64,000 nucleotides of DNA from an uncultured virus (IMG/VR IMGVR_UViG_3300008450_005828) (IMGVR_UViG_3300008450_005828); one strand, 5' to 3'. Positions 1-64,000 are shown, counted from the stretch's first letter. Numbers and translations: made by a program. Notes: a model not told the origin generated them from the sequence alone.

Positions 1-1
1 A

Positions 2-391
2 ATAAAATTTGCACTGCGTCCTATACGTTGGACAGAAACCCACGATGTGTTTGACGACACCGGTCGTTATAGTTTAGATGAACGTGAATTTTTAAAAACA
101 GTAAATCACAATCCGCCTGCAAACACATTAATAGACAAAACAATTGAGTGCAATGTTAACGATCTGTTAGTAAACAAAAACAATCAGTTTAAAGATTGGA
201 TTTGTCGTGCAGGTTTAGAAAGTTTAATGATTAACTGGGACGGCGAAATACATCGTGCAACTTGTAGAGTAGGTGGAAGTTTAGGTAACATTTATAAACA
301 AGAGTTTGCTGTTCCAACAGAAGAAATAACGTGTACTAGAGAATGGTGTACTTGCGCCGCAGATATAAACATTACAAAATGGAAAAAGTAA
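2..391 (+). CDS. Radical SAM family protein, C-terminal part only (5' end lies outside the window)
   Basis: The frame is open from base 2 (IKFALRPIRW...). The C-terminal FKDWIC...C...CTREWCTC motif matches the tails of the complete radical SAM paralogs at 5450 and 17925. Confidence 0.75.
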   Translation: MKFALRPIRWTETHDVFDDTGRYSLDEREFLKTVNHNPPANTLIDKTIECNVNDLLVNKNNQFKDWICRAGLESLMINWDGEIHRATCRVGGSLGNIYKQEFAVPTEEITCTREWCTCAADINITKWKK

Positions 392-1431
392 ACGCTATAA
401 ATTTAACAAAGCCCGAACCGTTTTTAGTCACATGGGATATCGGAAGACGTTGCAATTTTGATTGTAGTTATTGCGAAAGCACTAGACACAATACGTATAG
501 CCCGCCTACAGACTATAATCAACTTATAAAGACATTTGAATTTATAAAAGAATATGTCTCGGTTTACGACTTTAAAGAAGTTAATATAAATTTTACTGGA
601 GGAGAACCTACAGTAAATCCACGTTTCTGGGACTTGATTTCTTACATTAAAACAAACAGTAACTTCGGTGTAGGCATTACTACAAACGGAACATGGCATC
701 CAAAGCATACAGATTTTATATTAAAAAATTGCAACGGAGTAACTGTAAGTTGGCACACCGAAGCAGATGAAAAATTACGTGAACGTGCAATACAAAATGC
801 CATTGCATTACACAATGCAGGGTTATGGGTGTCTGTCAATGTAATGCTGCACACAGACTACTGGGATATTGCTGTAGATGCATACAATCGTTTAAAAAGT
901 GCAGGAGTAAATGCTGTACCAACTCCACTCGGTGACGGTGTTAAAGAACGTACCGATTGGTTTGAAGATAGCGAAGGTGTATTACGCAGAACTGGGCACC
1001 AATATACACCGGAACAATATGCATGGTATTGGAATACTCAAGGAATTGCCAAAGAAACCAGCGATGCTGTTTTAGCAGGATCTAGTTTAGGAAGAGGTTG
1101 CTGTGGAGGCAGATGTCTAGTAGGTAAAACAGATACATGGAAATCAGTTTCGATAGTAGATAATCATTTTAAAGATTGGTTTTGTAAAGTAAACTATTAC
1201 TTCCTTCATATCGAAGAACATACTGGTAATGTGTATCATCATCAGACCTGTCAAGCAAAATTTACAGGAAGAGGACCTATCGGTACTTTAGATAATACTG
1301 ATGCTATATTATCAATGGTTAAAAATTATTTAAAAAATCCTCAACCAATTGTTTGCCCAAACGAGCGTTGTGGCTGTGGTGTTTGTGTTCCTAAAGCAAA
1401 AGAATATTCGGACTATTTGTTGTTAACTTGA
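379..1431 (+). CDS. Radical SAM protein with C-terminal Cys-rich auxiliary (SPASM/twitch-like) domain
   Basis: CNFDCSYC, FTGGEP, TNG motifs; C-terminal CCGG...WFC...CPNERCGCGVC. The ATG at 379 is preferred over 343 because it overlaps the upstream stop region. Confidence 0.9.
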   Translation: MEKVNAINLTKPEPFLVTWDIGRRCNFDCSYCESTRHNTYSPPTDYNQLIKTFEFIKEYVSVYDFKEVNINFTGGEPTVNPRFWDLISYIKTNSNFGVGITTNGTWHPKHTDFILKNCNGVTVSWHTEADEKLRERAIQNAIALHNAGLWVSVNVMLHTDYWDIAVDAYNRLKSAGVNAVPTPLGDGVKERTDWFEDSEGVLRRTGHQYTPEQYAWYWNTQGIAKETSDAVLAGSSLGRGCCGGRCLVGKTDTWKSVSIVDNHFKDWFCKVNYYFLHIEEHTGNVYHHQTCQAKFTGRGPIGTLDNTDAILSMVKNYLKNPQPIVCPNERCGCGVCVPKAKEYSDYLLLT

Positions 1432-2456
1432 TCCACAGGTTTACTAAATGTGTTGCCACATGCTCTAGCACAGGTCCATAATTTTTTAATGTTCCAATAT
1501 TTTTGCCATACAGTTTGAAACGAGTTTGATTCAATTACTTTTTGAATGCCTTGTTTAGCGTCGGTATTACCTAAGTCATAAATCAAATCACTGTATTGTT
1601 TTTTTATGTGTTGTTTTGCTGCAAATAAATTATCAGTAGTTCTCTCATAATCATATGGTATGGCTGCTAAAAAACAACAAGGCATAATACGCTTGTGAGC
1701 ATCAATATAAATTTCTTTTTTATGTTTAGCATAACAAACGATTTCAGTGTTTTGAATTGTTTCGCTAACTGCTACAATATCCGTTGGATCAAAATAATTA
1801 ACTTTTGTTATTGCTGGCGGATATAATCGATCAATTGTTTTTTCATTTTTATCTAACACAATGTATTCTTTTTCAAAGGCAAATCTACTGCTGTCTTTTG
1901 TATAAAATTTTTCAAAACCAATTTTTTCTGCAAGGTCTCGTGCTTGATCTACTTGATGTTCATTATGCTTAAATCTAATAAAACTCCATTCTGCTATACC
2001 GCCAGCATCGATAAAAGCAGTTGCATTATCAAGAATTTTTCTAAAATCTGTTCCTCTACGATAAACAGAATGTGTGTCTTCTAAGCCGTCAATTCCAAAT
2101 ACTACTCTATGATCAGGCAAATGCTGCGGTAAGATTTTCCAAAAATCTTGACTGCGTAAACTTCCGTTTGTATGTATGTCAGCAAATACGTTAAAGTTTT
2201 TTAAATAATCTGTCATTAAATGAAAATCTTGATTAATTAATGGATCGCCAAAGTTACCACAAAATTCAATCTTTTTAATTATGTTTAGTGTATTGCTATC
2301 TAATATTTCTTTAAAGTCGTCAATGGTCCAATCTGAGATTTGTAATAAAGGATTATCTATGCTTCCTCTATAATTTCGACTGCACATTGGACAACTGGCC
2401 TGGCATCTATTTGTAATTTCTAAATGAATACTTTGTAGTTCATCATATCTAAACAT
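1413..2456 (-). CDS. Radical SAM protein with C-terminal twitch-like domain
   Basis: CQASCPMC, CGNFGDP, HTNG, GIDG motifs; C-terminal C...PCC...CARAC. Confidence 0.9.
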   Translation of the reverse strand: MFRYDELQSIHLEITNRCQASCPMCSRNYRGSIDNPLLQISDWTIDDFKEILDSNTLNIIKKIEFCGNFGDPLINQDFHLMTDYLKNFNVFADIHTNGSLRSQDFWKILPQHLPDHRVVFGIDGLEDTHSVYRRGTDFRKILDNATAFIDAGGIAEWSFIRFKHNEHQVDQARDLAEKIGFEKFYTKDSSRFAFEKEYIVLDKNEKTIDRLYPPAITKVNYFDPTDIVAVSETIQNTEIVCYAKHKKEIYIDAHKRIMPCCFLAAIPYDYERTTDNLFAAKQHIKKQYSDLIYDLGNTDAKQGIQKVIESNSFQTVWQKYWNIKKLWTCARACGNTFSKPVDQVNNK

Positions 2457-2461
2457 AGTGA

Positions 2462-2481
2462 TATTTATTGTACAGTAAATA
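2462..2481. promoter_or_regulatory. Back-to-back TAAATA late-promoter-like motifs
   Basis: TAAATA on minus (2462-2467) lies 5 nt before ATG 2456; TAAATA on plus (2476-2481) lies 4 nt before ATG 2486. Both resemble the T4 late promoter TATAAATA. Confidence 0.6.
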
Positions 2482-2485
2482 TAGT

Positions 2486-3244
2486 ATGAACGAAGCAGAA
2501 TTATTTTTTGAAAAAAATAGAATTTATAATTGTAAACTTAATTCGTTACCCAACGACAATATGAATGACGAAGACATTGCATTATGGGTGTTGCAAGGTA
2601 GTCACGGAGACTGGTTACAACTAGATCTTGATATTGATACGCTAGACTTTATGTTTGACGAAAGATATGCTGCAACAAGTTACGTGTCACACCGAGACGA
2701 AAAGACCGGCGAAGGCACACATCAAGGATGGTCAAGTTGCACACTTCACGGCATTGATGTTGAAAAAACCAATCACTGGACCACATACGGATATAAGTCT
2801 GAACCCGAATATCAATGGACCTACTTAGGTAAAAAAACTACAAAAATAAAAAAGTTTTGTGAATCGTTGCCTTTTGAAAATTTGTCAAGAGTAAGATTTA
2901 TGAAACTAGGTCCCAAAGGATACATTTCTCCACACAACGATCAAGGGTCCGGAATAGACTGGGGACAAATTTGGAATCACCCACTGCCGATTAATATTGC
3001 TATAGATCACCCACCAAACTGTTTTATGACTATTGAGGATTCTGGTGTGGTACCATTTAACAACGGCAGAGCATTTTTAGTTAATATCTTGAAAAATCAT
3101 TCTGTTATAAACTTTAGTTCAGACGAACGTAAACATCTTATTGTTCACGGCATTGTGGGCGATCGCAAAGAGGATTATTGCAAACTATTAGCAGACAGTT
3201 ATAGGAAAGCATATGCTTTACAAAGGGAAAAACTCAAAATCTAA
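2486..3244 (+). CDS. 2OG-Fe(II) oxygenase, aspartyl/asparaginyl beta-hydroxylase-like
   Basis: RVRFMKLGPKGYISPHND carries the HxD motif; distal HSVIN...RKHLIVHG. Confidence 0.75.
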   Translation: MNEAELFFEKNRIYNCKLNSLPNDNMNDEDIALWVLQGSHGDWLQLDLDIDTLDFMFDERYAATSYVSHRDEKTGEGTHQGWSSCTLHGIDVEKTNHWTTYGYKSEPEYQWTYLGKKTTKIKKFCESLPFENLSRVRFMKLGPKGYISPHNDQGSGIDWGQIWNHPLPINIAIDHPPNCFMTIEDSGVVPFNNGRAFLVNILKNHSVINFSSDERKHLIVHGIVGDRKEDYCKLLADSYRKAYALQREKLKI

Positions 3245-4424
3245 TATTTGTATTTGTATTATAGATGATACTGATGAATACAAACCTTGGATGCGAGAAC
3301 TAGTTAAAAACACTGCTGACTATACAATTACAAATTGTACAGGATTTGGCTATGATGTTTATGTTGACGTCAACGAAGACCGTATGCTTCAACAGGTTGC
3401 TGACAACTATAAAGTTGCTGTAGTAATAAGTGCCGGAACAGAATTTATAAACGGTAGTGATTTTTTTGATAATTTACCCAGTGACTTTTTCTTGTTAGCG
3501 CATATCATAGACATGGGCGACAGTTATTACGGACTACACTATCAATGTTATGTTTTAAATTTAAAAAAATACAGAGAACTGGGTAAACCCGGTGTAGGTA
3601 AAACTGAATTACTGGATTCTCATACGCAGGAAGTACCATACAGATCTGCTGAAAACGTACACGACGACTATTTACCCATAGTATTGCGTAAACACATACT
3701 TAATAAAACACAGGTATACAAAAGTAAGTACCGCGGATGGAATTTGATCGCTGCTGGTTTACAGGCCGGACATGAAATATGTGCGTTTGATGAAAAATTA
3801 AGAAGCAGTAAACATTATCTATATCGAGACGTTGATACCAGTTCGTGGATTTATCATAGATATAACTATTGTTTAACACATCACACATTTAAGGAAAATA
3901 CAGGTAATTTAAATTTTCCAAGACCTTATAAAAAACCTATCACACAGTTTGTACATCCTGCGGCTGGAATAGACTGGTTTCACAAATTAATGCTGCACGG
4001 TTACAAAGACGAAACTGTGATTAAGTTTTATGATTACAATTTACGTGCGTTAGATGAAATGCGTGAACGTGTAAAAGACATGCCCTATCATCATTTTGAA
4101 TTTCATCACATTGACGCAATTAACGATGTTGAGCAGTTTGTAAAAATTATAGACACTGCCGATCCAGAAGGAACAGTTGTTCATATGAGTAATATTTTTG
4201 CATATGAAGGTACTGCGTCTTTGTTACCATTAAAATATCGTATAGAAAAAGAAAATTATCTAATATCTTGGATGCAAAAAAATATGCCTGATGCTGTACT
4301 AGATTTTGATCAACGGGCTGCCGAAGGTATTGTTCCGTGGCGTTTGGAATCTGGAATGGCTAAAGATTTAGTATTAACTGATTGGAATGCTATCAGTTTA
4401 CCGTCTTGGCATACTTACGATTAA
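3213..4424 (+). CDS. Hypothetical protein (403 aa)
   Basis: Long ORF overlapping the oxygenase gene; no confident motif. Confidence 0.75.
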   Translation: MLYKGKNSKSNICICIIDDTDEYKPWMRELVKNTADYTITNCTGFGYDVYVDVNEDRMLQQVADNYKVAVVISAGTEFINGSDFFDNLPSDFFLLAHIIDMGDSYYGLHYQCYVLNLKKYRELGKPGVGKTELLDSHTQEVPYRSAENVHDDYLPIVLRKHILNKTQVYKSKYRGWNLIAAGLQAGHEICAFDEKLRSSKHYLYRDVDTSSWIYHRYNYCLTHHTFKENTGNLNFPRPYKKPITQFVHPAAGIDWFHKLMLHGYKDETVIKFYDYNLRALDEMRERVKDMPYHHFEFHHIDAINDVEQFVKIIDTADPEGTVVHMSNIFAYEGTASLLPLKYRIEKENYLISWMQKNMPDAVLDFDQRAAEGIVPWRLESGMAKDLVLTDWNAISLPSWHTYD

Positions 4425-5463
4425 TTTCATCAAACAGTTCTTTTGTTGCTGCTTTAGGAGCACAAAGTCCACACCAACATTTAGATTTTTTGCAAACTAT
4501 TGTATCTGTGCCTTTTTTTATTTTTTCCAAGATTGCTTGTGTATTTTTTAAGTTTCCAATAGGGCCAACTTGCCCGTCAAAATTCATTCTACAATCTTTA
4601 TTTGTAAAAACTTCACCGGTTGTTTGTCTGATATATAAAAAGAATCGGTCAACTGAACAATGCCATCCTTTAAAGTTGTTGCCTTTAACATAAGTTGTGG
4701 TATCGCAACTATTAGAGCACAAAGTTTTACCGCCGCAACAAGCACGACCTGTGGCATCTAAATTAAATCCACCAGTAAAAACTGCTTTAATTTTTTCTGT
4801 TGTTGTAGAAGGCTTTTTACCTGTAATATATTCTGCTTGTTGGTCAGTGTAGTTAAAACGTGTATCAAACCAATGATGGTCGATTTGTCTTTTATGCACT
4901 GTAAATGTTCTTTGATTTGCCCAATCAACTAGTCTTACACATCTATCCCAATAGTTAGGATCCATCATAACATTGATTTGAAAATTTTTGCCGACTGATT
5001 TTAAATAAAGACAATTATACTTAAACATCAAATGAAATTTTGTGTGTGAAGAAGCATGAAAACTCATTGTAGCATAATCAATGTATTGTACAATTTTTAT
5101 CCACTTTGCAGTTGAACAAGAACCGTTTGTTATTAGTGCAACACGCATTGTCCAACTGTATTGACTTTTTTTGCTGTTTATGTATTCTAATATTTCAACA
5201 ATGTTTGGATGAAAAATACTTTCGCCGCCTTGAATGTTTAAATTTGCTTCTCGATATTGATCTGTTTTAGTAGACATTATAGTATCTACATAATCGAATA
5301 TAAAATCTACAGTTTTTAAACTGTCTTTAAGGCTAGGATGCGACTGACTGTTGTCGTGGCCGTCGCCGCAGTATGCACAATCAAAGTTGCATTTTAAAGT
5401 GGATTCCCAAGCAATTTGAAATATTCCGTCAGTAACAGGCTCTAATGTTTCAAAGGTTATCAT
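4393..5463 (-). CDS. Radical SAM protein, paralog of 379..1431
   Basis: CNFDCAYC, QGGES, TNG motifs; GRACCGG and FKGWHC...CKKSKCWCGLC. Confidence 0.9.
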   Translation of the reverse strand: MITFETLEPVTDGIFQIAWESTLKCNFDCAYCGDGHDNSQSHPSLKDSLKTVDFIFDYVDTIMSTKTDQYREANLNIQGGESIFHPNIVEILEYINSKKSQYSWTMRVALITNGSCSTAKWIKIVQYIDYATMSFHASSHTKFHLMFKYNCLYLKSVGKNFQINVMMDPNYWDRCVRLVDWANQRTFTVHKRQIDHHWFDTRFNYTDQQAEYITGKKPSTTTEKIKAVFTGGFNLDATGRACCGGKTLCSNSCDTTTYVKGNNFKGWHCSVDRFFLYIRQTTGEVFTNKDCRMNFDGQVGPIGNLKNTQAILEKIKKGTDTIVCKKSKCWCGLCAPKAATKELFDEINRKYAKTVN

Positions 5464-6430
5464 TGCTTATCCACTTTTTTAAAATTATTTCACCGTTGCA
5501 ACCGCAAATAGACTTTGTGCATACAACAGGTAAAATGTCAGGGAAAAATGTTTTGTCAAAATTTGGCTCGTACAAGTTGTGATAAGTATCCGAGCCAAAC
5601 AATTTTTGTTGACAGTTTCCTGTTATTCTGCCATCATAAAAGATTTTTAACAAATCAACACCTAGATTACAATTCCAATCTTTGAAATAATTTAGTTTGT
5701 TTAAGGTTAGATAACTGTCAGACGTTGTAGTAACAACTGTATTGCTGTTGTTTGTAATATAAACTTCTGTCCTGGGTTTTTTAACTGTTGCAGCAAACCA
5801 TTCTTTGCTAGGATATCTTTTTATAGGTTCAATAAAGTATTTTTGTTGTTCTGATGTATATCGACTTTCGCCGTTGTAATGTACAACTTTAGCAAGAACA
5901 GGCCATGCACATTTACTATCAGATAAGTCTTCAACTAGTTTAACACATTTTTCAAACGCGGCAGGATCCATCAATACATCAACATTAACAAAAACTCCTA
6001 GTTCATATAAAAAATCTGCTAGGGTTTTTATCTTTTGTATTCTTGCATATTCATGATGCACACTAATATTAACATGGTCTAAAACTCTGCCTGCCTTGGT
6101 CCACCATATTACACCGCGAGTTCCGTTGGTGCTAATTTCAAGTATACACTTATATTTTGATTTTAGATATTCGCAAAGTGGCAAAAAACCGTCCCAGAGT
6201 GTTGGTTCGCCGCCTACAAAAAATATATTAAAAACTTCTTTGCCATTTTTTTTGTAATAATCTAATAGATGAGATAGATTTTTCTTAACAGTTTCAAAGT
6301 CGGGCCACGGATGATCGCCTTCGTTACTGCCTGGAAAGCAATAATTACATTTTTGATTACAAGTGTTTCCTAACATATACTCTATTCGTAATACGTTGGG
6401 CTGCTGGTTGTTTTCTATTTTTACAATCAT
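5450..6430 (-). CDS. Radical SAM protein with C-terminal Cys-rich domain
   Basis: CNQKCNYC, GGEP, STNG motifs; FKDWNC...C...CTKSICGC. Confidence 0.9.
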   Translation of the reverse strand: MIVKIENNQQPNVLRIEYMLGNTCNQKCNYCFPGSNEGDHPWPDFETVKKNLSHLLDYYKKNGKEVFNIFFVGGEPTLWDGFLPLCEYLKSKYKCILEISTNGTRGVIWWTKAGRVLDHVNISVHHEYARIQKIKTLADFLYELGVFVNVDVLMDPAAFEKCVKLVEDLSDSKCAWPVLAKVVHYNGESRYTSEQQKYFIEPIKRYPSKEWFAATVKKPRTEVYITNNSNTVVTTTSDSYLTLNKLNYFKDWNCNLGVDLLKIFYDGRITGNCQQKLFGSDTYHNLYEPNFDKTFFPDILPVVCTKSICGCNGEIILKKWISNDNL

Positions 6431-7821
6431 AGTAAATGTGCTAATTCAGGAAACACTTCACGAGCGTTTATTTTTCTTATTGAATCTAGTTTATTTACGT
6501 ATTCCTTAAATGACGGAAGTAAATGTGATTGATCTTCAGCATACATATGATTTAACATACCTTCCCAACGACGCCATCCGTACGGATTACCCTGCCAAAA
6601 ATCACTGCTATTATGATTAACTTCAAGCCAACCTTTAAACCGCATAAAACTGTCTTTTATCTCATCTTTGTCCGCTTTGGGTAACATTTGTATACTTAAA
6701 AAAGTAGGAATGTATAATAGATGCATATTAACAAGGCCGCCGCCTACTTCAATGTCGTTGTTGACTTGTTTATTAACTTTTCTAAAATTGCTAGATAGTT
6801 TCCAATAGATAAAATCTGGAAGATGTTTAATATTAAAAATTTGTACGGCTGTTGCAATCGATGGCTGAATATTATCCGGAGTATTATCTAACATATGCAG
6901 ATTTTTTTCAACCTTACTCCAGTCAGTAGGAAATCTAATATAGTTATTACGTTTACCTACTGCATCAATGCTAACACCAACTTTTACAAGTTTAAAGTGT
7001 TTCCACAGTTCAATTAATTCTTCGTCGACTAATATTCCGTTTGTGTTATAACGCAAGATGATATCATAGTTATAGCCTTGACGTATTATTTCTTCTATAA
7101 ACTTTTTATGTTCGCGAATCATAAGTGGTTCGCCACCAGCAAAATAAACTTCTTTTAAATTAGGAATTTGCTTGTAAAGTTGTTTCCAAAACTCCGGATT
7201 TTCGTGCCATCGGTTATCAAAACTTTCTTTATCCCATTGTAGTTGATTTTTTACTACGTCGTGAGTTATTTGCGGAAATAATTGTTTCCAATCTTTGACC
7301 CATTGACTACTGTCGTGCGGACTGCACATCACGCATTTGATGTTGCAAGTATGACCTAAACGCAAATCAAGATATGCTAGTTTGTTAGGAACACGACCAT
7401 CTGATTTGGTTTCGTTTAAAAGATTTACCGGATCAATACCACGTTCTAACCACGTAGCAGTTTCCCATATTCTTTTACTAGCAACTCCCTTTGATTCTTC
7501 TGAAAAACATTTAGAGCAACTAACTGGTATTTTTTCATCCATCATGGTTTTTCTAACACCGCGCATGTATTCACTGTTCCATGCCTCCGTTGGAGTAGTG
7601 TTAGAAAAATTCAAATGTTCGCCTGTAGCAGTCTTTACAATTCCAAGAGTATGGTCTACACCTGCACCACTTGCATTTGCACTACAACACAATCTCATAT
7701 CGCCATTTGGTCTTGTGGCAAGATGTATCCAAGGCAACACACAAAAAGTTTTAGTAGCACGATCTTCGATAAAATCTTGCCATTTTTTTACTTCAGGATT
7801 TGTTGATTCATACCACGTCAT
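6427..7821 (-). CDS. Radical SAM protein with N-terminal Cys-rich (twitch/SPASM-like) domain
   Basis: N-terminal FCVLPWIH...LCC...CSKC; core DLRLGHTCNIKCVMC, FAGGEP, YNTNG. Confidence 0.9.
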   Translation of the reverse strand: MTWYESTNPEVKKWQDFIEDRATKTFCVLPWIHLATRPNGDMRLCCSANASGAGVDHTLGIVKTATGEHLNFSNTTPTEAWNSEYMRGVRKTMMDEKIPVSCSKCFSEESKGVASKRIWETATWLERGIDPVNLLNETKSDGRVPNKLAYLDLRLGHTCNIKCVMCSPHDSSQWVKDWKQLFPQITHDVVKNQLQWDKESFDNRWHENPEFWKQLYKQIPNLKEVYFAGGEPLMIREHKKFIEEIIRQGYNYDIILRYNTNGILVDEELIELWKHFKLVKVGVSIDAVGKRNNYIRFPTDWSKVEKNLHMLDNTPDNIQPSIATAVQIFNIKHLPDFIYWKLSSNFRKVNKQVNNDIEVGGGLVNMHLLYIPTFLSIQMLPKADKDEIKDSFMRFKGWLEVNHNSSDFWQGNPYGWRRWEGMLNHMYAEDQSHLLPSFKEYVNKLDSIRKINAREVFPELAHLL

Positions 7822-8423
7822 TTGTAGCCAATAATTAAAAATCTGTTGTAAAGAGGCAATTCTAATACATCTTTACAAAGTATGTTGTTTAACTGTGATG
7901 AATCAGCAAAGTCATCAACAGTATCAAAAGTTCTTATATGTTCGGGTAAACTATGATAGTTGTTGTTTTGTATTACAACTAATGTGTCTTTGGGAACATT
8001 GCTTAACCAAGTATTATATTGTTCTTGAGTAATATGTTCTGTACTAGTGTTAATTACAATAGACGGAATTTCTTGATACTGATAAACAGACATATCTGCT
8101 GTTACTGCACAAAATCGATTTTCTATTTCGTATCGTTTATTAATCATTGCAGCAACTTCTTCGCAGGAAACATCTATATCTAAACTTGTAATGTGTTTTA
8201 TATCGATTGTTGAATTAAAGAGCAGTGCAGATAAGACACCATTCCACCCACCGTGGATTACAACACGATTGTTTTGAGTTTGAACTAATTTAGACAGATT
8301 TTCAATTAACCACACCTTACTTTTTAGTTGTCCTTTCCAAAAACTTTCAAGAACACTGTATTGATTTTCTGCATTTCTAATAGCATCCATCCAAAACGCC
8401 ACATCATCTAAATCAACTTTCAT
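7818..8423 (-). CDS. Class I SAM-dependent methyltransferase-like protein
   Basis: VVIHGGWNG glycine loop, SLDID acidic strand, INTSTEH. Confidence 0.6.
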   Translation of the reverse strand: MKVDLDDVAFWMDAIRNAENQYSVLESFWKGQLKSKVWLIENLSKLVQTQNNRVVIHGGWNGVLSALLFNSTIDIKHITSLDIDVSCEEVAAMINKRYEIENRFCAVTADMSVYQYQEIPSIVINTSTEHITQEQYNTWLSNVPKDTLVVIQNNNYHSLPEHIRTFDTVDDFADSSQLNNILCKDVLELPLYNRFLIIGYK

Positions 8424-9561
8424 CTAAAACTTTCCATATAGGGAGATCAAGTGGCAAACCTTTCATTATAATTTTATAATTTTTAAGTCTTCTTCTTTTT
8501 GTTATTTCAGAAAATTCATCAATTGTGTATTTGCTTATAATTTTATTCATAGAATTTATTGCCGAAAATAATCTTGTTGAATCTGATTCGTTATCGTACG
8601 AATTATCGATCAAGTCGTCAAACACATCAAACCCGTATTTTCTAAGTCTTTCAAGGATACCTCTTGGTCCTATTATAACAGGTATTTGTTTTGCTGTAAA
8701 GACTTTCCAGGTTTTTTCTGTTATAAACATTTCAGACTTTATATTGTAACTAGTAAAATAAAATGTTTCAGTAACAAGATTTATCAATGCATTATTATAA
8801 ATTTTAGGAGATAGATCATGAAAAAGACATTTGTTTGCCAAATCAGTAGCGTCAACAATTAACGGAAGTTTTGGTCGAACTTTATCAGCATGATTAATTA
8901 AAATTTCAGCATATTCTTTTTTATATTTGCTAATTGGAGTAAAAAGTATATCTTTAAATTCAAAGTTATCCAACACTTCGTAAGATCTATCGTTAGCCGA
9001 TACATATCCATTGTCTAATAAATTTAGATAATCTAAGTATGTTACTGTTGCTAGTCTATGTTCTCTAGGACGATTGTTTAGACAATTATACCATTGTATT
9101 TTATCAATATCTATTTTGATCTTAGAATCTATAGTCCAACTACGTGTGCTCCAAAACCAGTTGTTATTTGAACAAACATAGAAAACAGAATTTTTGTTTT
9201 TATTTTTTAACCACGCTTTATATTCGTTTTCTGATTCCAAATGGCCGCTAACGTAGATAACTTTTTTTTCTAACTTATTAGAAAAAACAAATTCATATAC
9301 TTTATTAAAATTTAAATATGCATATCCTTCTAACGTGTCGTCTAAGAATATATAAAAATTTTTATTTTTTTTTGCTAAATTGATTATTTTTTCAGGAATA
9401 TAATCAATTGATTTTAAATTTTTATATTTAACTCTATAAAAATATTTTCCAATATTTTGATTTTTCCAAATATTCAAGTTATTATGAGTTAGTCCAAAAA
9501 TTTCTGGATTTTCATAAAGTGGAATATTTGTAAAATACATTATTTTAAAATATTTTTCCAA
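8413..9561 (-). CDS. Putative glycosyltransferase, GT10-like 'TEK' paralog 1
   Basis: LNNRPREHR...VTET...FITEKTWK...PVIIG...GFDVFDDLIDNSYD; resembles the E-x(n)-TEK...P...G nucleotide-sugar motif of GT10. Confidence 0.5.
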   Translation of the reverse strand: MEKYFKIMYFTNIPLYENPEIFGLTHNNLNIWKNQNIGKYFYRVKYKNLKSIDYIPEKIINLAKKNKNFYIFLDDTLEGYAYLNFNKVYEFVFSNKLEKKVIYVSGHLESENEYKAWLKNKNKNSVFYVCSNNNWFWSTRSWTIDSKIKIDIDKIQWYNCLNNRPREHRLATVTYLDYLNLLDNGYVSANDRSYEVLDNFEFKDILFTPISKYKKEYAEILINHADKVRPKLPLIVDATDLANKCLFHDLSPKIYNNALINLVTETFYFTSYNIKSEMFITEKTWKVFTAKQIPVIIGPRGILERLRKYGFDVFDDLIDNSYDNESDSTRLFSAINSMNKIISKYTIDEFSEITKRRRLKNYKIIMKGLPLDLPIWKVLDES

Positions 9562-10451
9562 TGATGTATTGTTCTATCAATACCTTCTTCATAGGAAACT
9601 TTTGGTACCCAACTGGTAAGTTGAGTTAACTTGTTATGATTACTGTTGAGCCACCAAATTTCTCCATGTCTAGGATCTTTGGTATTCCAATTAATTTGTC
9701 CCGACCATTTTAGTTTTTCAGCAATATAATTGGCACAATCTTTAATCTTGCGTGGTTCGTCTGGGCCAATTGTAAACAAATGTCCTGAGCAATATTCCGG
9801 ACTTTCAATTAGAGTCATCCAAGCATTTAACAAGTCGTCAATGTAAATAAAGTTTCTATAAGGCTCTGCATAACCTAAATTACAAACGTCACCTTTGATC
9901 ATTTGACTGATAATTTGCTCAGTGACAAAGAAGTCGTTGTCTTTTCTGCCATAGCAGTTAGTTTGACGCATAGCAGTCCAACGTAACCCATAGGCACGTT
10001 CTGCGTATTCTAAATACTTTTCACATCCAAGTTTTGCAACTGCATAAGGAGCGTTTGGATGCGGAATTGTATTTTCGTCAAATGCTACACTTTTAACATA
10101 TGTTCCTGTGCGTTCTACTTCATCTGATATAGGTTGCCATCCATATACTTCCATTGTACTAGCAAATACAAAATAGGGCATCGGATCTAGTTGTCTGCAA
10201 GATTCAATTAAGTTTACAGTTCCTACGTAGTTTACTTCGCTAAAACTGACTTGCTCATAAAAACTTTTTTGTACTTCAGTTCTTGCTGCAAGGTGAACAA
10301 CAATGTCCGGTGCTACAGATTTTATTTCTTCTTTTACTGAGTTGTGATCCGTTAAATCACTTGTTAAAGCATGAACTACGCCTAATTTTTCTAAACGTGG
10401 TAAAAGATGCTGACCAATAAATCCGCTTGCACCTGTAAGTAATATTTTCAT
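9540..10451 (-). CDS. NAD-dependent NDP-sugar epimerase/dehydratase (extended SDR)
   Basis: TGASGFIG, HLAA, ASTMEVYG, YAVAK (YxxxK), RNFIYIDD. Confidence 0.92.
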   Translation of the reverse strand: MKILLTGASGFIGQHLLPRLEKLGVVHALTSDLTDHNSVKEEIKSVAPDIVVHLAARTEVQKSFYEQVSFSEVNYVGTVNLIESCRQLDPMPYFVFASTMEVYGWQPISDEVERTGTYVKSVAFDENTIPHPNAPYAVAKLGCEKYLEYAERAYGLRWTAMRQTNCYGRKDNDFFVTEQIISQMIKGDVCNLGYAEPYRNFIYIDDLLNAWMTLIESPEYCSGHLFTIGPDEPRKIKDCANYIAEKLKWSGQINWNTKDPRHGEIWWLNSNHNKLTQLTSWVPKVSYEEGIDRTIHHWKNILK

Positions 10452-10516
10452 CTATTTTTCCTATATTAAGTGTTATTATTGATATTTAGTGAATTATTAT
10501 ACATTTGAATTCAATT

Positions 10517-11593
10517 TTATCTCTTTGAAAATTCTTTAAATTTATCATTGTCTTTTAAATTAAACGTTGTAAAATAATTAAAATCCTTTTTCACTAGATT
10601 AGCATTTTCAATTAGTAATTTTACTGAGTCGCTAACTGATTGGCGTTTAACTAATTTGTATAATGCTTTGTAGTTGTGATCAATCTTTGGTTTTAGTATT
10701 TTATATAAATCGTTAGGATCATAATTTAATATTTTTTTAGTTTCATACATCATTGCTTCGCATCGTTCTTTCCCGTCATTATACTCATCATTTGGAATAT
10801 TATCAAAAGAATAATCAAATATTTCATCAAACAGTACAAATCCCTGTGTTTGTAAAAATTTATAAAAATATTGAGCAGCATAAACTATAAATGGTCTTTT
10901 GTGATAAATTGGAATATAAATCTTTTCTGTTGTTTTTAGAATTTGATCGCTTGATTCAGAAATAACACTAAACAAACTTGATTTAAATTGTTTCTCCGGA
11001 GGTAGCATTATATCCAGAATTCCGTCTGTACTATTAATCCAATTTTCATCAAAATTGATAATCTTAGGTTTCCAGTATTTGAACTTATACGAGTAGTCCC
11101 AATTGTCAGCGTTGTGCCAACTTACATAACCGTGATTAAATAGTCCTTCCTTGTACATAGTATCAACAAACATACATCTCCAATTGTGTGCTCTAGCGTT
11201 CAATGAAATAAAATGTTTATCGATTTTTTCGTTGTGTTCAAAAGGTTTTATGTTTCTTTCCATGTAGTACTGTAGCACTTGATACGCAAAATAAGAATCC
11301 CAAAAAACAAAATTTTTTTGATTTTTGTATGGCCATAATGAATTTAATCTAGAATCTTCTACAGCTGATGTTAGAATAATATGTTCTTTGTTTAATCTTT
11401 TTAATTCTGTTGCAAGGTCTTTGTATTGACCTAGATTAGTAAAAAAATTAGCAAATTCATGTTCTTCAGGACCAAAAAAAACAATTCTCTTTATTTCTGG
11501 TATCGAATTAACCGCACACATCAAATCTTCTTTTTCTTCGGGTCCCCAAGCAAAATAATAATAGTCAGATCCTACTAGATATTTTTTTGTCAT
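10517..11593 (-). CDS. Putative glycosyltransferase, GT10-like 'TEK' paralog 2
   Basis: LNARAHNWR, SES...TTEK...PIYHKRPF, GFVLFDEIFDYSFD. Confidence 0.5.
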   Translation of the reverse strand: MTKKYLVGSDYYYFAWGPEEKEDLMCAVNSIPEIKRIVFFGPEEHEFANFFTNLGQYKDLATELKRLNKEHIILTSAVEDSRLNSLWPYKNQKNFVFWDSYFAYQVLQYYMERNIKPFEHNEKIDKHFISLNARAHNWRCMFVDTMYKEGLFNHGYVSWHNADNWDYSYKFKYWKPKIINFDENWINSTDGILDIMLPPEKQFKSSLFSVISESSDQILKTTEKIYIPIYHKRPFIVYAAQYFYKFLQTQGFVLFDEIFDYSFDNIPNDEYNDGKERCEAMMYETKKILNYDPNDLYKILKPKIDHNYKALYKLVKRQSVSDSVKLLIENANLVKKDFNYFTTFNLKDNDKFKEFSKR

Positions 11594-11595
11594 TA

Positions 11596-11640
11596 TTATT
11601 GACCAATAAATCCGCTTGCACCTGTTAAAAATATTTTCAT
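11596..11640 (-). pseudogene. Duplicated 5' fragment of the epimerase gene (MKIFLTGASGFIGQ*)
   Basis: 11600-11640 matches 10411-10451 at 38/41 nt, including a 26-nt identical run. Confidence 0.85.
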
Positions 11641-11644
11641 ATTG

Positions 11645-12688
11645 TTATGTGTCCTTATTGATTAAATTTAAAAAATCTTTTGTATTACTGATATTTAACA
11701 CATTTCTATAAAGATCAAATCTTTCGTGAGTGCCATTTTCAATTGTACGTCTTACTTCCTTTGGTATTAACTTTTTATTTTCTACAATTTTTAGTAAATT
11801 ATTAAAGTTATGTTCAACCTTTGTAATTGATTTTTTTCTAAGTTTTTCTATATTAGTATTACAAAGTTTTGCAACTTCTTTCATAAGCATATCACATCTT
11901 TTTTCGTCGTCGTCTACTGAGTCAAAGGAATAGTCTATAATTTCATCGAACAACATAAATCCTAAAGATTTTAAATATTGATGTATATAAGGAGCGCCAA
12001 ATATAATAAACGGCCGTTTATGATATATTGGTAGATAAGTTTTTTCTGTTACAAAAATAGTTTGTAAGTTTGATTCTGAGATAATACTAAACAGACTATC
12101 TTTAAATTCAATCGGTACTGTATACATGTCATAAAAACCATTAGATGGGTTGACCCAGTTTTTATCAAAATTTAATTTTTTAGGTGCCCACCATTTAAAA
12201 TCGTATGGGTATTGCCAATTCTCAGAATTATGCCAACTTATATAACCTTTATCAAACAAATTGTACTTGTACATATAATCAATAAACATGCATCTCCACG
12301 GATGAGCTCTTCCATTCATTGAAGTAAAATGTTTATTAATTACATTATTATGTCCATAAGGGGATGCTTTAAGATATAAAATATGTTGAATTACAAAATT
12401 TGCAAAAAACGTATGCCATGGATTTAAATTTTTAAAATCTTTAAATTGGTATCTGTAATTTAAAATACTGTTAGTCGGTGCACCTAAAATCATTTTTAAG
12501 TTAACATTATGATAATCTAGAAATCTTTTAAACATTACAAATTCTGTGTCGTGAAATGCAAATCCTATTTCGTGTTCTTCAGGACCAAAAATTACAATGT
12601 CTGTATATGAGTTATCTTTTTCAAGTTCATTTACTATGTTTTCTAATCCAAACTCGCCCCAGACAAAATGATAAAATGTTTTAGACAT
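11645..12688 (-). CDS. Putative glycosyltransferase, GT10-like 'TEK' paralog 3; close paralog of 10517..11593
   Basis: Shares FGPEEHE, KHF.S.N.RAH.WRCMF.D.MYK, SWHN, TEK and PIYHKRPF with its neighbour. Confidence 0.5.
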   Translation of the reverse strand: MSKTFYHFVWGEFGLENIVNELEKDNSYTDIVIFGPEEHEIGFAFHDTEFVMFKRFLDYHNVNLKMILGAPTNSILNYRYQFKDFKNLNPWHTFFANFVIQHILYLKASPYGHNNVINKHFTSMNGRAHPWRCMFIDYMYKYNLFDKGYISWHNSENWQYPYDFKWWAPKKLNFDKNWVNPSNGFYDMYTVPIEFKDSLFSIISESNLQTIFVTEKTYLPIYHKRPFIIFGAPYIHQYLKSLGFMLFDEIIDYSFDSVDDDEKRCDMLMKEVAKLCNTNIEKLRKKSITKVEHNFNNLLKIVENKKLIPKEVRRTIENGTHERFDLYRNVLNISNTKDFLNLINKDT

Positions 12689-12699
12689 ATAAACCTTTC

Positions 12700-12707
12700 T
12701 ATAAATA
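12700..12707 (+). promoter_or_regulatory. T4-type late promoter TATAAATA
   Basis: Exact TATAAATA, 4 nt before ATG 12712. Confidence 0.65.
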
Positions 12708-12711
12708 TATT

Positions 12712-13299
12712 ATGTTCGATATAATTAATAAATTTGAAAATAAAATTGCAAAATTCTTTGGTTCAAAATTTGCTGTTTCAACAGATTGCTGTACTCACGC
12801 AATTGAGATGTGTTTAATTTATAACAAAATTCAAAATATATCAATTCCAAATCGTACTTATTTATCAGTGCCCATGACTGCAAAAAAATTAAACATTAGG
12901 TGGCAATGGCAAGACAATCCTTGGGAACATTATTATAAACTATCAGACAATATTTATGATGCTGCTGTATTATGGAAACAAAATAGTTATATACCTAATA
13001 CGTTTATGTGTTTGAGTTTTCAGTTTAAAAAACATTTAAGTCTTGGGAGAGGTGGAATGATTTTAACTGACAACGAATCTGCATATCATGATTTAATAAA
13101 ACTAAGTTATGATGGTAGATCTCGTGATCTACCTTGGGCGGAACAAGACATCGACAGTTTTGGGTATCATTATTATATGACTCCAGAAACTGCTCAATTA
13201 GGCTTAGATAAATTAGATACAGCAATAAACACAATTCCAAAAACATGGAGTTGGCAAGATTATCCTGATTTAAGAAATATGTCAATCTTCGTTCAATGA
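12712..13299 (+). CDS. DegT/DnrJ/EryC1/StrS-family PLP aminotransferase, short form (195 aa)
   Basis: FE..IAKFFG...AVSTDCCTHA, YDAA, SFQFKKHL (PLP Lys), GRGGMILT, G.HYYM. Confidence 0.8.
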   Translation: MFDIINKFENKIAKFFGSKFAVSTDCCTHAIEMCLIYNKIQNISIPNRTYLSVPMTAKKLNIRWQWQDNPWEHYYKLSDNIYDAAVLWKQNSYIPNTFMCLSFQFKKHLSLGRGGMILTDNESAYHDLIKLSYDGRSRDLPWAEQDIDSFGYHYYMTPETAQLGLDKLDTAINTIPKTWSWQDYPDLRNMSIFVQ

Positions 13300-14061
13300 A
13301 GGATAATTTCTTATAGAAAAAAGTTTTTTGTAATTTAATTTCATTAAGACAGTAATTTTGTCAAGTACTTGTTGAAAATTATCAGTTTCTTTTATTGAAT
13401 TTTCTATGTCGTGCTGTAGACGTATAAATGTATTTTTTGTTTTATCTTTAATTGTTAAATCTAAGTCTTTGTATATTCGAGTTGCTAAATTTAGATGTCC
13501 TAAAACATCAGGATGCGAATCTCGTACTATTTTAAACGAATTTTTTTTAGTTTCACAAGGAATAACTGTTAAGTTGGGTAATTCGTTTTTATAAAGATTA
13601 ATAATATTGCCATTCCTGTGTTTAGTTAAATTGAGTCCTTCGGTAGTAAAAAATTCAAATGCACTTGCTTGCCATGTGATAAAATTTTTAAATAAACGAT
13701 TTGTTGTTATTATAGCAGTAGAGTTTTTAACAACATCGTTATCAAAATCCCAATATTTTTTAAGAAACGATTTATCATAATGATGACTGTTATAAGTTAA
13801 TACCGATCCACGGCCAATCCATGCCGCATCTTTAACTCTATCTTCTCTACTCCAACTTGACCATAAAATAAAAATTTCGTCACCGTCTTGAAATTTGTGT
13901 TTTAGATCTGCCTCTAAAATTCTGTGAGCAATACCAACATTTCCTAACCCTGCAATCGCATAATTGTAGTATTCTACATCTTTGTCGTATGCAATTATAT
14001 CTGCCCATGTTGGCCAACCATATTGTGTGAAACTACAACCAAATGTGAAAAGACGAGACAT
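13282..14061 (-). CDS. SGNH/GDSL hydrolase-like protein
   Basis: FGCSFT (block I), G.GN (block II), C-terminal DSHP..LGH; AGGAG RBS. Confidence 0.6.
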   Translation of the reverse strand: MSRLFTFGCSFTQYGWPTWADIIAYDKDVEYYNYAIAGLGNVGIAHRILEADLKHKFQDGDEIFILWSSWSREDRVKDAAWIGRGSVLTYNSHHYDKSFLKKYWDFDNDVVKNSTAIITTNRLFKNFITWQASAFEFFTTEGLNLTKHRNGNIINLYKNELPNLTVIPCETKKNSFKIVRDSHPDVLGHLNLATRIYKDLDLTIKDKTKNTFIRLQHDIENSIKETDNFQQVLDKITVLMKLNYKKLFSIRNYPSLNED

Positions 14062-14071
14062 AAAAACTCCT

Positions 14072-14094
14072 TAAATATTGTATGAGTATTTATA
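14072..14094. promoter_or_regulatory. Overlapping divergent late-promoter-like motifs
   Basis: TAAATA on plus (14072-14077) 4 nt before ATG 14082; TATAAATA on minus (14087-14094) upstream of ATG 14061. Confidence 0.55.
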
Positions 14095-15062
14095 GCACCA
14101 ACGAGTGGGATCCACTCAAAAAAGTAATTGTCGGAGTTCCCGAATATGCACAAATTCCTACAATGGATAAAAGCTTACGGGTAGTAAATTATGCAGATAA
14201 AAAATCTGTTGATACTGTAAAATCCAGGCCTTATCCAAAACAAGTTGTAGAAGAAAGCAACGAAGATTTAGACACGTTTGTCAATTTTTTAAAAGGCGAA
14301 GGGGTAGAAGTTAAACGCCCAAACAGAGTTCCAACAGGATACTACAATTATTGTCCTAGAGACAGTGTGTTTGTTTATAAAAACACTGCACTAGCAACTC
14401 CAATGAGTTTACGTGCTAGAGAACAAGAATTTTTACATATTGTTGAACATCTTGGTAACAATTTTACAATAGCAGAAAATTATCAAAAAGACGACATGTA
14501 TAACGAAGATTGCATCGGCGATCCTGATCAACTTGCATTAACTGAAATTGCTCCTAAGTTTGATGCTGCAAATGTCATACGTGCAAACGACCAGTTGCTT
14601 TACTTAGTAAGTAATAGTGGAAATAAAGCAGGTGCAAAATACTTACAAGAATTTGTAGGAAACGATGTTAAAGTTCATACATTAGAAAAAGTTTATTCTT
14701 ATATGCATATTGATAGCACTGTTGCATTTTTAAGAGAAGGACTTTTACTTGCAAATCCCAGTAGAATTAAAAATCGTGATATGTTACCTGCGCCGTTTAA
14801 TAAATGGGACATCGTATGGGCACCAGAACCTGTTGATGTAGGTCATTATCCAGGATTGTGCAATAGCAGTATTTGGACTTGGAATGTTAATCTGTTTAGT
14901 GTAAATCCCAATCTAGTAGTATTAGAAAAACATCAAGAACCCACACGCAAAGCATTAGAAGCACACGGTATAGAATGTGCTATGCTACCGTTACGTCATG
15001 CTAGAACGCTCGGAGGTTGTTTCCATTGTTGCACGTTAGATCTTGTACGTGAAGTTGGGTAA
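14082..15062 (+). CDS. Amidinotransferase (glycine / inosamine-phosphate amidinotransferase family)
   Basis: NEWDPLKKVIVG, NYCPRD, FDAAN, HIDST, RTLGGCFHCCTLD (catalytic Cys-His-Asp elements). Confidence 0.9.
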   Translation: MSIYSTNEWDPLKKVIVGVPEYAQIPTMDKSLRVVNYADKKSVDTVKSRPYPKQVVEESNEDLDTFVNFLKGEGVEVKRPNRVPTGYYNYCPRDSVFVYKNTALATPMSLRAREQEFLHIVEHLGNNFTIAENYQKDDMYNEDCIGDPDQLALTEIAPKFDAANVIRANDQLLYLVSNSGNKAGAKYLQEFVGNDVKVHTLEKVYSYMHIDSTVAFLREGLLLANPSRIKNRDMLPAPFNKWDIVWAPEPVDVGHYPGLCNSSIWTWNVNLFSVNPNLVVLEKHQEPTRKALEAHGIECAMLPLRHARTLGGCFHCCTLDLVREVG

Positions 15063-15827
15063 TTTCATTATTTCTAATAACTGTTCTGCTGTACCTCTAT
15101 GAAATTCCGGACCGTCGTGTCCGTTGTCTCTGGCCTTGTCAAGCGTATCTGGTACGATAGCCCATATTTTATATTTACTTCTCTTTAATATAACTTCTAA
15201 ATCATCGTCGTCCCAGGTAAAGTTTAGTACTGGAACGTTCATGGATTGCCATATATTATTAAAATTTTCAAACCACATAAAGTTGTTTAAGTACATTTCA
15301 CCTACATCAAGCAGATATCTACGCCCCCACCATACTCCATCTTTGGTCGATGGCGACGTCATGTCTCGCAATTCAATATGGTCATGTCTGTGAAGGCCAA
15401 ATTGTTTTCTAGCTTTTTGAGGCCATTGTACAATAACCAATTTTGGAATAGGAAGTTTACTGTTTTTCCATAATGTTGCATTATAATATTGCACATCCAT
15501 ACCGCTTGCTTCTAAAGCACAATTGTATAAATCTAATTTGAGATCTTTAGAAACTCGATCATTCCAGATTTTATCAGTGTTTAGTCCGACACCTTCGGTA
15601 TAACTACACCCAAATGTTAATAAAAAGTCTCGATTTAGGTCGCTGATTTCTTTTGTTCTATGCCCCAGACTGTTAAATTTATAAACAATTTCGTGTTCAT
15701 GATTTTTTTTAAAATCTTTAGATTGTTGTTTAAACAGGTCTTTTGAATCTGTAGAATACCAATTTAGTGTTTTATTAACTAATTCACTTCGAAATAAAAG
15801 AGGTTTGTCATTATAAAATTCTATCAT
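15036..15827 (-). CDS. SGNH hydrolase-like protein
   Basis: YKFNSLGHR, FGCSYTEG, ARDNGHDG. Start placed at ATG 15827 to avoid a long overlap with the divergent gene. Confidence 0.6.
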   Translation of the reverse strand: MIEFYNDKPLLFRSELVNKTLNWYSTDSKDLFKQQSKDFKKNHEHEIVYKFNSLGHRTKEISDLNRDFLLTFGCSYTEGVGLNTDKIWNDRVSKDLKLDLYNCALEASGMDVQYYNATLWKNSKLPIPKLVIVQWPQKARKQFGLHRHDHIELRDMTSPSTKDGVWWGRRYLLDVGEMYLNNFMWFENFNNIWQSMNVPVLNFTWDDDDLEVILKRSKYKIWAIVPDTLDKARDNGHDGPEFHRGTAEQLLEIMKLPNFTYKI

Positions 15828-15839
15828 ATTATACCTACA

Positions 15840-15859
15840 TAAATAATTTAAATTATTTA
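15840..15859. promoter_or_regulatory. Perfect 20-bp palindrome carrying TAAATA on both strands, between divergent genes
   Basis: TAAATAATTTAAATTATTTA is its own reverse complement. Confidence 0.55.
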
Positions 15860-15876
15860 ATGTAAGGAGTTTAATT

Positions 15877-17226
15877 TTGTTAACAAATTGGTTTTCATCT
15901 TTGGTTTTTTCTGCACGAGGAAAGATATTACCAATTGTTATAGATTCTAATGGCACAAAACACAATTTTTTAGAAATTAAAAATTGTGAAGGATTAAGAC
16001 ATTTACTTAATGAATCTTTTTTAAAAACTGAAAAAAATCCATTTATAATATACAACGGTACACACTATATAACGCAGTTAGAAAAATTACTAGAAAAAGA
16101 CCATTTTAGAAAAATTATCAGCAACGAAGAAGTTAGTTTTTATTTCTTTGAACCGCTGACTCATTACATATATAATCCCAAACGTAATCCACTATACGAA
16201 CCTCATATTTTAAAAATTGACAACGAAGATCACGAAATAGAAAAAATTCGTTGCTTAGAATTAGATAGTATAGAACATTGGGCAAGAAAAAATAATATTA
16301 AAAATTTAAAAGTATATTGCACAGATTATAAATGCTGGGAATATTATCAAAAAATATATCCTTCGCTAACATTACTTTCAATGGACTTGTTTGTTGTATG
16401 GTATTCTCAACGTCTAGGTTTAATAGAAAACAGAACTAGAATGTTCTGTTTATATAAACATGTAAACATTAAACCAAATTTAATAACTAAAAAGTTTTGG
16501 AGCGGTGCTTGGAGGTATGATCCAAGCAGACATTTTATAACTGCATTTTTAGCAGGAAAAAATTTAATAAACAACAACAATGTTAGTTTTTATTTTAAAT
16601 TAAGCAACGAGGACATGATTTCACGTTTTTGGTTTAGTTGGAAAGAATTTTCTTTAAAATATCCTACACTATCAAAAACATTGTTAAACGGGAATACACT
16701 GTTGCAAGAGATAGTTCCATTATCTATAGAGATTGCAAATCCAAAAACAATAGGCGAAAACGGAACCGATCCTGAATATGATGCTCCAGGATTTAACATT
16801 AGAAAAAGTCAAGACCCTGTGGACTCGTATTATGAAAGTTTTTGTGCTATTGTACAGGAATCTCGAGTTACACAACCGTGGCCAAATATTAGTGAAAAAA
16901 CTCTCAATGCAATTAAAAATTATAGACCATTTTTAATGTGTGCTGCACCAGGAACATTACAAATGTTAAAAGATATGGGTTTTAAAACCTTTGATGCATA
17001 CTGGCCAGAAGACTACGATAATATTAAATCAAACAAAGATAGGCTAGCAAGAATATGCGAAATTATTGAATATATCGATACATTTACTATAGAAGAATTA
17101 CAAAAAATGTATACCGATATGATTCCTATACTAAAACATAATAACGAAAATCTATACAATTTAAACAAATTTTACAATGAATTAAATTCACAACTTATAG
17201 AAAATTCTGATCGTACAAACGGCTAG
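15877..17226 (+). CDS. Putative glycosyltransferase, GT10-like 'SEK' paralog 4
   Basis: AGGAG RBS before TTG; IVQESR...ISEKTLNAI...RPF...GFKTFD..WPEDYD. Confidence 0.5.
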   Translation: MLTNWFSSLVFSARGKILPIVIDSNGTKHNFLEIKNCEGLRHLLNESFLKTEKNPFIIYNGTHYITQLEKLLEKDHFRKIISNEEVSFYFFEPLTHYIYNPKRNPLYEPHILKIDNEDHEIEKIRCLELDSIEHWARKNNIKNLKVYCTDYKCWEYYQKIYPSLTLLSMDLFVVWYSQRLGLIENRTRMFCLYKHVNIKPNLITKKFWSGAWRYDPSRHFITAFLAGKNLINNNNVSFYFKLSNEDMISRFWFSWKEFSLKYPTLSKTLLNGNTLLQEIVPLSIEIANPKTIGENGTDPEYDAPGFNIRKSQDPVDSYYESFCAIVQESRVTQPWPNISEKTLNAIKNYRPFLMCAAPGTLQMLKDMGFKTFDAYWPEDYDNIKSNKDRLARICEIIEYIDTFTIEELQKMYTDMIPILKHNNENLYNLNKFYNELNSQLIENSDRTNG

Positions 17227-17962
17227 CCCAATAAGTATGAGCATCTTTTCTGTGGTGCCAATACCGTTGTCCTTCAACACTAAAACCTGCTGCGATGCAA
17301 TGTTCGAAAAATGATTCTGAAACGTCGTCAAATTTATAAAAGTTATTTGCATTAACTTTTGTTTGATAATAAGCGTATCTATTACCAACAGCACAACTTT
17401 GAAATCCATTTCTAAAAATGTAAGGTATTTGATGTGCTTCCAAAATTGTTTGCAAGTTAATTATGTTTAGGTATCTGTTTATTTCCCAGTGTTCTTCGTT
17501 GACAAACATATAACGAGAGAGTGCATCAAGTACGTGCTTTTGTTCTTGCGGGAATGTCGGAGCATAATGATCTGCATGAACATGTCCTACATTTCGATCA
17601 GGTACATAAGGAACAAAATGCCAATAGTGTTCAGTGTTTGCACTATTAAAAAAGATTTCAGATCTCGAACTACCAGTCCAGTGTATTAAAAATAGTGACT
17701 GCTTTGCCAACTCTAAATTATCTAAAATCCAATGAGTCGAAGATCTATTAATGTAATCATTACTGCCGCCGGGTAAAGCAATATTAGTATAATCAACACC
17801 AAGTTTATAAGCCAACTGAGCACCAAAACAGTTTTCTCTGTTATAGTTGCCTTCACCTATACCGCTACCCTCGATTTCGCTGCCAGCACTATGACTGCAA
17901 CCGTTAACAAAAAGATGAGAAAAATTATATTTTTTCTTTAGGAATGATGATATCGGTACCAC
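17195..17962 (-). CDS. SGNH hydrolase-like protein
   Basis: NGCSHSAG, NIALPGGSN, C-terminal HH...AH..WA; start codon (GTG) uncertain. Confidence 0.6.
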   Translation of the reverse strand: MVPISSFLKKKYNFSHLFVNGCSHSAGSEIEGSGIGEGNYNRENCFGAQLAYKLGVDYTNIALPGGSNDYINRSSTHWILDNLELAKQSLFLIHWTGSSRSEIFFNSANTEHYWHFVPYVPDRNVGHVHADHYAPTFPQEQKHVLDALSRYMFVNEEHWEINRYLNIINLQTILEAHQIPYIFRNGFQSCAVGNRYAYYQTKVNANNFYKFDDVSESFFEHCIAAGFSVEGQRYWHHRKDAHTYWASRLYDQNFL

Positions 17963-18887
17963 AGTGACAGTGTTCCTTGCTACAAATTACAGGGTTTAGA
18001 TTAAACTTTAAATTTTCATTTAAGATATTTCCGTGGTTGTTTCCAACTCCACAACTAGCACTGCTAATTTGTCCAATTGGATTGATAAACAGTGCATCAT
18101 CAACCGAACAGCGCCAGCCTGCAAAAAAGTTTTGTCTTGCTGAAATAATCTTATTACTATTTACTGGCTCTACAGAATCTGTATAATGTGCTAAACTAAT
18201 TGCTCGATTTGTTCTGTAAGGTTTGGTTTTACGCATTACAGTTTCAAACTGTGCTTCTCTTAAAAACTTTTCTTTAGCAGGATCAGAGTATTTCCACGGT
18301 CCTGCATTAACACTCATTTCGTCAAATAAAGGTGTCCACTCTAAATTATAGTTCAGCACTTCATTTCTTACACGATTACCAAATTCAACAACTTCCCAAA
18401 AGCGTTCTTCATGCATTAGCATTTTTGTGCAAAGATAATCTACTTTGTCACACAAAAATGCTGCGTTTTCAATGTACCTATCAGGTTTAACATATTCAAT
18501 ATGAAAACTTGCAACTATGTCATCAAATAGATGATAGTGTTGTTCCCAATATCTCAAAGGACGACTTAGATTTGTATTAACTGCAACAGTTAAATTATCA
18601 CCTAATTCCGCTTTTAAGTATTCTGTTAGAGGAATAAAGTTTTCCCAATGTGTGGGCTCGCCGCCGCTGTAAAATATTTTAAAATATCTGTAACCTCTGT
18701 CTTGATATTGTTGAAAGATATTTCTTACATTACGCTTATAAGAATCTAGATTACCATTGTTACGTGATGTACCACTCCAATTACCTGGGTTACAATAACT
18801 ACACTGATAGTTACAAAAATTGTTTACTTGCCAAGTAAGACTCATATACTTGTCTTCGATCGGTGTTATTTTAAATAGTTCACTCAT
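17925..18887 (-). CDS. Radical SAM protein with C-terminal Cys-rich domain
   Basis: CNYQCSYC, SGGEP, NTN motifs; FAGWRC...SC...CSKEHCHC. Confidence 0.9.
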   Translation of the reverse strand: MSELFKITPIEDKYMSLTWQVNNFCNYQCSYCNPGNWSGTSRNNGNLDSYKRNVRNIFQQYQDRGYRYFKIFYSGGEPTHWENFIPLTEYLKAELGDNLTVAVNTNLSRPLRYWEQHYHLFDDIVASFHIEYVKPDRYIENAAFLCDKVDYLCTKMLMHEERFWEVVEFGNRVRNEVLNYNLEWTPLFDEMSVNAGPWKYSDPAKEKFLREAQFETVMRKTKPYRTNRAISLAHYTDSVEPVNSNKIISARQNFFAGWRCSVDDALFINPIGQISSASCGVGNNHGNILNENLKFNLNPVICSKEHCHCGTDIIIPKEKI

Positions 18888-20163
18888 ATTGTTTTAACCA
18901 TGACATTTCAGGAAATACTGCCCAAAAGTTTTCTTTTCTATATCGATCAAGATTATTATTGTTTTCAATAAACTGCTTTAACTTTTCTTTATTCTCTGTT
19001 CCAGTATTCATAAACTGAACTACACTATCAATCTTTCCAATTACATCTTTAATTATTTCTGGCTTGTTCTTTGCTCGATCTTTTATTTTTTCAAATGCCC
19101 AAGATTTATAATCAAGATATTTTGCTCTTAATTCGATTTTAACACTTTCCGGAACGTTGTCAATTCTCATAAAGTCTGGTCCAGTAAGCATATTAAGTCT
19201 GCAATTTTCAATATCAACTAATCCACGCTCAACCCAATCCATGTGAAAGTCCGGCCAGTTCCAGGCATTATAAAGACTGACTGTGGGTGTTAGTTCGAAA
19301 TGTACGTGAGGTACACGTTCTAACATTTCTTGTCTGTTACGTTCAATTGTATTCCATACTGTTCCGTGTCTAGAATATTCTGCTCTATAACCATTACAGT
19401 CAAGGCTTGCGCTGACTTGAATGTCTGAAAATTCTTGCCAATAGTCTATAATAGACTTTTGCTTGTATCTAAAATTACTAAAGTTAGTTGTATATCTTAG
19501 ACGAACATCACGCTTGTTATTTTCTAGCCAATAGTCAAGAATTTGATAATGTTCGTCTGTGATAAGTGCTTCTCCGCCTGCAAAATATACTTCTTCAATG
19601 TCAGGCAAATACTTTGTTAAGTCATTCCAAAAGTTATTTTCTTTAGCAATATTAACTACAATCTTGCCATCGTTTTTTAGCATACGAGCAAGTTCGTGTT
19701 CTCCATACAAATCTTTAAATTCTTTGGCATGTTGACTGCTTAGTTCAGGTCCACAACTGCGACACTTCATATTACAGATATTTGAAAAACGTATGTCTAA
19801 GTATGCCATGCGAAATTCATCAATACTGCCGTCGTCTTTTGTTTTTTCTACCAAGTCAAAGTGTTTTTCACCAAACCAATGGTTGTGATTTTTTCTTAGC
19901 GTCCAAATATAAGTACTATCTTCGAGTTCATAACAACGGCTACATACATCAAGTTTTTTGCCTTCCAGCATCGCCAAACGCAATTCTTTGTATTTTTCGC
20001 TGTTCCAAACTTCTTCAATACTGTTGTCTTTTAAGTTTCCAAACGGTTGTGTACTATCGGAAATACAGCAAGGCATTGCGTTGCCATTTGGCCATACGTG
20101 CATGTGAATCCAAGGTAAAATACAAAATGCCCGATTCTTCTTTAATAATTCTTCTTTATCCAT
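18880..20163 (-). CDS. Radical SAM protein with N-terminal Cys-rich domain
   Basis: FCILPWIH...PCC...CSRC; DIRFSNICNMKCRSC; FAGGE. Confidence 0.9.
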   Translation of the reverse strand: MDKEELLKKNRAFCILPWIHMHVWPNGNAMPCCISDSTQPFGNLKDNSIEEVWNSEKYKELRLAMLEGKKLDVCSRCYELEDSTYIWTLRKNHNHWFGEKHFDLVEKTKDDGSIDEFRMAYLDIRFSNICNMKCRSCGPELSSQHAKEFKDLYGEHELARMLKNDGKIVVNIAKENNFWNDLTKYLPDIEEVYFAGGEALITDEHYQILDYWLENNKRDVRLRYTTNFSNFRYKQKSIIDYWQEFSDIQVSASLDCNGYRAEYSRHGTVWNTIERNRQEMLERVPHVHFELTPTVSLYNAWNWPDFHMDWVERGLVDIENCRLNMLTGPDFMRIDNVPESVKIELRAKYLDYKSWAFEKIKDRAKNKPEIIKDVIGKIDSVVQFMNTGTENKEKLKQFIENNNNLDRYRKENFWAVFPEMSWLKQYE

Positions 20164-21382
20164 TTAACATTTCACTCAATTCTGGAAACACACTTGTAAA
20201 ACTTTCTCCACGAATTTTATCACGTCTTTGTGTATGATGTGTAAACTGTTCGCGTTCTTTATCCCATTCGTCTGTTTGATTTGTAAATCTAATAGCATCT
20301 TGAATATGCATTGCTTGATACCAATCTCCAGCAATCATAAAATCATGCAAATCATTTAATTTGTCTGTTCCAAATTGCTTGATAGATTTTGGTAAAATTG
20401 TTGCAGCATAATAAGAAGGAGTTAACGCTCTATAGATGCTAATCATGTCTTTTTTACGCAACAGATCTTTTTCAATAAGATAGTTATAAAATTGATCGAG
20501 TGTTGCATAATTAAAAACACTTAGTACTGTGTTGTACTGATAGTCAATGTAATCTAAGTCTCTAATAGACTTTAAATTAGATTCTACAACAGCCCAGTCT
20601 GTTCCGTGACGTATATATTCAGCACGTTCTCCGTAGTGATCAATACTTGCTGAGATTTCTACACGCTTAAATCTACTCCAAAGATCAAGTACGTTGTATT
20701 TTTTATATTTAAAATTACTCATATTAGTATTGTAACGAAGTGTAATATTTTTGTTTACACCTTTGCGAATCATTTCTTCAAGAATTATATAATGTTCTTC
20801 TGTAATTAGTGGCTCGCCGCCAGCAAAGTATGCTAGATCAATATTTTCAACTTGATTTTTAATTTCTTCTAAAAGTTGACCTGTACTATCGGCGTGATTT
20901 ATAATTCTATAATCTTTGCTAACTGCTTCGTGTTGCTTCATTTCTTGAGCCCATTGGCTGGAAAATTCTGCACCACAAGTACGACACTTCATGTTACAGA
21001 TGTTAGAAAATCTTACATCAAAGTATTTCATAGAAAATTGTGGCATACTTCCGTCACTGTTTGTTAAAGTAACTAACTCATCAAAGTCTTTGCCAAAGTG
21101 TTCTATACTATATTTCCTAAAACTAAACGGCGAACTTTCTTCGTGTTTGTAGCAGTATGTACAAATTTTATTATTTTTGTCAGACAACATATCTAAACGC
21201 AATTGCTTCATTCGGTCATTATTAAAAATTTCAGCAAGTGAAGCATCTTTAACGTTAGCAAAAGGATCTGTATAATCAGAACTACAGCAAGGATAAACAT
21301 TACCTAGCGGAGTAACATTGAGATGTATCCACGGAAACATGCAAAACGTTTTGCTCTTGTTTAATAAGTAATCTTTATCCAT
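20156..21382 (-). CDS. Radical SAM protein with N-terminal Cys-rich domain; close paralog of 18880..20163
   Basis: FCMFPWIH...PCC...CTYC; DVRFSNICNMKCRTC; FAGGEP. Confidence 0.9.
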   Translation of the reverse strand: MDKDYLLNKSKTFCMFPWIHLNVTPLGNVYPCCSSDYTDPFANVKDASLAEIFNNDRMKQLRLDMLSDKNNKICTYCYKHEESSPFSFRKYSIEHFGKDFDELVTLTNSDGSMPQFSMKYFDVRFSNICNMKCRTCGAEFSSQWAQEMKQHEAVSKDYRIINHADSTGQLLEEIKNQVENIDLAYFAGGEPLITEEHYIILEEMIRKGVNKNITLRYNTNMSNFKYKKYNVLDLWSRFKRVEISASIDHYGERAEYIRHGTDWAVVESNLKSIRDLDYIDYQYNTVLSVFNYATLDQFYNYLIEKDLLRKKDMISIYRALTPSYYAATILPKSIKQFGTDKLNDLHDFMIAGDWYQAMHIQDAIRFTNQTDEWDKEREQFTHHTQRRDKIRGESFTSVFPELSEMLNG

Positions 21383-22757
21383 TTGCTGCTTGCTTACACA
21401 GTTGGAAAAAATCGTTCATTTCAGGAAAAGTAGATTCAAAATCTATGTTACGTCTACGATCTTGTTCTTTAAAGAAATTCCAAAAGTCTTTTCTACCTTC
21501 GTGTATTTTTTCAGGAGCATATTCTGTGCTACGCATGTAATCAACTACACGTCTAAACTTTTCATATTCAAGTTCACTAAAATGAACTTTGCTACCTTCT
21601 TGAACGTTGTCTTTGATAAACTGTAGATGCTGTTCCATATACTGCATATATCGTTCTTTAGGAAGAATATTGATGTCGTATTGTAGAGGTTCTTTTAAAT
21701 AAGGTGTATCAAAATGAATACGCTGCCAACGACTGCTTTCAACATCGTTGTATTTACGACGCCATTCGAGAATTTTTTCAAGCAGAGTTTGAAACGTAGT
21801 TACACTAAAAATATTAAACGTAATCATAAATGTAACTGGAGCAGTTGTATTACGCAAAAAATAATCTAAGTTTCTTTCAAATACTTCTATGTCAAGGCCA
21901 TCACGAATGTATTCAGCACGTTCATTCCAAGTGTCAACACTTGTAAATAACTTAAATTGTTTAATCTTATTTTGAGATAGCAAACTGTTTACAGCATCAG
22001 TAAACTTTTCAAGTTGACGTTCTTTGCCGCCAAGGTTGCTGTTGACGTTTAGTTCGAGATTGGGCTTAGGATCTTGCTCTAGTAAATCAAATAGTTTGTA
22101 TGTACTTTTTTGAATTGTTGGTTCGCCGCCAGTAACACGTAAAATGTTCAGAGTTTTACTAACCTCCGGCCACCATTTCCACCAAGCATGAAGATAAGGA
22201 TTGTTATCTTCATCATAGACTTTAAACCAGTCAATGTCACAGCGATGATTGTTTACCATATCATACGGACCGTGCTGTCGTATTTCATTGTGAAAGCGGC
22301 TACTGGCCTTAGGATGGCAATATCCACAACGGAAGTTACATTCGTTACCAAATGAAATTTCAATATACTCAGGATTTACGTTAAAGTCCCAAGGATTAAA
22401 TTTAATTTCTTGTAGACGTTGTTCGTTATAGATACTAGCACTGCGTATGTGTCTATCACTTACGTAGTCTTTGCCCATATTTTCAATGTTCCAGCAATAT
22501 TGACAACCTTTTGGTTGTTTGCCCTCGAGCATTTCTCTACGCTCTTGCTTTTTTTGCTGTGTATTGTGTAATGCACTAGGATTGGTTAACAATTCATCTA
22601 CTGAAATTTTGTGAGGGGCAGGATGATAACAACTGTGTGTTTCTCCAGTTTGCAAATAAATTGTTGTATGATGCCATTTAGCAAAACAAAATGTTGGGCT
22701 AAAATGTCGTGTAGTAACGTCGTTTACATTTTTAATGTAATCCTGTGTTTTTGACAT
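21375..22757 (-). CDS. Radical SAM protein with N-terminal Cys/His-rich domain
   Basis: FCFAKWHH...SCYH...CQYC; CNFRCGYC; TGGEP. Confidence 0.9.
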   Translation of the reverse strand: MSKTQDYIKNVNDVTTRHFSPTFCFAKWHHTTIYLQTGETHSCYHPAPHKISVDELLTNPSALHNTQQKKQERREMLEGKQPKGCQYCWNIENMGKDYVSDRHIRSASIYNEQRLQEIKFNPWDFNVNPEYIEISFGNECNFRCGYCHPKASSRFHNEIRQHGPYDMVNNHRCDIDWFKVYDEDNNPYLHAWWKWWPEVSKTLNILRVTGGEPTIQKSTYKLFDLLEQDPKPNLELNVNSNLGGKERQLEKFTDAVNSLLSQNKIKQFKLFTSVDTWNERAEYIRDGLDIEVFERNLDYFLRNTTAPVTFMITFNIFSVTTFQTLLEKILEWRRKYNDVESSRWQRIHFDTPYLKEPLQYDINILPKERYMQYMEQHLQFIKDNVQEGSKVHFSELEYEKFRRVVDYMRSTEYAPEKIHEGRKDFWNFFKEQDRRRNIDFESTFPEMNDFFQLCKQAANG

Positions 22758-23686
22758 TAATCTTCTCTATCTATGAACTGCTGATTAGTAGTTCTTGCTG
22801 GGTTTTGATAAACGGTTTTAAAGAATTTACTTTGATCTGCTTCTAGTGGATATGCTGCAATCGGCAAATCTAGAACTGGAATAAGTACGTCTGCTAAGTC
22901 TTCACACTTACGAACAAGATTTTCTTCGTCTACTTTTTTAGTAACAGTGTTTTCCCAATACTCATTTAGCCAATCAAAGTCACGAACATTTACATAATCC
23001 CAGTCAGTAAGCATGGTTTTATAAAGGCCTTCTCTAGCACCGTATATGCCCCACATACCGTTCTCAACATCTGCGCCAACCATGAGCCAAATATAAAGTC
23101 TGTGTAGATTTTTCCAATGATTCTTTTTAAATGCTTCTACAGTCGGCTTGACACCACGGTCCAGTGCCATTTTAACACCTTCTCTAAATCCTGCACGCCA
23201 TGCTTGTTGCGGTGTAGCGTTGTTGTAGATTTCACTATAACAACTGTTCATTTGGATATATTCAAGATCCCAGCAAAAATCTACCTGTGCATGTGGATTG
23301 TTAGGATCTGCGTTTTCGTGTGTACGCATGTTCAAAACATATTCTTTTGGCCAACATTTTAGGCCGCCATTGCCATACATTAATCCATTAATTGTATTAC
23401 GGGCAGTCCAACTAATAACACACTTTTCTAGATCTCTGTTTTCGTCAAAATCAAATTCTTTTGTAAGAAATTCTTGGCTGATAACATTATCGCCGTCGAC
23501 TGTGATGAATCTGTCAGTTTCGCTTAGTCTAGCACAGGCTTTGTGTGCAGCATCACTGCCTTTGACACCATGTACACGTTTTGCCCATGGAATTTTTTTA
23601 CACAAGTCTGCATAATTTTTTTCAGCGTTTGGCTCGTCATATGACAAATAAATTATATCATAGTCAAGCACTCTAAATTTACCCAT
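22757..23686 (-). CDS. Putative GT-A fold glycosyltransferase
   Basis: DIIYLSYDE strand, AHKACA helix, FITVDGDN (DxD). Confidence 0.55.
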   Translation of the reverse strand: MGKFRVLDYDIIYLSYDEPNAEKNYADLCKKIPWAKRVHGVKGSDAAHKACARLSETDRFITVDGDNVISQEFLTKEFDFDENRDLEKCVISWTARNTINGLMYGNGGLKCWPKEYVLNMRTHENADPNNPHAQVDFCWDLEYIQMNSCYSEIYNNATPQQAWRAGFREGVKMALDRGVKPTVEAFKKNHWKNLHRLYIWLMVGADVENGMWGIYGAREGLYKTMLTDWDYVNVRDFDWLNEYWENTVTKKVDEENLVRKCEDLADVLIPVLDLPIAAYPLEADQSKFFKTVYQNPARTTNQQFIDRED

Positions 23687-24263
23687 TTAATACCTCATGC
23701 GAATATGTTTCTAGACGTTTTATAGTATATACACTTAATGCGTTTGGGTCAAGTTCTATTTGGTTTTCAAAGTCAATATGTAAATCTTGTTCAATTAGTG
23801 AATTCAATTCTATAGTTAAAAACTTTTCCAGTTGATGTGGGTCGTTGTATCGTGTAAAACTAAAGTTAAGAGATTTTGTAAAAATCATCTTTTTAGATTT
23901 AAAATTATCTCTAATGATTTCATCTAACACAATTGTCCATTTTTTATTAGGGATGTCTTGTATGATTTTGATATCAGTTCTTGCACTACTATTAGGAATT
24001 TTATATATTTGATTGTTTACATCAAACGTAAAATCTTCTTCGTTAAGTTTATGTTTTAATACATAACTTTTAGAAACAGTATCAAACGCTACATAATAAT
24101 GAAAAAAGTGTTCTTTACCAGTAATTAAATTTGCAATGTCTGCAAATTCAACTTCGACATAGTTACCTGGCTCAGTATTAACATTTGATACCGCAGTTAA
24201 ATTACCATCTTCGTCGAAGTAGACATATCGTTTAGTTGAAACATAAAGAATACTTTCAAACAT
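23679..24263 (-). CDS. Hypothetical protein
   Basis: ORF translationally coupled to both neighbours. Confidence 0.7.
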   Translation of the reverse strand: MFESILYVSTKRYVYFDEDGNLTAVSNVNTEPGNYVEVEFADIANLITGKEHFFHYYVAFDTVSKSYVLKHKLNEEDFTFDVNNQIYKIPNSSARTDIKIIQDIPNKKWTIVLDEIIRDNFKSKKMIFTKSLNFSFTRYNDPHQLEKFLTIELNSLIEQDLHIDFENQIELDPNALSVYTIKRLETYSHEVLNG

Positions 24264-25095
24264 TTAAATATCTTTCATAAATTTTTATAACATCATCTGT
24301 AACAAAATCTTTTTCTGTATAATGAAATATTCCGTTTTGCTTGTAATTTCCAATTTTTAGATCAAGATCATTATCTAAGTATACACCTACTTTGTCTTGC
24401 CACCGTTCACTGGTTAAGATTTTCCAATCTTGTGTATGGATCTTCATATGAGTAAAATGCGGATATGTTGCTTTGCTTGTAACACGCTCCTCACAGTCTA
24501 GTATCTTAGTTACAATTGCAGCACTAATATCTACACTGGCAAATTTTTGAAAATACTTTCCACCTGCATATTGTCCATAAAACAGTTCCCAGTTGTTCAT
24601 CACTAACTCAAGCCATTTATAAAAGTTGTGTGCTTCGTCGCTTTTTTCAAAGTAATGAAATCCACTGTATAGATTGGGCAGTTGATGATTTCTAAATGCT
24701 TTACGATAATAGATGCTAGTTAAAGGAGTTCCTCTATAGGTTTTTACGTTAGTAGTAAAAAATATCTTATAGTTTTTTAGAAAATTCCACCAATGCTCGA
24801 CATTTTCAAGTACTAACATATCAGTATCTATCACAATTGTACGGTCATACGGTGTAGCATGATAAATTTTCCACCGATTTTCTACTTTCCATTCTGATGA
24901 CTGTGCAGAATCTTCCCAAGGAATACTAACAATATCATCGAACACTGCTGAATGTTTTTTGTCAAGTGTGTCGTTGGTAATAAGACAAATTTTACTGTCA
25001 GGATTGGTAGCACGAATACTTAATGCACACAAGTATGCTTGTTTTACATAGTTGTGTGTGCTGTTCTGTGCAAGCATTGTAAAATTAACTGTCAT
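24256..25095 (-). CDS. GT-A fold glycosyltransferase (GT8-like)
   Basis: ALSIR, TPYDRTIVIDTDMLV (DxD), NLYSGFHYF, SVD, HFTHMK. Confidence 0.65.
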   Translation of the reverse strand: MTVNFTMLAQNSTHNYVKQAYLCALSIRATNPDSKICLITNDTLDKKHSAVFDDIVSIPWEDSAQSSEWKVENRWKIYHATPYDRTIVIDTDMLVLENVEHWWNFLKNYKIFFTTNVKTYRGTPLTSIYYRKAFRNHQLPNLYSGFHYFEKSDEAHNFYKWLELVMNNWELFYGQYAGGKYFQKFASVDISAAIVTKILDCEERVTSKATYPHFTHMKIHTQDWKILTSERWQDKVGVYLDNDLDLKIGNYKQNGIFHYTEKDFVTDDVIKIYERYLNV

Positions 25096-25933
25096 TGTCT
25101 ATTACTCTACCAAGACTAAACTTATTCATAACATGAACGTTGCTGTTTTTTATTTTTGTAGGAAAGTATTTTCCTGCTTCGTTTTCTTTTTCTAATAAAA
25201 TTAAAAAATTTTCATTGTTGATTTCAACTAACAAGTCTCTGTCAATTGAATAATACATTGTACCCGGCATTGGTTTAGCAAAGTCACCTGCTTGAAATCC
25301 GTTCATCATATGAATTGCTATACTAAAAGCATGATCATTTCTAAAAACACTTGTGCGTATTTGATAAAGATTTCGATAATGTAACCAATTTTCTTGTATG
25401 TGTTTTATTAAGTTAAAAAAAACTTTATTAGTTTCTGTTTTTCTAAAAAAAACTGCTGTTGCCCAGTAAAAATTTGGACCAACTTCGCTGATAGAGTTAA
25501 ATTCTGATACATCTCTCCATCCGGCTAAATCAAACGCATCTTGATAAATTAAAAAGTCATGTGCTTGTGTAAAACAATTAGACAATAAATTATTTGCAAT
25601 TATAAAATCTGTATCAAGTAGGAGTGTTTCGTTGTAAGGAGTTAAATCAAATACACTGCTTCTACTTGTATTTTTAAATTCAAGATTTTTTCTAGTCCAA
25701 GATCCGTCGTAGTATTTTTTATATGTATATGAAGATTCTTTTTCTAGTTCAATAACTTTATCAAACACAGACATTGAATCTGTGTATCTTTCATTAAGAT
25801 ATTGTACATTGTCTGTTATAATACTAACCGGTAAGTTTAAGTAATTTTTAATACGCTTTGCCGAAAATACTGCTTGTTTTACATAATCAACTTCGCTGTT
25901 ATTTCTTGCGATAAGCAAAACACCTTTGCTCAT
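25085..25933 (-). CDS. GT-A fold glycosyltransferase-like protein, paralog of 24256..25095
   Basis: DYVKQA, TPYNETLLLDTDF (DxD), FRND.AFSIA, HVMNK. Confidence 0.6.
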   Translation of the reverse strand: MSKGVLLIARNNSEVDYVKQAVFSAKRIKNYLNLPVSIITDNVQYLNERYTDSMSVFDKVIELEKESSYTYKKYYDGSWTRKNLEFKNTSRSSVFDLTPYNETLLLDTDFIIANNLLSNCFTQAHDFLIYQDAFDLAGWRDVSEFNSISEVGPNFYWATAVFFRKTETNKVFFNLIKHIQENWLHYRNLYQIRTSVFRNDHAFSIAIHMMNGFQAGDFAKPMPGTMYYSIDRDLLVEINNENFLILLEKENEAGKYFPTKIKNSNVHVMNKFSLGRVIDNDS

Positions 25934-26277
25934 AAATCGATTATACCTTCAACTGTTCTGTTGCTTTTTAATTTGTTGTATTCAATTAAATATTTGTTGG
26001 TTGCTGCAAAGTAAACACCAACGATACTTTTGGTAAATTCAAACAACTCTTCAATTTCTACTGGTATTCCGTTATCATCAACTAGGATTGTTTCAGTTTG
26101 CTTTAAAGCAATAAGTGCTTGACAGAAACTAACTAACTCTTGTTTTACTGTAAACTGGCCACCGTTGAAATAATATACAATATCATTTTGATATTGTTCT
26201 TTTAAAACACGTTTTTGATTGTTTAGTGTGATCATATAATTACTAAAATCAAGTGCTTGTTTTAGTTTTTCGTCCAT
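25930..26277 (-). CDS. Hypothetical protein, first gene of the GT/radical SAM operon
   Basis: AGGAG RBS; stop overlaps the next start. Confidence 0.7.
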   Translation of the reverse strand: MDEKLKQALDFSNYMITLNNQKRVLKEQYQNDIVYYFNGGQFTVKQELVSFCQALIALKQTETILVDDNGIPVEIEELFEFTKSIVGVYFAATNKYLIEYNKLKSNRTVEGIIDL

Positions 26278-26299
26278 AGATTACTCCTATCGTATTGAT

Positions 26300-26328
26300 A
26301 TAATACGACATTTTTTAATATTTGTCAA
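26300..26328 (-). promoter_or_regulatory. Sigma70-type promoter
   Basis: TTGACA (26323-26328), 17 nt spacer, TATTAT (26300-26305), upstream of ATG 26277. Confidence 0.7.
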
Positions 26329-26334
26329 ATAATT

Positions 26335-27363
26335 TTAAGCAGGAGGAGTTAAATTGTCACTGGTAAGTGCAATTGCTGTTGCTAGTGTCGGGGCTGCCAA
26401 ACTAACTGCGGTATACGATGCTGAGTTATATATAAACGAACTGTTTGGTCTACCAGTGTTAACTGTGCTAGTTGTTGTACCAGTTACTGGTTCGTCAATT
26501 GGAGTTCCACCAACTGGACTTCCTGCATTAGTACCAGTATCACCGTCATTGAATTCAATTCTAAATCTCAATGTTGATCCAGAAAGTAACCCAGATATAG
26601 TATAATCGTTGTCTGCATATACTCCAGATCCTGCTTTAATAAACAACTGTCTGTAACTAGATGTTAAACTGCTAAAACCGCTGCCTCCAGAACCAGCCGG
26701 AGTTGGGGTACCAGATGATGCTGTTATTCTAAATTTATTAAATGTAATAGTACCCATTGCACTTAGCAAACCTTGCCAGTCTGTGTCTTTTGATCCACTG
26801 CCGCCAGTTAGACTAGCAGTAAAACGTATTTCACCACCTGCATTAAAATAAAAATTCATTGCGTTAACAGTAGGAAATGTTACAGTTACTACATGATAAA
26901 TGCTTTCAACCTGGCCTGTGCCGCCCCACTGAGTACTTCGTGAACTGTTAAGCGGTGTTCCTGGGCTAAAACTAGTTATTGAAAACCCAGTTACACTAGG
27001 ATCAAAGTTACTCACAGTGTTTATTAACGACTCGTAATCATTAATACCTTGTATTGTACCGTCAGCCGGTGTTGCTTTTGCACCTGTAGTTTGGTTAAAA
27101 GTTTGAGACTGATTTGCACCAACAGTTTGTCCTGTTGGCGGTACTGCAACAGTGGTGCTTACACTACCAACTTGATGCACATACGTTCCTTGTGCATCGA
27201 GAAATAGATCTAGCATCTGTTCAGAGGTAACCGAGTCAACTGTGGCTGCAACTGTTGTAGACCTCATGGTCTGTCCATATTGTGTTGCATAGATACTGGA
27301 CAAAGTACTTCTGATTGAATTATAAGAACTAGCTGTTAAAGAGGATCCGGTTGATACAGGCAT
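26335..27363 (-). CDS. Ser/Thr/Gly-rich virion structural protein
   Basis: Composition and position; shares YVHQ.G, FN.GGEIR, DWQ.LL, DEPV.G with 27401..28330. Confidence 0.6.
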   Translation of the reverse strand: MPVSTGSSLTASSYNSIRSTLSSIYATQYGQTMRSTTVAATVDSVTSEQMLDLFLDAQGTYVHQVGSVSTTVAVPPTGQTVGANQSQTFNQTTGAKATPADGTIQGINDYESLINTVSNFDPSVTGFSITSFSPGTPLNSSRSTQWGGTGQVESIYHVVTVTFPTVNAMNFYFNAGGEIRFTASLTGGSGSKDTDWQGLLSAMGTITFNKFRITASSGTPTPAGSGGSGFSSLTSSYRQLFIKAGSGVYADNDYTISGLLSGSTLRFRIEFNDGDTGTNAGSPVGGTPIDEPVTGTTTSTVNTGRPNSSFIYNSASYTAVSLAAPTLATAIALTSDNLTPPA

Positions 27364-27400
27364 TAGTTTTTCTCCTAGTACTTATATATAGTTTCTGTCA

Positions 27401-28330
27401 TTACAAACTTTGTATAGTTTGATATGCAGGAGAAGGCACTGACACATAAGAACCAGTTGCTCTGTATTGAGATATCGAACTTAACAACGTACCTTCGACT
27501 GGCTCGTCAACGTTGTTACTTAGATCATCGGTGAATTCAACTAAGAATGTAACAACTCCTGATGTTTGATCGCCCTTGGCTTTAACTACAAATGTGTTAC
27601 CTGTATAAACACTTGTACCAGATTTTGTATAAAGTGTTTGATACGTACTTGTTAAGTCAAAGTTACCTAAACTAGACGATATACCAGAACTTGCAGTAAC
27701 AGTTGTATAGTTAAATCTCAAAGTTCCAATTGACTGTAATAGATTTTGCCAATCAATAAATTTTGAAGTAGACGAAGGAGGGCTGGAAATTGATGGTACA
27801 ATTCTTATTTCGCCGCCGCTGTTAAAGAAATGTCTTCTGTGATCTGCGGCAGTGGCTGTACCCGATGTTCCATCCGAATTTATAACAGTATAACCACCAG
27901 TAAATGTTACAGTAAATTCATGACGCACTGTTTGAGGTTGCGATGCGCCACCCCACGCTGATGTACGCTGACTACTTAACTTATTTTCTACTGTTGCTTG
28001 TGACGAGTCTAATGCAAATCTATTAATTTCTGCATAAACAAACGTTGAAATATTTTCGTATTGAGCATAAACTGTATCTGTTATTTCGTCTGCGGAAGCA
28101 ACAATACTCGTTAGGGTAGGAAGACTTCCTGTTTGGTGTACATATGCTTTTTCTAAATCAGATTTTAAATTTTGCATGTGTAGAGCATTAACAGTATTTG
28201 TTGTTGCTACTGTTGTGCTAACTGGTCTTTGTCCATATCCTAAATTTCCGCTGCCGTTGCCTAAAACAGCAATTGCCTTTGCTTGCATACTATTGTATCG
28301 CGCTGCGGTAATTATCTCTCCAACTGCCAT
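27401..28330 (-). CDS. Virion structural protein, paralog of 26335..27363
   Basis: Shared motifs with the neighbour; TATAAATA upstream (28357-28364, minus). Confidence 0.6.
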   Translation of the reverse strand: MAVGEIITAARYNSMQAKAIAVLGNGSGNLGYGQRPVSTTVATTNTVNALHMQNLKSDLEKAYVHQTGSLPTLTSIVASADEITDTVYAQYENISTFVYAEINRFALDSSQATVENKLSSQRTSAWGGASQPQTVRHEFTVTFTGGYTVINSDGTSGTATAADHRRHFFNSGGEIRIVPSISSPPSSTSKFIDWQNLLQSIGTLRFNYTTVTASSGISSSLGNFDLTSTYQTLYTKSGTSVYTGNTFVVKAKGDQTSGVVTFLVEFTDDLSNNVDEPVEGTLLSSISQYRATGSYVSVPSPAYQTIQSL

Positions 28331-28359
28331 TACTTATTCCTATAAACTGCTAGTTTTAT

Positions 28360-29814
28360 TTATACTTTAAGAACACACTCGACTAACTTTTCGTCAGTTG
28401 AATCGTTGGTCTCTAATGCTACTCCAATTAATGCAGTTGTTGCCATTGTAGTGCAAACGCCTGCATCCCAAGCATAAACTGCTTGACCTTTTTTAACTGG
28501 GCCTACTATTCTTACCGGTACACGACCTTTAAGTGCAATTGCTTGGCCGTTCTCAAGTTCGCTATTCATCAAGTATGCAGGCTTTTCGGAAATTACACCG
28601 ATTGCTAAATCACTTGCTGTAGCCGGACAAGTTTCGTGTTCACTGTGTTTGCAAACTGCCATTGCTGTTCCAACTGGCCATTCTTGTTCTGTTGTATACT
28701 TTTCTGCAAGGTCAGCGTATCTGGCTTTAGTTGCAGTACCATTAAACACAACTGCTGTCAAGTTACCGCTGCTGTCTCTTGCTGCAACGGTGTTTGCAGT
28801 TGCAGAGGTTGATGCAGATCTTCCTGTGCCACCCACTGTTAACAATCCTGCTTCAGTTGCAGTACCTACAAGGTTAGTAGCATATACATTTGCCCATGCA
28901 TTACCCGAAGCACCTAAATTAAATGTATTATTTGCGCCCGGTGCTATTCCAGTGTTGGTAATTGTAGATACTAGCACATCAGTGCTAGATCTAAAACGTA
29001 ATGCATTTCTAACTAATTTTATTTGCGGAGTTGAAGTATCCGAGTCGATGTTAACAATTAAATCATCGTCGTTGCCTAATGTATATCCTACGTCGCCAAA
29101 CTTAACAATCCCAGTAAATATAACATTGTCGGTTGTTAAATAATCCGACGCAGGACGTCCTGCTAATCTCAACGCATTTGAAGCAGTGCCCCAATATCTA
29201 TGATCAGATGTTGTTACACCATTGGTTGATGCTTTTGTATTAATTAAGGTAAGACCTTTTTTAACCGAGTCAAATCCTTCGATTGTATCTGCTAGTGATA
29301 TAGTAAATTCGTCTTTGCTGATAATGTAAACAACCTCATCATCGACTGTTGCTAGGATAATTGCATGTTGCACCCCGAGTGTATCTGTAACTGTTAAACT
29401 TCTCATTTGAGTTACACCGGTACCTGCACTTTGCGGTCCTACTAACACCCACTCGTTTGATGAATTTCTAGCATAAAGTTGATTTGTAGAACTGTTCCAC
29501 CAAAGGTCGCCTTCGACTAATCCAGTTGGTGCAGTACTACTAACTTCTGAGCCGCCTGTGGTTTTCCACTTTGATCCGTCATATACTTTTATTTTACTTG
29601 TTGCACTATCATACCATAGCATACCGCTGATTGGCTTTGTTGGTGCTACAGAGTTAGCAAAGTTTTCTAATAAGAATAAAAAGTTTTCATTTTGTGATTC
29701 GCCATATCCGGCAAAATTCTTACCGACAAATTTCACTTCAGTAGTTTGATTAATTGTACCGTCTTCTACTGTAGTTAAAACTGTACCGTTGTATCTGTTA
29801 ATAATATATGCCAT
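28360..29814 (-). CDS. Tail fibre-like protein with C-terminal intramolecular-chaperone (peptidase G2-like) domain
   Basis: N-terminal NENF..LLENFA domain; C-terminal YADLAEKY...GVISEKPAYLMN...ALKGRVPV. Confidence 0.65.
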   Translation of the reverse strand: MAYIINRYNGTVLTTVEDGTINQTTEVKFVGKNFAGYGESQNENFLFLLENFANSVAPTKPISGMLWYDSATSKIKVYDGSKWKTTGGSEVSSTAPTGLVEGDLWWNSSTNQLYARNSSNEWVLVGPQSAGTGVTQMRSLTVTDTLGVQHAIILATVDDEVVYIISKDEFTISLADTIEGFDSVKKGLTLINTKASTNGVTTSDHRYWGTASNALRLAGRPASDYLTTDNVIFTGIVKFGDVGYTLGNDDDLIVNIDSDTSTPQIKLVRNALRFRSSTDVLVSTITNTGIAPGANNTFNLGASGNAWANVYATNLVGTATEAGLLTVGGTGRSASTSATANTVAARDSSGNLTAVVFNGTATKARYADLAEKYTTEQEWPVGTAMAVCKHSEHETCPATASDLAIGVISEKPAYLMNSELENGQAIALKGRVPVRIVGPVKKGQAVYAWDAGVCTTMATTALIGVALETNDSTDEKLVECVLKV

Positions 29815-29852
29815 TTATGGAACAACCCCTTTGCAACACTAATATTTACCTA

Positions 29853-31652
29853 TTAAACACTCGAAACAAGATCTGTGTCGTAGGCCCAGTTACCTGAACC
29901 ATTAACAACAAAACGCTTTAAACTTCTTGACACAGATAGTGATACTGTTTCCGTTACATTAGAAAAACTTACGTCAGCAAGTACTGACTGATTTTCTGTA
30001 CCATTTTTGTCTACTGCTATAAAAGACTTTGAAATTGCATCGCTTGCATTATATTCTATAGATCCGCTGTATTGAACACAATGTACATAAGCATACACAC
30101 CAATGTTTTTTGTAAGCGACGGTGCCAAATCATTTATAACCGATGCAATTTGACTGTTGCTTAAACCTGTAATGTCCAACGAAAGATAAACAGGTGCTTC
30201 TAAGGTTTTATCGTCAACATAGCCTTTTGTAGCAACATAATCAGGCGAATCAGAAATATCAGGAGAACCTACTCCGTATATTTTTCTGCTGCTAGTAATG
30301 CTTATATCGCCAGCACTTGCAATTACCAACGGATTTGTAGTAGTTGTAATAGTTGCGTTGTTTAAATTGATGTTGTCTACATTTAAACTGGTTAGTGTTC
30401 CTACACTTGTTAAACTACTGTTAACAACAGATGACCCTAATCCTGTTTCTGTTAAAACAGTATTATAGCCAACTTTGTATGCATATCCGGTTGGTACGTT
30501 CCAATGTGTAGAACTATCCCAAGTATCATAGGTTAAGTTCCAAGTTATAGACTTGTCATTTCCTGTTGCTTTTACAATTACACCTGCACCATCGAGTGAA
30601 CTTTCTGGTAACAATGTACTATCTGATGTAATTGCAAGTTCGATTGTTTTATCTTCTACTCGTAAATTTGTAACATCAAAATACGATGTTGTACCGTCAA
30701 CTTGTAGGTTTCCTGTAATTCTAACATTAGTATTGACATCAAATCCAAATTGAGGGTTAGATTGCCATACACCAATTCGAGAAGTACTGTTGTCAATTGT
30801 AAAATAATCAACAATTGTCGAAGATTGATTTATTTGAAACTTAACATCAGAGCCGTTTAGTTGTGCTCTGTTAACTGTGCTTATACCCTCAACTTTGATA
30901 ACATAGTCACTGTCGTCACCTATTATTATTCCATTATCATTTTTTACATGCAATGATCCTGTTGCAGTATTATTTGCAGCAATCTTTAAAAAATCGTCAG
31001 GTGTAAATTCATCGCCTAAACTATCAACCAGTGATGTTGCAAACTCTGCTGTTCCTATAAATCTAAAATCAGGATACACAGAACTTATGTTAACGCCGGC
31101 TTGTATATTTGTTCCAAAGTTTGCTATACTTTGTGCAGCAATAAAATCTATACTGCTGATTAGTGCAACCGGTGCACCGCCTATCATTAATCTTGCAACT
31201 GTTCTTGGATTTCCAAATCTATCTACAACTGTCTGAACGTCAAATCCAGTAACGCCTTGAGCAAATGTATAGATAGGTCCTGCTAAGATAACGTTATTGC
31301 CATCACTAAACTTGATTTGTTGAGTTGCAGAATCAATCCAGATGTCGCCTGCTAACAACTCAGGCTCGGTTGCAGAAACTACTGTAGTATCTGTTGATCT
31401 AAAAATAGTACCGTTGAATATTTTTAGTCTACCTTCGGATGTGTCGTACCAAAGTTGACCTTCTAGTGGATTTGCTGGTGCGGCAGTATTTGCAAAGTTT
31501 TCAAGTAGTTTTATAAAATTTTCATTAAATCTTTCACCATACCCTGTATAGTTACGTCCTACAAGAGTTAAGTCAGTTGTGTCAATGTCTATTCTTCCAT
31601 CAACCAGATCAACTAATAATGCGCCATCGGTTTTATTAATTTTATAACTCAT
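29853..31652 (-). CDS. Tail fibre / baseplate-attached structural protein
   Basis: N-terminal GRNYTGYG...NENFIKLLENFA...GQLWYD shared with both neighbours; beta-rich body. Confidence 0.6.
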   Translation of the reverse strand: MSYKINKTDGALLVDLVDGRIDIDTTDLTLVGRNYTGYGERFNENFIKLLENFANTAAPANPLEGQLWYDTSEGRLKIFNGTIFRSTDTTVVSATEPELLAGDIWIDSATQQIKFSDGNNVILAGPIYTFAQGVTGFDVQTVVDRFGNPRTVARLMIGGAPVALISSIDFIAAQSIANFGTNIQAGVNISSVYPDFRFIGTAEFATSLVDSLGDEFTPDDFLKIAANNTATGSLHVKNDNGIIIGDDSDYVIKVEGISTVNRAQLNGSDVKFQINQSSTIVDYFTIDNSTSRIGVWQSNPQFGFDVNTNVRITGNLQVDGTTSYFDVTNLRVEDKTIELAITSDSTLLPESSLDGAGVIVKATGNDKSITWNLTYDTWDSSTHWNVPTGYAYKVGYNTVLTETGLGSSVVNSSLTSVGTLTSLNVDNINLNNATITTTTNPLVIASAGDISITSSRKIYGVGSPDISDSPDYVATKGYVDDKTLEAPVYLSLDITGLSNSQIASVINDLAPSLTKNIGVYAYVHCVQYSGSIEYNASDAISKSFIAVDKNGTENQSVLADVSFSNVTETVSLSVSRSLKRFVVNGSGNWAYDTDLVSSV

Positions 31653-33652
31653 TAAAAGACTCCATGATAGATGATAAAGTTGACAGTTACATAAGGCGAC
31701 ACTGTTGAAAACTCATCTTGTGTTGTATAATCACTAATGCCAGCAGTTCTAGTAAATCCTGTACCAGCGTTGCCACCTACTATTGAAATCGATGCAGTAT
31801 TTGGTTCAGACACCGATGAATTAGTTGTTGCATAGAATTGTGTACCTGCGTCACTTTGTAAACTATGACTGTGGTTAGGCAGTTGTGAGTCTGTAATCAG
31901 TGCTGACTCAGATCCGCCTACTAAACCTACAGTATTTTCAGTTACATCAACAAATGCACCGGTTGGGTTAGGCAAAGTATTACCAGCATCATACAACCAA
32001 CCAAGCAATGTTCTTCCTCTAAAATCTGGCAATTTAAAAGTAATTGACGTACCTACTCCAAAGTTTGTACCAATTATTGCATGTAATGCCGAATAGGTTG
32101 ATATCGGTCTTTCTGTACCATCACATATAAAGAACCCTGGAGGTGCTACTGTTCCACCGTATGGTAAAATTGTACCAATTGGCATTATCGGACCTTGAGC
32201 AGTATTAGGAATTTTACTAACTAAATCTTCTTGTTCTATTTTTCGCAGACCTGTTCCTGGTCTGTTAATTAAAATTTCGTCAGTTGTTTCAACTGTAGTA
32301 ACTTGAGTTTTATCTGTTAAAAATGTTGAGTTCAGTGTTGTTGTGAATGTTTTTGTACTTCCGCCAACTTGCCCGTCAAAAGTAAACGATGATGCAATTA
32401 CGTCCCCAGACATTTGAAATGTAGTTGGGCTACTTAATTTGCCCGCAGTTGTAGCAGTTCCAGTTAGATTACCAGTAACGTTTCCTACAAACGAACCGTA
32501 AACGCTGTTAGCATAGATGTTGTTGTATTTTAATGCATTGGTACCTATGTTTTTTATTCCAGTTACCGAAGGCAAAATGTCATCTGTTGTTAAGTCGCCG
32601 CCTACAGTAATTGTTCCAGTAACAGACAAGTTTTCGCTTACTGTTGCACTGCCTGATACGGATAAGGCTGTTGCAATTGCATCTGAATTTAATATTGTTA
32701 CTGTTCCACTGGTTTTAATATTTCCAACTACATCTAATGCCTCAGTAGGTATTTTATTACTACCAATGGTAATTTTTGTATTGTTAAAAATTCTCATAGC
32801 AGTTAGAGATGTTCCGCTGCTGTTGACTTTAAAATCAATACTGCCGTCGTTTGCAATATTTCTAATTTCTGCTACACTTCCGGCAATTGATAATGCAAGT
32901 GTTTGGTTTTCGCCAATTATTAGTCCGCCATTGTTGTTGATACGTATAGATCTGTCAAACACGTTACTGGCATTTAATCTTGCAAACAGCGCACCTTCAG
33001 TTGGTGTTCCACTTACTAAAAGTGTTTCGGCTTTTTCGGCTGTACCATAATACTTTGCATTTGATCTTAAATTAACACCAATTCTTATTATGCCAAATCC
33101 GCTTATAGTTAATTTAGGTGTAAACTCAGTATTGCTAATAATAGAAACTGGAATATTGTTTACATAGTTAATAATCACTGGATTTTCAACATTAGTAGTT
33201 GAAACTACATTGACAAATTTTGCACCGGTTGATGCGCCTTCTGAATAATCCGGTCCAACTAATATCCACCCAGAGCCCGAGTAAATGTAAAGTTGTTTGT
33301 TAGCAGTATCAACCCAAAGATCGCCTAGAATACTACTAGATGCTTCGGGTTCGGAGTTTGCTTTTTTAAGGCCGCCGGCACTAACCCATTGAGTGCCATC
33401 GTAAATTTTTAACTGATCAATTCCATCGGTATTGTCGTACCAAAGTTGTCCTTCGATAGGATTTACAGGAGCAGTATTGTTAGCAAAATTTTCTAACAAA
33501 TGTAAAAAGTTTTCGTTAACTATTTTGCCATAGTTAGCAAAGTTTCTTCCAGGAAATACTAAACTAGTATCGGTTGAATTAGTAGTTCCGTCGTCTACTA
33601 TTATACTACCCTTGTTTACACTGTCAGTAAAATCTACTTGATATTCGGCCAT
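31652..33652 (-). CDS. Tail fibre protein with phage tail-collar domain
   Basis: MPIGTILPYGG...PPGFFICDG...FKLPDFRGR collar motif; C-terminal PYVTVNFII. Confidence 0.8.
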   Translation of the reverse strand: MAEYQVDFTDSVNKGSIIVDDGTTNSTDTSLVFPGRNFANYGKIVNENFLHLLENFANNTAPVNPIEGQLWYDNTDGIDQLKIYDGTQWVSAGGLKKANSEPEASSSILGDLWVDTANKQLYIYSGSGWILVGPDYSEGASTGAKFVNVVSTTNVENPVIINYVNNIPVSIISNTEFTPKLTISGFGIIRIGVNLRSNAKYYGTAEKAETLLVSGTPTEGALFARLNASNVFDRSIRINNNGGLIIGENQTLALSIAGSVAEIRNIANDGSIDFKVNSSGTSLTAMRIFNNTKITIGSNKIPTEALDVVGNIKTSGTVTILNSDAIATALSVSGSATVSENLSVTGTITVGGDLTTDDILPSVTGIKNIGTNALKYNNIYANSVYGSFVGNVTGNLTGTATTAGKLSSPTTFQMSGDVIASSFTFDGQVGGSTKTFTTTLNSTFLTDKTQVTTVETTDEILINRPGTGLRKIEQEDLVSKIPNTAQGPIMPIGTILPYGGTVAPPGFFICDGTERPISTYSALHAIIGTNFGVGTSITFKLPDFRGRTLLGWLYDAGNTLPNPTGAFVDVTENTVGLVGGSESALITDSQLPNHSHSLQSDAGTQFYATTNSSVSEPNTASISIVGGNAGTGFTRTAGISDYTTQDEFSTVSPYVTVNFIIYHGVF

Positions 33653-33654
33653 TA

Positions 33655-34266
33655 TTATACCTCGTTAAATCCGCTAAGGCTTTGTACTCTTACAGTGTAG
33701 TCAATCTGTATAAGTCTATTCAAACTTTTTTGTACAGGGTGGAAAATAACATGAGTTAGTAATCTTCCTGATCCCGAACTACTATAACTACGTAAACCTA
33801 ATTCGTCAAAAACATATAAACCATTGGTATCTGCCGCAGTATCAAACGCATCTTGGCCATCTGGTTCGCCATAATCTAGCAAACAACTAACAAGAATATC
33901 AGTATAGTTTGTACCAGATACGTGACGTATTTCTGTTTTGTTTCTAGACGGATCAATGTTGTTAACACTTCTATCATCAACTACTTTGTTATATGTTTGA
34001 TTATACAGACTTGCATTTGTGCCAGTTGTGTTAGGAGTTAGGTATGTAATAATACCAGTTGGATCGACGTTTGTTCCACCGTTTCCAAAACTCATTTCAT
34101 ATATAAATCCTTGCCCTGCATTTGATAAACTCTCTGCTAGAGCAATACTCATATTTTCGTAATGTATTGCATTTCTCTTATTAATGAAAGTTTCACCAGA
34201 TATTGGATCAAAAATCTTAATATGACCTTCAACATGTATTCCATTAAAATCTTTTAAATTTGTCAT
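33655..34266 (-). CDS. Putative virion/baseplate structural protein
   Basis: Lies inside the structural operon; ATAAATA upstream; ATG 34266 or GTG 34275. Confidence 0.55.
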   Translation of the reverse strand: MTNLKDFNGIHVEGHIKIFDPISGETFINKRNAIHYENMSIALAESLSNAGQGFIYEMSFGNGGTNVDPTGIITYLTPNTTGTNASLYNQTYNKVVDDRSVNNIDPSRNKTEIRHVSGTNYTDILVSCLLDYGEPDGQDAFDTAADTNGLYVFDELGLRSYSSSGSGRLLTHVIFHPVQKSLNRLIQIDYTVRVQSLSGFNEV

Positions 34267-34286
34267 TCTTACCACCTATACTGTAT

Positions 34287-37200
34287 TTATTTAGGTAACT
34301 GTATTGTTGCTTCACGCAAGAATCTTGCGATGCTGTTCTCAGACGTTGTCAAAGACTCCCCAGAATCAACCCAAGTTCTTCCTAGTTTTCTAACTATTCT
34401 AATATCAACATCATTAGGAGGAGCAATTGCAAGTATAAGATTACCGTTGTTAACAGTGTATTCTGCCGGCAATACTACATCTGCTTCGTTACTGTCTAAG
34501 TTTAATGCTGCATTATACACAGACAACGTTGTTTTTCTTAGTCTTCTACCAGCAACAAACACCTCAATTTCATTTACACTTTGTGGAACAAAGTTTAGAG
34601 AATATTCAGTTGTTGTTGTGCTGTCGTTGGTTCTGATAGTTTGAATCAAGAAGTTGTCATTATAGTTAACTGTCTCGTTGGGTCCTTGACCTTGTGCTAT
34701 TGTCCCTGTTGCATAAATGTCTTTTACACCAGTTCCTAGTGTACCTCTACGTAACTGTAGAAGAGCATTTCCGTTGATTTCAAAGTATTCAATTCTTTCG
34801 CCTTCAACAAAGACAACACCTGGAATATTTTGTGCTCTGTTTGGAACAAACATTCCTGTAACGTCATCTAGTAATATTCTAACATCATACCAATTTAACG
34901 GCGATGCAAGAACATAACTGTTTTTTTGATTAAGTCTCTTGTAGTGTGTTCTGTTTAGCATATCTTTGAAAATTCTATAACCAAATCTTTGTGTAATTGG
35001 TGTGTTACCAAATTGTATTACATCAACTACATCGTTTGCTGAAAGGCTATTAACCAGTTGTATTGCATTTTTAGATTCTACTAGAGCATAATCAACGTTA
35101 GGAGTTAACAATACTTCGTTTACTGCTACCCAAGCATAATTTGCACTAGAAATATTTCCTCTTAAAGGTATATAACCACTGCTTATCAAATTACGCTTTA
35201 TATAGTCAGGAGAGTCAATTGGTATAACTGCATCTGGCACAACGGTATATGTAATTCTTTCAAAATTGTTTATATCGTGATTGCTGAATTGATATATTTC
35301 AACTGTTTCTCCAGAACTAGGCGGAATTACAAATGTTAGATTTTTACTTAGTACATATTCAACTGTTTCAATTTGTGTTGTAATACTACTGCTTCCTACT
35401 GAAACTACAAACTCGTTATCTACTATATAAGCATCTTTGATTTCCGGCTGCTTTGATGCAAATGTAACTTCAGTTGCTTGAACAGCAATTGCTACTGCTG
35501 TATACGTATCTCCAGTAAACACCGATGTCAATTCAACTGTATCACCCACACTAATCAGCGTCGAAACGTTGCTTGAGAATACAATATTTGTATCCAAGAA
35601 ATAATAAGCAGCATTTTTAACAATGTAGATATCAAGTCTACTTCCTGCTGTTGCAATATCATTTCTTAGAAGGACAATTCTTCCGTTTACTGGATCGTAT
35701 GTGAATTGTTCTTCTGTTAGTTGAACACGATCCGCAAAGACCAATACATCTGCACTATCAATTGCAGTTGTGTCATCAAATTGCCATGCTTCTATATCAT
35801 ATACTCTATTGCTTGTAGTAGTATAGGAGATACTGTATCCGGGCTGTAAAATTCTATTGTTGATTTTTACAACAATATTATGAGATATCGGATCATAGTT
35901 AAATGGCTCAGATTCTAATACGTGATAATTTTCAACTCCGTCCGAAGCAAATGTTTTGTCTATAGAAACTTGACTGTAGGACTTTACTGTGCTATTATAT
36001 AAACTGTATTGTACAAATGCACCTTCGGTTAAAACTGATGAATCAAATACAATCTTTATTCTATTTGCAGCGCCATCAGCAGTGGTTGATTTTACTAAAC
36101 TATAATCAGAACCTAAAATCATGACTTTGCCATTAATGGTTACAAAGGACGATAGTTCATCAGTCCAAGTAATGCCGGTAAGCAACTGTGTGGTTGATCC
36201 ATCAGATACAAAATAATCAGTATCTAATAAGTTAGCACCATTTGTGCCGATGGTCATAATCGACAGTGCTGACCCTACTAACTGAGTACTGTCTTCAAAA
36301 GTTAAAGTATGATTTGCATAATCTATAACATACTGTGTTGGCATTAAGAATTGATTGTCTATCTTAACAATAACAGCATCCTCGGACTGCGGTATCGACG
36401 GCAAGTCAAATGTATATGTTGATCCATCAATATTATAACTTGCCACACCTATAATTCCAGTACCGTCAGAAGTTCTATGATAAACACGAATGTCTAGTGT
36501 GTCATACATTTGTCCAGGTACTAATTCTTCAGGACCTTTACTGGTTGTAGCAGTAACAAAGCCGTCACCGTCGATTACAATATCTTCTGCTGCAATACCA
36601 GTTGCTGTTGTTCCAGCAAAGTTACCGCCGATCAACGATGTGTCAAAACTATTGTCAGATGGTTGATAACTACCATCGCTGGTAACTTTTCTAATAATAA
36701 TCACATCATTGGCTATTGTAGTAATCGCTTCTTCGTTTATTATTACTGTGGTTGTAATACCATCGCCTACAATAGTTTGCATTACTGCATTGGGATTTGT
36801 AACAACACCGCTTGTTTCAAAGTTTGGATCGTCAAGTCTTACACCGTTTAGATATAGATTATACTCAACATCATTCTCAAGTGGTTGAGAAAGTTCAAAC
36901 GTATTTGTGCTTCCGTCTAATACAAAAATCTCGTCTTCGTATTGATTGTCAAATGTATCCCATGGCAAAGAAGCAAATCCTGCAGAATCAAAGCCCTGTT
37001 CAGTACCAAATCCGTAGGTGTCAATTTTAACACCACTGTATTCAATACCGTCCATCAACTGTGCTAGATCTTTACCTGCCATACCGGTTGTTGGGTTATA
37101 AAAGAAATTGATTCTGTCTGCGGCAGTTAACATTGCTACAGACTTTTCGTATCTAATTTCAACAGTTGCACCTATTGCAGGAGCATCAACAAATTCTACA

Positions 37201-40200
37201 TAACCTATTAATCTATTATAGGTCTTTGTAGTGTCTTTGTCATTGCCAACAGTATACTTACTGCTTAGTTGTAATATTCCGTTTACGTAAACTGAATACT
37301 TGTTGGTTCTTAGGTCCATCGGCCATTTTAGCACAAACTTTTCTTTTGCACCTGTTCCAGTAAATGTTTCAATTTCTGATAAATCGGTGTACAGATACGA
37401 GCCAGTAACTCTGTCAAACTTAATTACCATATGTGTAGAACGAACTTTGCTATTTCCTAAAATAGCAACTGCTTTAGCAGGTGTACCGTTTTCCTCAAGC
37501 GATCCATTGATTACAATTTCTGGAGATACGTAATACTTGTCTCCAGTATTTGTAATTTCAATTGTTGACACTGACCCTTTGCTTAGGTATGCTTTGGCTG
37601 TTGTACCGTTGCTGTTTATAATTTCAACCACAGGTGTTTCTTTGTAGCCACTGCCAGGTTCAGTTACTTCAATTCTTACAATATCGTAGCCATTGTTGTC
37701 TAACCAACTCTTAAATGGATAGTCGACATACTTTGGAAGTAAATCTACAACTTCGCCGTTGCGTAACTTAGCATAACTTGTTTCGATCTCTTTTGTTACA
37801 TCGTTATAACTAGGAGGCAAATCAAAGTCAGTGGTCAATGAACGTGTAGGTTCCATACGATCGTAAGAACTAATATACTCTCTTACTTTAGTATGATATG
37901 GTTTAACTTCGTTGACGTAATCTTCATAGTTTTCAAGATTGTCATTTTGGAATGTAACTTTTTGTGCTAGACTGCCGAGGTTATGCTTTGCTCTTACAAA
38001 ACTAGTTTTAAATGCCCAATCAATGTTTGGTTGTTCTGCAAATGCATAACGTAGTCCTGCAAAGAATAATCTATTGTATTCTGTTTCAAGTTCGCCTATA
38101 AAGATGTCATCACGTAGTGCTGTTAATATATTTCTTAACTCAAATACAGGTTCTCTGTCATAGAACGTAATGTCAAATACGTTAGCATCGTATCCACTTG
38201 TCTTTGTAGCATAATCATACAATCTTGTACTTAATTGTATTGTTCCGTTTTGTCTACCAATGGTTTTATAGTTAACAGTGTAGTCTTCAGTCGGAATATT
38301 ATCTATTTTTTCAAGTAGTAGCCAGCCGCCTGTTCCGATAGTGTTAATTTTTACAATTTCACCAATGTCTGCTTCTGTTCCAAACAGTTCATAACTTTGA
38401 TCAACAACGTGGTCAACTGCTGTTAAAGAATTATATCCATCTGCATACCAGTCAACATAATCCCAATATCTTGTGGTGTCAAATGCTTGGTTGTCAGATC
38501 TGCTCCAAGTCTTGGTTAACTTATCCCAAACATAAATTGCCCAACGTCCGCCAATTTCACTGTCTACGTTTACTAAAGCACTGAATTTACGAACTGTAAG
38601 TCTAGTACTACCGGTGTAGTTATTGCCACTTGATCTTACAAATACACTGGTAATTTGACCTAGATTGTTGATTGTTGCTTTGAGAATTGCTCCTGTACCG
38701 CTGTTATCATCAATCTCAATGTTAGGTGCTACACGATAGCCTCGGCCTGGATCAACGATAGTAGCGCCTGTGATTTTTCCATTTACTATAATCGGTGTTA
38801 AAACTGCTTGTTGAACTTTGGCCACGCCAACAGAATCAAGTTCCAATACTGTGTCTACAACAATGTCGTACTTTCCAGTATTGATACTTGGCTTTTCGTC
38901 AACTGCTAACAAGTTTGATATATCAAAGTTATCAACAATTTGATACTGAATTAATACACTGTTGACTCTTTCAACAAACTGCTTGACTGCTTCAAGTCTG
39001 TTTATAAACATGCTCTGTCTTGGTCTATTAAAAATGCCATACTTTTGTTTTGCTGAAAGCAATGGATCCGGTACTGTTTTATTGTTTATATCGTAACCAA
39101 TTAAACTGTCGAACCACTTTTGTTCAATTTCTGAATTAATCTTACTTGTACCAAGACCTTCGGTGAGAAGTTGGTATTCGCTGTGAATGTTGGTTTGTAA
39201 TTCTGCATCTTTTAAGAATGTAAAGTGAAGTACAGTATTTGTACCTTCAACAAAGTTCTTTAGATTATAAAGTGCAAAACTGTCCTCGCCGATGATTGCG
39301 GCAAATCTATAACCCTGCCCTGCTGGGTCTGCAATCAACTGTTCAACATCAAATGCAGAAATGCTTCTTAGGATATTTGTCGGAACAATACGCTTGCTCT
39401 TAACCCAATAGTAATACTTTGTTCTAAAACTGCCAGCAACTGGATCGTATATTTTTTTAGTACTATAAACTGTGTTGTCGTACTTGGTGGTTCCACTGAT
39501 GCCTTCGGCAAATCCTCGATTGGAATCTGCTCTGCTGTTCCATTCGCTAGGTGTATATTTTGTACCTACCCATTCGTAAACATCGATACTTGCACCAGGA
39601 ATTAATTTGTTCCAAGTGCTAATTCTATATTGACTATCACCTTGATAAGAATTGTACCAACTTGCGGTACTTAGATCCCACCATAATTTTCCTACATTTT
39701 CTTCAGCCCAGTTACTCGAACTGTCAACTACAACCGACGGATTGTTTTCTTCGTTGTTCGAATAGATTGCTGGATCGTAAAATGTTTTCCATGTAATTTC
39801 TTGTTCTGCTGGGCCAGCAATTTTACCCTGACGTGGATCAATTAGATCAACGCTGGTTAGTATATCATTTAAGTCTGCTGAGTACAAGAATACACGTTGT
39901 ATTTTTGATAGATCAGTTTTTTCAGACTGTGCTGTTAGTAGTTCCCAACTGTTTGTATTTTTAGGCGCTCTTAGATCTGCAAATACACCCAATGACGAAT
40001 CTTCTGTTAGATTATAATTTCCTACCAAGTCATTGTCAAGTGTAGTAGACGGATTTAATTTTGGTAAACCAATATAAATGTGATTGTCATTTAACTTAAA
40101 GTTACTGATGTTATTATATTTTGTATTTCTGTTATACTGTAGATCTTCGCCGTAGATATAGTAGTCGCCAATTTCTTGGAATACGCCTATTCTTCCTACG

Positions 40201-43200
40201 TCTTTTTCCAGTGTCATAAAAGTAGTTGTTCCAGAATCAAATGTAGTTTTGTTTGTCAACTCTGTTGAATTAGAATCTAATACATATCTTGAAACAATGT
40301 TGTTTCCAAGTTCATCGACCCCAACAACTGTAGGAGGTAAAATTTCAGAATAAGTGTCAAAAGTAGTTATAATTCTTCTATCACTATTCTTGCTAGAGAT
40401 TGCTAACTTGTTTGAATTAAAGTCAACACCATTTCCAAATGCTTCATTCTTTTCATCAAACGGACTAGACAGTGTTTGTTGAATTTGGAATGTTGAAATA
40501 TTATTAACTGTTGATTGTGCATAGACATAAACGCAACCTTTGTCAATGCCGTTGACATCGTTTGTTGGTGCACCTATAGCAATTTTTGTACCAGCGTCGT
40601 TGATTGAAATTACATGAGCAAAATCTTCTTTGCTATCTTCTGTATCAATGGATTGGGCAAATTGCCATCTATCAAGTGGCTTTCTGTATATCGAAACACG
40701 CTCTGTTATCGCAGTTAAGTCTTCGGCAATTACACCATACTGTCCTTTTGCTGCTAATACCAAAACATCACCGTGAGCGTTAACATCAAACTTTTCACCA
40801 ATGTTTTTTATGCCAAGACCAGCATCATTAAAGTCACTGTCTTGATCCCCATCGATGATGTCTGAGCGTGGAATAAATCCTGTATATTCTACATTGTTGT
40901 CGCTTACAGTCACAGATCTTTCTAATAAATCAACTTCAGTAGTCGGTGCTATAAGATCAGAAATTATTGTTCTTAATGTTCCGTTATAGAATACAATGTT
41001 ATTTCTATAATAATTTACTGTAGTTTCATACAATCCTTTGTAGTTTCTATCAACTGTGTATGTCCATTCTCCGGATAAATTATCAATAAAATAAATTCTT
41101 CCTTTGCTTACATTTTCTTCACCAGGAGCACCTACAAACAATTTGGCATTGCCATCAAGTGTATTCTTTAGAATAACTCGGTAGCCAAATCTTTCGTTTG
41201 TAGAAGGGTTAGGACTACAAATTGTGTGAGACAAGTTGTATGTACCAGAAGTATCTCTTTCGTACAAGTACACTACACCCTGTGAAGTATAAGTCGACGC
41301 AGTAGCAAGTACGCTAGTTGTTGCTTCAATAAAATATGCAGATTCCCAATCTTGATTGTCATCGGTAATTGTGCTGTCTGCATTCCAGTCCAACACGTCA
41401 ACTTTTGCTTTCCAAAGAGTTCCTCTATTTCTTACAATGTCACCCTGATCATAGTTCTCGCCAACAGTAATGTCTCCTCTAAATCTAGTTTGAACATTAC
41501 TTGCATAAGGTGCACCAACTGCAATATATTTTCCATCGGGGCTTACACTAACACTGAATCCGTATCCACCAACGCCAGTATAAACGTCAGTTGGTTCTAC
41601 TGCTTGATAAAAACTTGTAGTAAAGGATTCAATGTTTCTAGTATAGATTCTTAAAATGCCATCTCTGTCTAGTCTAGGAGATGAACTTGATATTGCAATT
41701 ACAGTATTTGATGCGTTTGCATCAAAACTATGAGAGAACCCGTCGCCTTCTTCGGTTGGGTTTAGTATCTCATCTTGTACTGCAAATATGTTTTTATTTG
41801 TATATACACCCCAGTTACCGTCACCTTTGTTGTCAATCCAGATTTTGTCACTGATGTCATTTCTTAACTGTTCAATACTTTGATTAACTGAGTTTGCATC
41901 TGCAAATCTTCTTTCAACAAATCTTGCAATTGCAACTTCTGTACTGTCTGGAGATTCGTAATCTGATGCAAAAGTTTTATCAGTTAACAAGTAAATCTTA
42001 TCGGCTACTCGTTTGTGTAGTTTATAAAAACCTTTTAGATCAGTATCTGCTGTACTGATGCCAATGATTTCACCTTCGATAAAGTCTGGTGTTGGATCGA
42101 TGGTTAAAGTTATGCCTTCAACAACAACTCCGTTGTCGTCACGATTAAAACCAAAAGGAATCTCGTTTTGGAAACCAACAATGTTGTATGGTGTTCTTGC
42201 CATACGTAATACTGTCCAATCTTGATCGTAATTTGTAATCCAGAAGAAATCACCTGCTTGATACTGTTCAATATCTAGTTGAAGAATGCCGTCATAGTCG
42301 TTGACAATCTCCGAGATTTCTTGGTCTCTAACATAGCCGTTGTCGGTTGTATATGTTTTGATATCATTTAAAATAGTAAAGGGTTTATGAGTATAATCTT
42401 CAGGCTTCTGATATGCCTGGAATGGAGCAATTTCGTAAACCAAGTCTGTTCTAGTTGGAGAAATATTATTAACCAACTCAATAATCTGTGGCTCAAGTCT
42501 ATACTTGCTTTCGTCTAATAGATATTCAACTTCCACAAGGTTATCAATTGCACCGTACTGTCCTAGACGAATTGCCCACTCTTCGTAGAATTCAAGACTA
42601 TCGGTGTTTGCACTGCTCAATGCATCGAACAGTTTTGTTAATGAATTTTTAGTACCCTTGTCTTGAATAAATCCTTGATAAAACTTGTACTGGCTTACAC
42701 TATCTGTGATAATGTTTGCAAGATATTCTCTCTTCTGGTAACCAATTAAGTGTTGTGCAAGTCGTTCCTGTTCAGTATCAAAGTTGTCTGTTTCAAGATC
42801 GTAGAAATCAGAAATCTGTGCTGCTTTGTAATCCCAGTTTGGAAGCATACGAGGTTCAGGACGTTCATCTAGTCTGTTCCAACGATTGGCATTGAAAAAT
42901 TCGTCGCTAGTGTGTTTGATGTTTGAACTGTAGAAGAATTCTTTGTACTTAACTACATCGCCGATTGCATAGTCAGTGTAAGTTGACCAATTTTTTACTT
43001 TGGCGTTGTCGTAGATAAATCCAGGAATGTTTAATCCGCCGTTCCAGTTATCGGTTCTGTAACCAACAACCTTGATACGCTCTTGTCTATAACCAGGAAT
43101 CTTATCGTAGATAACGTCATTAAACACAGTTTCATTGTCAATTAAAATAACATGTTCTTTTTGAACAAGTGGTAACTTAACTAGATAAATTCCGTCGTCA

Positions 43201-46200
43201 ATGTTAATAGGCTTAACACCAAAGGTATTTGAGTTGTCTCTAAAAATGTTTGAGAAATCTTTACTTATTTTAGATCCGTCGCCTGCTAAGATACTATATT
43301 CGTAGAATGAATCATATATATCATCTACTACAAAATACTGCTTTTCAAATACTACTTTGTTAGCAACAGGACTTACTACAAGCACTGTACTATTGTCCCA
43401 ATTTTGTGTTACCCAGAACATAAATTCTTTAACACAAAGTTTCATATCTTCTACTGCTTCAGTTTCAGTATTATAAAATTCAAATTTAAAACCACTGTCG
43501 GTTAGATACTTTTCGTATCCAAGCATAAAGTCAACTACATCTTGCACAGATTCCAACAACGAACCGTATACAAGTTGCGATACTTCTGTTTCAAAGTCTC
43601 GTCTTAGTATAGCAGTTAATCCGCCAACAATTGGCAACTCGGCAAGTTTAACAAACTTTGTTGAATCAAACTCATCAGTGCTGGTGTGTGTAATTTTAGT
43701 TCTGTAATAAAAAGCGTTGTAAAGAACTACTAATCCAGAAACATAATCTTTTCCAGAATCCCATTCAACAAACTTTTCACTAATTCCACCAACTGTTATA
43801 GACGGATCTACAGTTCTGTCTTTTGGAGTATAATAATTAAAGACCGGATCTTCTTTGTCGTATCCAGAAATTACATATCCTGATTCAGTTTTTTCAATAA
43901 TAATACCACTTAGTACCGCAGTTTCTAAAGGACTGCTGGTATTAAGTATAACCTGATAGTTTTCGTCCGGCACAAATACGCTGCTTTTGTTAAGCGGACT
44001 TCTACTGTCTAGAACTAGTTTTAGTTTTGACTTGTCTGTGAATCCGCCTAGTTTAATTGCCAGTTGATTTGTTAGATTGGTTAATTGTTCTTTATAGTCT
44101 GTGTATCTAATAGCAACTCTACTTGCCATATAGTTACTAACATAATTAACTAGTCCAGATGTTAGATTTAACGTGTCGTTTAACGATATAGCAGGAAATA
44201 CTAAATCAGAAAGTGCAATTCTCTTTTGTGTATCTTTGTAGATAATGTTACCTGCAAGGTCACGTTCTGTTCTGCTATAATCGTAACCAAGTCCAATTAT
44301 CTTTGATGGTTGTAGCAGTATCCATGCAGTTAATAAACTAAACGGATATTCGCTGCTACGTCTCCATGCTGTTTCAACTGGTGCTTGATCTCCAAATGTA
44401 AAGACGTTCTTTGATTCTGTTAGAATAAAGTTCTTTGCAATGTTGCTTTCTAATGGGCTTAGTAAACGACCGTACTCGTCTACTGGAATATAAGTTAATA
44501 GATCCAGTCTTTGGTATTTTTTATTTCTAATAACTGCTTTACCGGGCTCTCTAACAATACCCTGTGACAGGTCTCTCCAGAGAACAAGATTGTCCTTGGT
44601 GTACGGTGCAGCGCCGTACACTGATTCCCACCAAGTTGGTTTAATTGTAAAACCAATCATTTCCCACGGATTGGTGTGCGGTCTATCTGTGTCATAATAG
44701 AACTTGTAGATACTTCTCCAGTAACCAGTTAACGGGTTGCTGTCTTTGTCTGTGGTTCTAGAATAGTTAAAAGTAAACGAATTCTCGTTGTTCCAAAAGT
44801 TGTGTTCTGCAAAGTTTGGATTTCCAGCGATGTCAAGCCATTGAGAAAAATCTGCTGTCATTGCACGATTTATATCTGTGATAGAAAATCCTGTTGATCT
44901 ACTAATACTAGGAACAAAGTCGTTGATATCTACTAAATCAGTATTGTACTGTGTTTTAATATTATTAAAGATTCTATATTCAAGTTCAAGAATAAGTTCG
45001 TCTCTATAATCATCAAATGCTAGAGTAAGACTGCCATCGTGACCCTGTATCATTCGTCTTGGAGTTGCATAAGTATTATCTTCAATGATAACAGGATGAT
45101 ACTTAGGATACAATCCTATTTTTGTTGGCGTAGGAGGAATATGCAACCCGTTGGTTGATTCGTATTCATAAACTTCGATTAAGTCACCGTCTTGTAAATC
45201 AAGTGTTACATAAACAAAACTATCAGTGAATGTGTAATCTCTTTCATGCAACAACTGTTCACTGTTCAAGTAAACATTTACTGCTTTTGTTGAAAGAGAA
45301 GTTAGATTGAAATTTTGTGATAGTGCAAAATATGCAGGACCGTTGTATTCGATAGTATGAATTGTTTTTCTTGCTGCACCAAATCCAATCATGTCTCCAA
45401 AATAAAATGGTCTAGAAGATATAAAATCTTTTTTGATAGTGCTTAAAATTAAGTCAACATGATCTTTTACAGGTCCATGAAATCCTGTCTTTTCTGCTTC
45501 GTATAAAAACTTTCTTTTAAATTTTGCATACTCTTTACGAGCATATCTAATACTTTTTATAATATTAGAATTTTTATCAGTCATGTGGTACAACGAGAGA
45601 TTAACAGGACCACTGTGTTGTACAAACTTTTGTCCGTATGCTGTTACGTTTCCTAAGTCTCTTAGATTGGAGATTCCAGGAAACGATCCAGTGTATTCCG
45701 CAACTTCTTCAATAATACTTTCAACGTGATCGTTTACTTCACCTAAAGTAAATGTTGTTATATTTTCATTCAATGGATTCTTTTCAAAGTTTATAGGAAC
45801 TTCGTAAAATCCTTTTGAATTTTTAGGAGCCGCACTATAACACTTTAATAAAACAATATCATCTACTGTTGCGTTTACAGTTAAAACAACTGTTGCAAAT
45901 CCATTGATGTTTTGTATTGTAAAATCTTTGTTTAGTTCTTTTCTTGTTCCGTTGATAAAGACTTTTACAAACAAGTCAGTCAAACTTCCGCTGTTATTAT
46001 AAACGTCAACTCGGAAATTATTAACTTGACTCGAAACGTTGTACTGTCTAACCACAGCCTGTTTGCTGTTTGCAATTGCCTTTTTCCAACCGTTTACATA
46101 TACAAAGTCTGTGCCTGCTGAATTATACTTTTTTAAATATCCTACGTCTGTAAAGATATTTGCTGCGCCCGAAGGTTCAATCTGATATTCTACTGATTCA

Positions 46201-48155
46201 CTTAAAAGATTAAATTCAAAAACAATGTCGCCTACATTGGTAATATTTCTATAGGTTAGAGAAAACCCTAATTCAGAATCTGCTGTACCTGTGCCAACTT
46301 TATAAGAAAATACTTTATTTCCTCTAAAGTTATTAGCAGGATAAACCAAGTTATCATTAAAACTATTTTCGTCTTTGTCAAATAAATCAAACGTTGGTGC
46401 TTGGTTTACACTGGTTTTTTCTTGTGACTGTTTCCACTGTGTTCCGTTGTACCAGAACATTTTTCCTTTATAGTCAATACCATCAAGAATTAAAACTGCA
46501 TCATCTGTTGCTGGTGCAGAATCTTCAGTTTCTACTAGCGAAATTTGTCTACGACCGTTGTGTGTAATAAATCGTACTTCGTAAATTTTTCCATTAACCA
46601 AGATGTCGGTATCAGCAGCAAAAATAACACGCATGCCGTCAACTAAATCAACTTGATCAACGTTATACCCAAGCGATCCTTCAACTGTGGAAAATACATC
46701 TGTTGTATAAGTGTCAATTAGATTTACATTTTTCTTTGCTTTTGTGCCGTGATTGAAAAGTTTCAATCCTGCTTCAAATTCTATAATAGGACGTTTTGCT
46801 CTAGCATCTTCGTCAATTACAACCGGAAGATTATTTGCAGCAAATGATGCTTCAATTAAAGATCTATGGAACCAACGATTGTAACGAGCCCATGGATTTC
46901 GATCGGCACTGACTCTGTTAATTACAATATAGTCCTTGGTGCCAGGAAACGATGTTGCATCTTCGTAAGGATATTGGTCAAATCCAAAGTTTTCACCGTC
47001 AAATGGAATTTCAAACAGTGTAGTAAAAATTGCAGGTACTTCGAGATCTTGTTCTGCAACAAGTTGAATAGAATTACCCACACCTTCGACATAGAAATAA
47101 CCTTCAGAATAAGTTGCCGGAGTAACCAATCCTTTGAAAGATAATTTCATACCGTTGCTTAGTTCAACGCCACTACTTGTTTTGTAAGTTTTTTTACCAA
47201 CAATTTCTTTTTCAACGTCAATGAATGAATTTTCAACAATGTTGTTTACTGAAAAAATACCGCTAACGTTGACATCGTTTTTGCTTATGTAATACAATGC
47301 TTCTGGTGCATCATCAGGTACAGTAAATTCTATTACACCAGTTTCGATATACTCGTCTGTGGTTTCTATAAGATTACCAAATACATCTCTAGTGTAAACA
47401 ACTACACCTTTTTTATAAAGTGTACTTTGATTTACAAAGTCAGTTCCAACTGTAGGATCATTATCCAGGAAAGTTCTTAGTATTGCAATAGAGAACGGAT
47501 GACCTAGTGTGTTAATTTCAAATCTATAAGTTTGTCCTTTGTAAAGTTTAACTGTGGGATTTCTTAGCACTGGAGCACTTGGAAATTCATCTGTGGAAAA
47601 TACATATGCAAAATTGTCTGCATCTTCAATTAACGAAACAGAATATGTGCTTACAACTTCTCTGGTTTGTCCTACAACATCCACAGGTACTGGACCTATA
47701 GGTAGCCAATAGTATTCTCTAAAATTAGTAAACTTGTCCCAGTCTATGTGTGGATCCCAAGAATAGAATTCTTGACTGTTTAAAATACTGTGATTGCTCG
47801 CTGAACCTTTAAAGTTTTTAATTTGTCCAATATAATCATTGTAATCTTTATAAAACTCAACATTGCCTAGTTCGTCTTTGTATAAAGAAACCGGTTCAAA
47901 CTGATAATTTTCTCTATCTACTGTAAAGTCAGGAAGATAACTGTCATTTGTAGTTGCTGCAACTGAGTAACGTCTACCAACAAACGAGTTGATTTTTTCT
48001 ACCACACCCGGTTGGATCATTTGATCAACAGTGCTACCTAAGAACTTTCTATTTGTATCAGTTCTAAAGTACTTCGGCAAAAATGTTGCCGAAGTTATAG
48101 AATTGTTATTTCCTGCTGGTAAGGGAAAATCTTCTTGTTCTTTATCGTATGCCAT
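34287..48155 (-). CDS. Giant virion structural protein (4622 aa), in the baseplate wedge (gp7-like) position
   Basis: Uninterrupted 13.9-kb ORF directly downstream of the gp6-like gene; FG-GAP-like repeats, G.GY...P repeats, W...Y..G..V.Y repeats. Confidence 0.75.
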   Translation of the reverse strand: MAYDKEQEDFPLPAGNNNSITSATFLPKYFRTDTNRKFLGSTVDQMIQPGVVEKINSFVGRRYSVAATTNDSYLPDFTVDRENYQFEPVSLYKDELGNVEFYKDYNDYIGQIKNFKGSASNHSILNSQEFYSWDPHIDWDKFTNFREYYWLPIGPVPVDVVGQTREVVSTYSVSLIEDADNFAYVFSTDEFPSAPVLRNPTVKLYKGQTYRFEINTLGHPFSIAILRTFLDNDPTVGTDFVNQSTLYKKGVVVYTRDVFGNLIETTDEYIETGVIEFTVPDDAPEALYYISKNDVNVSGIFSVNNIVENSFIDVEKEIVGKKTYKTSSGVELSNGMKLSFKGLVTPATYSEGYFYVEGVGNSIQLVAEQDLEVPAIFTTLFEIPFDGENFGFDQYPYEDATSFPGTKDYIVINRVSADRNPWARYNRWFHRSLIEASFAANNLPVVIDEDARAKRPIIEFEAGLKLFNHGTKAKKNVNLIDTYTTDVFSTVEGSLGYNVDQVDLVDGMRVIFAADTDILVNGKIYEVRFITHNGRRQISLVETEDSAPATDDAVLILDGIDYKGKMFWYNGTQWKQSQEKTSVNQAPTFDLFDKDENSFNDNLVYPANNFRGNKVFSYKVGTGTADSELGFSLTYRNITNVGDIVFEFNLLSESVEYQIEPSGAANIFTDVGYLKKYNSAGTDFVYVNGWKKAIANSKQAVVRQYNVSSQVNNFRVDVYNNSGSLTDLFVKVFINGTRKELNKDFTIQNINGFATVVLTVNATVDDIVLLKCYSAAPKNSKGFYEVPINFEKNPLNENITTFTLGEVNDHVESIIEEVAEYTGSFPGISNLRDLGNVTAYGQKFVQHSGPVNLSLYHMTDKNSNIIKSIRYARKEYAKFKRKFLYEAEKTGFHGPVKDHVDLILSTIKKDFISSRPFYFGDMIGFGAARKTIHTIEYNGPAYFALSQNFNLTSLSTKAVNVYLNSEQLLHERDYTFTDSFVYVTLDLQDGDLIEVYEYESTNGLHIPPTPTKIGLYPKYHPVIIEDNTYATPRRMIQGHDGSLTLAFDDYRDELILELEYRIFNNIKTQYNTDLVDINDFVPSISRSTGFSITDINRAMTADFSQWLDIAGNPNFAEHNFWNNENSFTFNYSRTTDKDSNPLTGYWRSIYKFYYDTDRPHTNPWEMIGFTIKPTWWESVYGAAPYTKDNLVLWRDLSQGIVREPGKAVIRNKKYQRLDLLTYIPVDEYGRLLSPLESNIAKNFILTESKNVFTFGDQAPVETAWRRSSEYPFSLLTAWILLQPSKIIGLGYDYSRTERDLAGNIIYKDTQKRIALSDLVFPAISLNDTLNLTSGLVNYVSNYMASRVAIRYTDYKEQLTNLTNQLAIKLGGFTDKSKLKLVLDSRSPLNKSSVFVPDENYQVILNTSSPLETAVLSGIIIEKTESGYVISGYDKEDPVFNYYTPKDRTVDPSITVGGISEKFVEWDSGKDYVSGLVVLYNAFYYRTKITHTSTDEFDSTKFVKLAELPIVGGLTAILRRDFETEVSQLVYGSLLESVQDVVDFMLGYEKYLTDSGFKFEFYNTETEAVEDMKLCVKEFMFWVTQNWDNSTVLVVSPVANKVVFEKQYFVVDDIYDSFYEYSILAGDGSKISKDFSNIFRDNSNTFGVKPINIDDGIYLVKLPLVQKEHVILIDNETVFNDVIYDKIPGYRQERIKVVGYRTDNWNGGLNIPGFIYDNAKVKNWSTYTDYAIGDVVKYKEFFYSSNIKHTSDEFFNANRWNRLDERPEPRMLPNWDYKAAQISDFYDLETDNFDTEQERLAQHLIGYQKREYLANIITDSVSQYKFYQGFIQDKGTKNSLTKLFDALSSANTDSLEFYEEWAIRLGQYGAIDNLVEVEYLLDESKYRLEPQIIELVNNISPTRTDLVYEIAPFQAYQKPEDYTHKPFTILNDIKTYTTDNGYVRDQEISEIVNDYDGILQLDIEQYQAGDFFWITNYDQDWTVLRMARTPYNIVGFQNEIPFGFNRDDNGVVVEGITLTIDPTPDFIEGEIIGISTADTDLKGFYKLHKRVADKIYLLTDKTFASDYESPDSTEVAIARFVERRFADANSVNQSIEQLRNDISDKIWIDNKGDGNWGVYTNKNIFAVQDEILNPTEEGDGFSHSFDANASNTVIAISSSSPRLDRDGILRIYTRNIESFTTSFYQAVEPTDVYTGVGGYGFSVSVSPDGKYIAVGAPYASNVQTRFRGDITVGENYDQGDIVRNRGTLWKAKVDVLDWNADSTITDDNQDWESAYFIEATTSVLATASTYTSQGVVYLYERDTSGTYNLSHTICSPNPSTNERFGYRVILKNTLDGNAKLFVGAPGEENVSKGRIYFIDNLSGEWTYTVDRNYKGLYETTVNYYRNNIVFYNGTLRTIISDLIAPTTEVDLLERSVTVSDNNVEYTGFIPRSDIIDGDQDSDFNDAGLGIKNIGEKFDVNAHGDVLVLAAKGQYGVIAEDLTAITERVSIYRKPLDRWQFAQSIDTEDSKEDFAHVISINDAGTKIAIGAPTNDVNGIDKGCVYVYAQSTVNNISTFQIQQTLSSPFDEKNEAFGNGVDFNSNKLAISSKNSDRRIITTFDTYSEILPPTVVGVDELGNNIVSRYVLDSNSTELTNKTTFDSGTTTFMTLEKDVGRIGVFQEIGDYYIYGEDLQYNRNTKYNNISNFKLNDNHIYIGLPKLNPSTTLDNDLVGNYNLTEDSSLGVFADLRAPKNTNSWELLTAQSEKTDLSKIQRVFLYSADLNDILTSVDLIDPRQGKIAGPAEQEITWKTFYDPAIYSNNEENNPSVVVDSSSNWAEENVGKLWWDLSTASWYNSYQGDSQYRISTWNKLIPGASIDVYEWVGTKYTPSEWNSRADSNRGFAEGISGTTKYDNTVYSTKKIYDPVAGSFRTKYYYWVKSKRIVPTNILRSISAFDVEQLIADPAGQGYRFAAIIGEDSFALYNLKNFVEGTNTVLHFTFLKDAELQTNIHSEYQLLTEGLGTSKINSEIEQKWFDSLIGYDINNKTVPDPLLSAKQKYGIFNRPRQSMFINRLEAVKQFVERVNSVLIQYQIVDNFDISNLLAVDEKPSINTGKYDIVVDTVLELDSVGVAKVQQAVLTPIIVNGKITGATIVDPGRGYRVAPNIEIDDNSGTGAILKATINNLGQITSVFVRSSGNNYTGSTRLTVRKFSALVNVDSEIGGRWAIYVWDKLTKTWSRSDNQAFDTTRYWDYVDWYADGYNSLTAVDHVVDQSYELFGTEADIGEIVKINTIGTGGWLLLEKIDNIPTEDYTVNYKTIGRQNGTIQLSTRLYDYATKTSGYDANVFDITFYDREPVFELRNILTALRDDIFIGELETEYNRLFFAGLRYAFAEQPNIDWAFKTSFVRAKHNLGSLAQKVTFQNDNLENYEDYVNEVKPYHTKVREYISSYDRMEPTRSLTTDFDLPPSYNDVTKEIETSYAKLRNGEVVDLLPKYVDYPFKSWLDNNGYDIVRIEVTEPGSGYKETPVVEIINSNGTTAKAYLSKGSVSTIEITNTGDKYYVSPEIVINGSLEENGTPAKAVAILGNSKVRSTHMVIKFDRVTGSYLYTDLSEIETFTGTGAKEKFVLKWPMDLRTNKYSVYVNGILQLSSKYTVGNDKDTTKTYNRLIGYVEFVDAPAIGATVEIRYEKSVAMLTAADRINFFYNPTTGMAGKDLAQLMDGIEYSGVKIDTYGFGTEQGFDSAGFASLPWDTFDNQYEDEIFVLDGSTNTFELSQPLENDVEYNLYLNGVRLDDPNFETSGVVTNPNAVMQTIVGDGITTTVIINEEAITTIANDVIIIRKVTSDGSYQPSDNSFDTSLIGGNFAGTTATGIAAEDIVIDGDGFVTATTSKGPEELVPGQMYDTLDIRVYHRTSDGTGIIGVASYNIDGSTYTFDLPSIPQSEDAVIVKIDNQFLMPTQYVIDYANHTLTFEDSTQLVGSALSIMTIGTNGANLLDTDYFVSDGSTTQLLTGITWTDELSSFVTINGKVMILGSDYSLVKSTTADGAANRIKIVFDSSVLTEGAFVQYSLYNSTVKSYSQVSIDKTFASDGVENYHVLESEPFNYDPISHNIVVKINNRILQPGYSISYTTTSNRVYDIEAWQFDDTTAIDSADVLVFADRVQLTEEQFTYDPVNGRIVLLRNDIATAGSRLDIYIVKNAAYYFLDTNIVFSSNVSTLISVGDTVELTSVFTGDTYTAVAIAVQATEVTFASKQPEIKDAYIVDNEFVVSVGSSSITTQIETVEYVLSKNLTFVIPPSSGETVEIYQFSNHDINNFERITYTVVPDAVIPIDSPDYIKRNLISSGYIPLRGNISSANYAWVAVNEVLLTPNVDYALVESKNAIQLVNSLSANDVVDVIQFGNTPITQRFGYRIFKDMLNRTHYKRLNQKNSYVLASPLNWYDVRILLDDVTGMFVPNRAQNIPGVVFVEGERIEYFEINGNALLQLRRGTLGTGVKDIYATGTIAQGQGPNETVNYNDNFLIQTIRTNDSTTTTEYSLNFVPQSVNEIEVFVAGRRLRKTTLSVYNAALNLDSNEADVVLPAEYTVNNGNLILAIAPPNDVDIRIVRKLGRTWVDSGESLTTSENSIARFLREATIQLPK

Positions 48156-51100
48156 TAGTAAATGAAGCCTCCAGTAGTAGATGTGGTATCTGTACCACTT
48201 TGTATTCCAGTATTAGTTACGTTAGACGATGTTACAATTGCACCAGAGGATCTAATTCTGTCTGCTGTAATAGCAGATATAACTTCAACGTCGTCAACTG
48301 TTGCACTGCTTATAAAAATTTCATCTGCTTCGGATTTAACTTCATAAAGACTTCCAAATGCACTGGTTGATGCTCGAGGAACAATAATTATTGAACTTAG
48401 ATCAGGTGATAACTCTTTCATAATATAAGCAGACATTTCGCTCCAATAAAATGTTTCGCCGAACTCCCAATTGTCTAAGTTAAAGAATTGATTAATTGCT
48501 GTAATAACTCTGGACTTTAGGTCATTGTCGTTTACAACTCTTTCTGTATTTTTTACAATTTTAAAAACTGCTTGCAATGATGTCTCACTTTTGCTACCAA
48601 AAAGAATTTTATATTTTACTGGGTGATAGATAATTTCATCACTGATAGATTTGATAGCATTTATCTTTTCGCCATAACTTCTAAATAGTTGATCGCTGCT
48701 CAACGGCAACGGAACTGAGGTTACAGTTCCGTCAAGGTATTGTCTAAAACTAATATCATACTGTTTTGTTAAAATATAAGAATCAATGATGTTTGTACTA
48801 CTTGGATCTATTCTATTATTTTCGTCGCTGGCATGAATATATTGAAATTTAATTACGTCGCGACCTGTATATGCTCTGTAATCATAAAGAGTAGTCAACG
48901 ATCTTGAAGCACTGTTTAGTTGCTCAAATGTGTCTGTGGAAATTATATAAAAAATAGGATTGTTTTCTGCTGTGGTATTAATTTCTGCTCTACTGTTAAC
49001 GGTAATTATGTTTTCAGTTTCTGCGTTAACATAAACTAAAAATTCGCTATTATTGATTACCACTTTCTTATTAAAGATGTATGTTGTTGTATTAACAATT
49101 TCATCAAATATTTGCGGATCGTCAATAACGCCGTCGTCGTCACTGTCAAAGAAGGCAACTTCAACTTTTTTACTGTCAACGTATCCGTCAGTGTCTCTAT
49201 ACTCTTTGGTAACTTCCCAGTCAAAATCTCTAGTTAACGGACTTGTACCTGTACCAGAATTTACATTATTATTAATGTTTAAAACTGTAATCTTGTCTTT
49301 GATAATTGTGCCGGTTTTGCTATCATATATTTTTTTTGAACTATCAAAATAGAAACGTATTTCAGCATCACTTTCAAATACATATCTAAGTGTTCTATAA
49401 GTTACAGTATATGTAGATCCGTCAGTTTCAAATAAAACAATCCAACTGCTGTCCTGCTGTTGTCCTGTTGTATCTCCTGCAAGTCCTAAACTAAAGTCTC
49501 CAACAATATTCAAGTTTTCTTGAGTAATCACTGCCCACTGACGATTTTCTCTATCGTATCTTAAACCAAATGTTCTATAAGCAAAAATCTGATCAATCAT
49601 ATCTACAATAACATCGTCGACAATATCTCTTACAAATTTTGGTTTTATCTGCACTAGTTTAGAATTGTTAGGAATTATGTCATTGAAAATAATAGGACCT
49701 AATCCTGATGTTGTTACTGTTGTTCCATTTTCAAATACACTTACAACTTTAACCCATTTATAACTAGACGAGTTTTTAGCGTTTGGATTTGTAGTTGTAG
49801 TACCATCCGGTAAGAAATACTTGCCAGTTTCAGGAATAAACTTTACCATAGCACCTGGTTCTAAGAAACGAAGAGGTCCTTCTGTAAAACTACCTACAGA
49901 ATAAACAATATCCGAAGAATCCTTGATATATCCTGTTGATCTGTTTGTGTCGGAAGTTGTTAAATTCCATTTTAAATTAAGTTCAGCATATTCTTGATTT
50001 GGAAATTCTGCAAGATAAAAATTTCTAACATTTTTATCACCAAGAATGTCGGTGATTTGATTTTCAATTACACTTTCAATATCTGTTCTTGTTAAAAATT
50101 TAAATGTTGATTTTTCGTCAAGGTATTCTCTATAAAGAACACCGTCGGTGCCAAACATATTGGTTTTGCTGTATTTTCCAGTAGCATCCAATATATCATA
50201 ATATCTACTGATTCCACTAGCAGTTCTGTTTACGGATTTTACTTTAACAATATCTTGACTTACACCAAGTGGACCAATATTATAATCTTCGCCGGTTATA
50301 AGTCTGTTTTGTGTGTAGTATGTTGCAGGAGCATTATTTTTAATATTCTCTGACGATTCAGAACTTGCACCGTTATCAACTGCAACTTTTAGTTCACAAA
50401 TAATTGTTAATGTTTCTGTTCTTCCAATTCTACTAATATAAGGAATTCTTAGTGTAACATTAGTAATACTTGCAGGAAGAATTGTAAAGTCTCTGTTTAT
50501 ACTTGTTCTATAATAAGAACGGAATGTTCCTTTTGGCAAGTTACCAAAAATACCATCAGAAAACACTAAACTAACTCTGTCATCAACTCTAGTTAAAACA
50601 CTAAAAATATTTTTAATGTTTTTAGCAAGACTGTTGTAAACAATGTTGTTGCCTTCAACTGCTTCAACTTTTGTCCACAACTCGGATTCGTTTCCGTTTG
50701 CATCTAACTTATAAAGCCAAACGTCTGAATCGTTGATATTAGAAATGTCAACATCAATTTTTTGATTCGGAACTGGAAAATCTATTGTAAATTCTCCACG
50801 CTGCAACGAACCTTGTCTAAAATGTAAAAAGAATCCAGTTGAATTACTGCCTGCACCTTGTCCATTATCTCTATATAAAAATGCCAATTGGTTTTCCGGC
50901 AACGGCGGCTCTTCAACAATAGAACCATTTTCAACTCCAGCACTTACTACTTCAAATTCCATCGAAGTGTTGTTAATGGATTTTGTAAATGCATACACAG
51001 GCACTGTTGTACCTGTTCCAGCAAATCTATATTGTTCTGTTGGAATACCTGCTACACTGTCTAATTTAATCGGACGTCCAAAAGTATTTTGTACAGGCAT

Positions 51101-51589
51101 TGCTGCATTTAGTATTTTAATAAACTGTTCAAACCAATCTGGATTAATGCTGTCATTCCAAACAATGCTTCTGCCACTGATGTTAACATTATTACTATCA
51201 ATTATGTTTTCTGTAGTGCTTACAGAAACTATTTTTAACAGTCCGTTAGCAGGTTGATTTCTTCTTGGGTTGTATGAAAGCAAACGTGCTAATCTTAGTA
51301 CACTTTCTCTACGTTCTGCTAATTCTAAAAAGTTTTCTCTCGAATTCAAATCCACACGGAAAGCAATGTTTTGACCAAGGAAAGCAATCATATCGATCAG
51401 CGCAAGATATTCGCTTGACTCAATATAGTCATTAAAATCCTCAGGATAATTAGTACGAAGATAATCAACCATTGTTCGACGTAGATTGTCAAAGTCATAT
51501 GATTTAAAATCTGCATTTTTAAAAGATTGATAAACTTTTTTCCAATCTTCGGCTAGCAATAATCTATTTTGTCTATCTGTAGAAGACAT
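48155..51589 (-). CDS. gp6: Baseplate wedge subunit (T4 gp6-like)
   Basis: DFDNLR..MVDYL...FNDY..SS...LIDMIA...ENFLELAERRESVLRLARLLSY.P; ES.ENIK.NAP..Y.TQNR.IT..DY. Confidence 0.8.
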   Translation of the reverse strand: MSSTDRQNRLLLAEDWKKVYQSFKNADFKSYDFDNLRRTMVDYLRTNYPEDFNDYIESSEYLALIDMIAFLGQNIAFRVDLNSRENFLELAERRESVLRLARLLSYNPRRNQPANGLLKIVSVSTTENIIDSNNVNISGRSIVWNDSINPDWFEQFIKILNAAMPVQNTFGRPIKLDSVAGIPTEQYRFAGTGTTVPVYAFTKSINNTSMEFEVVSAGVENGSIVEEPPLPENQLAFLYRDNGQGAGSNSTGFFLHFRQGSLQRGEFTIDFPVPNQKIDVDISNINDSDVWLYKLDANGNESELWTKVEAVEGNNIVYNSLAKNIKNIFSVLTRVDDRVSLVFSDGIFGNLPKGTFRSYYRTSINRDFTILPASITNVTLRIPYISRIGRTETLTIICELKVAVDNGASSESSENIKNNAPATYYTQNRLITGEDYNIGPLGVSQDIVKVKSVNRTASGISRYYDILDATGKYSKTNMFGTDGVLYREYLDEKSTFKFLTRTDIESVIENQITDILGDKNVRNFYLAEFPNQEYAELNLKWNLTTSDTNRSTGYIKDSSDIVYSVGSFTEGPLRFLEPGAMVKFIPETGKYFLPDGTTTTNPNAKNSSSYKWVKVVSVFENGTTVTTSGLGPIIFNDIIPNNSKLVQIKPKFVRDIVDDVIVDMIDQIFAYRTFGLRYDRENRQWAVITQENLNIVGDFSLGLAGDTTGQQQDSSWIVLFETDGSTYTVTYRTLRYVFESDAEIRFYFDSSKKIYDSKTGTIIKDKITVLNINNNVNSGTGTSPLTRDFDWEVTKEYRDTDGYVDSKKVEVAFFDSDDDGVIDDPQIFDEIVNTTTYIFNKKVVINNSEFLVYVNAETENIITVNSRAEINTTAENNPIFYIISTDTFEQLNSASRSLTTLYDYRAYTGRDVIKFQYIHASDENNRIDPSSTNIIDSYILTKQYDISFRQYLDGTVTSVPLPLSSDQLFRSYGEKINAIKSISDEIIYHPVKYKILFGSKSETSLQAVFKIVKNTERVVNDNDLKSRVITAINQFFNLDNWEFGETFYWSEMSAYIMKELSPDLSSIIIVPRASTSAFGSLYEVKSEADEIFISSATVDDVEVISAITADRIRSSGAIVTSSNVTNTGIQSGTDTTSTTGGFIY

Positions 51590-51641
51590 TAGCACTTTCC
51601 TTACTTTATACTATATTTATGAGATTTATAAAGTGCGTAGA

Positions 51642-52085
51642 TTAAAGTATGTTGTTTTGTCTATCAAACCTAAACTGTAAAAATTCGCTTATGCTGTAAT
51701 CAAGATAGGTTAATTCGCACTGTATTTGAATACCGGATTCATAGGTATCTACACTTATTTTATCAACTGTAACACGTGGATCATAACGAACAATGTCTGT
51801 AACATTTTTAACAATTGCTTGTTTTAATGAATCTGTTAATGGTTCATAAAGAACGTCCCAGATAATAGTACCAAAATCAGGACGTTCTAGTTTTTCACCT
51901 ATTCTTATATGAAAATGGTTAATTATATCTTGTTTGATTAATCCTAGATCATAACTTTTAAAATCTTTTGTGTCAGGATTTACAGTTGAAATACCACGAT
52001 AGGCTCTACTAGCAATAGGTTTATTAACAACCTGTTGAGATTGTATTTTAAGATTTTTATAAAGATTCTTTTCTAGCGAACTCAT
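51642..52085 (-). CDS. gp25: Baseplate wedge subunit (T4 gp25-like)
   Basis: IKQDIINHF...GEKLERPDFGT.IWD.LYEP...YDPRV. Confidence 0.85.
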   Translation of the reverse strand: MSSLEKNLYKNLKIQSQQVVNKPIASRAYRGISTVNPDTKDFKSYDLGLIKQDIINHFHIRIGEKLERPDFGTIIWDVLYEPLTDSLKQAIVKNVTDIVRYDPRVTVDKISVDTYESGIQIQCELTYLDYSISEFLQFRFDRQNNIL

Positions 52086-52093
52086 AGTAATAT

Positions 52094-52852
52094 TTATCGT
52101 GTGTTGCCATCTTTTGCTGTTGTGATTTCTCCAGTAACTGGTTTGTCAAAATCAGGAGGAATATCCCAGTTTCTTCTAACTTCTCTAACAAAAAGGTTTG
52201 ATCCAACTTCGTTATAGTTTGTGACATTAAAGTTATCGTCTTGATTTCCTCCAGCAATTTTCCAAATTTTTGTATTTGGATCAACACTTGCTAAAAATCC
52301 AACATGCCCTTTGCTAGGATCTGCTTTTTGTGTAAAAACAACAATATCATTTTTTCTTAGCGTACTGTAACCTCTCCAATTTACTGCTTTTCCAAACGAA
52401 GCATACTGTTGCGAGGATGCAGTTTTCAAAAATTCAGTACCTGCTTTACTCAAAATGTAAGTTACAAAACACGCACACCACGGATATGAACGTCCGTCAT
52501 TTGGTATTTCTTGATTTGCTGCTATGCGCCACGAATTGGCAATGTTTGGATTTGGCGGAGTGCCATTTTCGCCCCAACCGAGTTTTGCTGCTTCGCTTAA
52601 TGCATATTCTATTGAACCAAAAATTGTATCTTTAGGTGGGGGATTTGTTGGCGATTCATATGCAACAAATCCCCCACTGTTTCCCAAGCCTCCGTATGCA
52701 TTAGAATGCCCATAAGGTATATCAGTAGGACTTGCACTGCTGTTTATAGCACCTGCTGTGGTTCTAGAATTATATCTCGATAATTCTGCTGGATCAGATA
52801 CCCATCTTCTCGGCGATAATACTCTAGTTTGTGGTATAACTACTTGACACAT
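52094..52852 (-). CDS. CHAP/NlpC-P60-like peptidoglycan hydrolase (TIGR02594-like)
   Basis: PWCACFV (catalytic Cys), DIVVF, GHVGF (His), GGNQ. Confidence 0.75.
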   Translation of the reverse strand: MCQVVIPQTRVLSPRRWVSDPAELSRYNSRTTAGAINSSASPTDIPYGHSNAYGGLGNSGGFVAYESPTNPPPKDTIFGSIEYALSEAAKLGWGENGTPPNPNIANSWRIAANQEIPNDGRSYPWCACFVTYILSKAGTEFLKTASSQQYASFGKAVNWRGYSTLRKNDIVVFTQKADPSKGHVGFLASVDPNTKIWKIAGGNQDDNFNVTNYNEVGSNLFVREVRRNWDIPPDFDKPVTGEITTAKDGNTR

Positions 52853-55299
52853 TAAATAGGACCTCCTCCGGTATTATTAGATGTAGTACTTGTTGACGAA
52901 ACGTTTTGCAATGCAGCTCTTCCTAATGCATAATACTCGTCACCTGTTGTTCCGTATGCATCAGCACCACCTTCGCCATTACGCCACTTTTTCATGCCTC
53001 CTGCTCCTAGTAGGTGAGAGCCAGCAAGCATACCTGAAATAGTAAGTTTGTCATCACCTTCTCTAACACCGCCAACTCTTTTTAAAGTTTTTAAATTTCT
53101 GTTAGTATAGTCAAGCATTGCTTTTTCTTGAACTGTTGTATTAGCAAGCCATGCATCTCTAGAGGTTATACCATCTTTGCCTGTCCAATTTTCTGAAATT
53201 AACAATGCATTTTTTACACTATATTTTGCAGTAGTGCCTGGCTTTAGGTATCCTAAGTCTTCTAACGCTCCATCCCCAAATTGATACTTTCCAGAGAACC
53301 CAATCGAGTTAACTGCATCATAAGCATTGTTACTTTCTCGTTTACCAATTGCTCCAAGAAACGCTGCTGTTTCTGCCTTTGTAAATCCGTCGATAACACC
53401 AACAAGCTGACTTTCTGGCAACGGTTCTCCAGGTGTACCTCTATAAGCGTTGACATTCGGACTTCCGTCAAATGATTGGAAGCCACCTTCTGTGGTAGTG
53501 CCGTCGTATTGTGGGAAGTAAGTCGAGTTAACTGTTCCTGATGGTTGTTGTCTTGTTGGTGGTAAGAAAGTATCACTAGTCGGGATATTAAAGGAATTAA
53601 CTGCCTGTGATCCTGCTCTAGTTCTTTCAGGAGTATATGCTAGAGGGTTTAAATTCTCGTGCTGATACCAAGGTTCGTGATTTGGTTGTCTTGATGTTTG
53701 TAAGGCACGTTTAGGATCTAATGTATTTACTGGATCCGGAGCAGGCGGTAAAGTAGCAGGTAACGGCGACGGCGGTGTTGGTCCATTTAATTGAATGTCT
53801 GTGTTTGCTTTTAAAATAATATTTCCACCCGCATCAACACCTACTACACTTCCTGTTTTAATTAGAAAACGTTGACCTGTATCAAAGTTAATATCGCCTA
53901 CAGTAGAATTATAAATTGATCCTAATGCTTTGTTATGAATATCACCGTCTGTTGATATCTTTACTGCACTACAACCTTCAATGCCAATTATTCCCGTTGA
54001 TCCAATTGATACTCCTGCACCAAGTGCTGTAAAATCAGTGTTGGCTACAAGCGTTACACTAGAACCAGCATATCCTGCAATAAATTCTCCTGCTGTTTGA
54101 GATATACTATCTGCTGCATTAAGAGAATAAAAATTACCAGTTGTCATACTAATACTATCACCAGTATCTATTCTAAGTTCTTTACCAACAACAAAATTCA
54201 TATTTTCGTATGCAGTGAAATTGATGTCTCTATCAGCTGTAAAATTTAAATCATTGTTTGTGTGTACACTAACACTATCAAACGCATAGATGTCAATTTT
54301 ACCGTTGGATGTTAATTCAATCCAAGCAGTACCTCTAGCATTTGATATATAAATCAAGTCTTCAGTATTATGCATTAATATTTGATGACCGGTTCTAGTA
54401 CGAAGTCTAAATAGTTCATTTGCAGGTAATGTCGGATCTCCGTCTGTTTGATTTACTTTTAAGTTTGCGTATTCCTGTGGAGTATCTTTAGCGTGACCTT
54501 TGCGAAGAATTTTTTCATCTCCGTCATCCATAACAATACTATGCCCGCCAAGTCTGCTTGAAAAAAACAATTTTTCAGAATCTACGGTGCCTCGTGGAAC
54601 TTTAGGTGCATTGGATCTTTTATCTAAAGGTCCTGGTGTGCTCATACCATAAACATTGCTAGGAACTTCGCGTCTTGCACTGCTTGATGTAAGTCCTCTG
54701 ACATCGTCTTCAACAAGACCTTGTTCTTCCATACGCTTTAAATAATCGTCGTTTACAGGTCTAGGATAATATGTCGGCTGTGCTTGTCCTTGTGGATCAA
54801 TTAGATGTTTGTTGTATTCGCCAACTGGAAGTTTTTTACCTTTGTAATATTCAGGAACACTTCCTGTAGTGTTCGAAGTTGCTGCTCTGCCGTCAGGAAT
54901 CATAAAATTCATAAAGTCGTCCTGCACACATGCAAACCAAAATCCAAAGTCTCGGCGACCTTCTACAAAAGTTACTAAAACTTTAGATCCTACATCAGGT
55001 GGAACAGCCCAAAAACCGTAACTTTTTTGAGTGTTAGAATAGTTGTCAGCGCCGCCTGCACCATATATCGGTGTTGCTCCCGAAAAAGGCGAAGCATATT
55101 GCACTGTAACAATTTCACCATCTTGAGAATCGTTATCTGCTGACGATGTTGTTCTTAAAAGTTGAACTTTTAAGCCTCCCATAAATGTTTGATCAAGATG
55201 ACCAATAACTTTTGCCAAGAACGGACCAGCAGTACCTGTGTTTACCAATTCTTGTGTTGTTCTACTTGTCTTTGTTCTTATTTGACGTGGAGATATCAT
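52852..55299 (-). CDS. gp5: Baseplate hub/spike protein (gp5/VgrG-like) with C-terminal lysozyme-like domain
   Basis: OB-fold region (YGFWAVPPDVGSKVLVTF), RTRTGHQILM, beta-helix repeats, C-terminal RES..Y...N..G..GKYQFG. Confidence 0.7.
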   Translation of the reverse strand: MISPRQIRTKTSRTTQELVNTGTAGPFLAKVIGHLDQTFMGGLKVQLLRTTSSADNDSQDGEIVTVQYASPFSGATPIYGAGGADNYSNTQKSYGFWAVPPDVGSKVLVTFVEGRRDFGFWFACVQDDFMNFMIPDGRAATSNTTGSVPEYYKGKKLPVGEYNKHLIDPQGQAQPTYYPRPVNDDYLKRMEEQGLVEDDVRGLTSSSARREVPSNVYGMSTPGPLDKRSNAPKVPRGTVDSEKLFFSSRLGGHSIVMDDGDEKILRKGHAKDTPQEYANLKVNQTDGDPTLPANELFRLRTRTGHQILMHNTEDLIYISNARGTAWIELTSNGKIDIYAFDSVSVHTNNDLNFTADRDINFTAYENMNFVVGKELRIDTGDSISMTTGNFYSLNAADSISQTAGEFIAGYAGSSVTLVANTDFTALGAGVSIGSTGIIGIEGCSAVKISTDGDIHNKALGSIYNSTVGDINFDTGQRFLIKTGSVVGVDAGGNIILKANTDIQLNGPTPPSPLPATLPPAPDPVNTLDPKRALQTSRQPNHEPWYQHENLNPLAYTPERTRAGSQAVNSFNIPTSDTFLPPTRQQPSGTVNSTYFPQYDGTTTEGGFQSFDGSPNVNAYRGTPGEPLPESQLVGVIDGFTKAETAAFLGAIGKRESNNAYDAVNSIGFSGKYQFGDGALEDLGYLKPGTTAKYSVKNALLISENWTGKDGITSRDAWLANTTVQEKAMLDYTNRNLKTLKRVGGVREGDDKLTISGMLAGSHLLGAGGMKKWRNGEGGADAYGTTGDEYYALGRAALQNVSSTSTTSNNTGGGPI

Positions 55300-55311
55300 T
55301 TATTTGCCTCT

Positions 55312-57696
55312 TTATTGTATTCCAAATTTAGTTGGATCACCTGGTGTAAATTTTGATGGTTGAATATTTTTTGGTGGCGCAATAGAACCGTTTTTATTAA
55401 TTTGACTAGCGGCTGTTTCTGGATTGTTAACAAAACTTTCAAAACTACCAAATGTACCTTGTAATGCAGTAACTGGATTTTTTAACTGTTGTCCGATATT
55501 TTGCGAAAGTTCGGTTAAAGAGCCTTGTGGATTTTGTAATACCGACAATGCTTGTTTAATATTAGATTGTATTTTTTGCCCTGTTTCAATTAAGTCTTGT
55601 GCTTGTCCAAATAGTTGAAAAACTTGTGTTCCTAACAATTTTTCAATGCCTGCAAGATTCAATTGTCCAATTCTTGTAAATTTTAAAAATTCTTCTGGCT
55701 TACCTTTAATAAGTGAATTAAATGCAGATTGTACGTCCTCAGATAAAACATCAATTGCGTCAGTAATAGCAGATGTATCTAAATTACTCGAAAATGCCTG
55801 TACTAGCGAATTAGAAACTTCAACAGTTTCAGTTTGTTGATTTGGTCTACGAAGTAATGTTAGTTCTTGTGTAAACTGACCTTTACTAAACGTCGACACT
55901 AAATTAATTACTCGATATAAACCGTTGAATGCAACTACAGGGTCAATTGGCATTAGATTATTTTTTGCATAATCAATACCACTGTTAAAACTTAATAGCA
56001 CATCGATTTCAGAACGTTGATAGTCAATTGTTTTATCAGAGTTAATATATTGACCTGCTGGACCAGCACGATAATTTCCAGCATCGCTGTCTGCTAGATA
56101 ATACGGATCACCCCAGATTCGTAGTTTTAATTCAACGTTATCAACATCACTGTTTAAAACAAGCAAGTTAAACAGATTTGCAGTACGCATTTCATTTGTG
56201 TCGATTCCAGCGCCTGCGGTTCTTGTAGTTTCTTGTGTTATAGGAGCAATTTTTTGTTGCGGTCCACTTCTTCCCTTTGATTCAAATCCTGGACCGGAAC
56301 TTACATCATAGTCCTGTCTATCTCTGTTAGGAGCAACAACATATGCTGTATTAGAATCAATTCCAGATTGTAGATTTACAAAAGGCTTAAAAAATGCACT
56401 ATTAACAAAAAATTCAAAGTCAATAATGTCTGTGTTTTTTCCAGTATACGAATAGTAATATGCTTTAACACAATCATTGATATTAGGAACGTAGTTATAT
56501 GGAGTTGAGGGTTCTTGAAACTTACTACTGTGTATTTTCCAAGGAATAACATCGTAGATATATCTAAATGCTGGTTTGCCACTGTTTTGCATTTCTTCTG
56601 TGCTGATTATTTCTAACTTGGCATCTATTCTAAACCAGTCAACCATACCTTTGGCATCTGGCTGTCTTTCTAATAGACCTTGTCCCCAAGTACTTGTTAA
56701 AATAACATCGTTAATGATTTGTTCAATTTTAGAACCTTCATTAAAGTAAAAAACTCTTGAACTTTTATCAACAGCAAAATTTTCAAACTGAACTGTCTGA
56801 TCATCCATAGACACTGCTTCTAAGCCAAAAAGATTTTTACCTAATTCACTAAAATCTTTGATAATTGTACTGCTTCCGATATAGTTTGTTCCCCCGGAAA
56901 CTGCACTTGTAACAGCACCCATTGATATAAAAGAAGAAACTATATCGTTTGATTTTCCGTACCCAGATGTAGTACCTTCATTTGGATCAGGAAAACGTAT
57001 TACATATTCGTCCTCAACCTTTTTTTGATTTAGTACAACTTTTTCAAGTTCTTGTCTATTCAGTGTTTCGCACAAATTATTCAGTTTAGAAGCAACTGTA
57101 AGTCCATACATTTCAACATTTGTTCTTATGTTTTGCACTTCATCAGTAAAAGCAATGTGATTATAAGGAATTGCAGATATATTATAAACTGTACCGCCGG
57201 AATCAACTTTAAATTTACAATCAATTAATTTTATAACCAAAGTTCTTTTTTCGACTATTACAGGAGTATCAGAATCTGGTGTCCATCCAACAAAATCGCA
57301 GGTCAAAAAGAAAGGTGCTTCAAGGTATGAATTCTTTGTATATCCTCCCATCTCTGCGCCAACTACCAATGACTGAAAAAATAGACCAATACTGTAGGGT
57401 TCTGTTACTGTAAAGTCAATGCTAATTGCACTAGAAACACCTGTGGTAGGGTTAGGCGAAATCAACGATTCTATGTTAATGTCATCAATAAAAAATTCTA
57501 AATTTATTCCTAATTTATTTTCAATGTCAGTTTTAACAGGTTTGTTAGGAAGACCACCAGATTGAATTATTACTAAATTGCCGCCTGTATCTTTATAGGT
57601 ACTAGGATTTTGTAATTCACCAGCGGCTATTACCCCAAACGACCAACGATAGTTGTATGATTTGTATTGATGTAGAGGATTTTTTAATAATGCCAT
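55312..57696 (-). CDS. Putative baseplate hub protein (gp27-like position)
   Basis: L.IWGDPY...GLYRV....S.F..G.F.Q.L.L C-terminal hub-like motif; lies between gp53-like and gp5-like genes. Confidence 0.5.
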   Translation of the reverse strand: MALLKNPLHQYKSYNYRWSFGVIAAGELQNPSTYKDTGGNLVIIQSGGLPNKPVKTDIENKLGINLEFFIDDINIESLISPNPTTGVSSAISIDFTVTEPYSIGLFFQSLVVGAEMGGYTKNSYLEAPFFLTCDFVGWTPDSDTPVIVEKRTLVIKLIDCKFKVDSGGTVYNISAIPYNHIAFTDEVQNIRTNVEMYGLTVASKLNNLCETLNRQELEKVVLNQKKVEDEYVIRFPDPNEGTTSGYGKSNDIVSSFISMGAVTSAVSGGTNYIGSSTIIKDFSELGKNLFGLEAVSMDDQTVQFENFAVDKSSRVFYFNEGSKIEQIINDVILTSTWGQGLLERQPDAKGMVDWFRIDAKLEIISTEEMQNSGKPAFRYIYDVIPWKIHSSKFQEPSTPYNYVPNINDCVKAYYYSYTGKNTDIIDFEFFVNSAFFKPFVNLQSGIDSNTAYVVAPNRDRQDYDVSSGPGFESKGRSGPQQKIAPITQETTRTAGAGIDTNEMRTANLFNLLVLNSDVDNVELKLRIWGDPYYLADSDAGNYRAGPAGQYINSDKTIDYQRSEIDVLLSFNSGIDYAKNNLMPIDPVVAFNGLYRVINLVSTFSKGQFTQELTLLRRPNQQTETVEVSNSLVQAFSSNLDTSAITDAIDVLSEDVQSAFNSLIKGKPEEFLKFTRIGQLNLAGIEKLLGTQVFQLFGQAQDLIETGQKIQSNIKQALSVLQNPQGSLTELSQNIGQQLKNPVTALQGTFGSFESFVNNPETAASQINKNGSIAPPKNIQPSKFTPGDPTKFGIQ

Positions 57697-57697
57697 T

Positions 57698-58000
57698 TTA
57701 AATTCCTATAATACTGCTCAACAACGAACCTTTTGGCAAATATATTTTGTTTCCAGGTACAAAGTCAAAGACAGGATCCTTAAGAACATCCATGTTTCTA
57801 ACTGCAAAGACCCACCATAGTTTAGCACTTCCATAAAGGTCAAATGCCAGTAGGTCAGGTCTGTAAGTGTACTGAGGTTGTATTTCGTACAAGATATCGT
57901 CGTCTCTTGCTGGAATATTTCTCTTGGTATAAATTCCCAAGTAGTTGTTTTGAACTATTTCTGTTTTGAACCACGGGCTGGTATTTGAATATTCAACCAT
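57698..58000 (-). CDS. Baseplate wedge protein, gp53/LysM-like
   Basis: YRPDLLAFDLYGSAKLWWVFAVRN...IYLP. Confidence 0.7.
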   Translation of the reverse strand: MVEYSNTSPWFKTEIVQNNYLGIYTKRNIPARDDDILYEIQPQYTYRPDLLAFDLYGSAKLWWVFAVRNMDVLKDPVFDFVPGNKIYLPKGSLLSSIIGI

Positions 58001-58860
58001 TAGATAAATCCTCTGTCACTGCCAATGTATCCACCTTTGGCAAATTCATCAAGATTAAATTTGCTTACTTCGTCTCTGCTGTATGTTGGCGATACTGTAA
58101 CGTTTAATCTGCTTAGTGTAGGAACATAGGTATATGAACTTGTTGTATTATCTGTTGATGCTCCTTCAACCACCGGAACTTTAATATAATCAACCGAATC
58201 AGGGAGGTCCATGGAAAATAATTTTACAACCACTGGCACTCTATTAAAAATAAAGTCTCCATAGCCACTCAAATAAACCAACGGAGGTGGCGAACCTCTG
58301 TTTGGCGATTCACCATAGAACATTTTAGTAACACTTCTTAAGAAATGTACCGATGCCATCCAGTATCTACCGTCGGCTTCGTTTTCAACTGGCCATTCAG
58401 CAGTAATAGTAATGTCTTCAACTGCACTATTTTGGTATGTAGGAAATGGATAATTAGTATGTACAGGAGCAAGTGTATTGTAGTTTGCAGTATGGCTAAC
58501 TAAAATCTGTGGAGTAGTAGGAAATACCATACTTTTGTTTGATGTTACTAGAGGAGCTAAAATTGATGACGACGAAAATGAATCAATTTCCGGTAAATGA
58601 ATTCTAACTCGCCAATCTTCGCTAGCAGTTTGTGATGCAGCACTGTAAGAACTGTACGATCTTATAGTATCATTGAATTCTGCTCCTACTGGAAGATTAC
58701 CCAGTCGATTTTGTGAAATAAACTTTGTAGGATTTGTAAAATCTTGAATTGTTCGTTTAATATTGCTTTCAAAATTATTAACAAAGTTTATTGCACTACC
58801 AATTTTATTAGCAGTGGAACTGACTTTGTTAACTAATTTGCTTAAACCTGATAATGACAT
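58000..58860 (-). CDS. Tail-tube-fold baseplate protein (gp48/gp54-like)
   Basis: FP.TP.I, PPP.VYL.GYG...F..VPVVV motif; GGAG RBS before ATG 58860. Confidence 0.5.
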   Translation of the reverse strand: MSLSGLSKLVNKVSSTANKIGSAINFVNNFESNIKRTIQDFTNPTKFISQNRLGNLPVGAEFNDTIRSYSSYSAASQTASEDWRVRIHLPEIDSFSSSSILAPLVTSNKSMVFPTTPQILVSHTANYNTLAPVHTNYPFPTYQNSAVEDITITAEWPVENEADGRYWMASVHFLRSVTKMFYGESPNRGSPPPLVYLSGYGDFIFNRVPVVVKLFSMDLPDSVDYIKVPVVEGASTDNTTSSYTYVPTLSRLNVTVSPTYSRDEVSKFNLDEFAKGGYIGSDRGFI

Positions 58861-58878
58861 TTTCGAATACTCCACATA

Positions 58879-58914
58879 TATTTAGTTGACAAAATTAACT
58901 ACGTAGTTTAAAAT
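58879..58914. promoter_or_regulatory. Divergent control region: late TAAATA (minus) and sigma70 promoter (plus) with a palindromic spacer
   Basis: TAAATA on minus at 58879-58884; TTGACA 58886-58891, 17 nt spacer, TAAAAT 58909-58914; palindrome AACTACGTAGTT at 58897-58908. Confidence 0.7.
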
Positions 58915-58937
58915 AAATTATACTTCTAGGAGAAAAA

Positions 58938-59762
58938 ATGAAGAAAGTAAACTATCTTAATAACAAGGATATGCTTTTAGAAATACATAAATCAAAAAAT
59001 ACTTTTTCGAGTTTTGTAGAATCTGAATATGCGGATTATGATATTATACTACCCAGTATAGATAAAATAAACATACGAACCATTGCTGAAGCAAAGAAAA
59101 ATAGAGCAAAAAAACTATCGTCGGAAGCATACGAAAAAGAAAAGACTGCTGGAAACAAAGTTAAACTAGCAGATGTCGAAATAGATTACAAAAAAATAGA
59201 AAAAAAAGATTTAATTTTTCGTATTACAACATATGACCATATTCCTGACGAAGCAGGTCGTAAGAAAAATCCAAAAACCATAGCCGATGGAAAAACAAAG
59301 TTAAACTTCCCTCCATTTCAACATTGGAAATTCAACGACAACGACGAATTAATCTGTGTAGGCAAAAGTCACTGGTCTGGCGGTATGGAAAACGGACATT
59401 TTAGTAAAGATCACGGCCGTGCAACCAATAAACTTGCTCTTATGTGGATGAAACTCTGTGATAGATACGCTACACGCGGTAACGTTCGTGGTTATACCTA
59501 CAACGATGAGATGAAAGGGCAAGCAATCCTGCAACTTTCACAGATTGGCCTTCAATTTGACGAATCTAAATCGCAAAATCCGTTTGCTTACTACACTGCT
59601 GCCGTCACAAACAGTTTTGTTCGTGTTATTAACATCGAAAAGCGTAATCAGAACATAAGAGACGACATTTTAGAAATGAATAACTTGAATCCTAGTTTTA
59701 CTAGACAAAGTGCAGGCGAATTTGAAGCAGGACTCAAACGTTTTAACGACAGTCATGAATAA
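58938..59762 (+). CDS. gp55: Late-transcription sigma factor (T4 gp55-like)
   Basis: YLNNKDML; RGYTYNDEM...FDESKSQNPFAYYT...SF.R.I..EK; syntenic with gp47/gp46. Confidence 0.85.
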   Translation: MKKVNYLNNKDMLLEIHKSKNTFSSFVESEYADYDIILPSIDKINIRTIAEAKKNRAKKLSSEAYEKEKTAGNKVKLADVEIDYKKIEKKDLIFRITTYDHIPDEAGRKKNPKTIADGKTKLNFPPFQHWKFNDNDELICVGKSHWSGGMENGHFSKDHGRATNKLALMWMKLCDRYATRGNVRGYTYNDEMKGQAILQLSQIGLQFDESKSQNPFAYYTAAVTNSFVRVINIEKRNQNIRDDILEMNNLNPSFTRQSAGEFEAGLKRFNDSHE

Positions 59763-59769
59763 AAACGTG

Positions 59770-59798
59770 TTGACAATCAACGAGTTAGACTTTATACT
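59770..59798 (+). promoter_or_regulatory. Sigma70-type promoter for gp47-gp46
   Basis: TTGACA (59770-59775), 17 nt spacer, TATACT (59793-59798); GGAG RBS follows. Confidence 0.75.
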
Positions 59799-59823
59799 AA
59801 AAAACAATACGGAGTAATAAATT

Positions 59824-60834
59824 TTGTTTAAGAAAGCCGCTGTATTCACCGACATCCACTATGGTATGAAGGGCAATTCGCGTGTTCATAATCAAGATTG
59901 CGAGGATTTTGTTGATTGGTTCATTAAAACTGCTAAAGAAAACGGTTGTGAAACCGGAATCTTTTGTGGTGATTGGAATCACAACAGAAACAGTCTCAAT
60001 CTAACTACTATGGACAGTGGTTTACGTTCATTGGAAAAACTTGGTCAAGCATTTGATCAATTTTTTATGTTTGCAGGCAACCATGATCTCTACTACAAAG
60101 ATAAAAGAGATGTAAAGTCAACCGAATTTGCAAAACACATACCCGGAGTTACTGTGGTCAATGATGTTCTTGTAAAAGATGATGTTGCCCTAGTGCCTTG
60201 GCTAGTAGGCGAGGAATGGAAACGTATCAGCAAAATCAAAGCACGATACATGTTTGGACATTTTGAACTTCCTAGTTTTTACATGAACGCAATGGTTCAA
60301 ATGCCCGATCACGGCGAACTTAAATCAGAACACTTTGTGAATCAAGACTATGTGTTCAGTGGACACTTCCATAAAAGACAGGTTCAAGGTAAAATTCATT
60401 ACATCGGCAATGCGTTTCCGCACAACTATGCCGATTCGTGGGATGATGCACGTGGAATGATGATTCTAGATCGCGAAAACAATCAGGAACCTGAGTACAT
60501 CAACTGGCCAGATGCTCCAAAGTACCGTACAATTGCACTTTCGCAGTTGATTGATCAGAAAGACACACTGCTAAAGAGCAAAATGTATCTTCGTGTTACT
60601 ATCGATATTCCAATTTCGTTTGAAGAAGCAAATTTTATTAAAGAAACATTTATAAAAGAATACGATTGCAGAGAAATTACGCTTATTCCACAGAAACAAC
60701 TCGACGAAATGACGTCAGACATTGATATTGCTAAGTTTGAAAGCGTAGATCAAATTGTTTCCAATGAAATTCTTGCAATTGACAGTGACAATTTCGATAA
60801 GTCACTGCTACTAAACATCTATAGTGAACTATGA
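59824..60834 (+). CDS. gp47: Recombination nuclease subunit, Mre11/SbcD-like
   Basis: Metallophosphoesterase motifs DIH.G, GD, GNHD, GHF, SGHFH. Confidence 0.9.
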   Translation: MFKKAAVFTDIHYGMKGNSRVHNQDCEDFVDWFIKTAKENGCETGIFCGDWNHNRNSLNLTTMDSGLRSLEKLGQAFDQFFMFAGNHDLYYKDKRDVKSTEFAKHIPGVTVVNDVLVKDDVALVPWLVGEEWKRISKIKARYMFGHFELPSFYMNAMVQMPDHGELKSEHFVNQDYVFSGHFHKRQVQGKIHYIGNAFPHNYADSWDDARGMMILDRENNQEPEYINWPDAPKYRTIALSQLIDQKDTLLKSKMYLRVTIDIPISFEEANFIKETFIKEYDCREITLIPQKQLDEMTSDIDIAKFESVDQIVSNEILAIDSDNFDKSLLLNIYSEL

Positions 60835-62612
60835 CCATAAAAATCAAAGACTTAACTGTTAAAAACTTTATGAGTGTGGGTAATGTTACCCAGGCTGTTG
60901 ACTTTAACCGTGAACAGCTCACTCTAGTGCTTGGCGAAAACTTAGATCAAGGAGGTGACGATTCTGGTTCTCGTAACGGTACAGGTAAAACCACAATTAT
61001 CAATGGTTTATCGTACGCCCTGTACGGCCAAGCACTAACTAATATCAAGAAAAATAACTTAATTAACAAAACCAACAACAAAGGTATGTTGATTACGTTA
61101 AATTTTGAGAAAAACGGTATAACTTACCGTATTGAACGCGGAAGATCACCTAATATTCTTAAATTCTATGTTAACGACATAGAACAGTTTGCCGAAACTG
61201 TGGATGAAAGCCAAGGCGATAGCAGAGAAACACAAAAGGCTATCAACGATCTGCTAGGTATGAGCCATAATATGTTTAAACACATTGTTGCACTGAATAC
61301 CTATACAGAACCGTTCCTTAGTATGCGAACCAATGAACAAAGAGAAATAATCGAACAACTTTTAGGTATTACACTGCTTTCAGAGAAGGCAGAAACACTA
61401 AAAGAACAAATAAAAACAACCAAAGACCTAATCACTGAGGAAACTCTTAAGATCAATGCTATCAAGTCAAGCAATGAGAAGATAACTCAGAGTATTGAAA
61501 CACTTAAGAGTCGTCAACGTGCATGGAATCTTAAGAAAAATCAAGATATCGAGAAACTAAAAGAGTCTATCAACGAACTTGAACAACTAAACATTGAAAA
61601 AGAACTCGATGCACATGACAAACTGGTAAACTGGACTGCTCTCAACGGCGAAATTGTATCGTTGAACAAACAAAAGAGTACACTAGGCTCTGCTTTGCTT
61701 CGTGCAGACTCATCTATTGAAAAAATTGCAAAAGAAATTGACGATCTTGCTGACGCAATGTGTTTTACTTGTGGTCAAGCACTTCATGCAGACAAGAAGG
61801 CTGCTATTCTTTCAGAAAAAGAAAAAGAACTGCATGAGGCAGTGCAGTATCAAGACGAAATTAGTAAAAAACTCAAAGTTGTTGAAGATTCCTTGTTTAA
61901 AATTGGTGATATCAACGGAAAGCCCAGTACTTTCTACGAAACTGCAAAAGAAGCATACGATCATAGAAGCAATGTTGATAGTTTGAAGTCTGCACTGGGG
62001 TTGAAACACAACGAAGAAGATACTTACGCAGCACAAATCGACGATCTTGAGACCACAGCCATACAAACCATCACATGGGATGTGGTAAACGATCTTACTT
62101 TGCTCAAAGAACACCAAGAGTTCTTGCTTAAACTGCTTACAAACAAAGATTCGTTTATTAGAAAAAAGATTATTGAACAGAATCTGTCATATCTCAATCA
62201 AAGACTCACTTACTACTTAGATAAGATAGGATTGCCGCATCAAGTCAAGTTCTTAAACGATCTCAATGTTGAAATTACACAACTTGGACAAGATTTAGAC
62301 TTCGACAACCTTTCAAGAGGTGAAAGAAACAGACTTATCCTTGGCTTGAGTTTTGCTTTCCGTGATGTTTGGGAAAGTTTGTATCAAGGTGTTAACTTAT
62401 TGTTCATTGACGAGTTGATTGACTCAGGTATGGACACTGCTGGCGTTGAAAATTCTCTTGCAATTCTTAAAAAGATGGGTAGAGAACGCAACAAAAACAT
62501 ATTCCTTATCAGTCACAAAGATGAATTGATTGGTAGAGTAAACAATGTTCTTAAGGTTATTAAGGAAAACGGGTTTACTTCTTATGCAAACGATATTGAT
62601 ATAGTACAATGA
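60831..62612 (+). CDS. gp46: Recombination ATPase subunit, Rad50/SbcC-like
   Basis: KNFMS, NGTGKT (Walker A), coiled coil with CFTC zinc hook, LSRGE, LFIDE, ISH. Confidence 0.92.
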   Translation: MTIKIKDLTVKNFMSVGNVTQAVDFNREQLTLVLGENLDQGGDDSGSRNGTGKTTIINGLSYALYGQALTNIKKNNLINKTNNKGMLITLNFEKNGITYRIERGRSPNILKFYVNDIEQFAETVDESQGDSRETQKAINDLLGMSHNMFKHIVALNTYTEPFLSMRTNEQREIIEQLLGITLLSEKAETLKEQIKTTKDLITEETLKINAIKSSNEKITQSIETLKSRQRAWNLKKNQDIEKLKESINELEQLNIEKELDAHDKLVNWTALNGEIVSLNKQKSTLGSALLRADSSIEKIAKEIDDLADAMCFTCGQALHADKKAAILSEKEKELHEAVQYQDEISKKLKVVEDSLFKIGDINGKPSTFYETAKEAYDHRSNVDSLKSALGLKHNEEDTYAAQIDDLETTAIQTITWDVVNDLTLLKEHQEFLLKLLTNKDSFIRKKIIEQNLSYLNQRLTYYLDKIGLPHQVKFLNDLNVEITQLGQDLDFDNLSRGERNRLILGLSFAFRDVWESLYQGVNLLFIDELIDSGMDTAGVENSLAILKKMGRERNKNIFLISHKDELIGRVNNVLKVIKENGFTSYANDIDIVQ

Positions 62613-62881
62613 GCGACGAAGACGATATACACGATAAACTAACCAAAGCATATTTAGAATATTTCAAGGCAAATGCTGCATTTGAACAGCGTCCAGGAGA
62701 GTTAAAGCGTCGTGAAGCACGACGCTGGCTTTCTGTTATCAGCAAACTTGCAAAGGAAAGACGTAATCAAATTATGGAAACACATTTGAAAAAGTTTGAT
62801 GACGGTAGAGTAAACAATTGGAAGTACGCATTGAATGCTCGTCAAAAGAAGGCAGAGAAGAAGAAAGCCGGCGATACATAA
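62609..62881 (+). CDS. Hypothetical basic helical protein
   Basis: ATGA overlap with the gp46 stop. Confidence 0.65.
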   Translation: MSDEDDIHDKLTKAYLEYFKANAAFEQRPGELKRREARRWLSVISKLAKERRNQIMETHLKKFDDGRVNNWKYALNARQKKAEKKKAGDT

Positions 62882-62884
62882 TGT

Positions 62885-63310
62885 ATGCAATGGATATATC
62901 AAGGACAAATCATAGACACTCTTCCAGAAGATTGTATTGGGTTTGTCTATGAGATTACAAATCTACTCTCAGGACGCAAATATATAGGCAAGAAACTAGC
63001 AAAGTTCACAAAAACAAAGTACAAAGTAGTAAAACTCAAGAACGGCACCAAGAAAAAACAAAAAATTAAAGAAAAAATCGATTCAGATTGGCAAACTTAC
63101 TACGGATCTAACGATAAACTCAATCAAGATGTACAAGAACTAGGCACAGAGAATTTTAAAAGAGAAATACTTTATTATTGCAAATCCAAGGCAGAGTGTA
63201 GTTACGTTGAAGCAAGAGAACAATTTGCTCGACAGGTTTTAGAATCAACAGATTACTACAACGGTCAGATCAGTGTTCGTGTTCACGGTTCGCACATTTT
63301 AAAATCATAA
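62885..63310 (+). CDS. Small GIY-YIG nuclease-family protein (Seg-like)
   Basis: GFVYEITN...KYIGKK, YYGS, F.REIL, E...Q, YYN. Confidence 0.75.
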   Translation: MQWIYQGQIIDTLPEDCIGFVYEITNLLSGRKYIGKKLAKFTKTKYKVVKLKNGTKKKQKIKEKIDSDWQTYYGSNDKLNQDVQELGTENFKREILYYCKSKAECSYVEAREQFARQVLESTDYYNGQISVRVHGSHILKS

Positions 63311-63790
63311 TAGGCAAAGCATACAGCACACAAGGTCGGCGGGCCAGTTCGTAATACCGCTGTGGAAAAATCGGTTTGATACCCGAACACGTAACATATT
63401 GATTGTGGCGAACCCTAACAGTTGATATAGAATGCTTGCTGTCATTCAAAAACACCGCTGCTCCTAAAAACCGTAATCACTGGAACGAGGATACGGGTAG
63501 AAAAATAGTTTCTACACTATAAAACAAAATTATAGGTTATAAACTATATTTCGATGTCGACGCAGGTAGGGAAAAGGTCAGAGTCCCTGGAGTTGGTGTA
63601 TAAACAAAAAACCTGCTTCCAATGTCTTGGCTGGTGATACTCACAGAAAGTTTTCAAGACGACGGGACCGTAACAGGTTCCGTCTGACCAGATTAATCTA
63701 CAGAAAATTTATACACTTCGTGCTTATATAATTAAAAAAAAGATTATGTATTGAGCGTAAGCGAAGATACAGATGAACGCAGTTCATCTT
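63311..63790 (+). other. Hairpin-rich noncoding element (candidate structured ncRNA or replication origin)
   Basis: About 500 nt with no convincing ORF in an otherwise gap-free genome; many stems, e.g. 63661-63684, 63771-63789, 63497-63515, 63562-63616. Strand is assumed. Confidence 0.5.
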
Positions 63791-63829
63791 GCTATGATAA
63801 ATAAAATAAATCATTTAGGATCTAATAAA

Positions 63830-64000
63830 ATGAAAATCAATCAAGTTATCTCTGAATCAGAATTAGATGAAGCAATTCCATTTACTAAACAATGGAAACA
63901 AGACAGAAAAGTAGGTAAAAATATCAAAGCCGATGCTGGACAAATAACTGCTGATCTCAAAACTTGGATGAAACATAGTAGATTACCAAACATTACTATT
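63830..64000 (+). CDS. Hypothetical protein, 3' truncated (possible head-internal protein)
   Basis: ATG 63830, open to the window end: MKINQVISESELDEAIPF...; ATAAATA and AGGA upstream. Confidence 0.6.
   Translation, partial: MKINQVISESELDEAIPFTKQWKQDRKVGKNIKADAGQITADLKTWMKHSRLPNITI

Follow-up and report, generated by a model that had tools for sequence, protein, structure and literature searches.

A distant Rak2/GAP32-like jumbo myophage carries, beside its fibre operon, an island of about 75 kb in which 28 of the 78 ORFs are radical SAM genes. We read it as a locus that would glycosylate virion proteins in the cytoplasm, using radical-tailored sugars, product and target being predicted from the genes, and we put the probability of this reading at roughly one half. 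The acceptors are probably the Ser/Thr-rich fibre-operon proteins encoded next door, and it is the gene context that favours a virion target.

Extent and layout of the island

The window, the whole 64,000-nucleotide stretch that was analysed, belongs to a 138-kb contig. ORFs are labelled w plus the window coordinate of their lower end (for example, w22757 for 22757..23686). The first-pass annotation, in which all ORFs proved correctly placed, had described a translationally coupled island of more than 26 kb that abuts the fibre operon and continues past the window start. The size was understated: the island runs about 49 kb further left, to genome position 12785, and is nearly three times as large as described. 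Neighbouring ORFs overlap at 9/9 junctions from 26277 to 17195 and at 5/5 from 10451 to 4393; 57 bp separate the island from the fibre operon.

The island is a fixed core plus a variable tail, the latter comprising radical SAM, GT-B, NDP-sugar, amino-, amidino- and oxygenase genes. At its left end lies a polyamine/AMP-ligase block (ornithine decarboxylase-like, homospermidine-synthase-like and AMP-ligase genes), a poor fit to a simple glycan; the 75 kb may hold more than one pathway. The palindrome AGCT is avoided throughout the contig (observed/expected 0.13), in the island (0.10) as in the backbone (0.15), and this shared bias indicates that the island is a long-term resident. Rfam gave no matches within the window.

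A glycosyltransferase core behind the fibre genes

Behind the Ser/Thr-rich genes of the fibre operon, the core follows in a set order:

25930..26277, - strand: 115-aa protein of the core; among named families DUF4376 lies closest, a lead only
25085..25933, - strand: core paralog of w24256 with DxD (hhalign 99.6%)
24256..25095, - strand: core glycogenin/GT8-like glycosyltransferase
23679..24263, - strand: core 194-aa protein, homolog of RsoM2USA ORF351
22757..23686, - strand: core GT-A (GT2-like) glycosyltransferase with DxD

Usually a radical SAM gene comes next. The w24256 profile matches glycogenin, a protein-priming GT8 enzyme, over residues 3-105 (E 2e-7), from which we predict priming activity; D90 and D92 of the DxD motif are invariant in w24256 and w25085. 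Pfam recognizes this family sparsely (PF01501 in 1/35 members, E 0.004; PF11051 in 2/35). The DUF4376 lead for w25930 (0.90, 169/256 features) gained no support from a further check.

Seven putative glycosyltransferases of two types had been proposed. The seven candidates stand, but they fall into three families: w22757 (GT-A), w24256 and w25085 (GT8/glycogenin-like), and w8413, w10517, w11645 and w15877 (TEK family). Whether such proteins have GT folds had been named as a point to check, and both models made, of w22757 and w11645, show GT folds. The w22757 model (pLDDT 87) has a GT-A fold with a DxD motif whose D64 and D66 are invariant. Its best Foldseek matches are the peptide S-glycosyltransferases SunS/ThuS (SunS E 1e-5), followed by weaker similarity to a PBCV-1 capsid glycosyltransferase (E 5e-4) and a mycobacteriophage Che8 glycosyltransferase (E 7e-4, weak); a fold search gave B4GALNT1 (Z 10.4, rmsd 3.0, 136 aligned). 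The GT-A matches of that fold search are of a general kind, with TM about 0.3 and nucleotidyltransferases among them. The w22757 family comprises at least 8000 clusters, the best 120 of which carry no Pfam assignment. PDB sequence-profile searches returned no meaningful match for w22757, w25085, the TEK family, w25930 or the Ser/Thr family.

Conservation of the core in relatives

Linkage to the fibre genes in relatives, another point singled out for checking, is conserved from two independent anchors, w22757 and the structural gene w33655. Among 80 loci anchored on w22757 (25 distinct), gene order is constant and members are absent only at locus edges. Anchoring on w33655, with 28 shorter loci left out, placed the GT8 pair in 46/52 full-length loci, or 46/46 evaluable ones, the DNA of the other six breaking off at most about 450 bp from the Ser/Thr or 115-aa gene. 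A radical SAM gene directly follows the core glycosyltransferase in 71 of 79 loci, and gene content beyond the core varies widely.

The gene w33655 occurs in 93 of 50,697 phage records, the core and the Ser/Thr-family domain only in that of RsoM2USA, where ORF347-355 form the minimal core, all annotated as 'hypothetical', in a region lacking amidinotransferase and polyamine genes. In cellular genomes the core is all but missing, with two loci, both in one MAG (153- and 335-kb contigs). A tie to the 'hairy' Rak2-like morphology was ruled out: CBB, GAP32 and Atu_ph07 have w33655 and gave no match to the core or the Ser/Thr genes.

Candidate acceptors and putative promoters

The genes on the other side of the 57-bp gap, and the promoter-like site near it, are as follows:

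26300..26328, - strand: promoter-like site of sigma70 type before the core operon (TTGACA, 17 nt, TATTAT)
26335..27363, - strand: Ser/Thr-rich (30%) fibre-operon protein, candidate acceptor
27401..28330, - strand: Ser/Thr-rich (26%) paralog, candidate acceptor; late-type TATAAATA upstream
28360..33652, - strand: three tail fibre/collar-type virion proteins

The two candidate acceptors are the most Ser/Thr-rich of 112 ORFs, and in RsoM2USA ORF355 the w27401 domain is fused to a fibre-type N-terminus. Such richness is not unique, T4 virion proteins reaching 0.24 and ORF355 itself 0.20. The accessible part of the RsoM2USA report names ten virion bands, ORF355 not among them. An Atlas search with w27401 returned unnamed viral clusters only, and no homology was found between the Ser/Thr family and w28360.

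A similar sigma70-type site precedes the core in 24 of 41 distinct relatives and TAAATA in 5 of 41. Because the core operon has its own promoter-like site of this type and rarely TAAATA, it is not simply the tail of the late fibre operon. Late-type TAAATA lies upstream of 13/27 island operon heads, as against 4.4 in shuffles, and of 9/21 structural heads; the reverse-complement control gave 14/27, a value confounded by divergent gene heads that share gaps.

TEK-family proteins and a possible DNA target

The four remaining glycosyltransferase candidates lie in the variable tail:

8413..9561, - strand: GT10-like GT-B candidate (PF00852 E 4e-4, below cutoff)
10517..11593, - strand: GT-B candidate, 41% identical to its neighbour
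11645..12688, - strand: protein with a GT-B fold in its model (pLDDT 93)
15877..17226, + strand: GT-B candidate

The PF00852 match, the only one among 33 family members, is below cutoff. For the w11645 model, Foldseek ranks GT10 fucosyltransferases first, with no match as good as E 0.001, and a wide fold search puts T4 DNA beta-glucosyltransferase first (Z 11.6, rmsd 4.6, 255 aligned), then FUT11 (Z 9.8); against T4 AGT the score is Z 9.2.

T4 DNA is modified, and because its beta-glucosyltransferase topped one fold search, we weigh DNA modification as a rival reading, although an unlikely one. Here, oxygenases or a deazaguanine pathway would make a handle on the base, glycosyltransferases would add sugars, and radical SAM enzymes with amino- and amidinotransferases would elaborate them, blocking restriction or CRISPR. 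The predicted GT-B fold of w11645 resembles the T4 enzyme. Several 2OG-Fe oxygenases and a QueC-like gene in the island, QueE at the contig start, FolE just past that point in a near-identical contig, and the sigma70-type site at the core also suit a DNA target, and the lineage shares FolE, QueE and TGT-like genes with 7-deazaguanine (DpdA) systems. Unlike T4-type and DpdA systems, however, the island yielded no base-handle enzyme, and its ORFs matched neither a thymidylate-synthase-type hydroxymethylase nor a nucleotide kinase family. The deazaguanine cluster and the core are distributed independently: the lineage's TGT-like gene belongs to a FolE/QueE cluster elsewhere, near the DNA polymerase, which has a putative glycosyltransferase and GalE of its own, and the gene occurs in 19 phage records without the core, with no match in core-bearing RsoM2USA. 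The core instead tracks the Ser/Thr fibre genes, and its glycosyltransferases are acidic (pI 5.2-6.6, no control computed), which also counts against a DNA target. Restriction-site avoidance was rejected as a test, being non-discriminating: T4 avoids GATC (0.37) and CP220 avoids CATG (0.02), both with modified DNA.

Radical SAM proteins

Ten radical SAM genes, nine complete CxxxCxxC proteins and one partial, had been counted in this part of the window, and all ten were recovered:

1..391, + strand: radical SAM C-terminus (PF04055 E 4e-15) of a 298-aa protein, whole in the genome at 61495-62391
343..1431, + strand: radical SAM with C-terminal Cys cluster (PF04055 E 2e-16)
1413..2456, - strand: radical SAM (CxxxCxxC); late-type TAAATA motif upstream
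4393..5463, - strand: radical SAM with C-terminal Cys cluster
5450..6430, - strand: radical SAM with C-terminal Cys cluster
6427..7821, - strand: N-terminal twitch radical SAM (NF033640, 390 bits; cutoff 170)
17925..18887, - strand: radical SAM with C-terminal Cys cluster
18880..20163, - strand: N-terminal twitch radical SAM (NF033640, 384 bits)
20156..21382, - strand: N-terminal twitch radical SAM (NF033640, 383 bits)
21375..22757, - strand: N-terminal twitch radical SAM directly after the core (NF033640, 311 bits); homolog of RsoM2USA ORF349

A further 18 lie in the 49 kb left of the window. The motif occurs in 28 ORFs in all, and the contig has 27 PF04055 matches, compared with 7-19 in four relatives; the earlier remark that phages usually carry only a few such genes needs qualifying, as published exceptions have 8-12. 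We know of no glycan pathway with as many as 28. The set divides into 13 members of NF033640 (N_Twi_rSAM; cutoff 170 bits, with N-terminal twitch cysteines), four of them among the nine complete proteins above, 13 other non-B12 proteins and two B12 radical SAM proteins. NF033640 is a sequence family for which, to our knowledge, no function has been described. The N-terminal twitch resembles the BtrN twitch domain (E 2e-6), and a sugar or cyclitol activity is predicted from this similarity.

Paralogs are at most 44% identical to each other and orthologs in relatives up to 75-85%, which fits distinct, conserved jobs; recent tandem amplification was ruled out, the best pair reaching only 44%. For the twitch enzymes, a method that detects only close relatives confirmed no bacterial locus in genome contigs (two single queries) and none in plasmids.

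Might these genes share no pathway, the island being an accumulation zone of auxiliary metabolic genes for host Fe-S or low-oxygen metabolism? The wide variation in gene content would allow it, and the radical SAM sets of CP220/CPt10 and of a TARA genome are read this way in the accessible parts of the literature (PMC2853527, PMC5332604). The overlapping ORFs, the fixed core order and the regular position of a radical SAM gene right after the core glycosyltransferase make it very improbable, and no island protein matched a named housekeeping radical SAM equivalog above cutoff.

Other tailoring enzymes

The NDP-sugar SDR, PLP aminotransferase, amidinotransferase and 2OG oxygenase predicted earlier were all found as families:

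2468..3244, + strand: 2OG-Fe(II) oxygenase, Asp/Asn beta-hydroxylase-like (PF05118 E 5e-8)
3213..4424, + strand: 403-aa protein, no family match in profile searches
7818..8423, - strand: putative class I SAM-dependent transferase; its family is represented by ORF347 in the minimal core of RsoM2USA
9540..10451, - strand: NDP-sugar epimerase/dehydratase (SDR; PF01370 E 2e-39)
12712..13299, + strand: short (195-aa) DegT-type PLP aminotransferase
13282..14061, - strand: SGNH-like candidate (G-C-S motif, conserved His)
14082..15062, + strand: amidinotransferase, closest to inosamine-phosphate amidinotransferase StrB1
15036..16055, - strand: SGNH-like candidate; translation probably starts inside the ORF, past its first codon
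17195..17962, - strand: SGNH-like candidate, DUF6071 (E 1e-10)

The best match of w7818, described earlier as methyltransferase-like, is spermidine synthase (E 0.067, weak). In the SGNH-like proteins, G-C-S and His are invariant in 19 sequences; with PDB CE16/GDSL matches at E 0.3-0.4, the likeness is at motif level, plus DUF6071 for w17195. An equally short form of w12712 (52%) exists in cyanophage S-SCSM2R. The amidinotransferase w14082, a pentein-family homolog, scores 222 bits against StrB1 and 119 bits against Arg:Gly amidinotransferase, with the HxD and GGxFHC stretches aligned. Being StrB1-like, it supports a sugar or cyclitol-amine acceptor.

With two StrB1-like amidinotransferases, BtrN-like twitch domains, B12 radical SAM methylases and the polyamine/AMP-ligase block, the island could instead make a free small molecule, aminocyclitol/aminoglycoside-like or polyamine-linked, that inhibits host defence or translation or is released at lysis; in the accessible text, the S-SCSM2R authors call three such genes 'antibiotic synthesis genes'. 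We regard this as improbable: it is the glycosyltransferases that are invariant, and the amidinotransferase and polyamine genes are optional, as RsoM2USA illustrates. No exporter or cyclitol synthase was found in the island, and a surface structure that tolerates change would fit the free reshuffling of tailoring genes better than would a molecule shaped to its target.

GT8, GT10 and DegT families also act in LPS and O-antigen synthesis. Cytoplasmic nucleotide-sugar or lipid-linked intermediates might be altered to remodel host LPS or capsule, giving superinfection exclusion or less adsorption of progeny to debris, and the accessible part of the S-SCSM2R report interprets as cell-wall modification a glycosyltransferase cluster in which w12712 and w14082 have homologs. 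We think this rather improbable. The near-lack of hydrophobic segments in the island makes a host-surface target less likely: hydropathy exceeds 1.8 over 19 residues in 1 of 78 ORFs (an AMP ligase, 2.28), and no flippase, polymerase or membrane glycosyltransferase is evident. The near-absence of the core from cellular genomes also speaks against it, and the linkage to fibre genes would be left unexplained.

Discussion

For virion glycosylation, we propose that the GT8-like pair would prime protein hydroxyls and the GT-A enzyme would extend the chain. The SDR, the DegT-type aminotransferase and the StrB1-like amidinotransferase would supply amino- and guanidino-sugars. Radical chemistry at sugar C-H positions is the work of BtrN/NeoN-type enzymes, and the twitch radical SAM enzymes may likewise oxidise, epimerise or deoxygenate such positions, the two B12 enzymes adding C-methyl groups. 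GT10-like enzymes would attach side branches, and SGNH-like proteins would add or remove acyl groups. By analogy with O-antigen loci, exchange of the variable genes may alter the coat, its composition being predicted to depend on the strain. Counting against this reading are the first rank of T4 beta-glucosyltransferase for w11645, the generic GT-A matches, the core's own promoter-like site and Ser/Thr richness elsewhere, as well as the number of radical SAM genes, the polyamine/AMP-ligase block and the lack of ORF355 among the named RsoM2USA virion bands.

Mycobacteriophage virion glycosylation involves a few glycosyltransferases. Phages such as Che8, which glycosylate their virions (PMC12619734), resemble our case in encoding soluble glycosyltransferases, and the Che8 enzyme is the weak structural match of w22757; according to the accessible part of that source, their glycans sit on capsid and tail tube. 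Radical SAM tailoring is not known from them, and no sequence-level kinship with the island was shown. Megavirinae fibril-glycosylation clusters (PMC10117803) are similarly virus-encoded and clade-specific, with 6-33 genes for rare amino-sugars and glycosyltransferases. Their hosts are eukaryotic, their glycans have been measured and the accessible text names no radical SAM arsenal.

Radical-SAM-rich phage modules are already in the literature, without a function; we found no description of the glycosyltransferase core, or of a function for such islands, in openly accessible literature. Campylobacter phages CP220/CPt10 (PMC2853527; FN667788) have 11-12 radical SAM genes per genome and a swappable block that combines five of them with an amidinotransferase of 25-29% identity and a pair of GT-A-like genes. 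That module is smaller, is assigned no function in the accessible text, and none of 12 CP220 proteins compared matches the GT8-pair, w22757 or TEK profiles. Aeromonas phage 332-Vera (PMC12390700) carries eight radical SAM genes within its structural/tail-fibre cluster; it is a chimallivirus, the available text notes the set only as unusual, and the phage record collection holding it had no match to the core outside RsoM2USA. The marine T4-like genome TARA_ERS488813_N000010 has twelve, read in the accessible text as Fe-S metabolism (PMC5332604). Set beside NF033640, to which 13 island proteins belong, the island adds 13 non-B12 and two B12 radical SAM proteins and the core.

A more specific and tentative proposal is that the island is a serotype-like glycan locus in a widespread aquatic jumbo-phage lineage. 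Priming of Ser/Thr-rich virion proteins would fall to the glycogenin-like pair, and an exchangeable complement of as many as 28 distinct radical SAM enzymes would work with transferases of the amidino-, acyl- and polyamine-related kinds to make a hypermodified sugar coat of guanidino/C-methyl type. Were this so, no known glycan pathway would match the extent of its radical sugar chemistry. If the virion reading as such is right, the uncharacterised NF033640 family would gain a substrate class, radical sugar-tailoring enzymes would become available by the dozen, and the phage modules rich in radical SAM genes, on record since 2010 with no function given, would have an explanation. The minimal core cuts a 78-gene puzzle to about nine genes. 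Virion glycosylation would then be basic equipment in an abundant lineage of uncultured jumbo phages and no longer an oddity of mycobacteriophages or giant viruses.

A conserved core ahead of a variable tail

The window spans positions 62001-126000 within a linear viral contig of 138,039 bp, whose capsid, portal, baseplate and late sigma genes are T4-like. Because of these genes and a capsid protein that is 65-72% identical to those of Rak2/GAP32-like jumbo phages and 86% identical to that of a complete 357-kb environmental relative (G001), the contig is a fragment of a jumbo myophage. It strongly avoids AGCT (O/E 0.13); the avoided sites differ between relatives, which suggests that their hosts differ. 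Its genes also include one for a virion protein of 4622 aa (window positions 34287-48155, minus strand) that matches CBM5/12 and FG-GAP.

A search anchored on w22757, a GT-A transferase, confirmed 244 of 246 candidate stretches, of which 80 were retained, representing 25 distinct loci. Throughout these loci the fibre genes are followed by one or two Ser/Thr-rich genes and then by a core consisting of homologs of w25930 (115 aa), the GT8/glycogenin-like pair w25085 and w24256, w23679 (194 aa; homologs span 175-213 aa) and w22757, all on one strand, with members absent at locus edges only. A radical SAM gene lies directly after the w22757 homolog in 71 of 79 loci, and downstream of this position gene content is shuffled freely. 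Since the w22757 anchor is biased, we repeated the linkage test from the structural gene w33655. This yielded 80 loci, 28 of which were dropped as too short; the Ser/Thr gene was present in all 52 evaluated and the GT8 pair in 46, and the other six stop within ~450 bp of the last gene detected. Considering this linkage, it is very improbable that the genes take part in no joint pathway, even with a freely shuffled tail.

Among 50,697 phage records, w33655 was found in 93, and w22757, w24256 or the Ser/Thr domain in Ralstonia phage RsoM2USA alone. In this phage, ORF347-355 make up a minimal version that contains a single twitch radical SAM gene and a single methyltransferase-like gene, and ORF355 joins a fibre-type N-terminus to a Ser/Thr-family domain. 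In cellular genomes, the GT8 core matched only two contigs (153 and 335 kb) of one Neomarinimicrobiota MAG, probably phage DNA binned into it. The cultured jumbo phage Vibrio phage K566 has a radical SAM cluster (at 155-180 kb), some members twitch-like; a search for the GT core there gave no match.

The core appears to differ from the rest of the island in promoter type. A sigma70-type promoter-like site precedes the core in 24 of 41 distinct relatives, and no terminator-like site was found between the core and the fibre genes. The motif TAAATA lies upstream of 13 of the 27 operon heads in the island, where shuffles give 4.4 with a maximum of 11; among structural heads it occurs ahead of 9 of 21, and among the others ahead of 2 of 11. 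This pattern suggests that much of the island is expressed late.

Extent of the island and its radical SAM genes

All genes listed in the first-pass annotation were found, and the ORF overlaps and the 57-bp gap between island and fibre operon are as first described. Its proposal that the island continues beyond the window start was borne out, with a genome extent of 12785 to 88277. The island has 78 ORFs (≥60 aa), and the CxxxCxxC motif occurs in 28. Thirteen island proteins pass the cutoff of NF033640, an N-terminal twitch radical SAM family, two radical SAM proteins carry B12-binding domains, and none of the island proteins passes the cutoff of a named housekeeping radical SAM equivalog. The source contig has 26 NF033640 matches versus 4-21 in 21 relatives, which are mostly fragments, and 27 PF04055 matches versus 16, 13, 19 and 7 in four relatives. 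The published descriptions found give 11-12 radical SAM genes for CP220/CPt10 (PMC2853527), 12 for one TARA genome (PMC5332604) and 8 for 332-Vera (PMC12390700). The closest island paralogs are 44% identical while orthologs in relatives reach 75-85%, so the radical SAM genes are old and each conserved separately.

Further features of the island, in the numbering of the source contig (G000:C1) unless noted, are:

G000:C1:9511-12710: left island border, consisting of a subtilase gene and a fibre-like gene that contains Mtd_N.
G000:C1:12785-20050: far-end block, left of the window, with ornithine/diaminopimelate-decarboxylase-like, AMP-ligase, adenine-nucleotide-hydrolase-like, saccharopine-dehydrogenase-family (which we take to be possibly a homospermidine synthase) and nitroreductase genes.
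G000:C1:55390-56265: fusion of a cold-shock domain with a 2OG-Fe(II) oxygenase that may be directed at nucleic acids.
Window 11594-11644, minus strand: 51 bp that separate two GT genes of the TEK family and contain a 14-codon relic (MKIFLTGASGFIGQ, then stop).

An Mtd_N gene likewise flanks the 33-kb island of G001, which has 13 radical SAM genes. The relic nearly matches the start of the SDR gene at 10451 and was probably left behind when a duplication or insertion enlarged the island.

Enzyme assignments and the acceptor

The w24256 profile matches glycogenin (E 2e-7), and w25085 is its paralog. The model of w22757 (pLDDT 87) adopts a GT-A fold, with SunS/ThuS, WrtF, RmlT and a PBCV-1 capsid GT as Foldseek neighbours, B4GALNT1 on top in a wide fold search (Z 10.4) and a match to the Che8 GT (E 7e-4). 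These matches to a predicted model settle the fold, not the acceptor. We consider remodelling of the host envelope quite unlikely. The TEK-family candidate w11645 (pLDDT 93) models as GT-B: its highest-ranking Foldseek matches are GT10 fucosyltransferases, none of which reaches E 0.001, while the wide search places T4 BGT on top (Z 11.6 versus 9.8 for FUT11).

The amidinotransferase (w14082) scores 222 bits against StrB1 and 119 against Arg:Gly amidinotransferase; a gene lying among GTs in cyanophage S-SCSM2R, whose genome has an aminotransferase/amidinotransferase/radical SAM/GT block, shares 66% identity with it. The island N-terminal twitch matches that of BtrN. The SGNH-like and methyltransferase-like assignments are weak. 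With such enzymes the product could be a free small molecule, an improbable outcome in our estimate. The chemistry is predicted to be cytoplasmic because a strongly hydrophobic segment occurs in just 1 of 78 island proteins.

Hypermodified DNA is an unlikely destination for the sugars. The lineage does possess a cluster, apart from the core, that bears on this reading:

L091:618-10765 and L088:191-1808, seen in close relatives immediately to the left of where the contig begins: FolE/QueE/TGT-like cluster encoding a 521-aa TGT-like protein, GalE, FolE and QueE.

Putative QueD-like and GT-like ORFs, labelled by eye, lie in the same cluster, which could be a system for 7-deazaguanine modification of DNA that includes a separate sugar step. 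The TGT-like gene matches 19 phage records that lack the core and has no match in RsoM2USA, a distribution that speaks against a role of the core in this DNA pathway. As a test of DNA modification, palindrome avoidance was not informative.

With Ser/Thr fractions of 0.30 and 0.26, the fibre-operon genes w26335 and w27401 rank highest among the 112 ORFs (median, 0.12), but T4 gp48 comes close at 0.24, and ORF355 is missing from the ten virion bands named for RsoM2USA. From the gene content, folds and linkage observed, we infer all catalytic steps and the acceptor, and we give roughly even odds (about 0.5) that the island glycosylates virion proteins with radical-tailored sugars.

In their working, the systems most similar to this proposed one are the fibril-glycosylation clusters of Megavirinae (PMC10117803) and mycobacteriophage virion glycosylation (PMC12619734). 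The glycans of Megavirinae were measured, whereas that of the island is predicted; the moraphages of PMC12619734 belong to another lineage than the island phage. The literature searched contained no description of the GT core. New here are the extreme of 28 radical SAM genes, the layout of fixed core and variable tail (tested with an independent anchor), the link to glycogenin, the difference in promoters and a minimal core in a cultured phage. The island represents real, uncharacterised chemistry.
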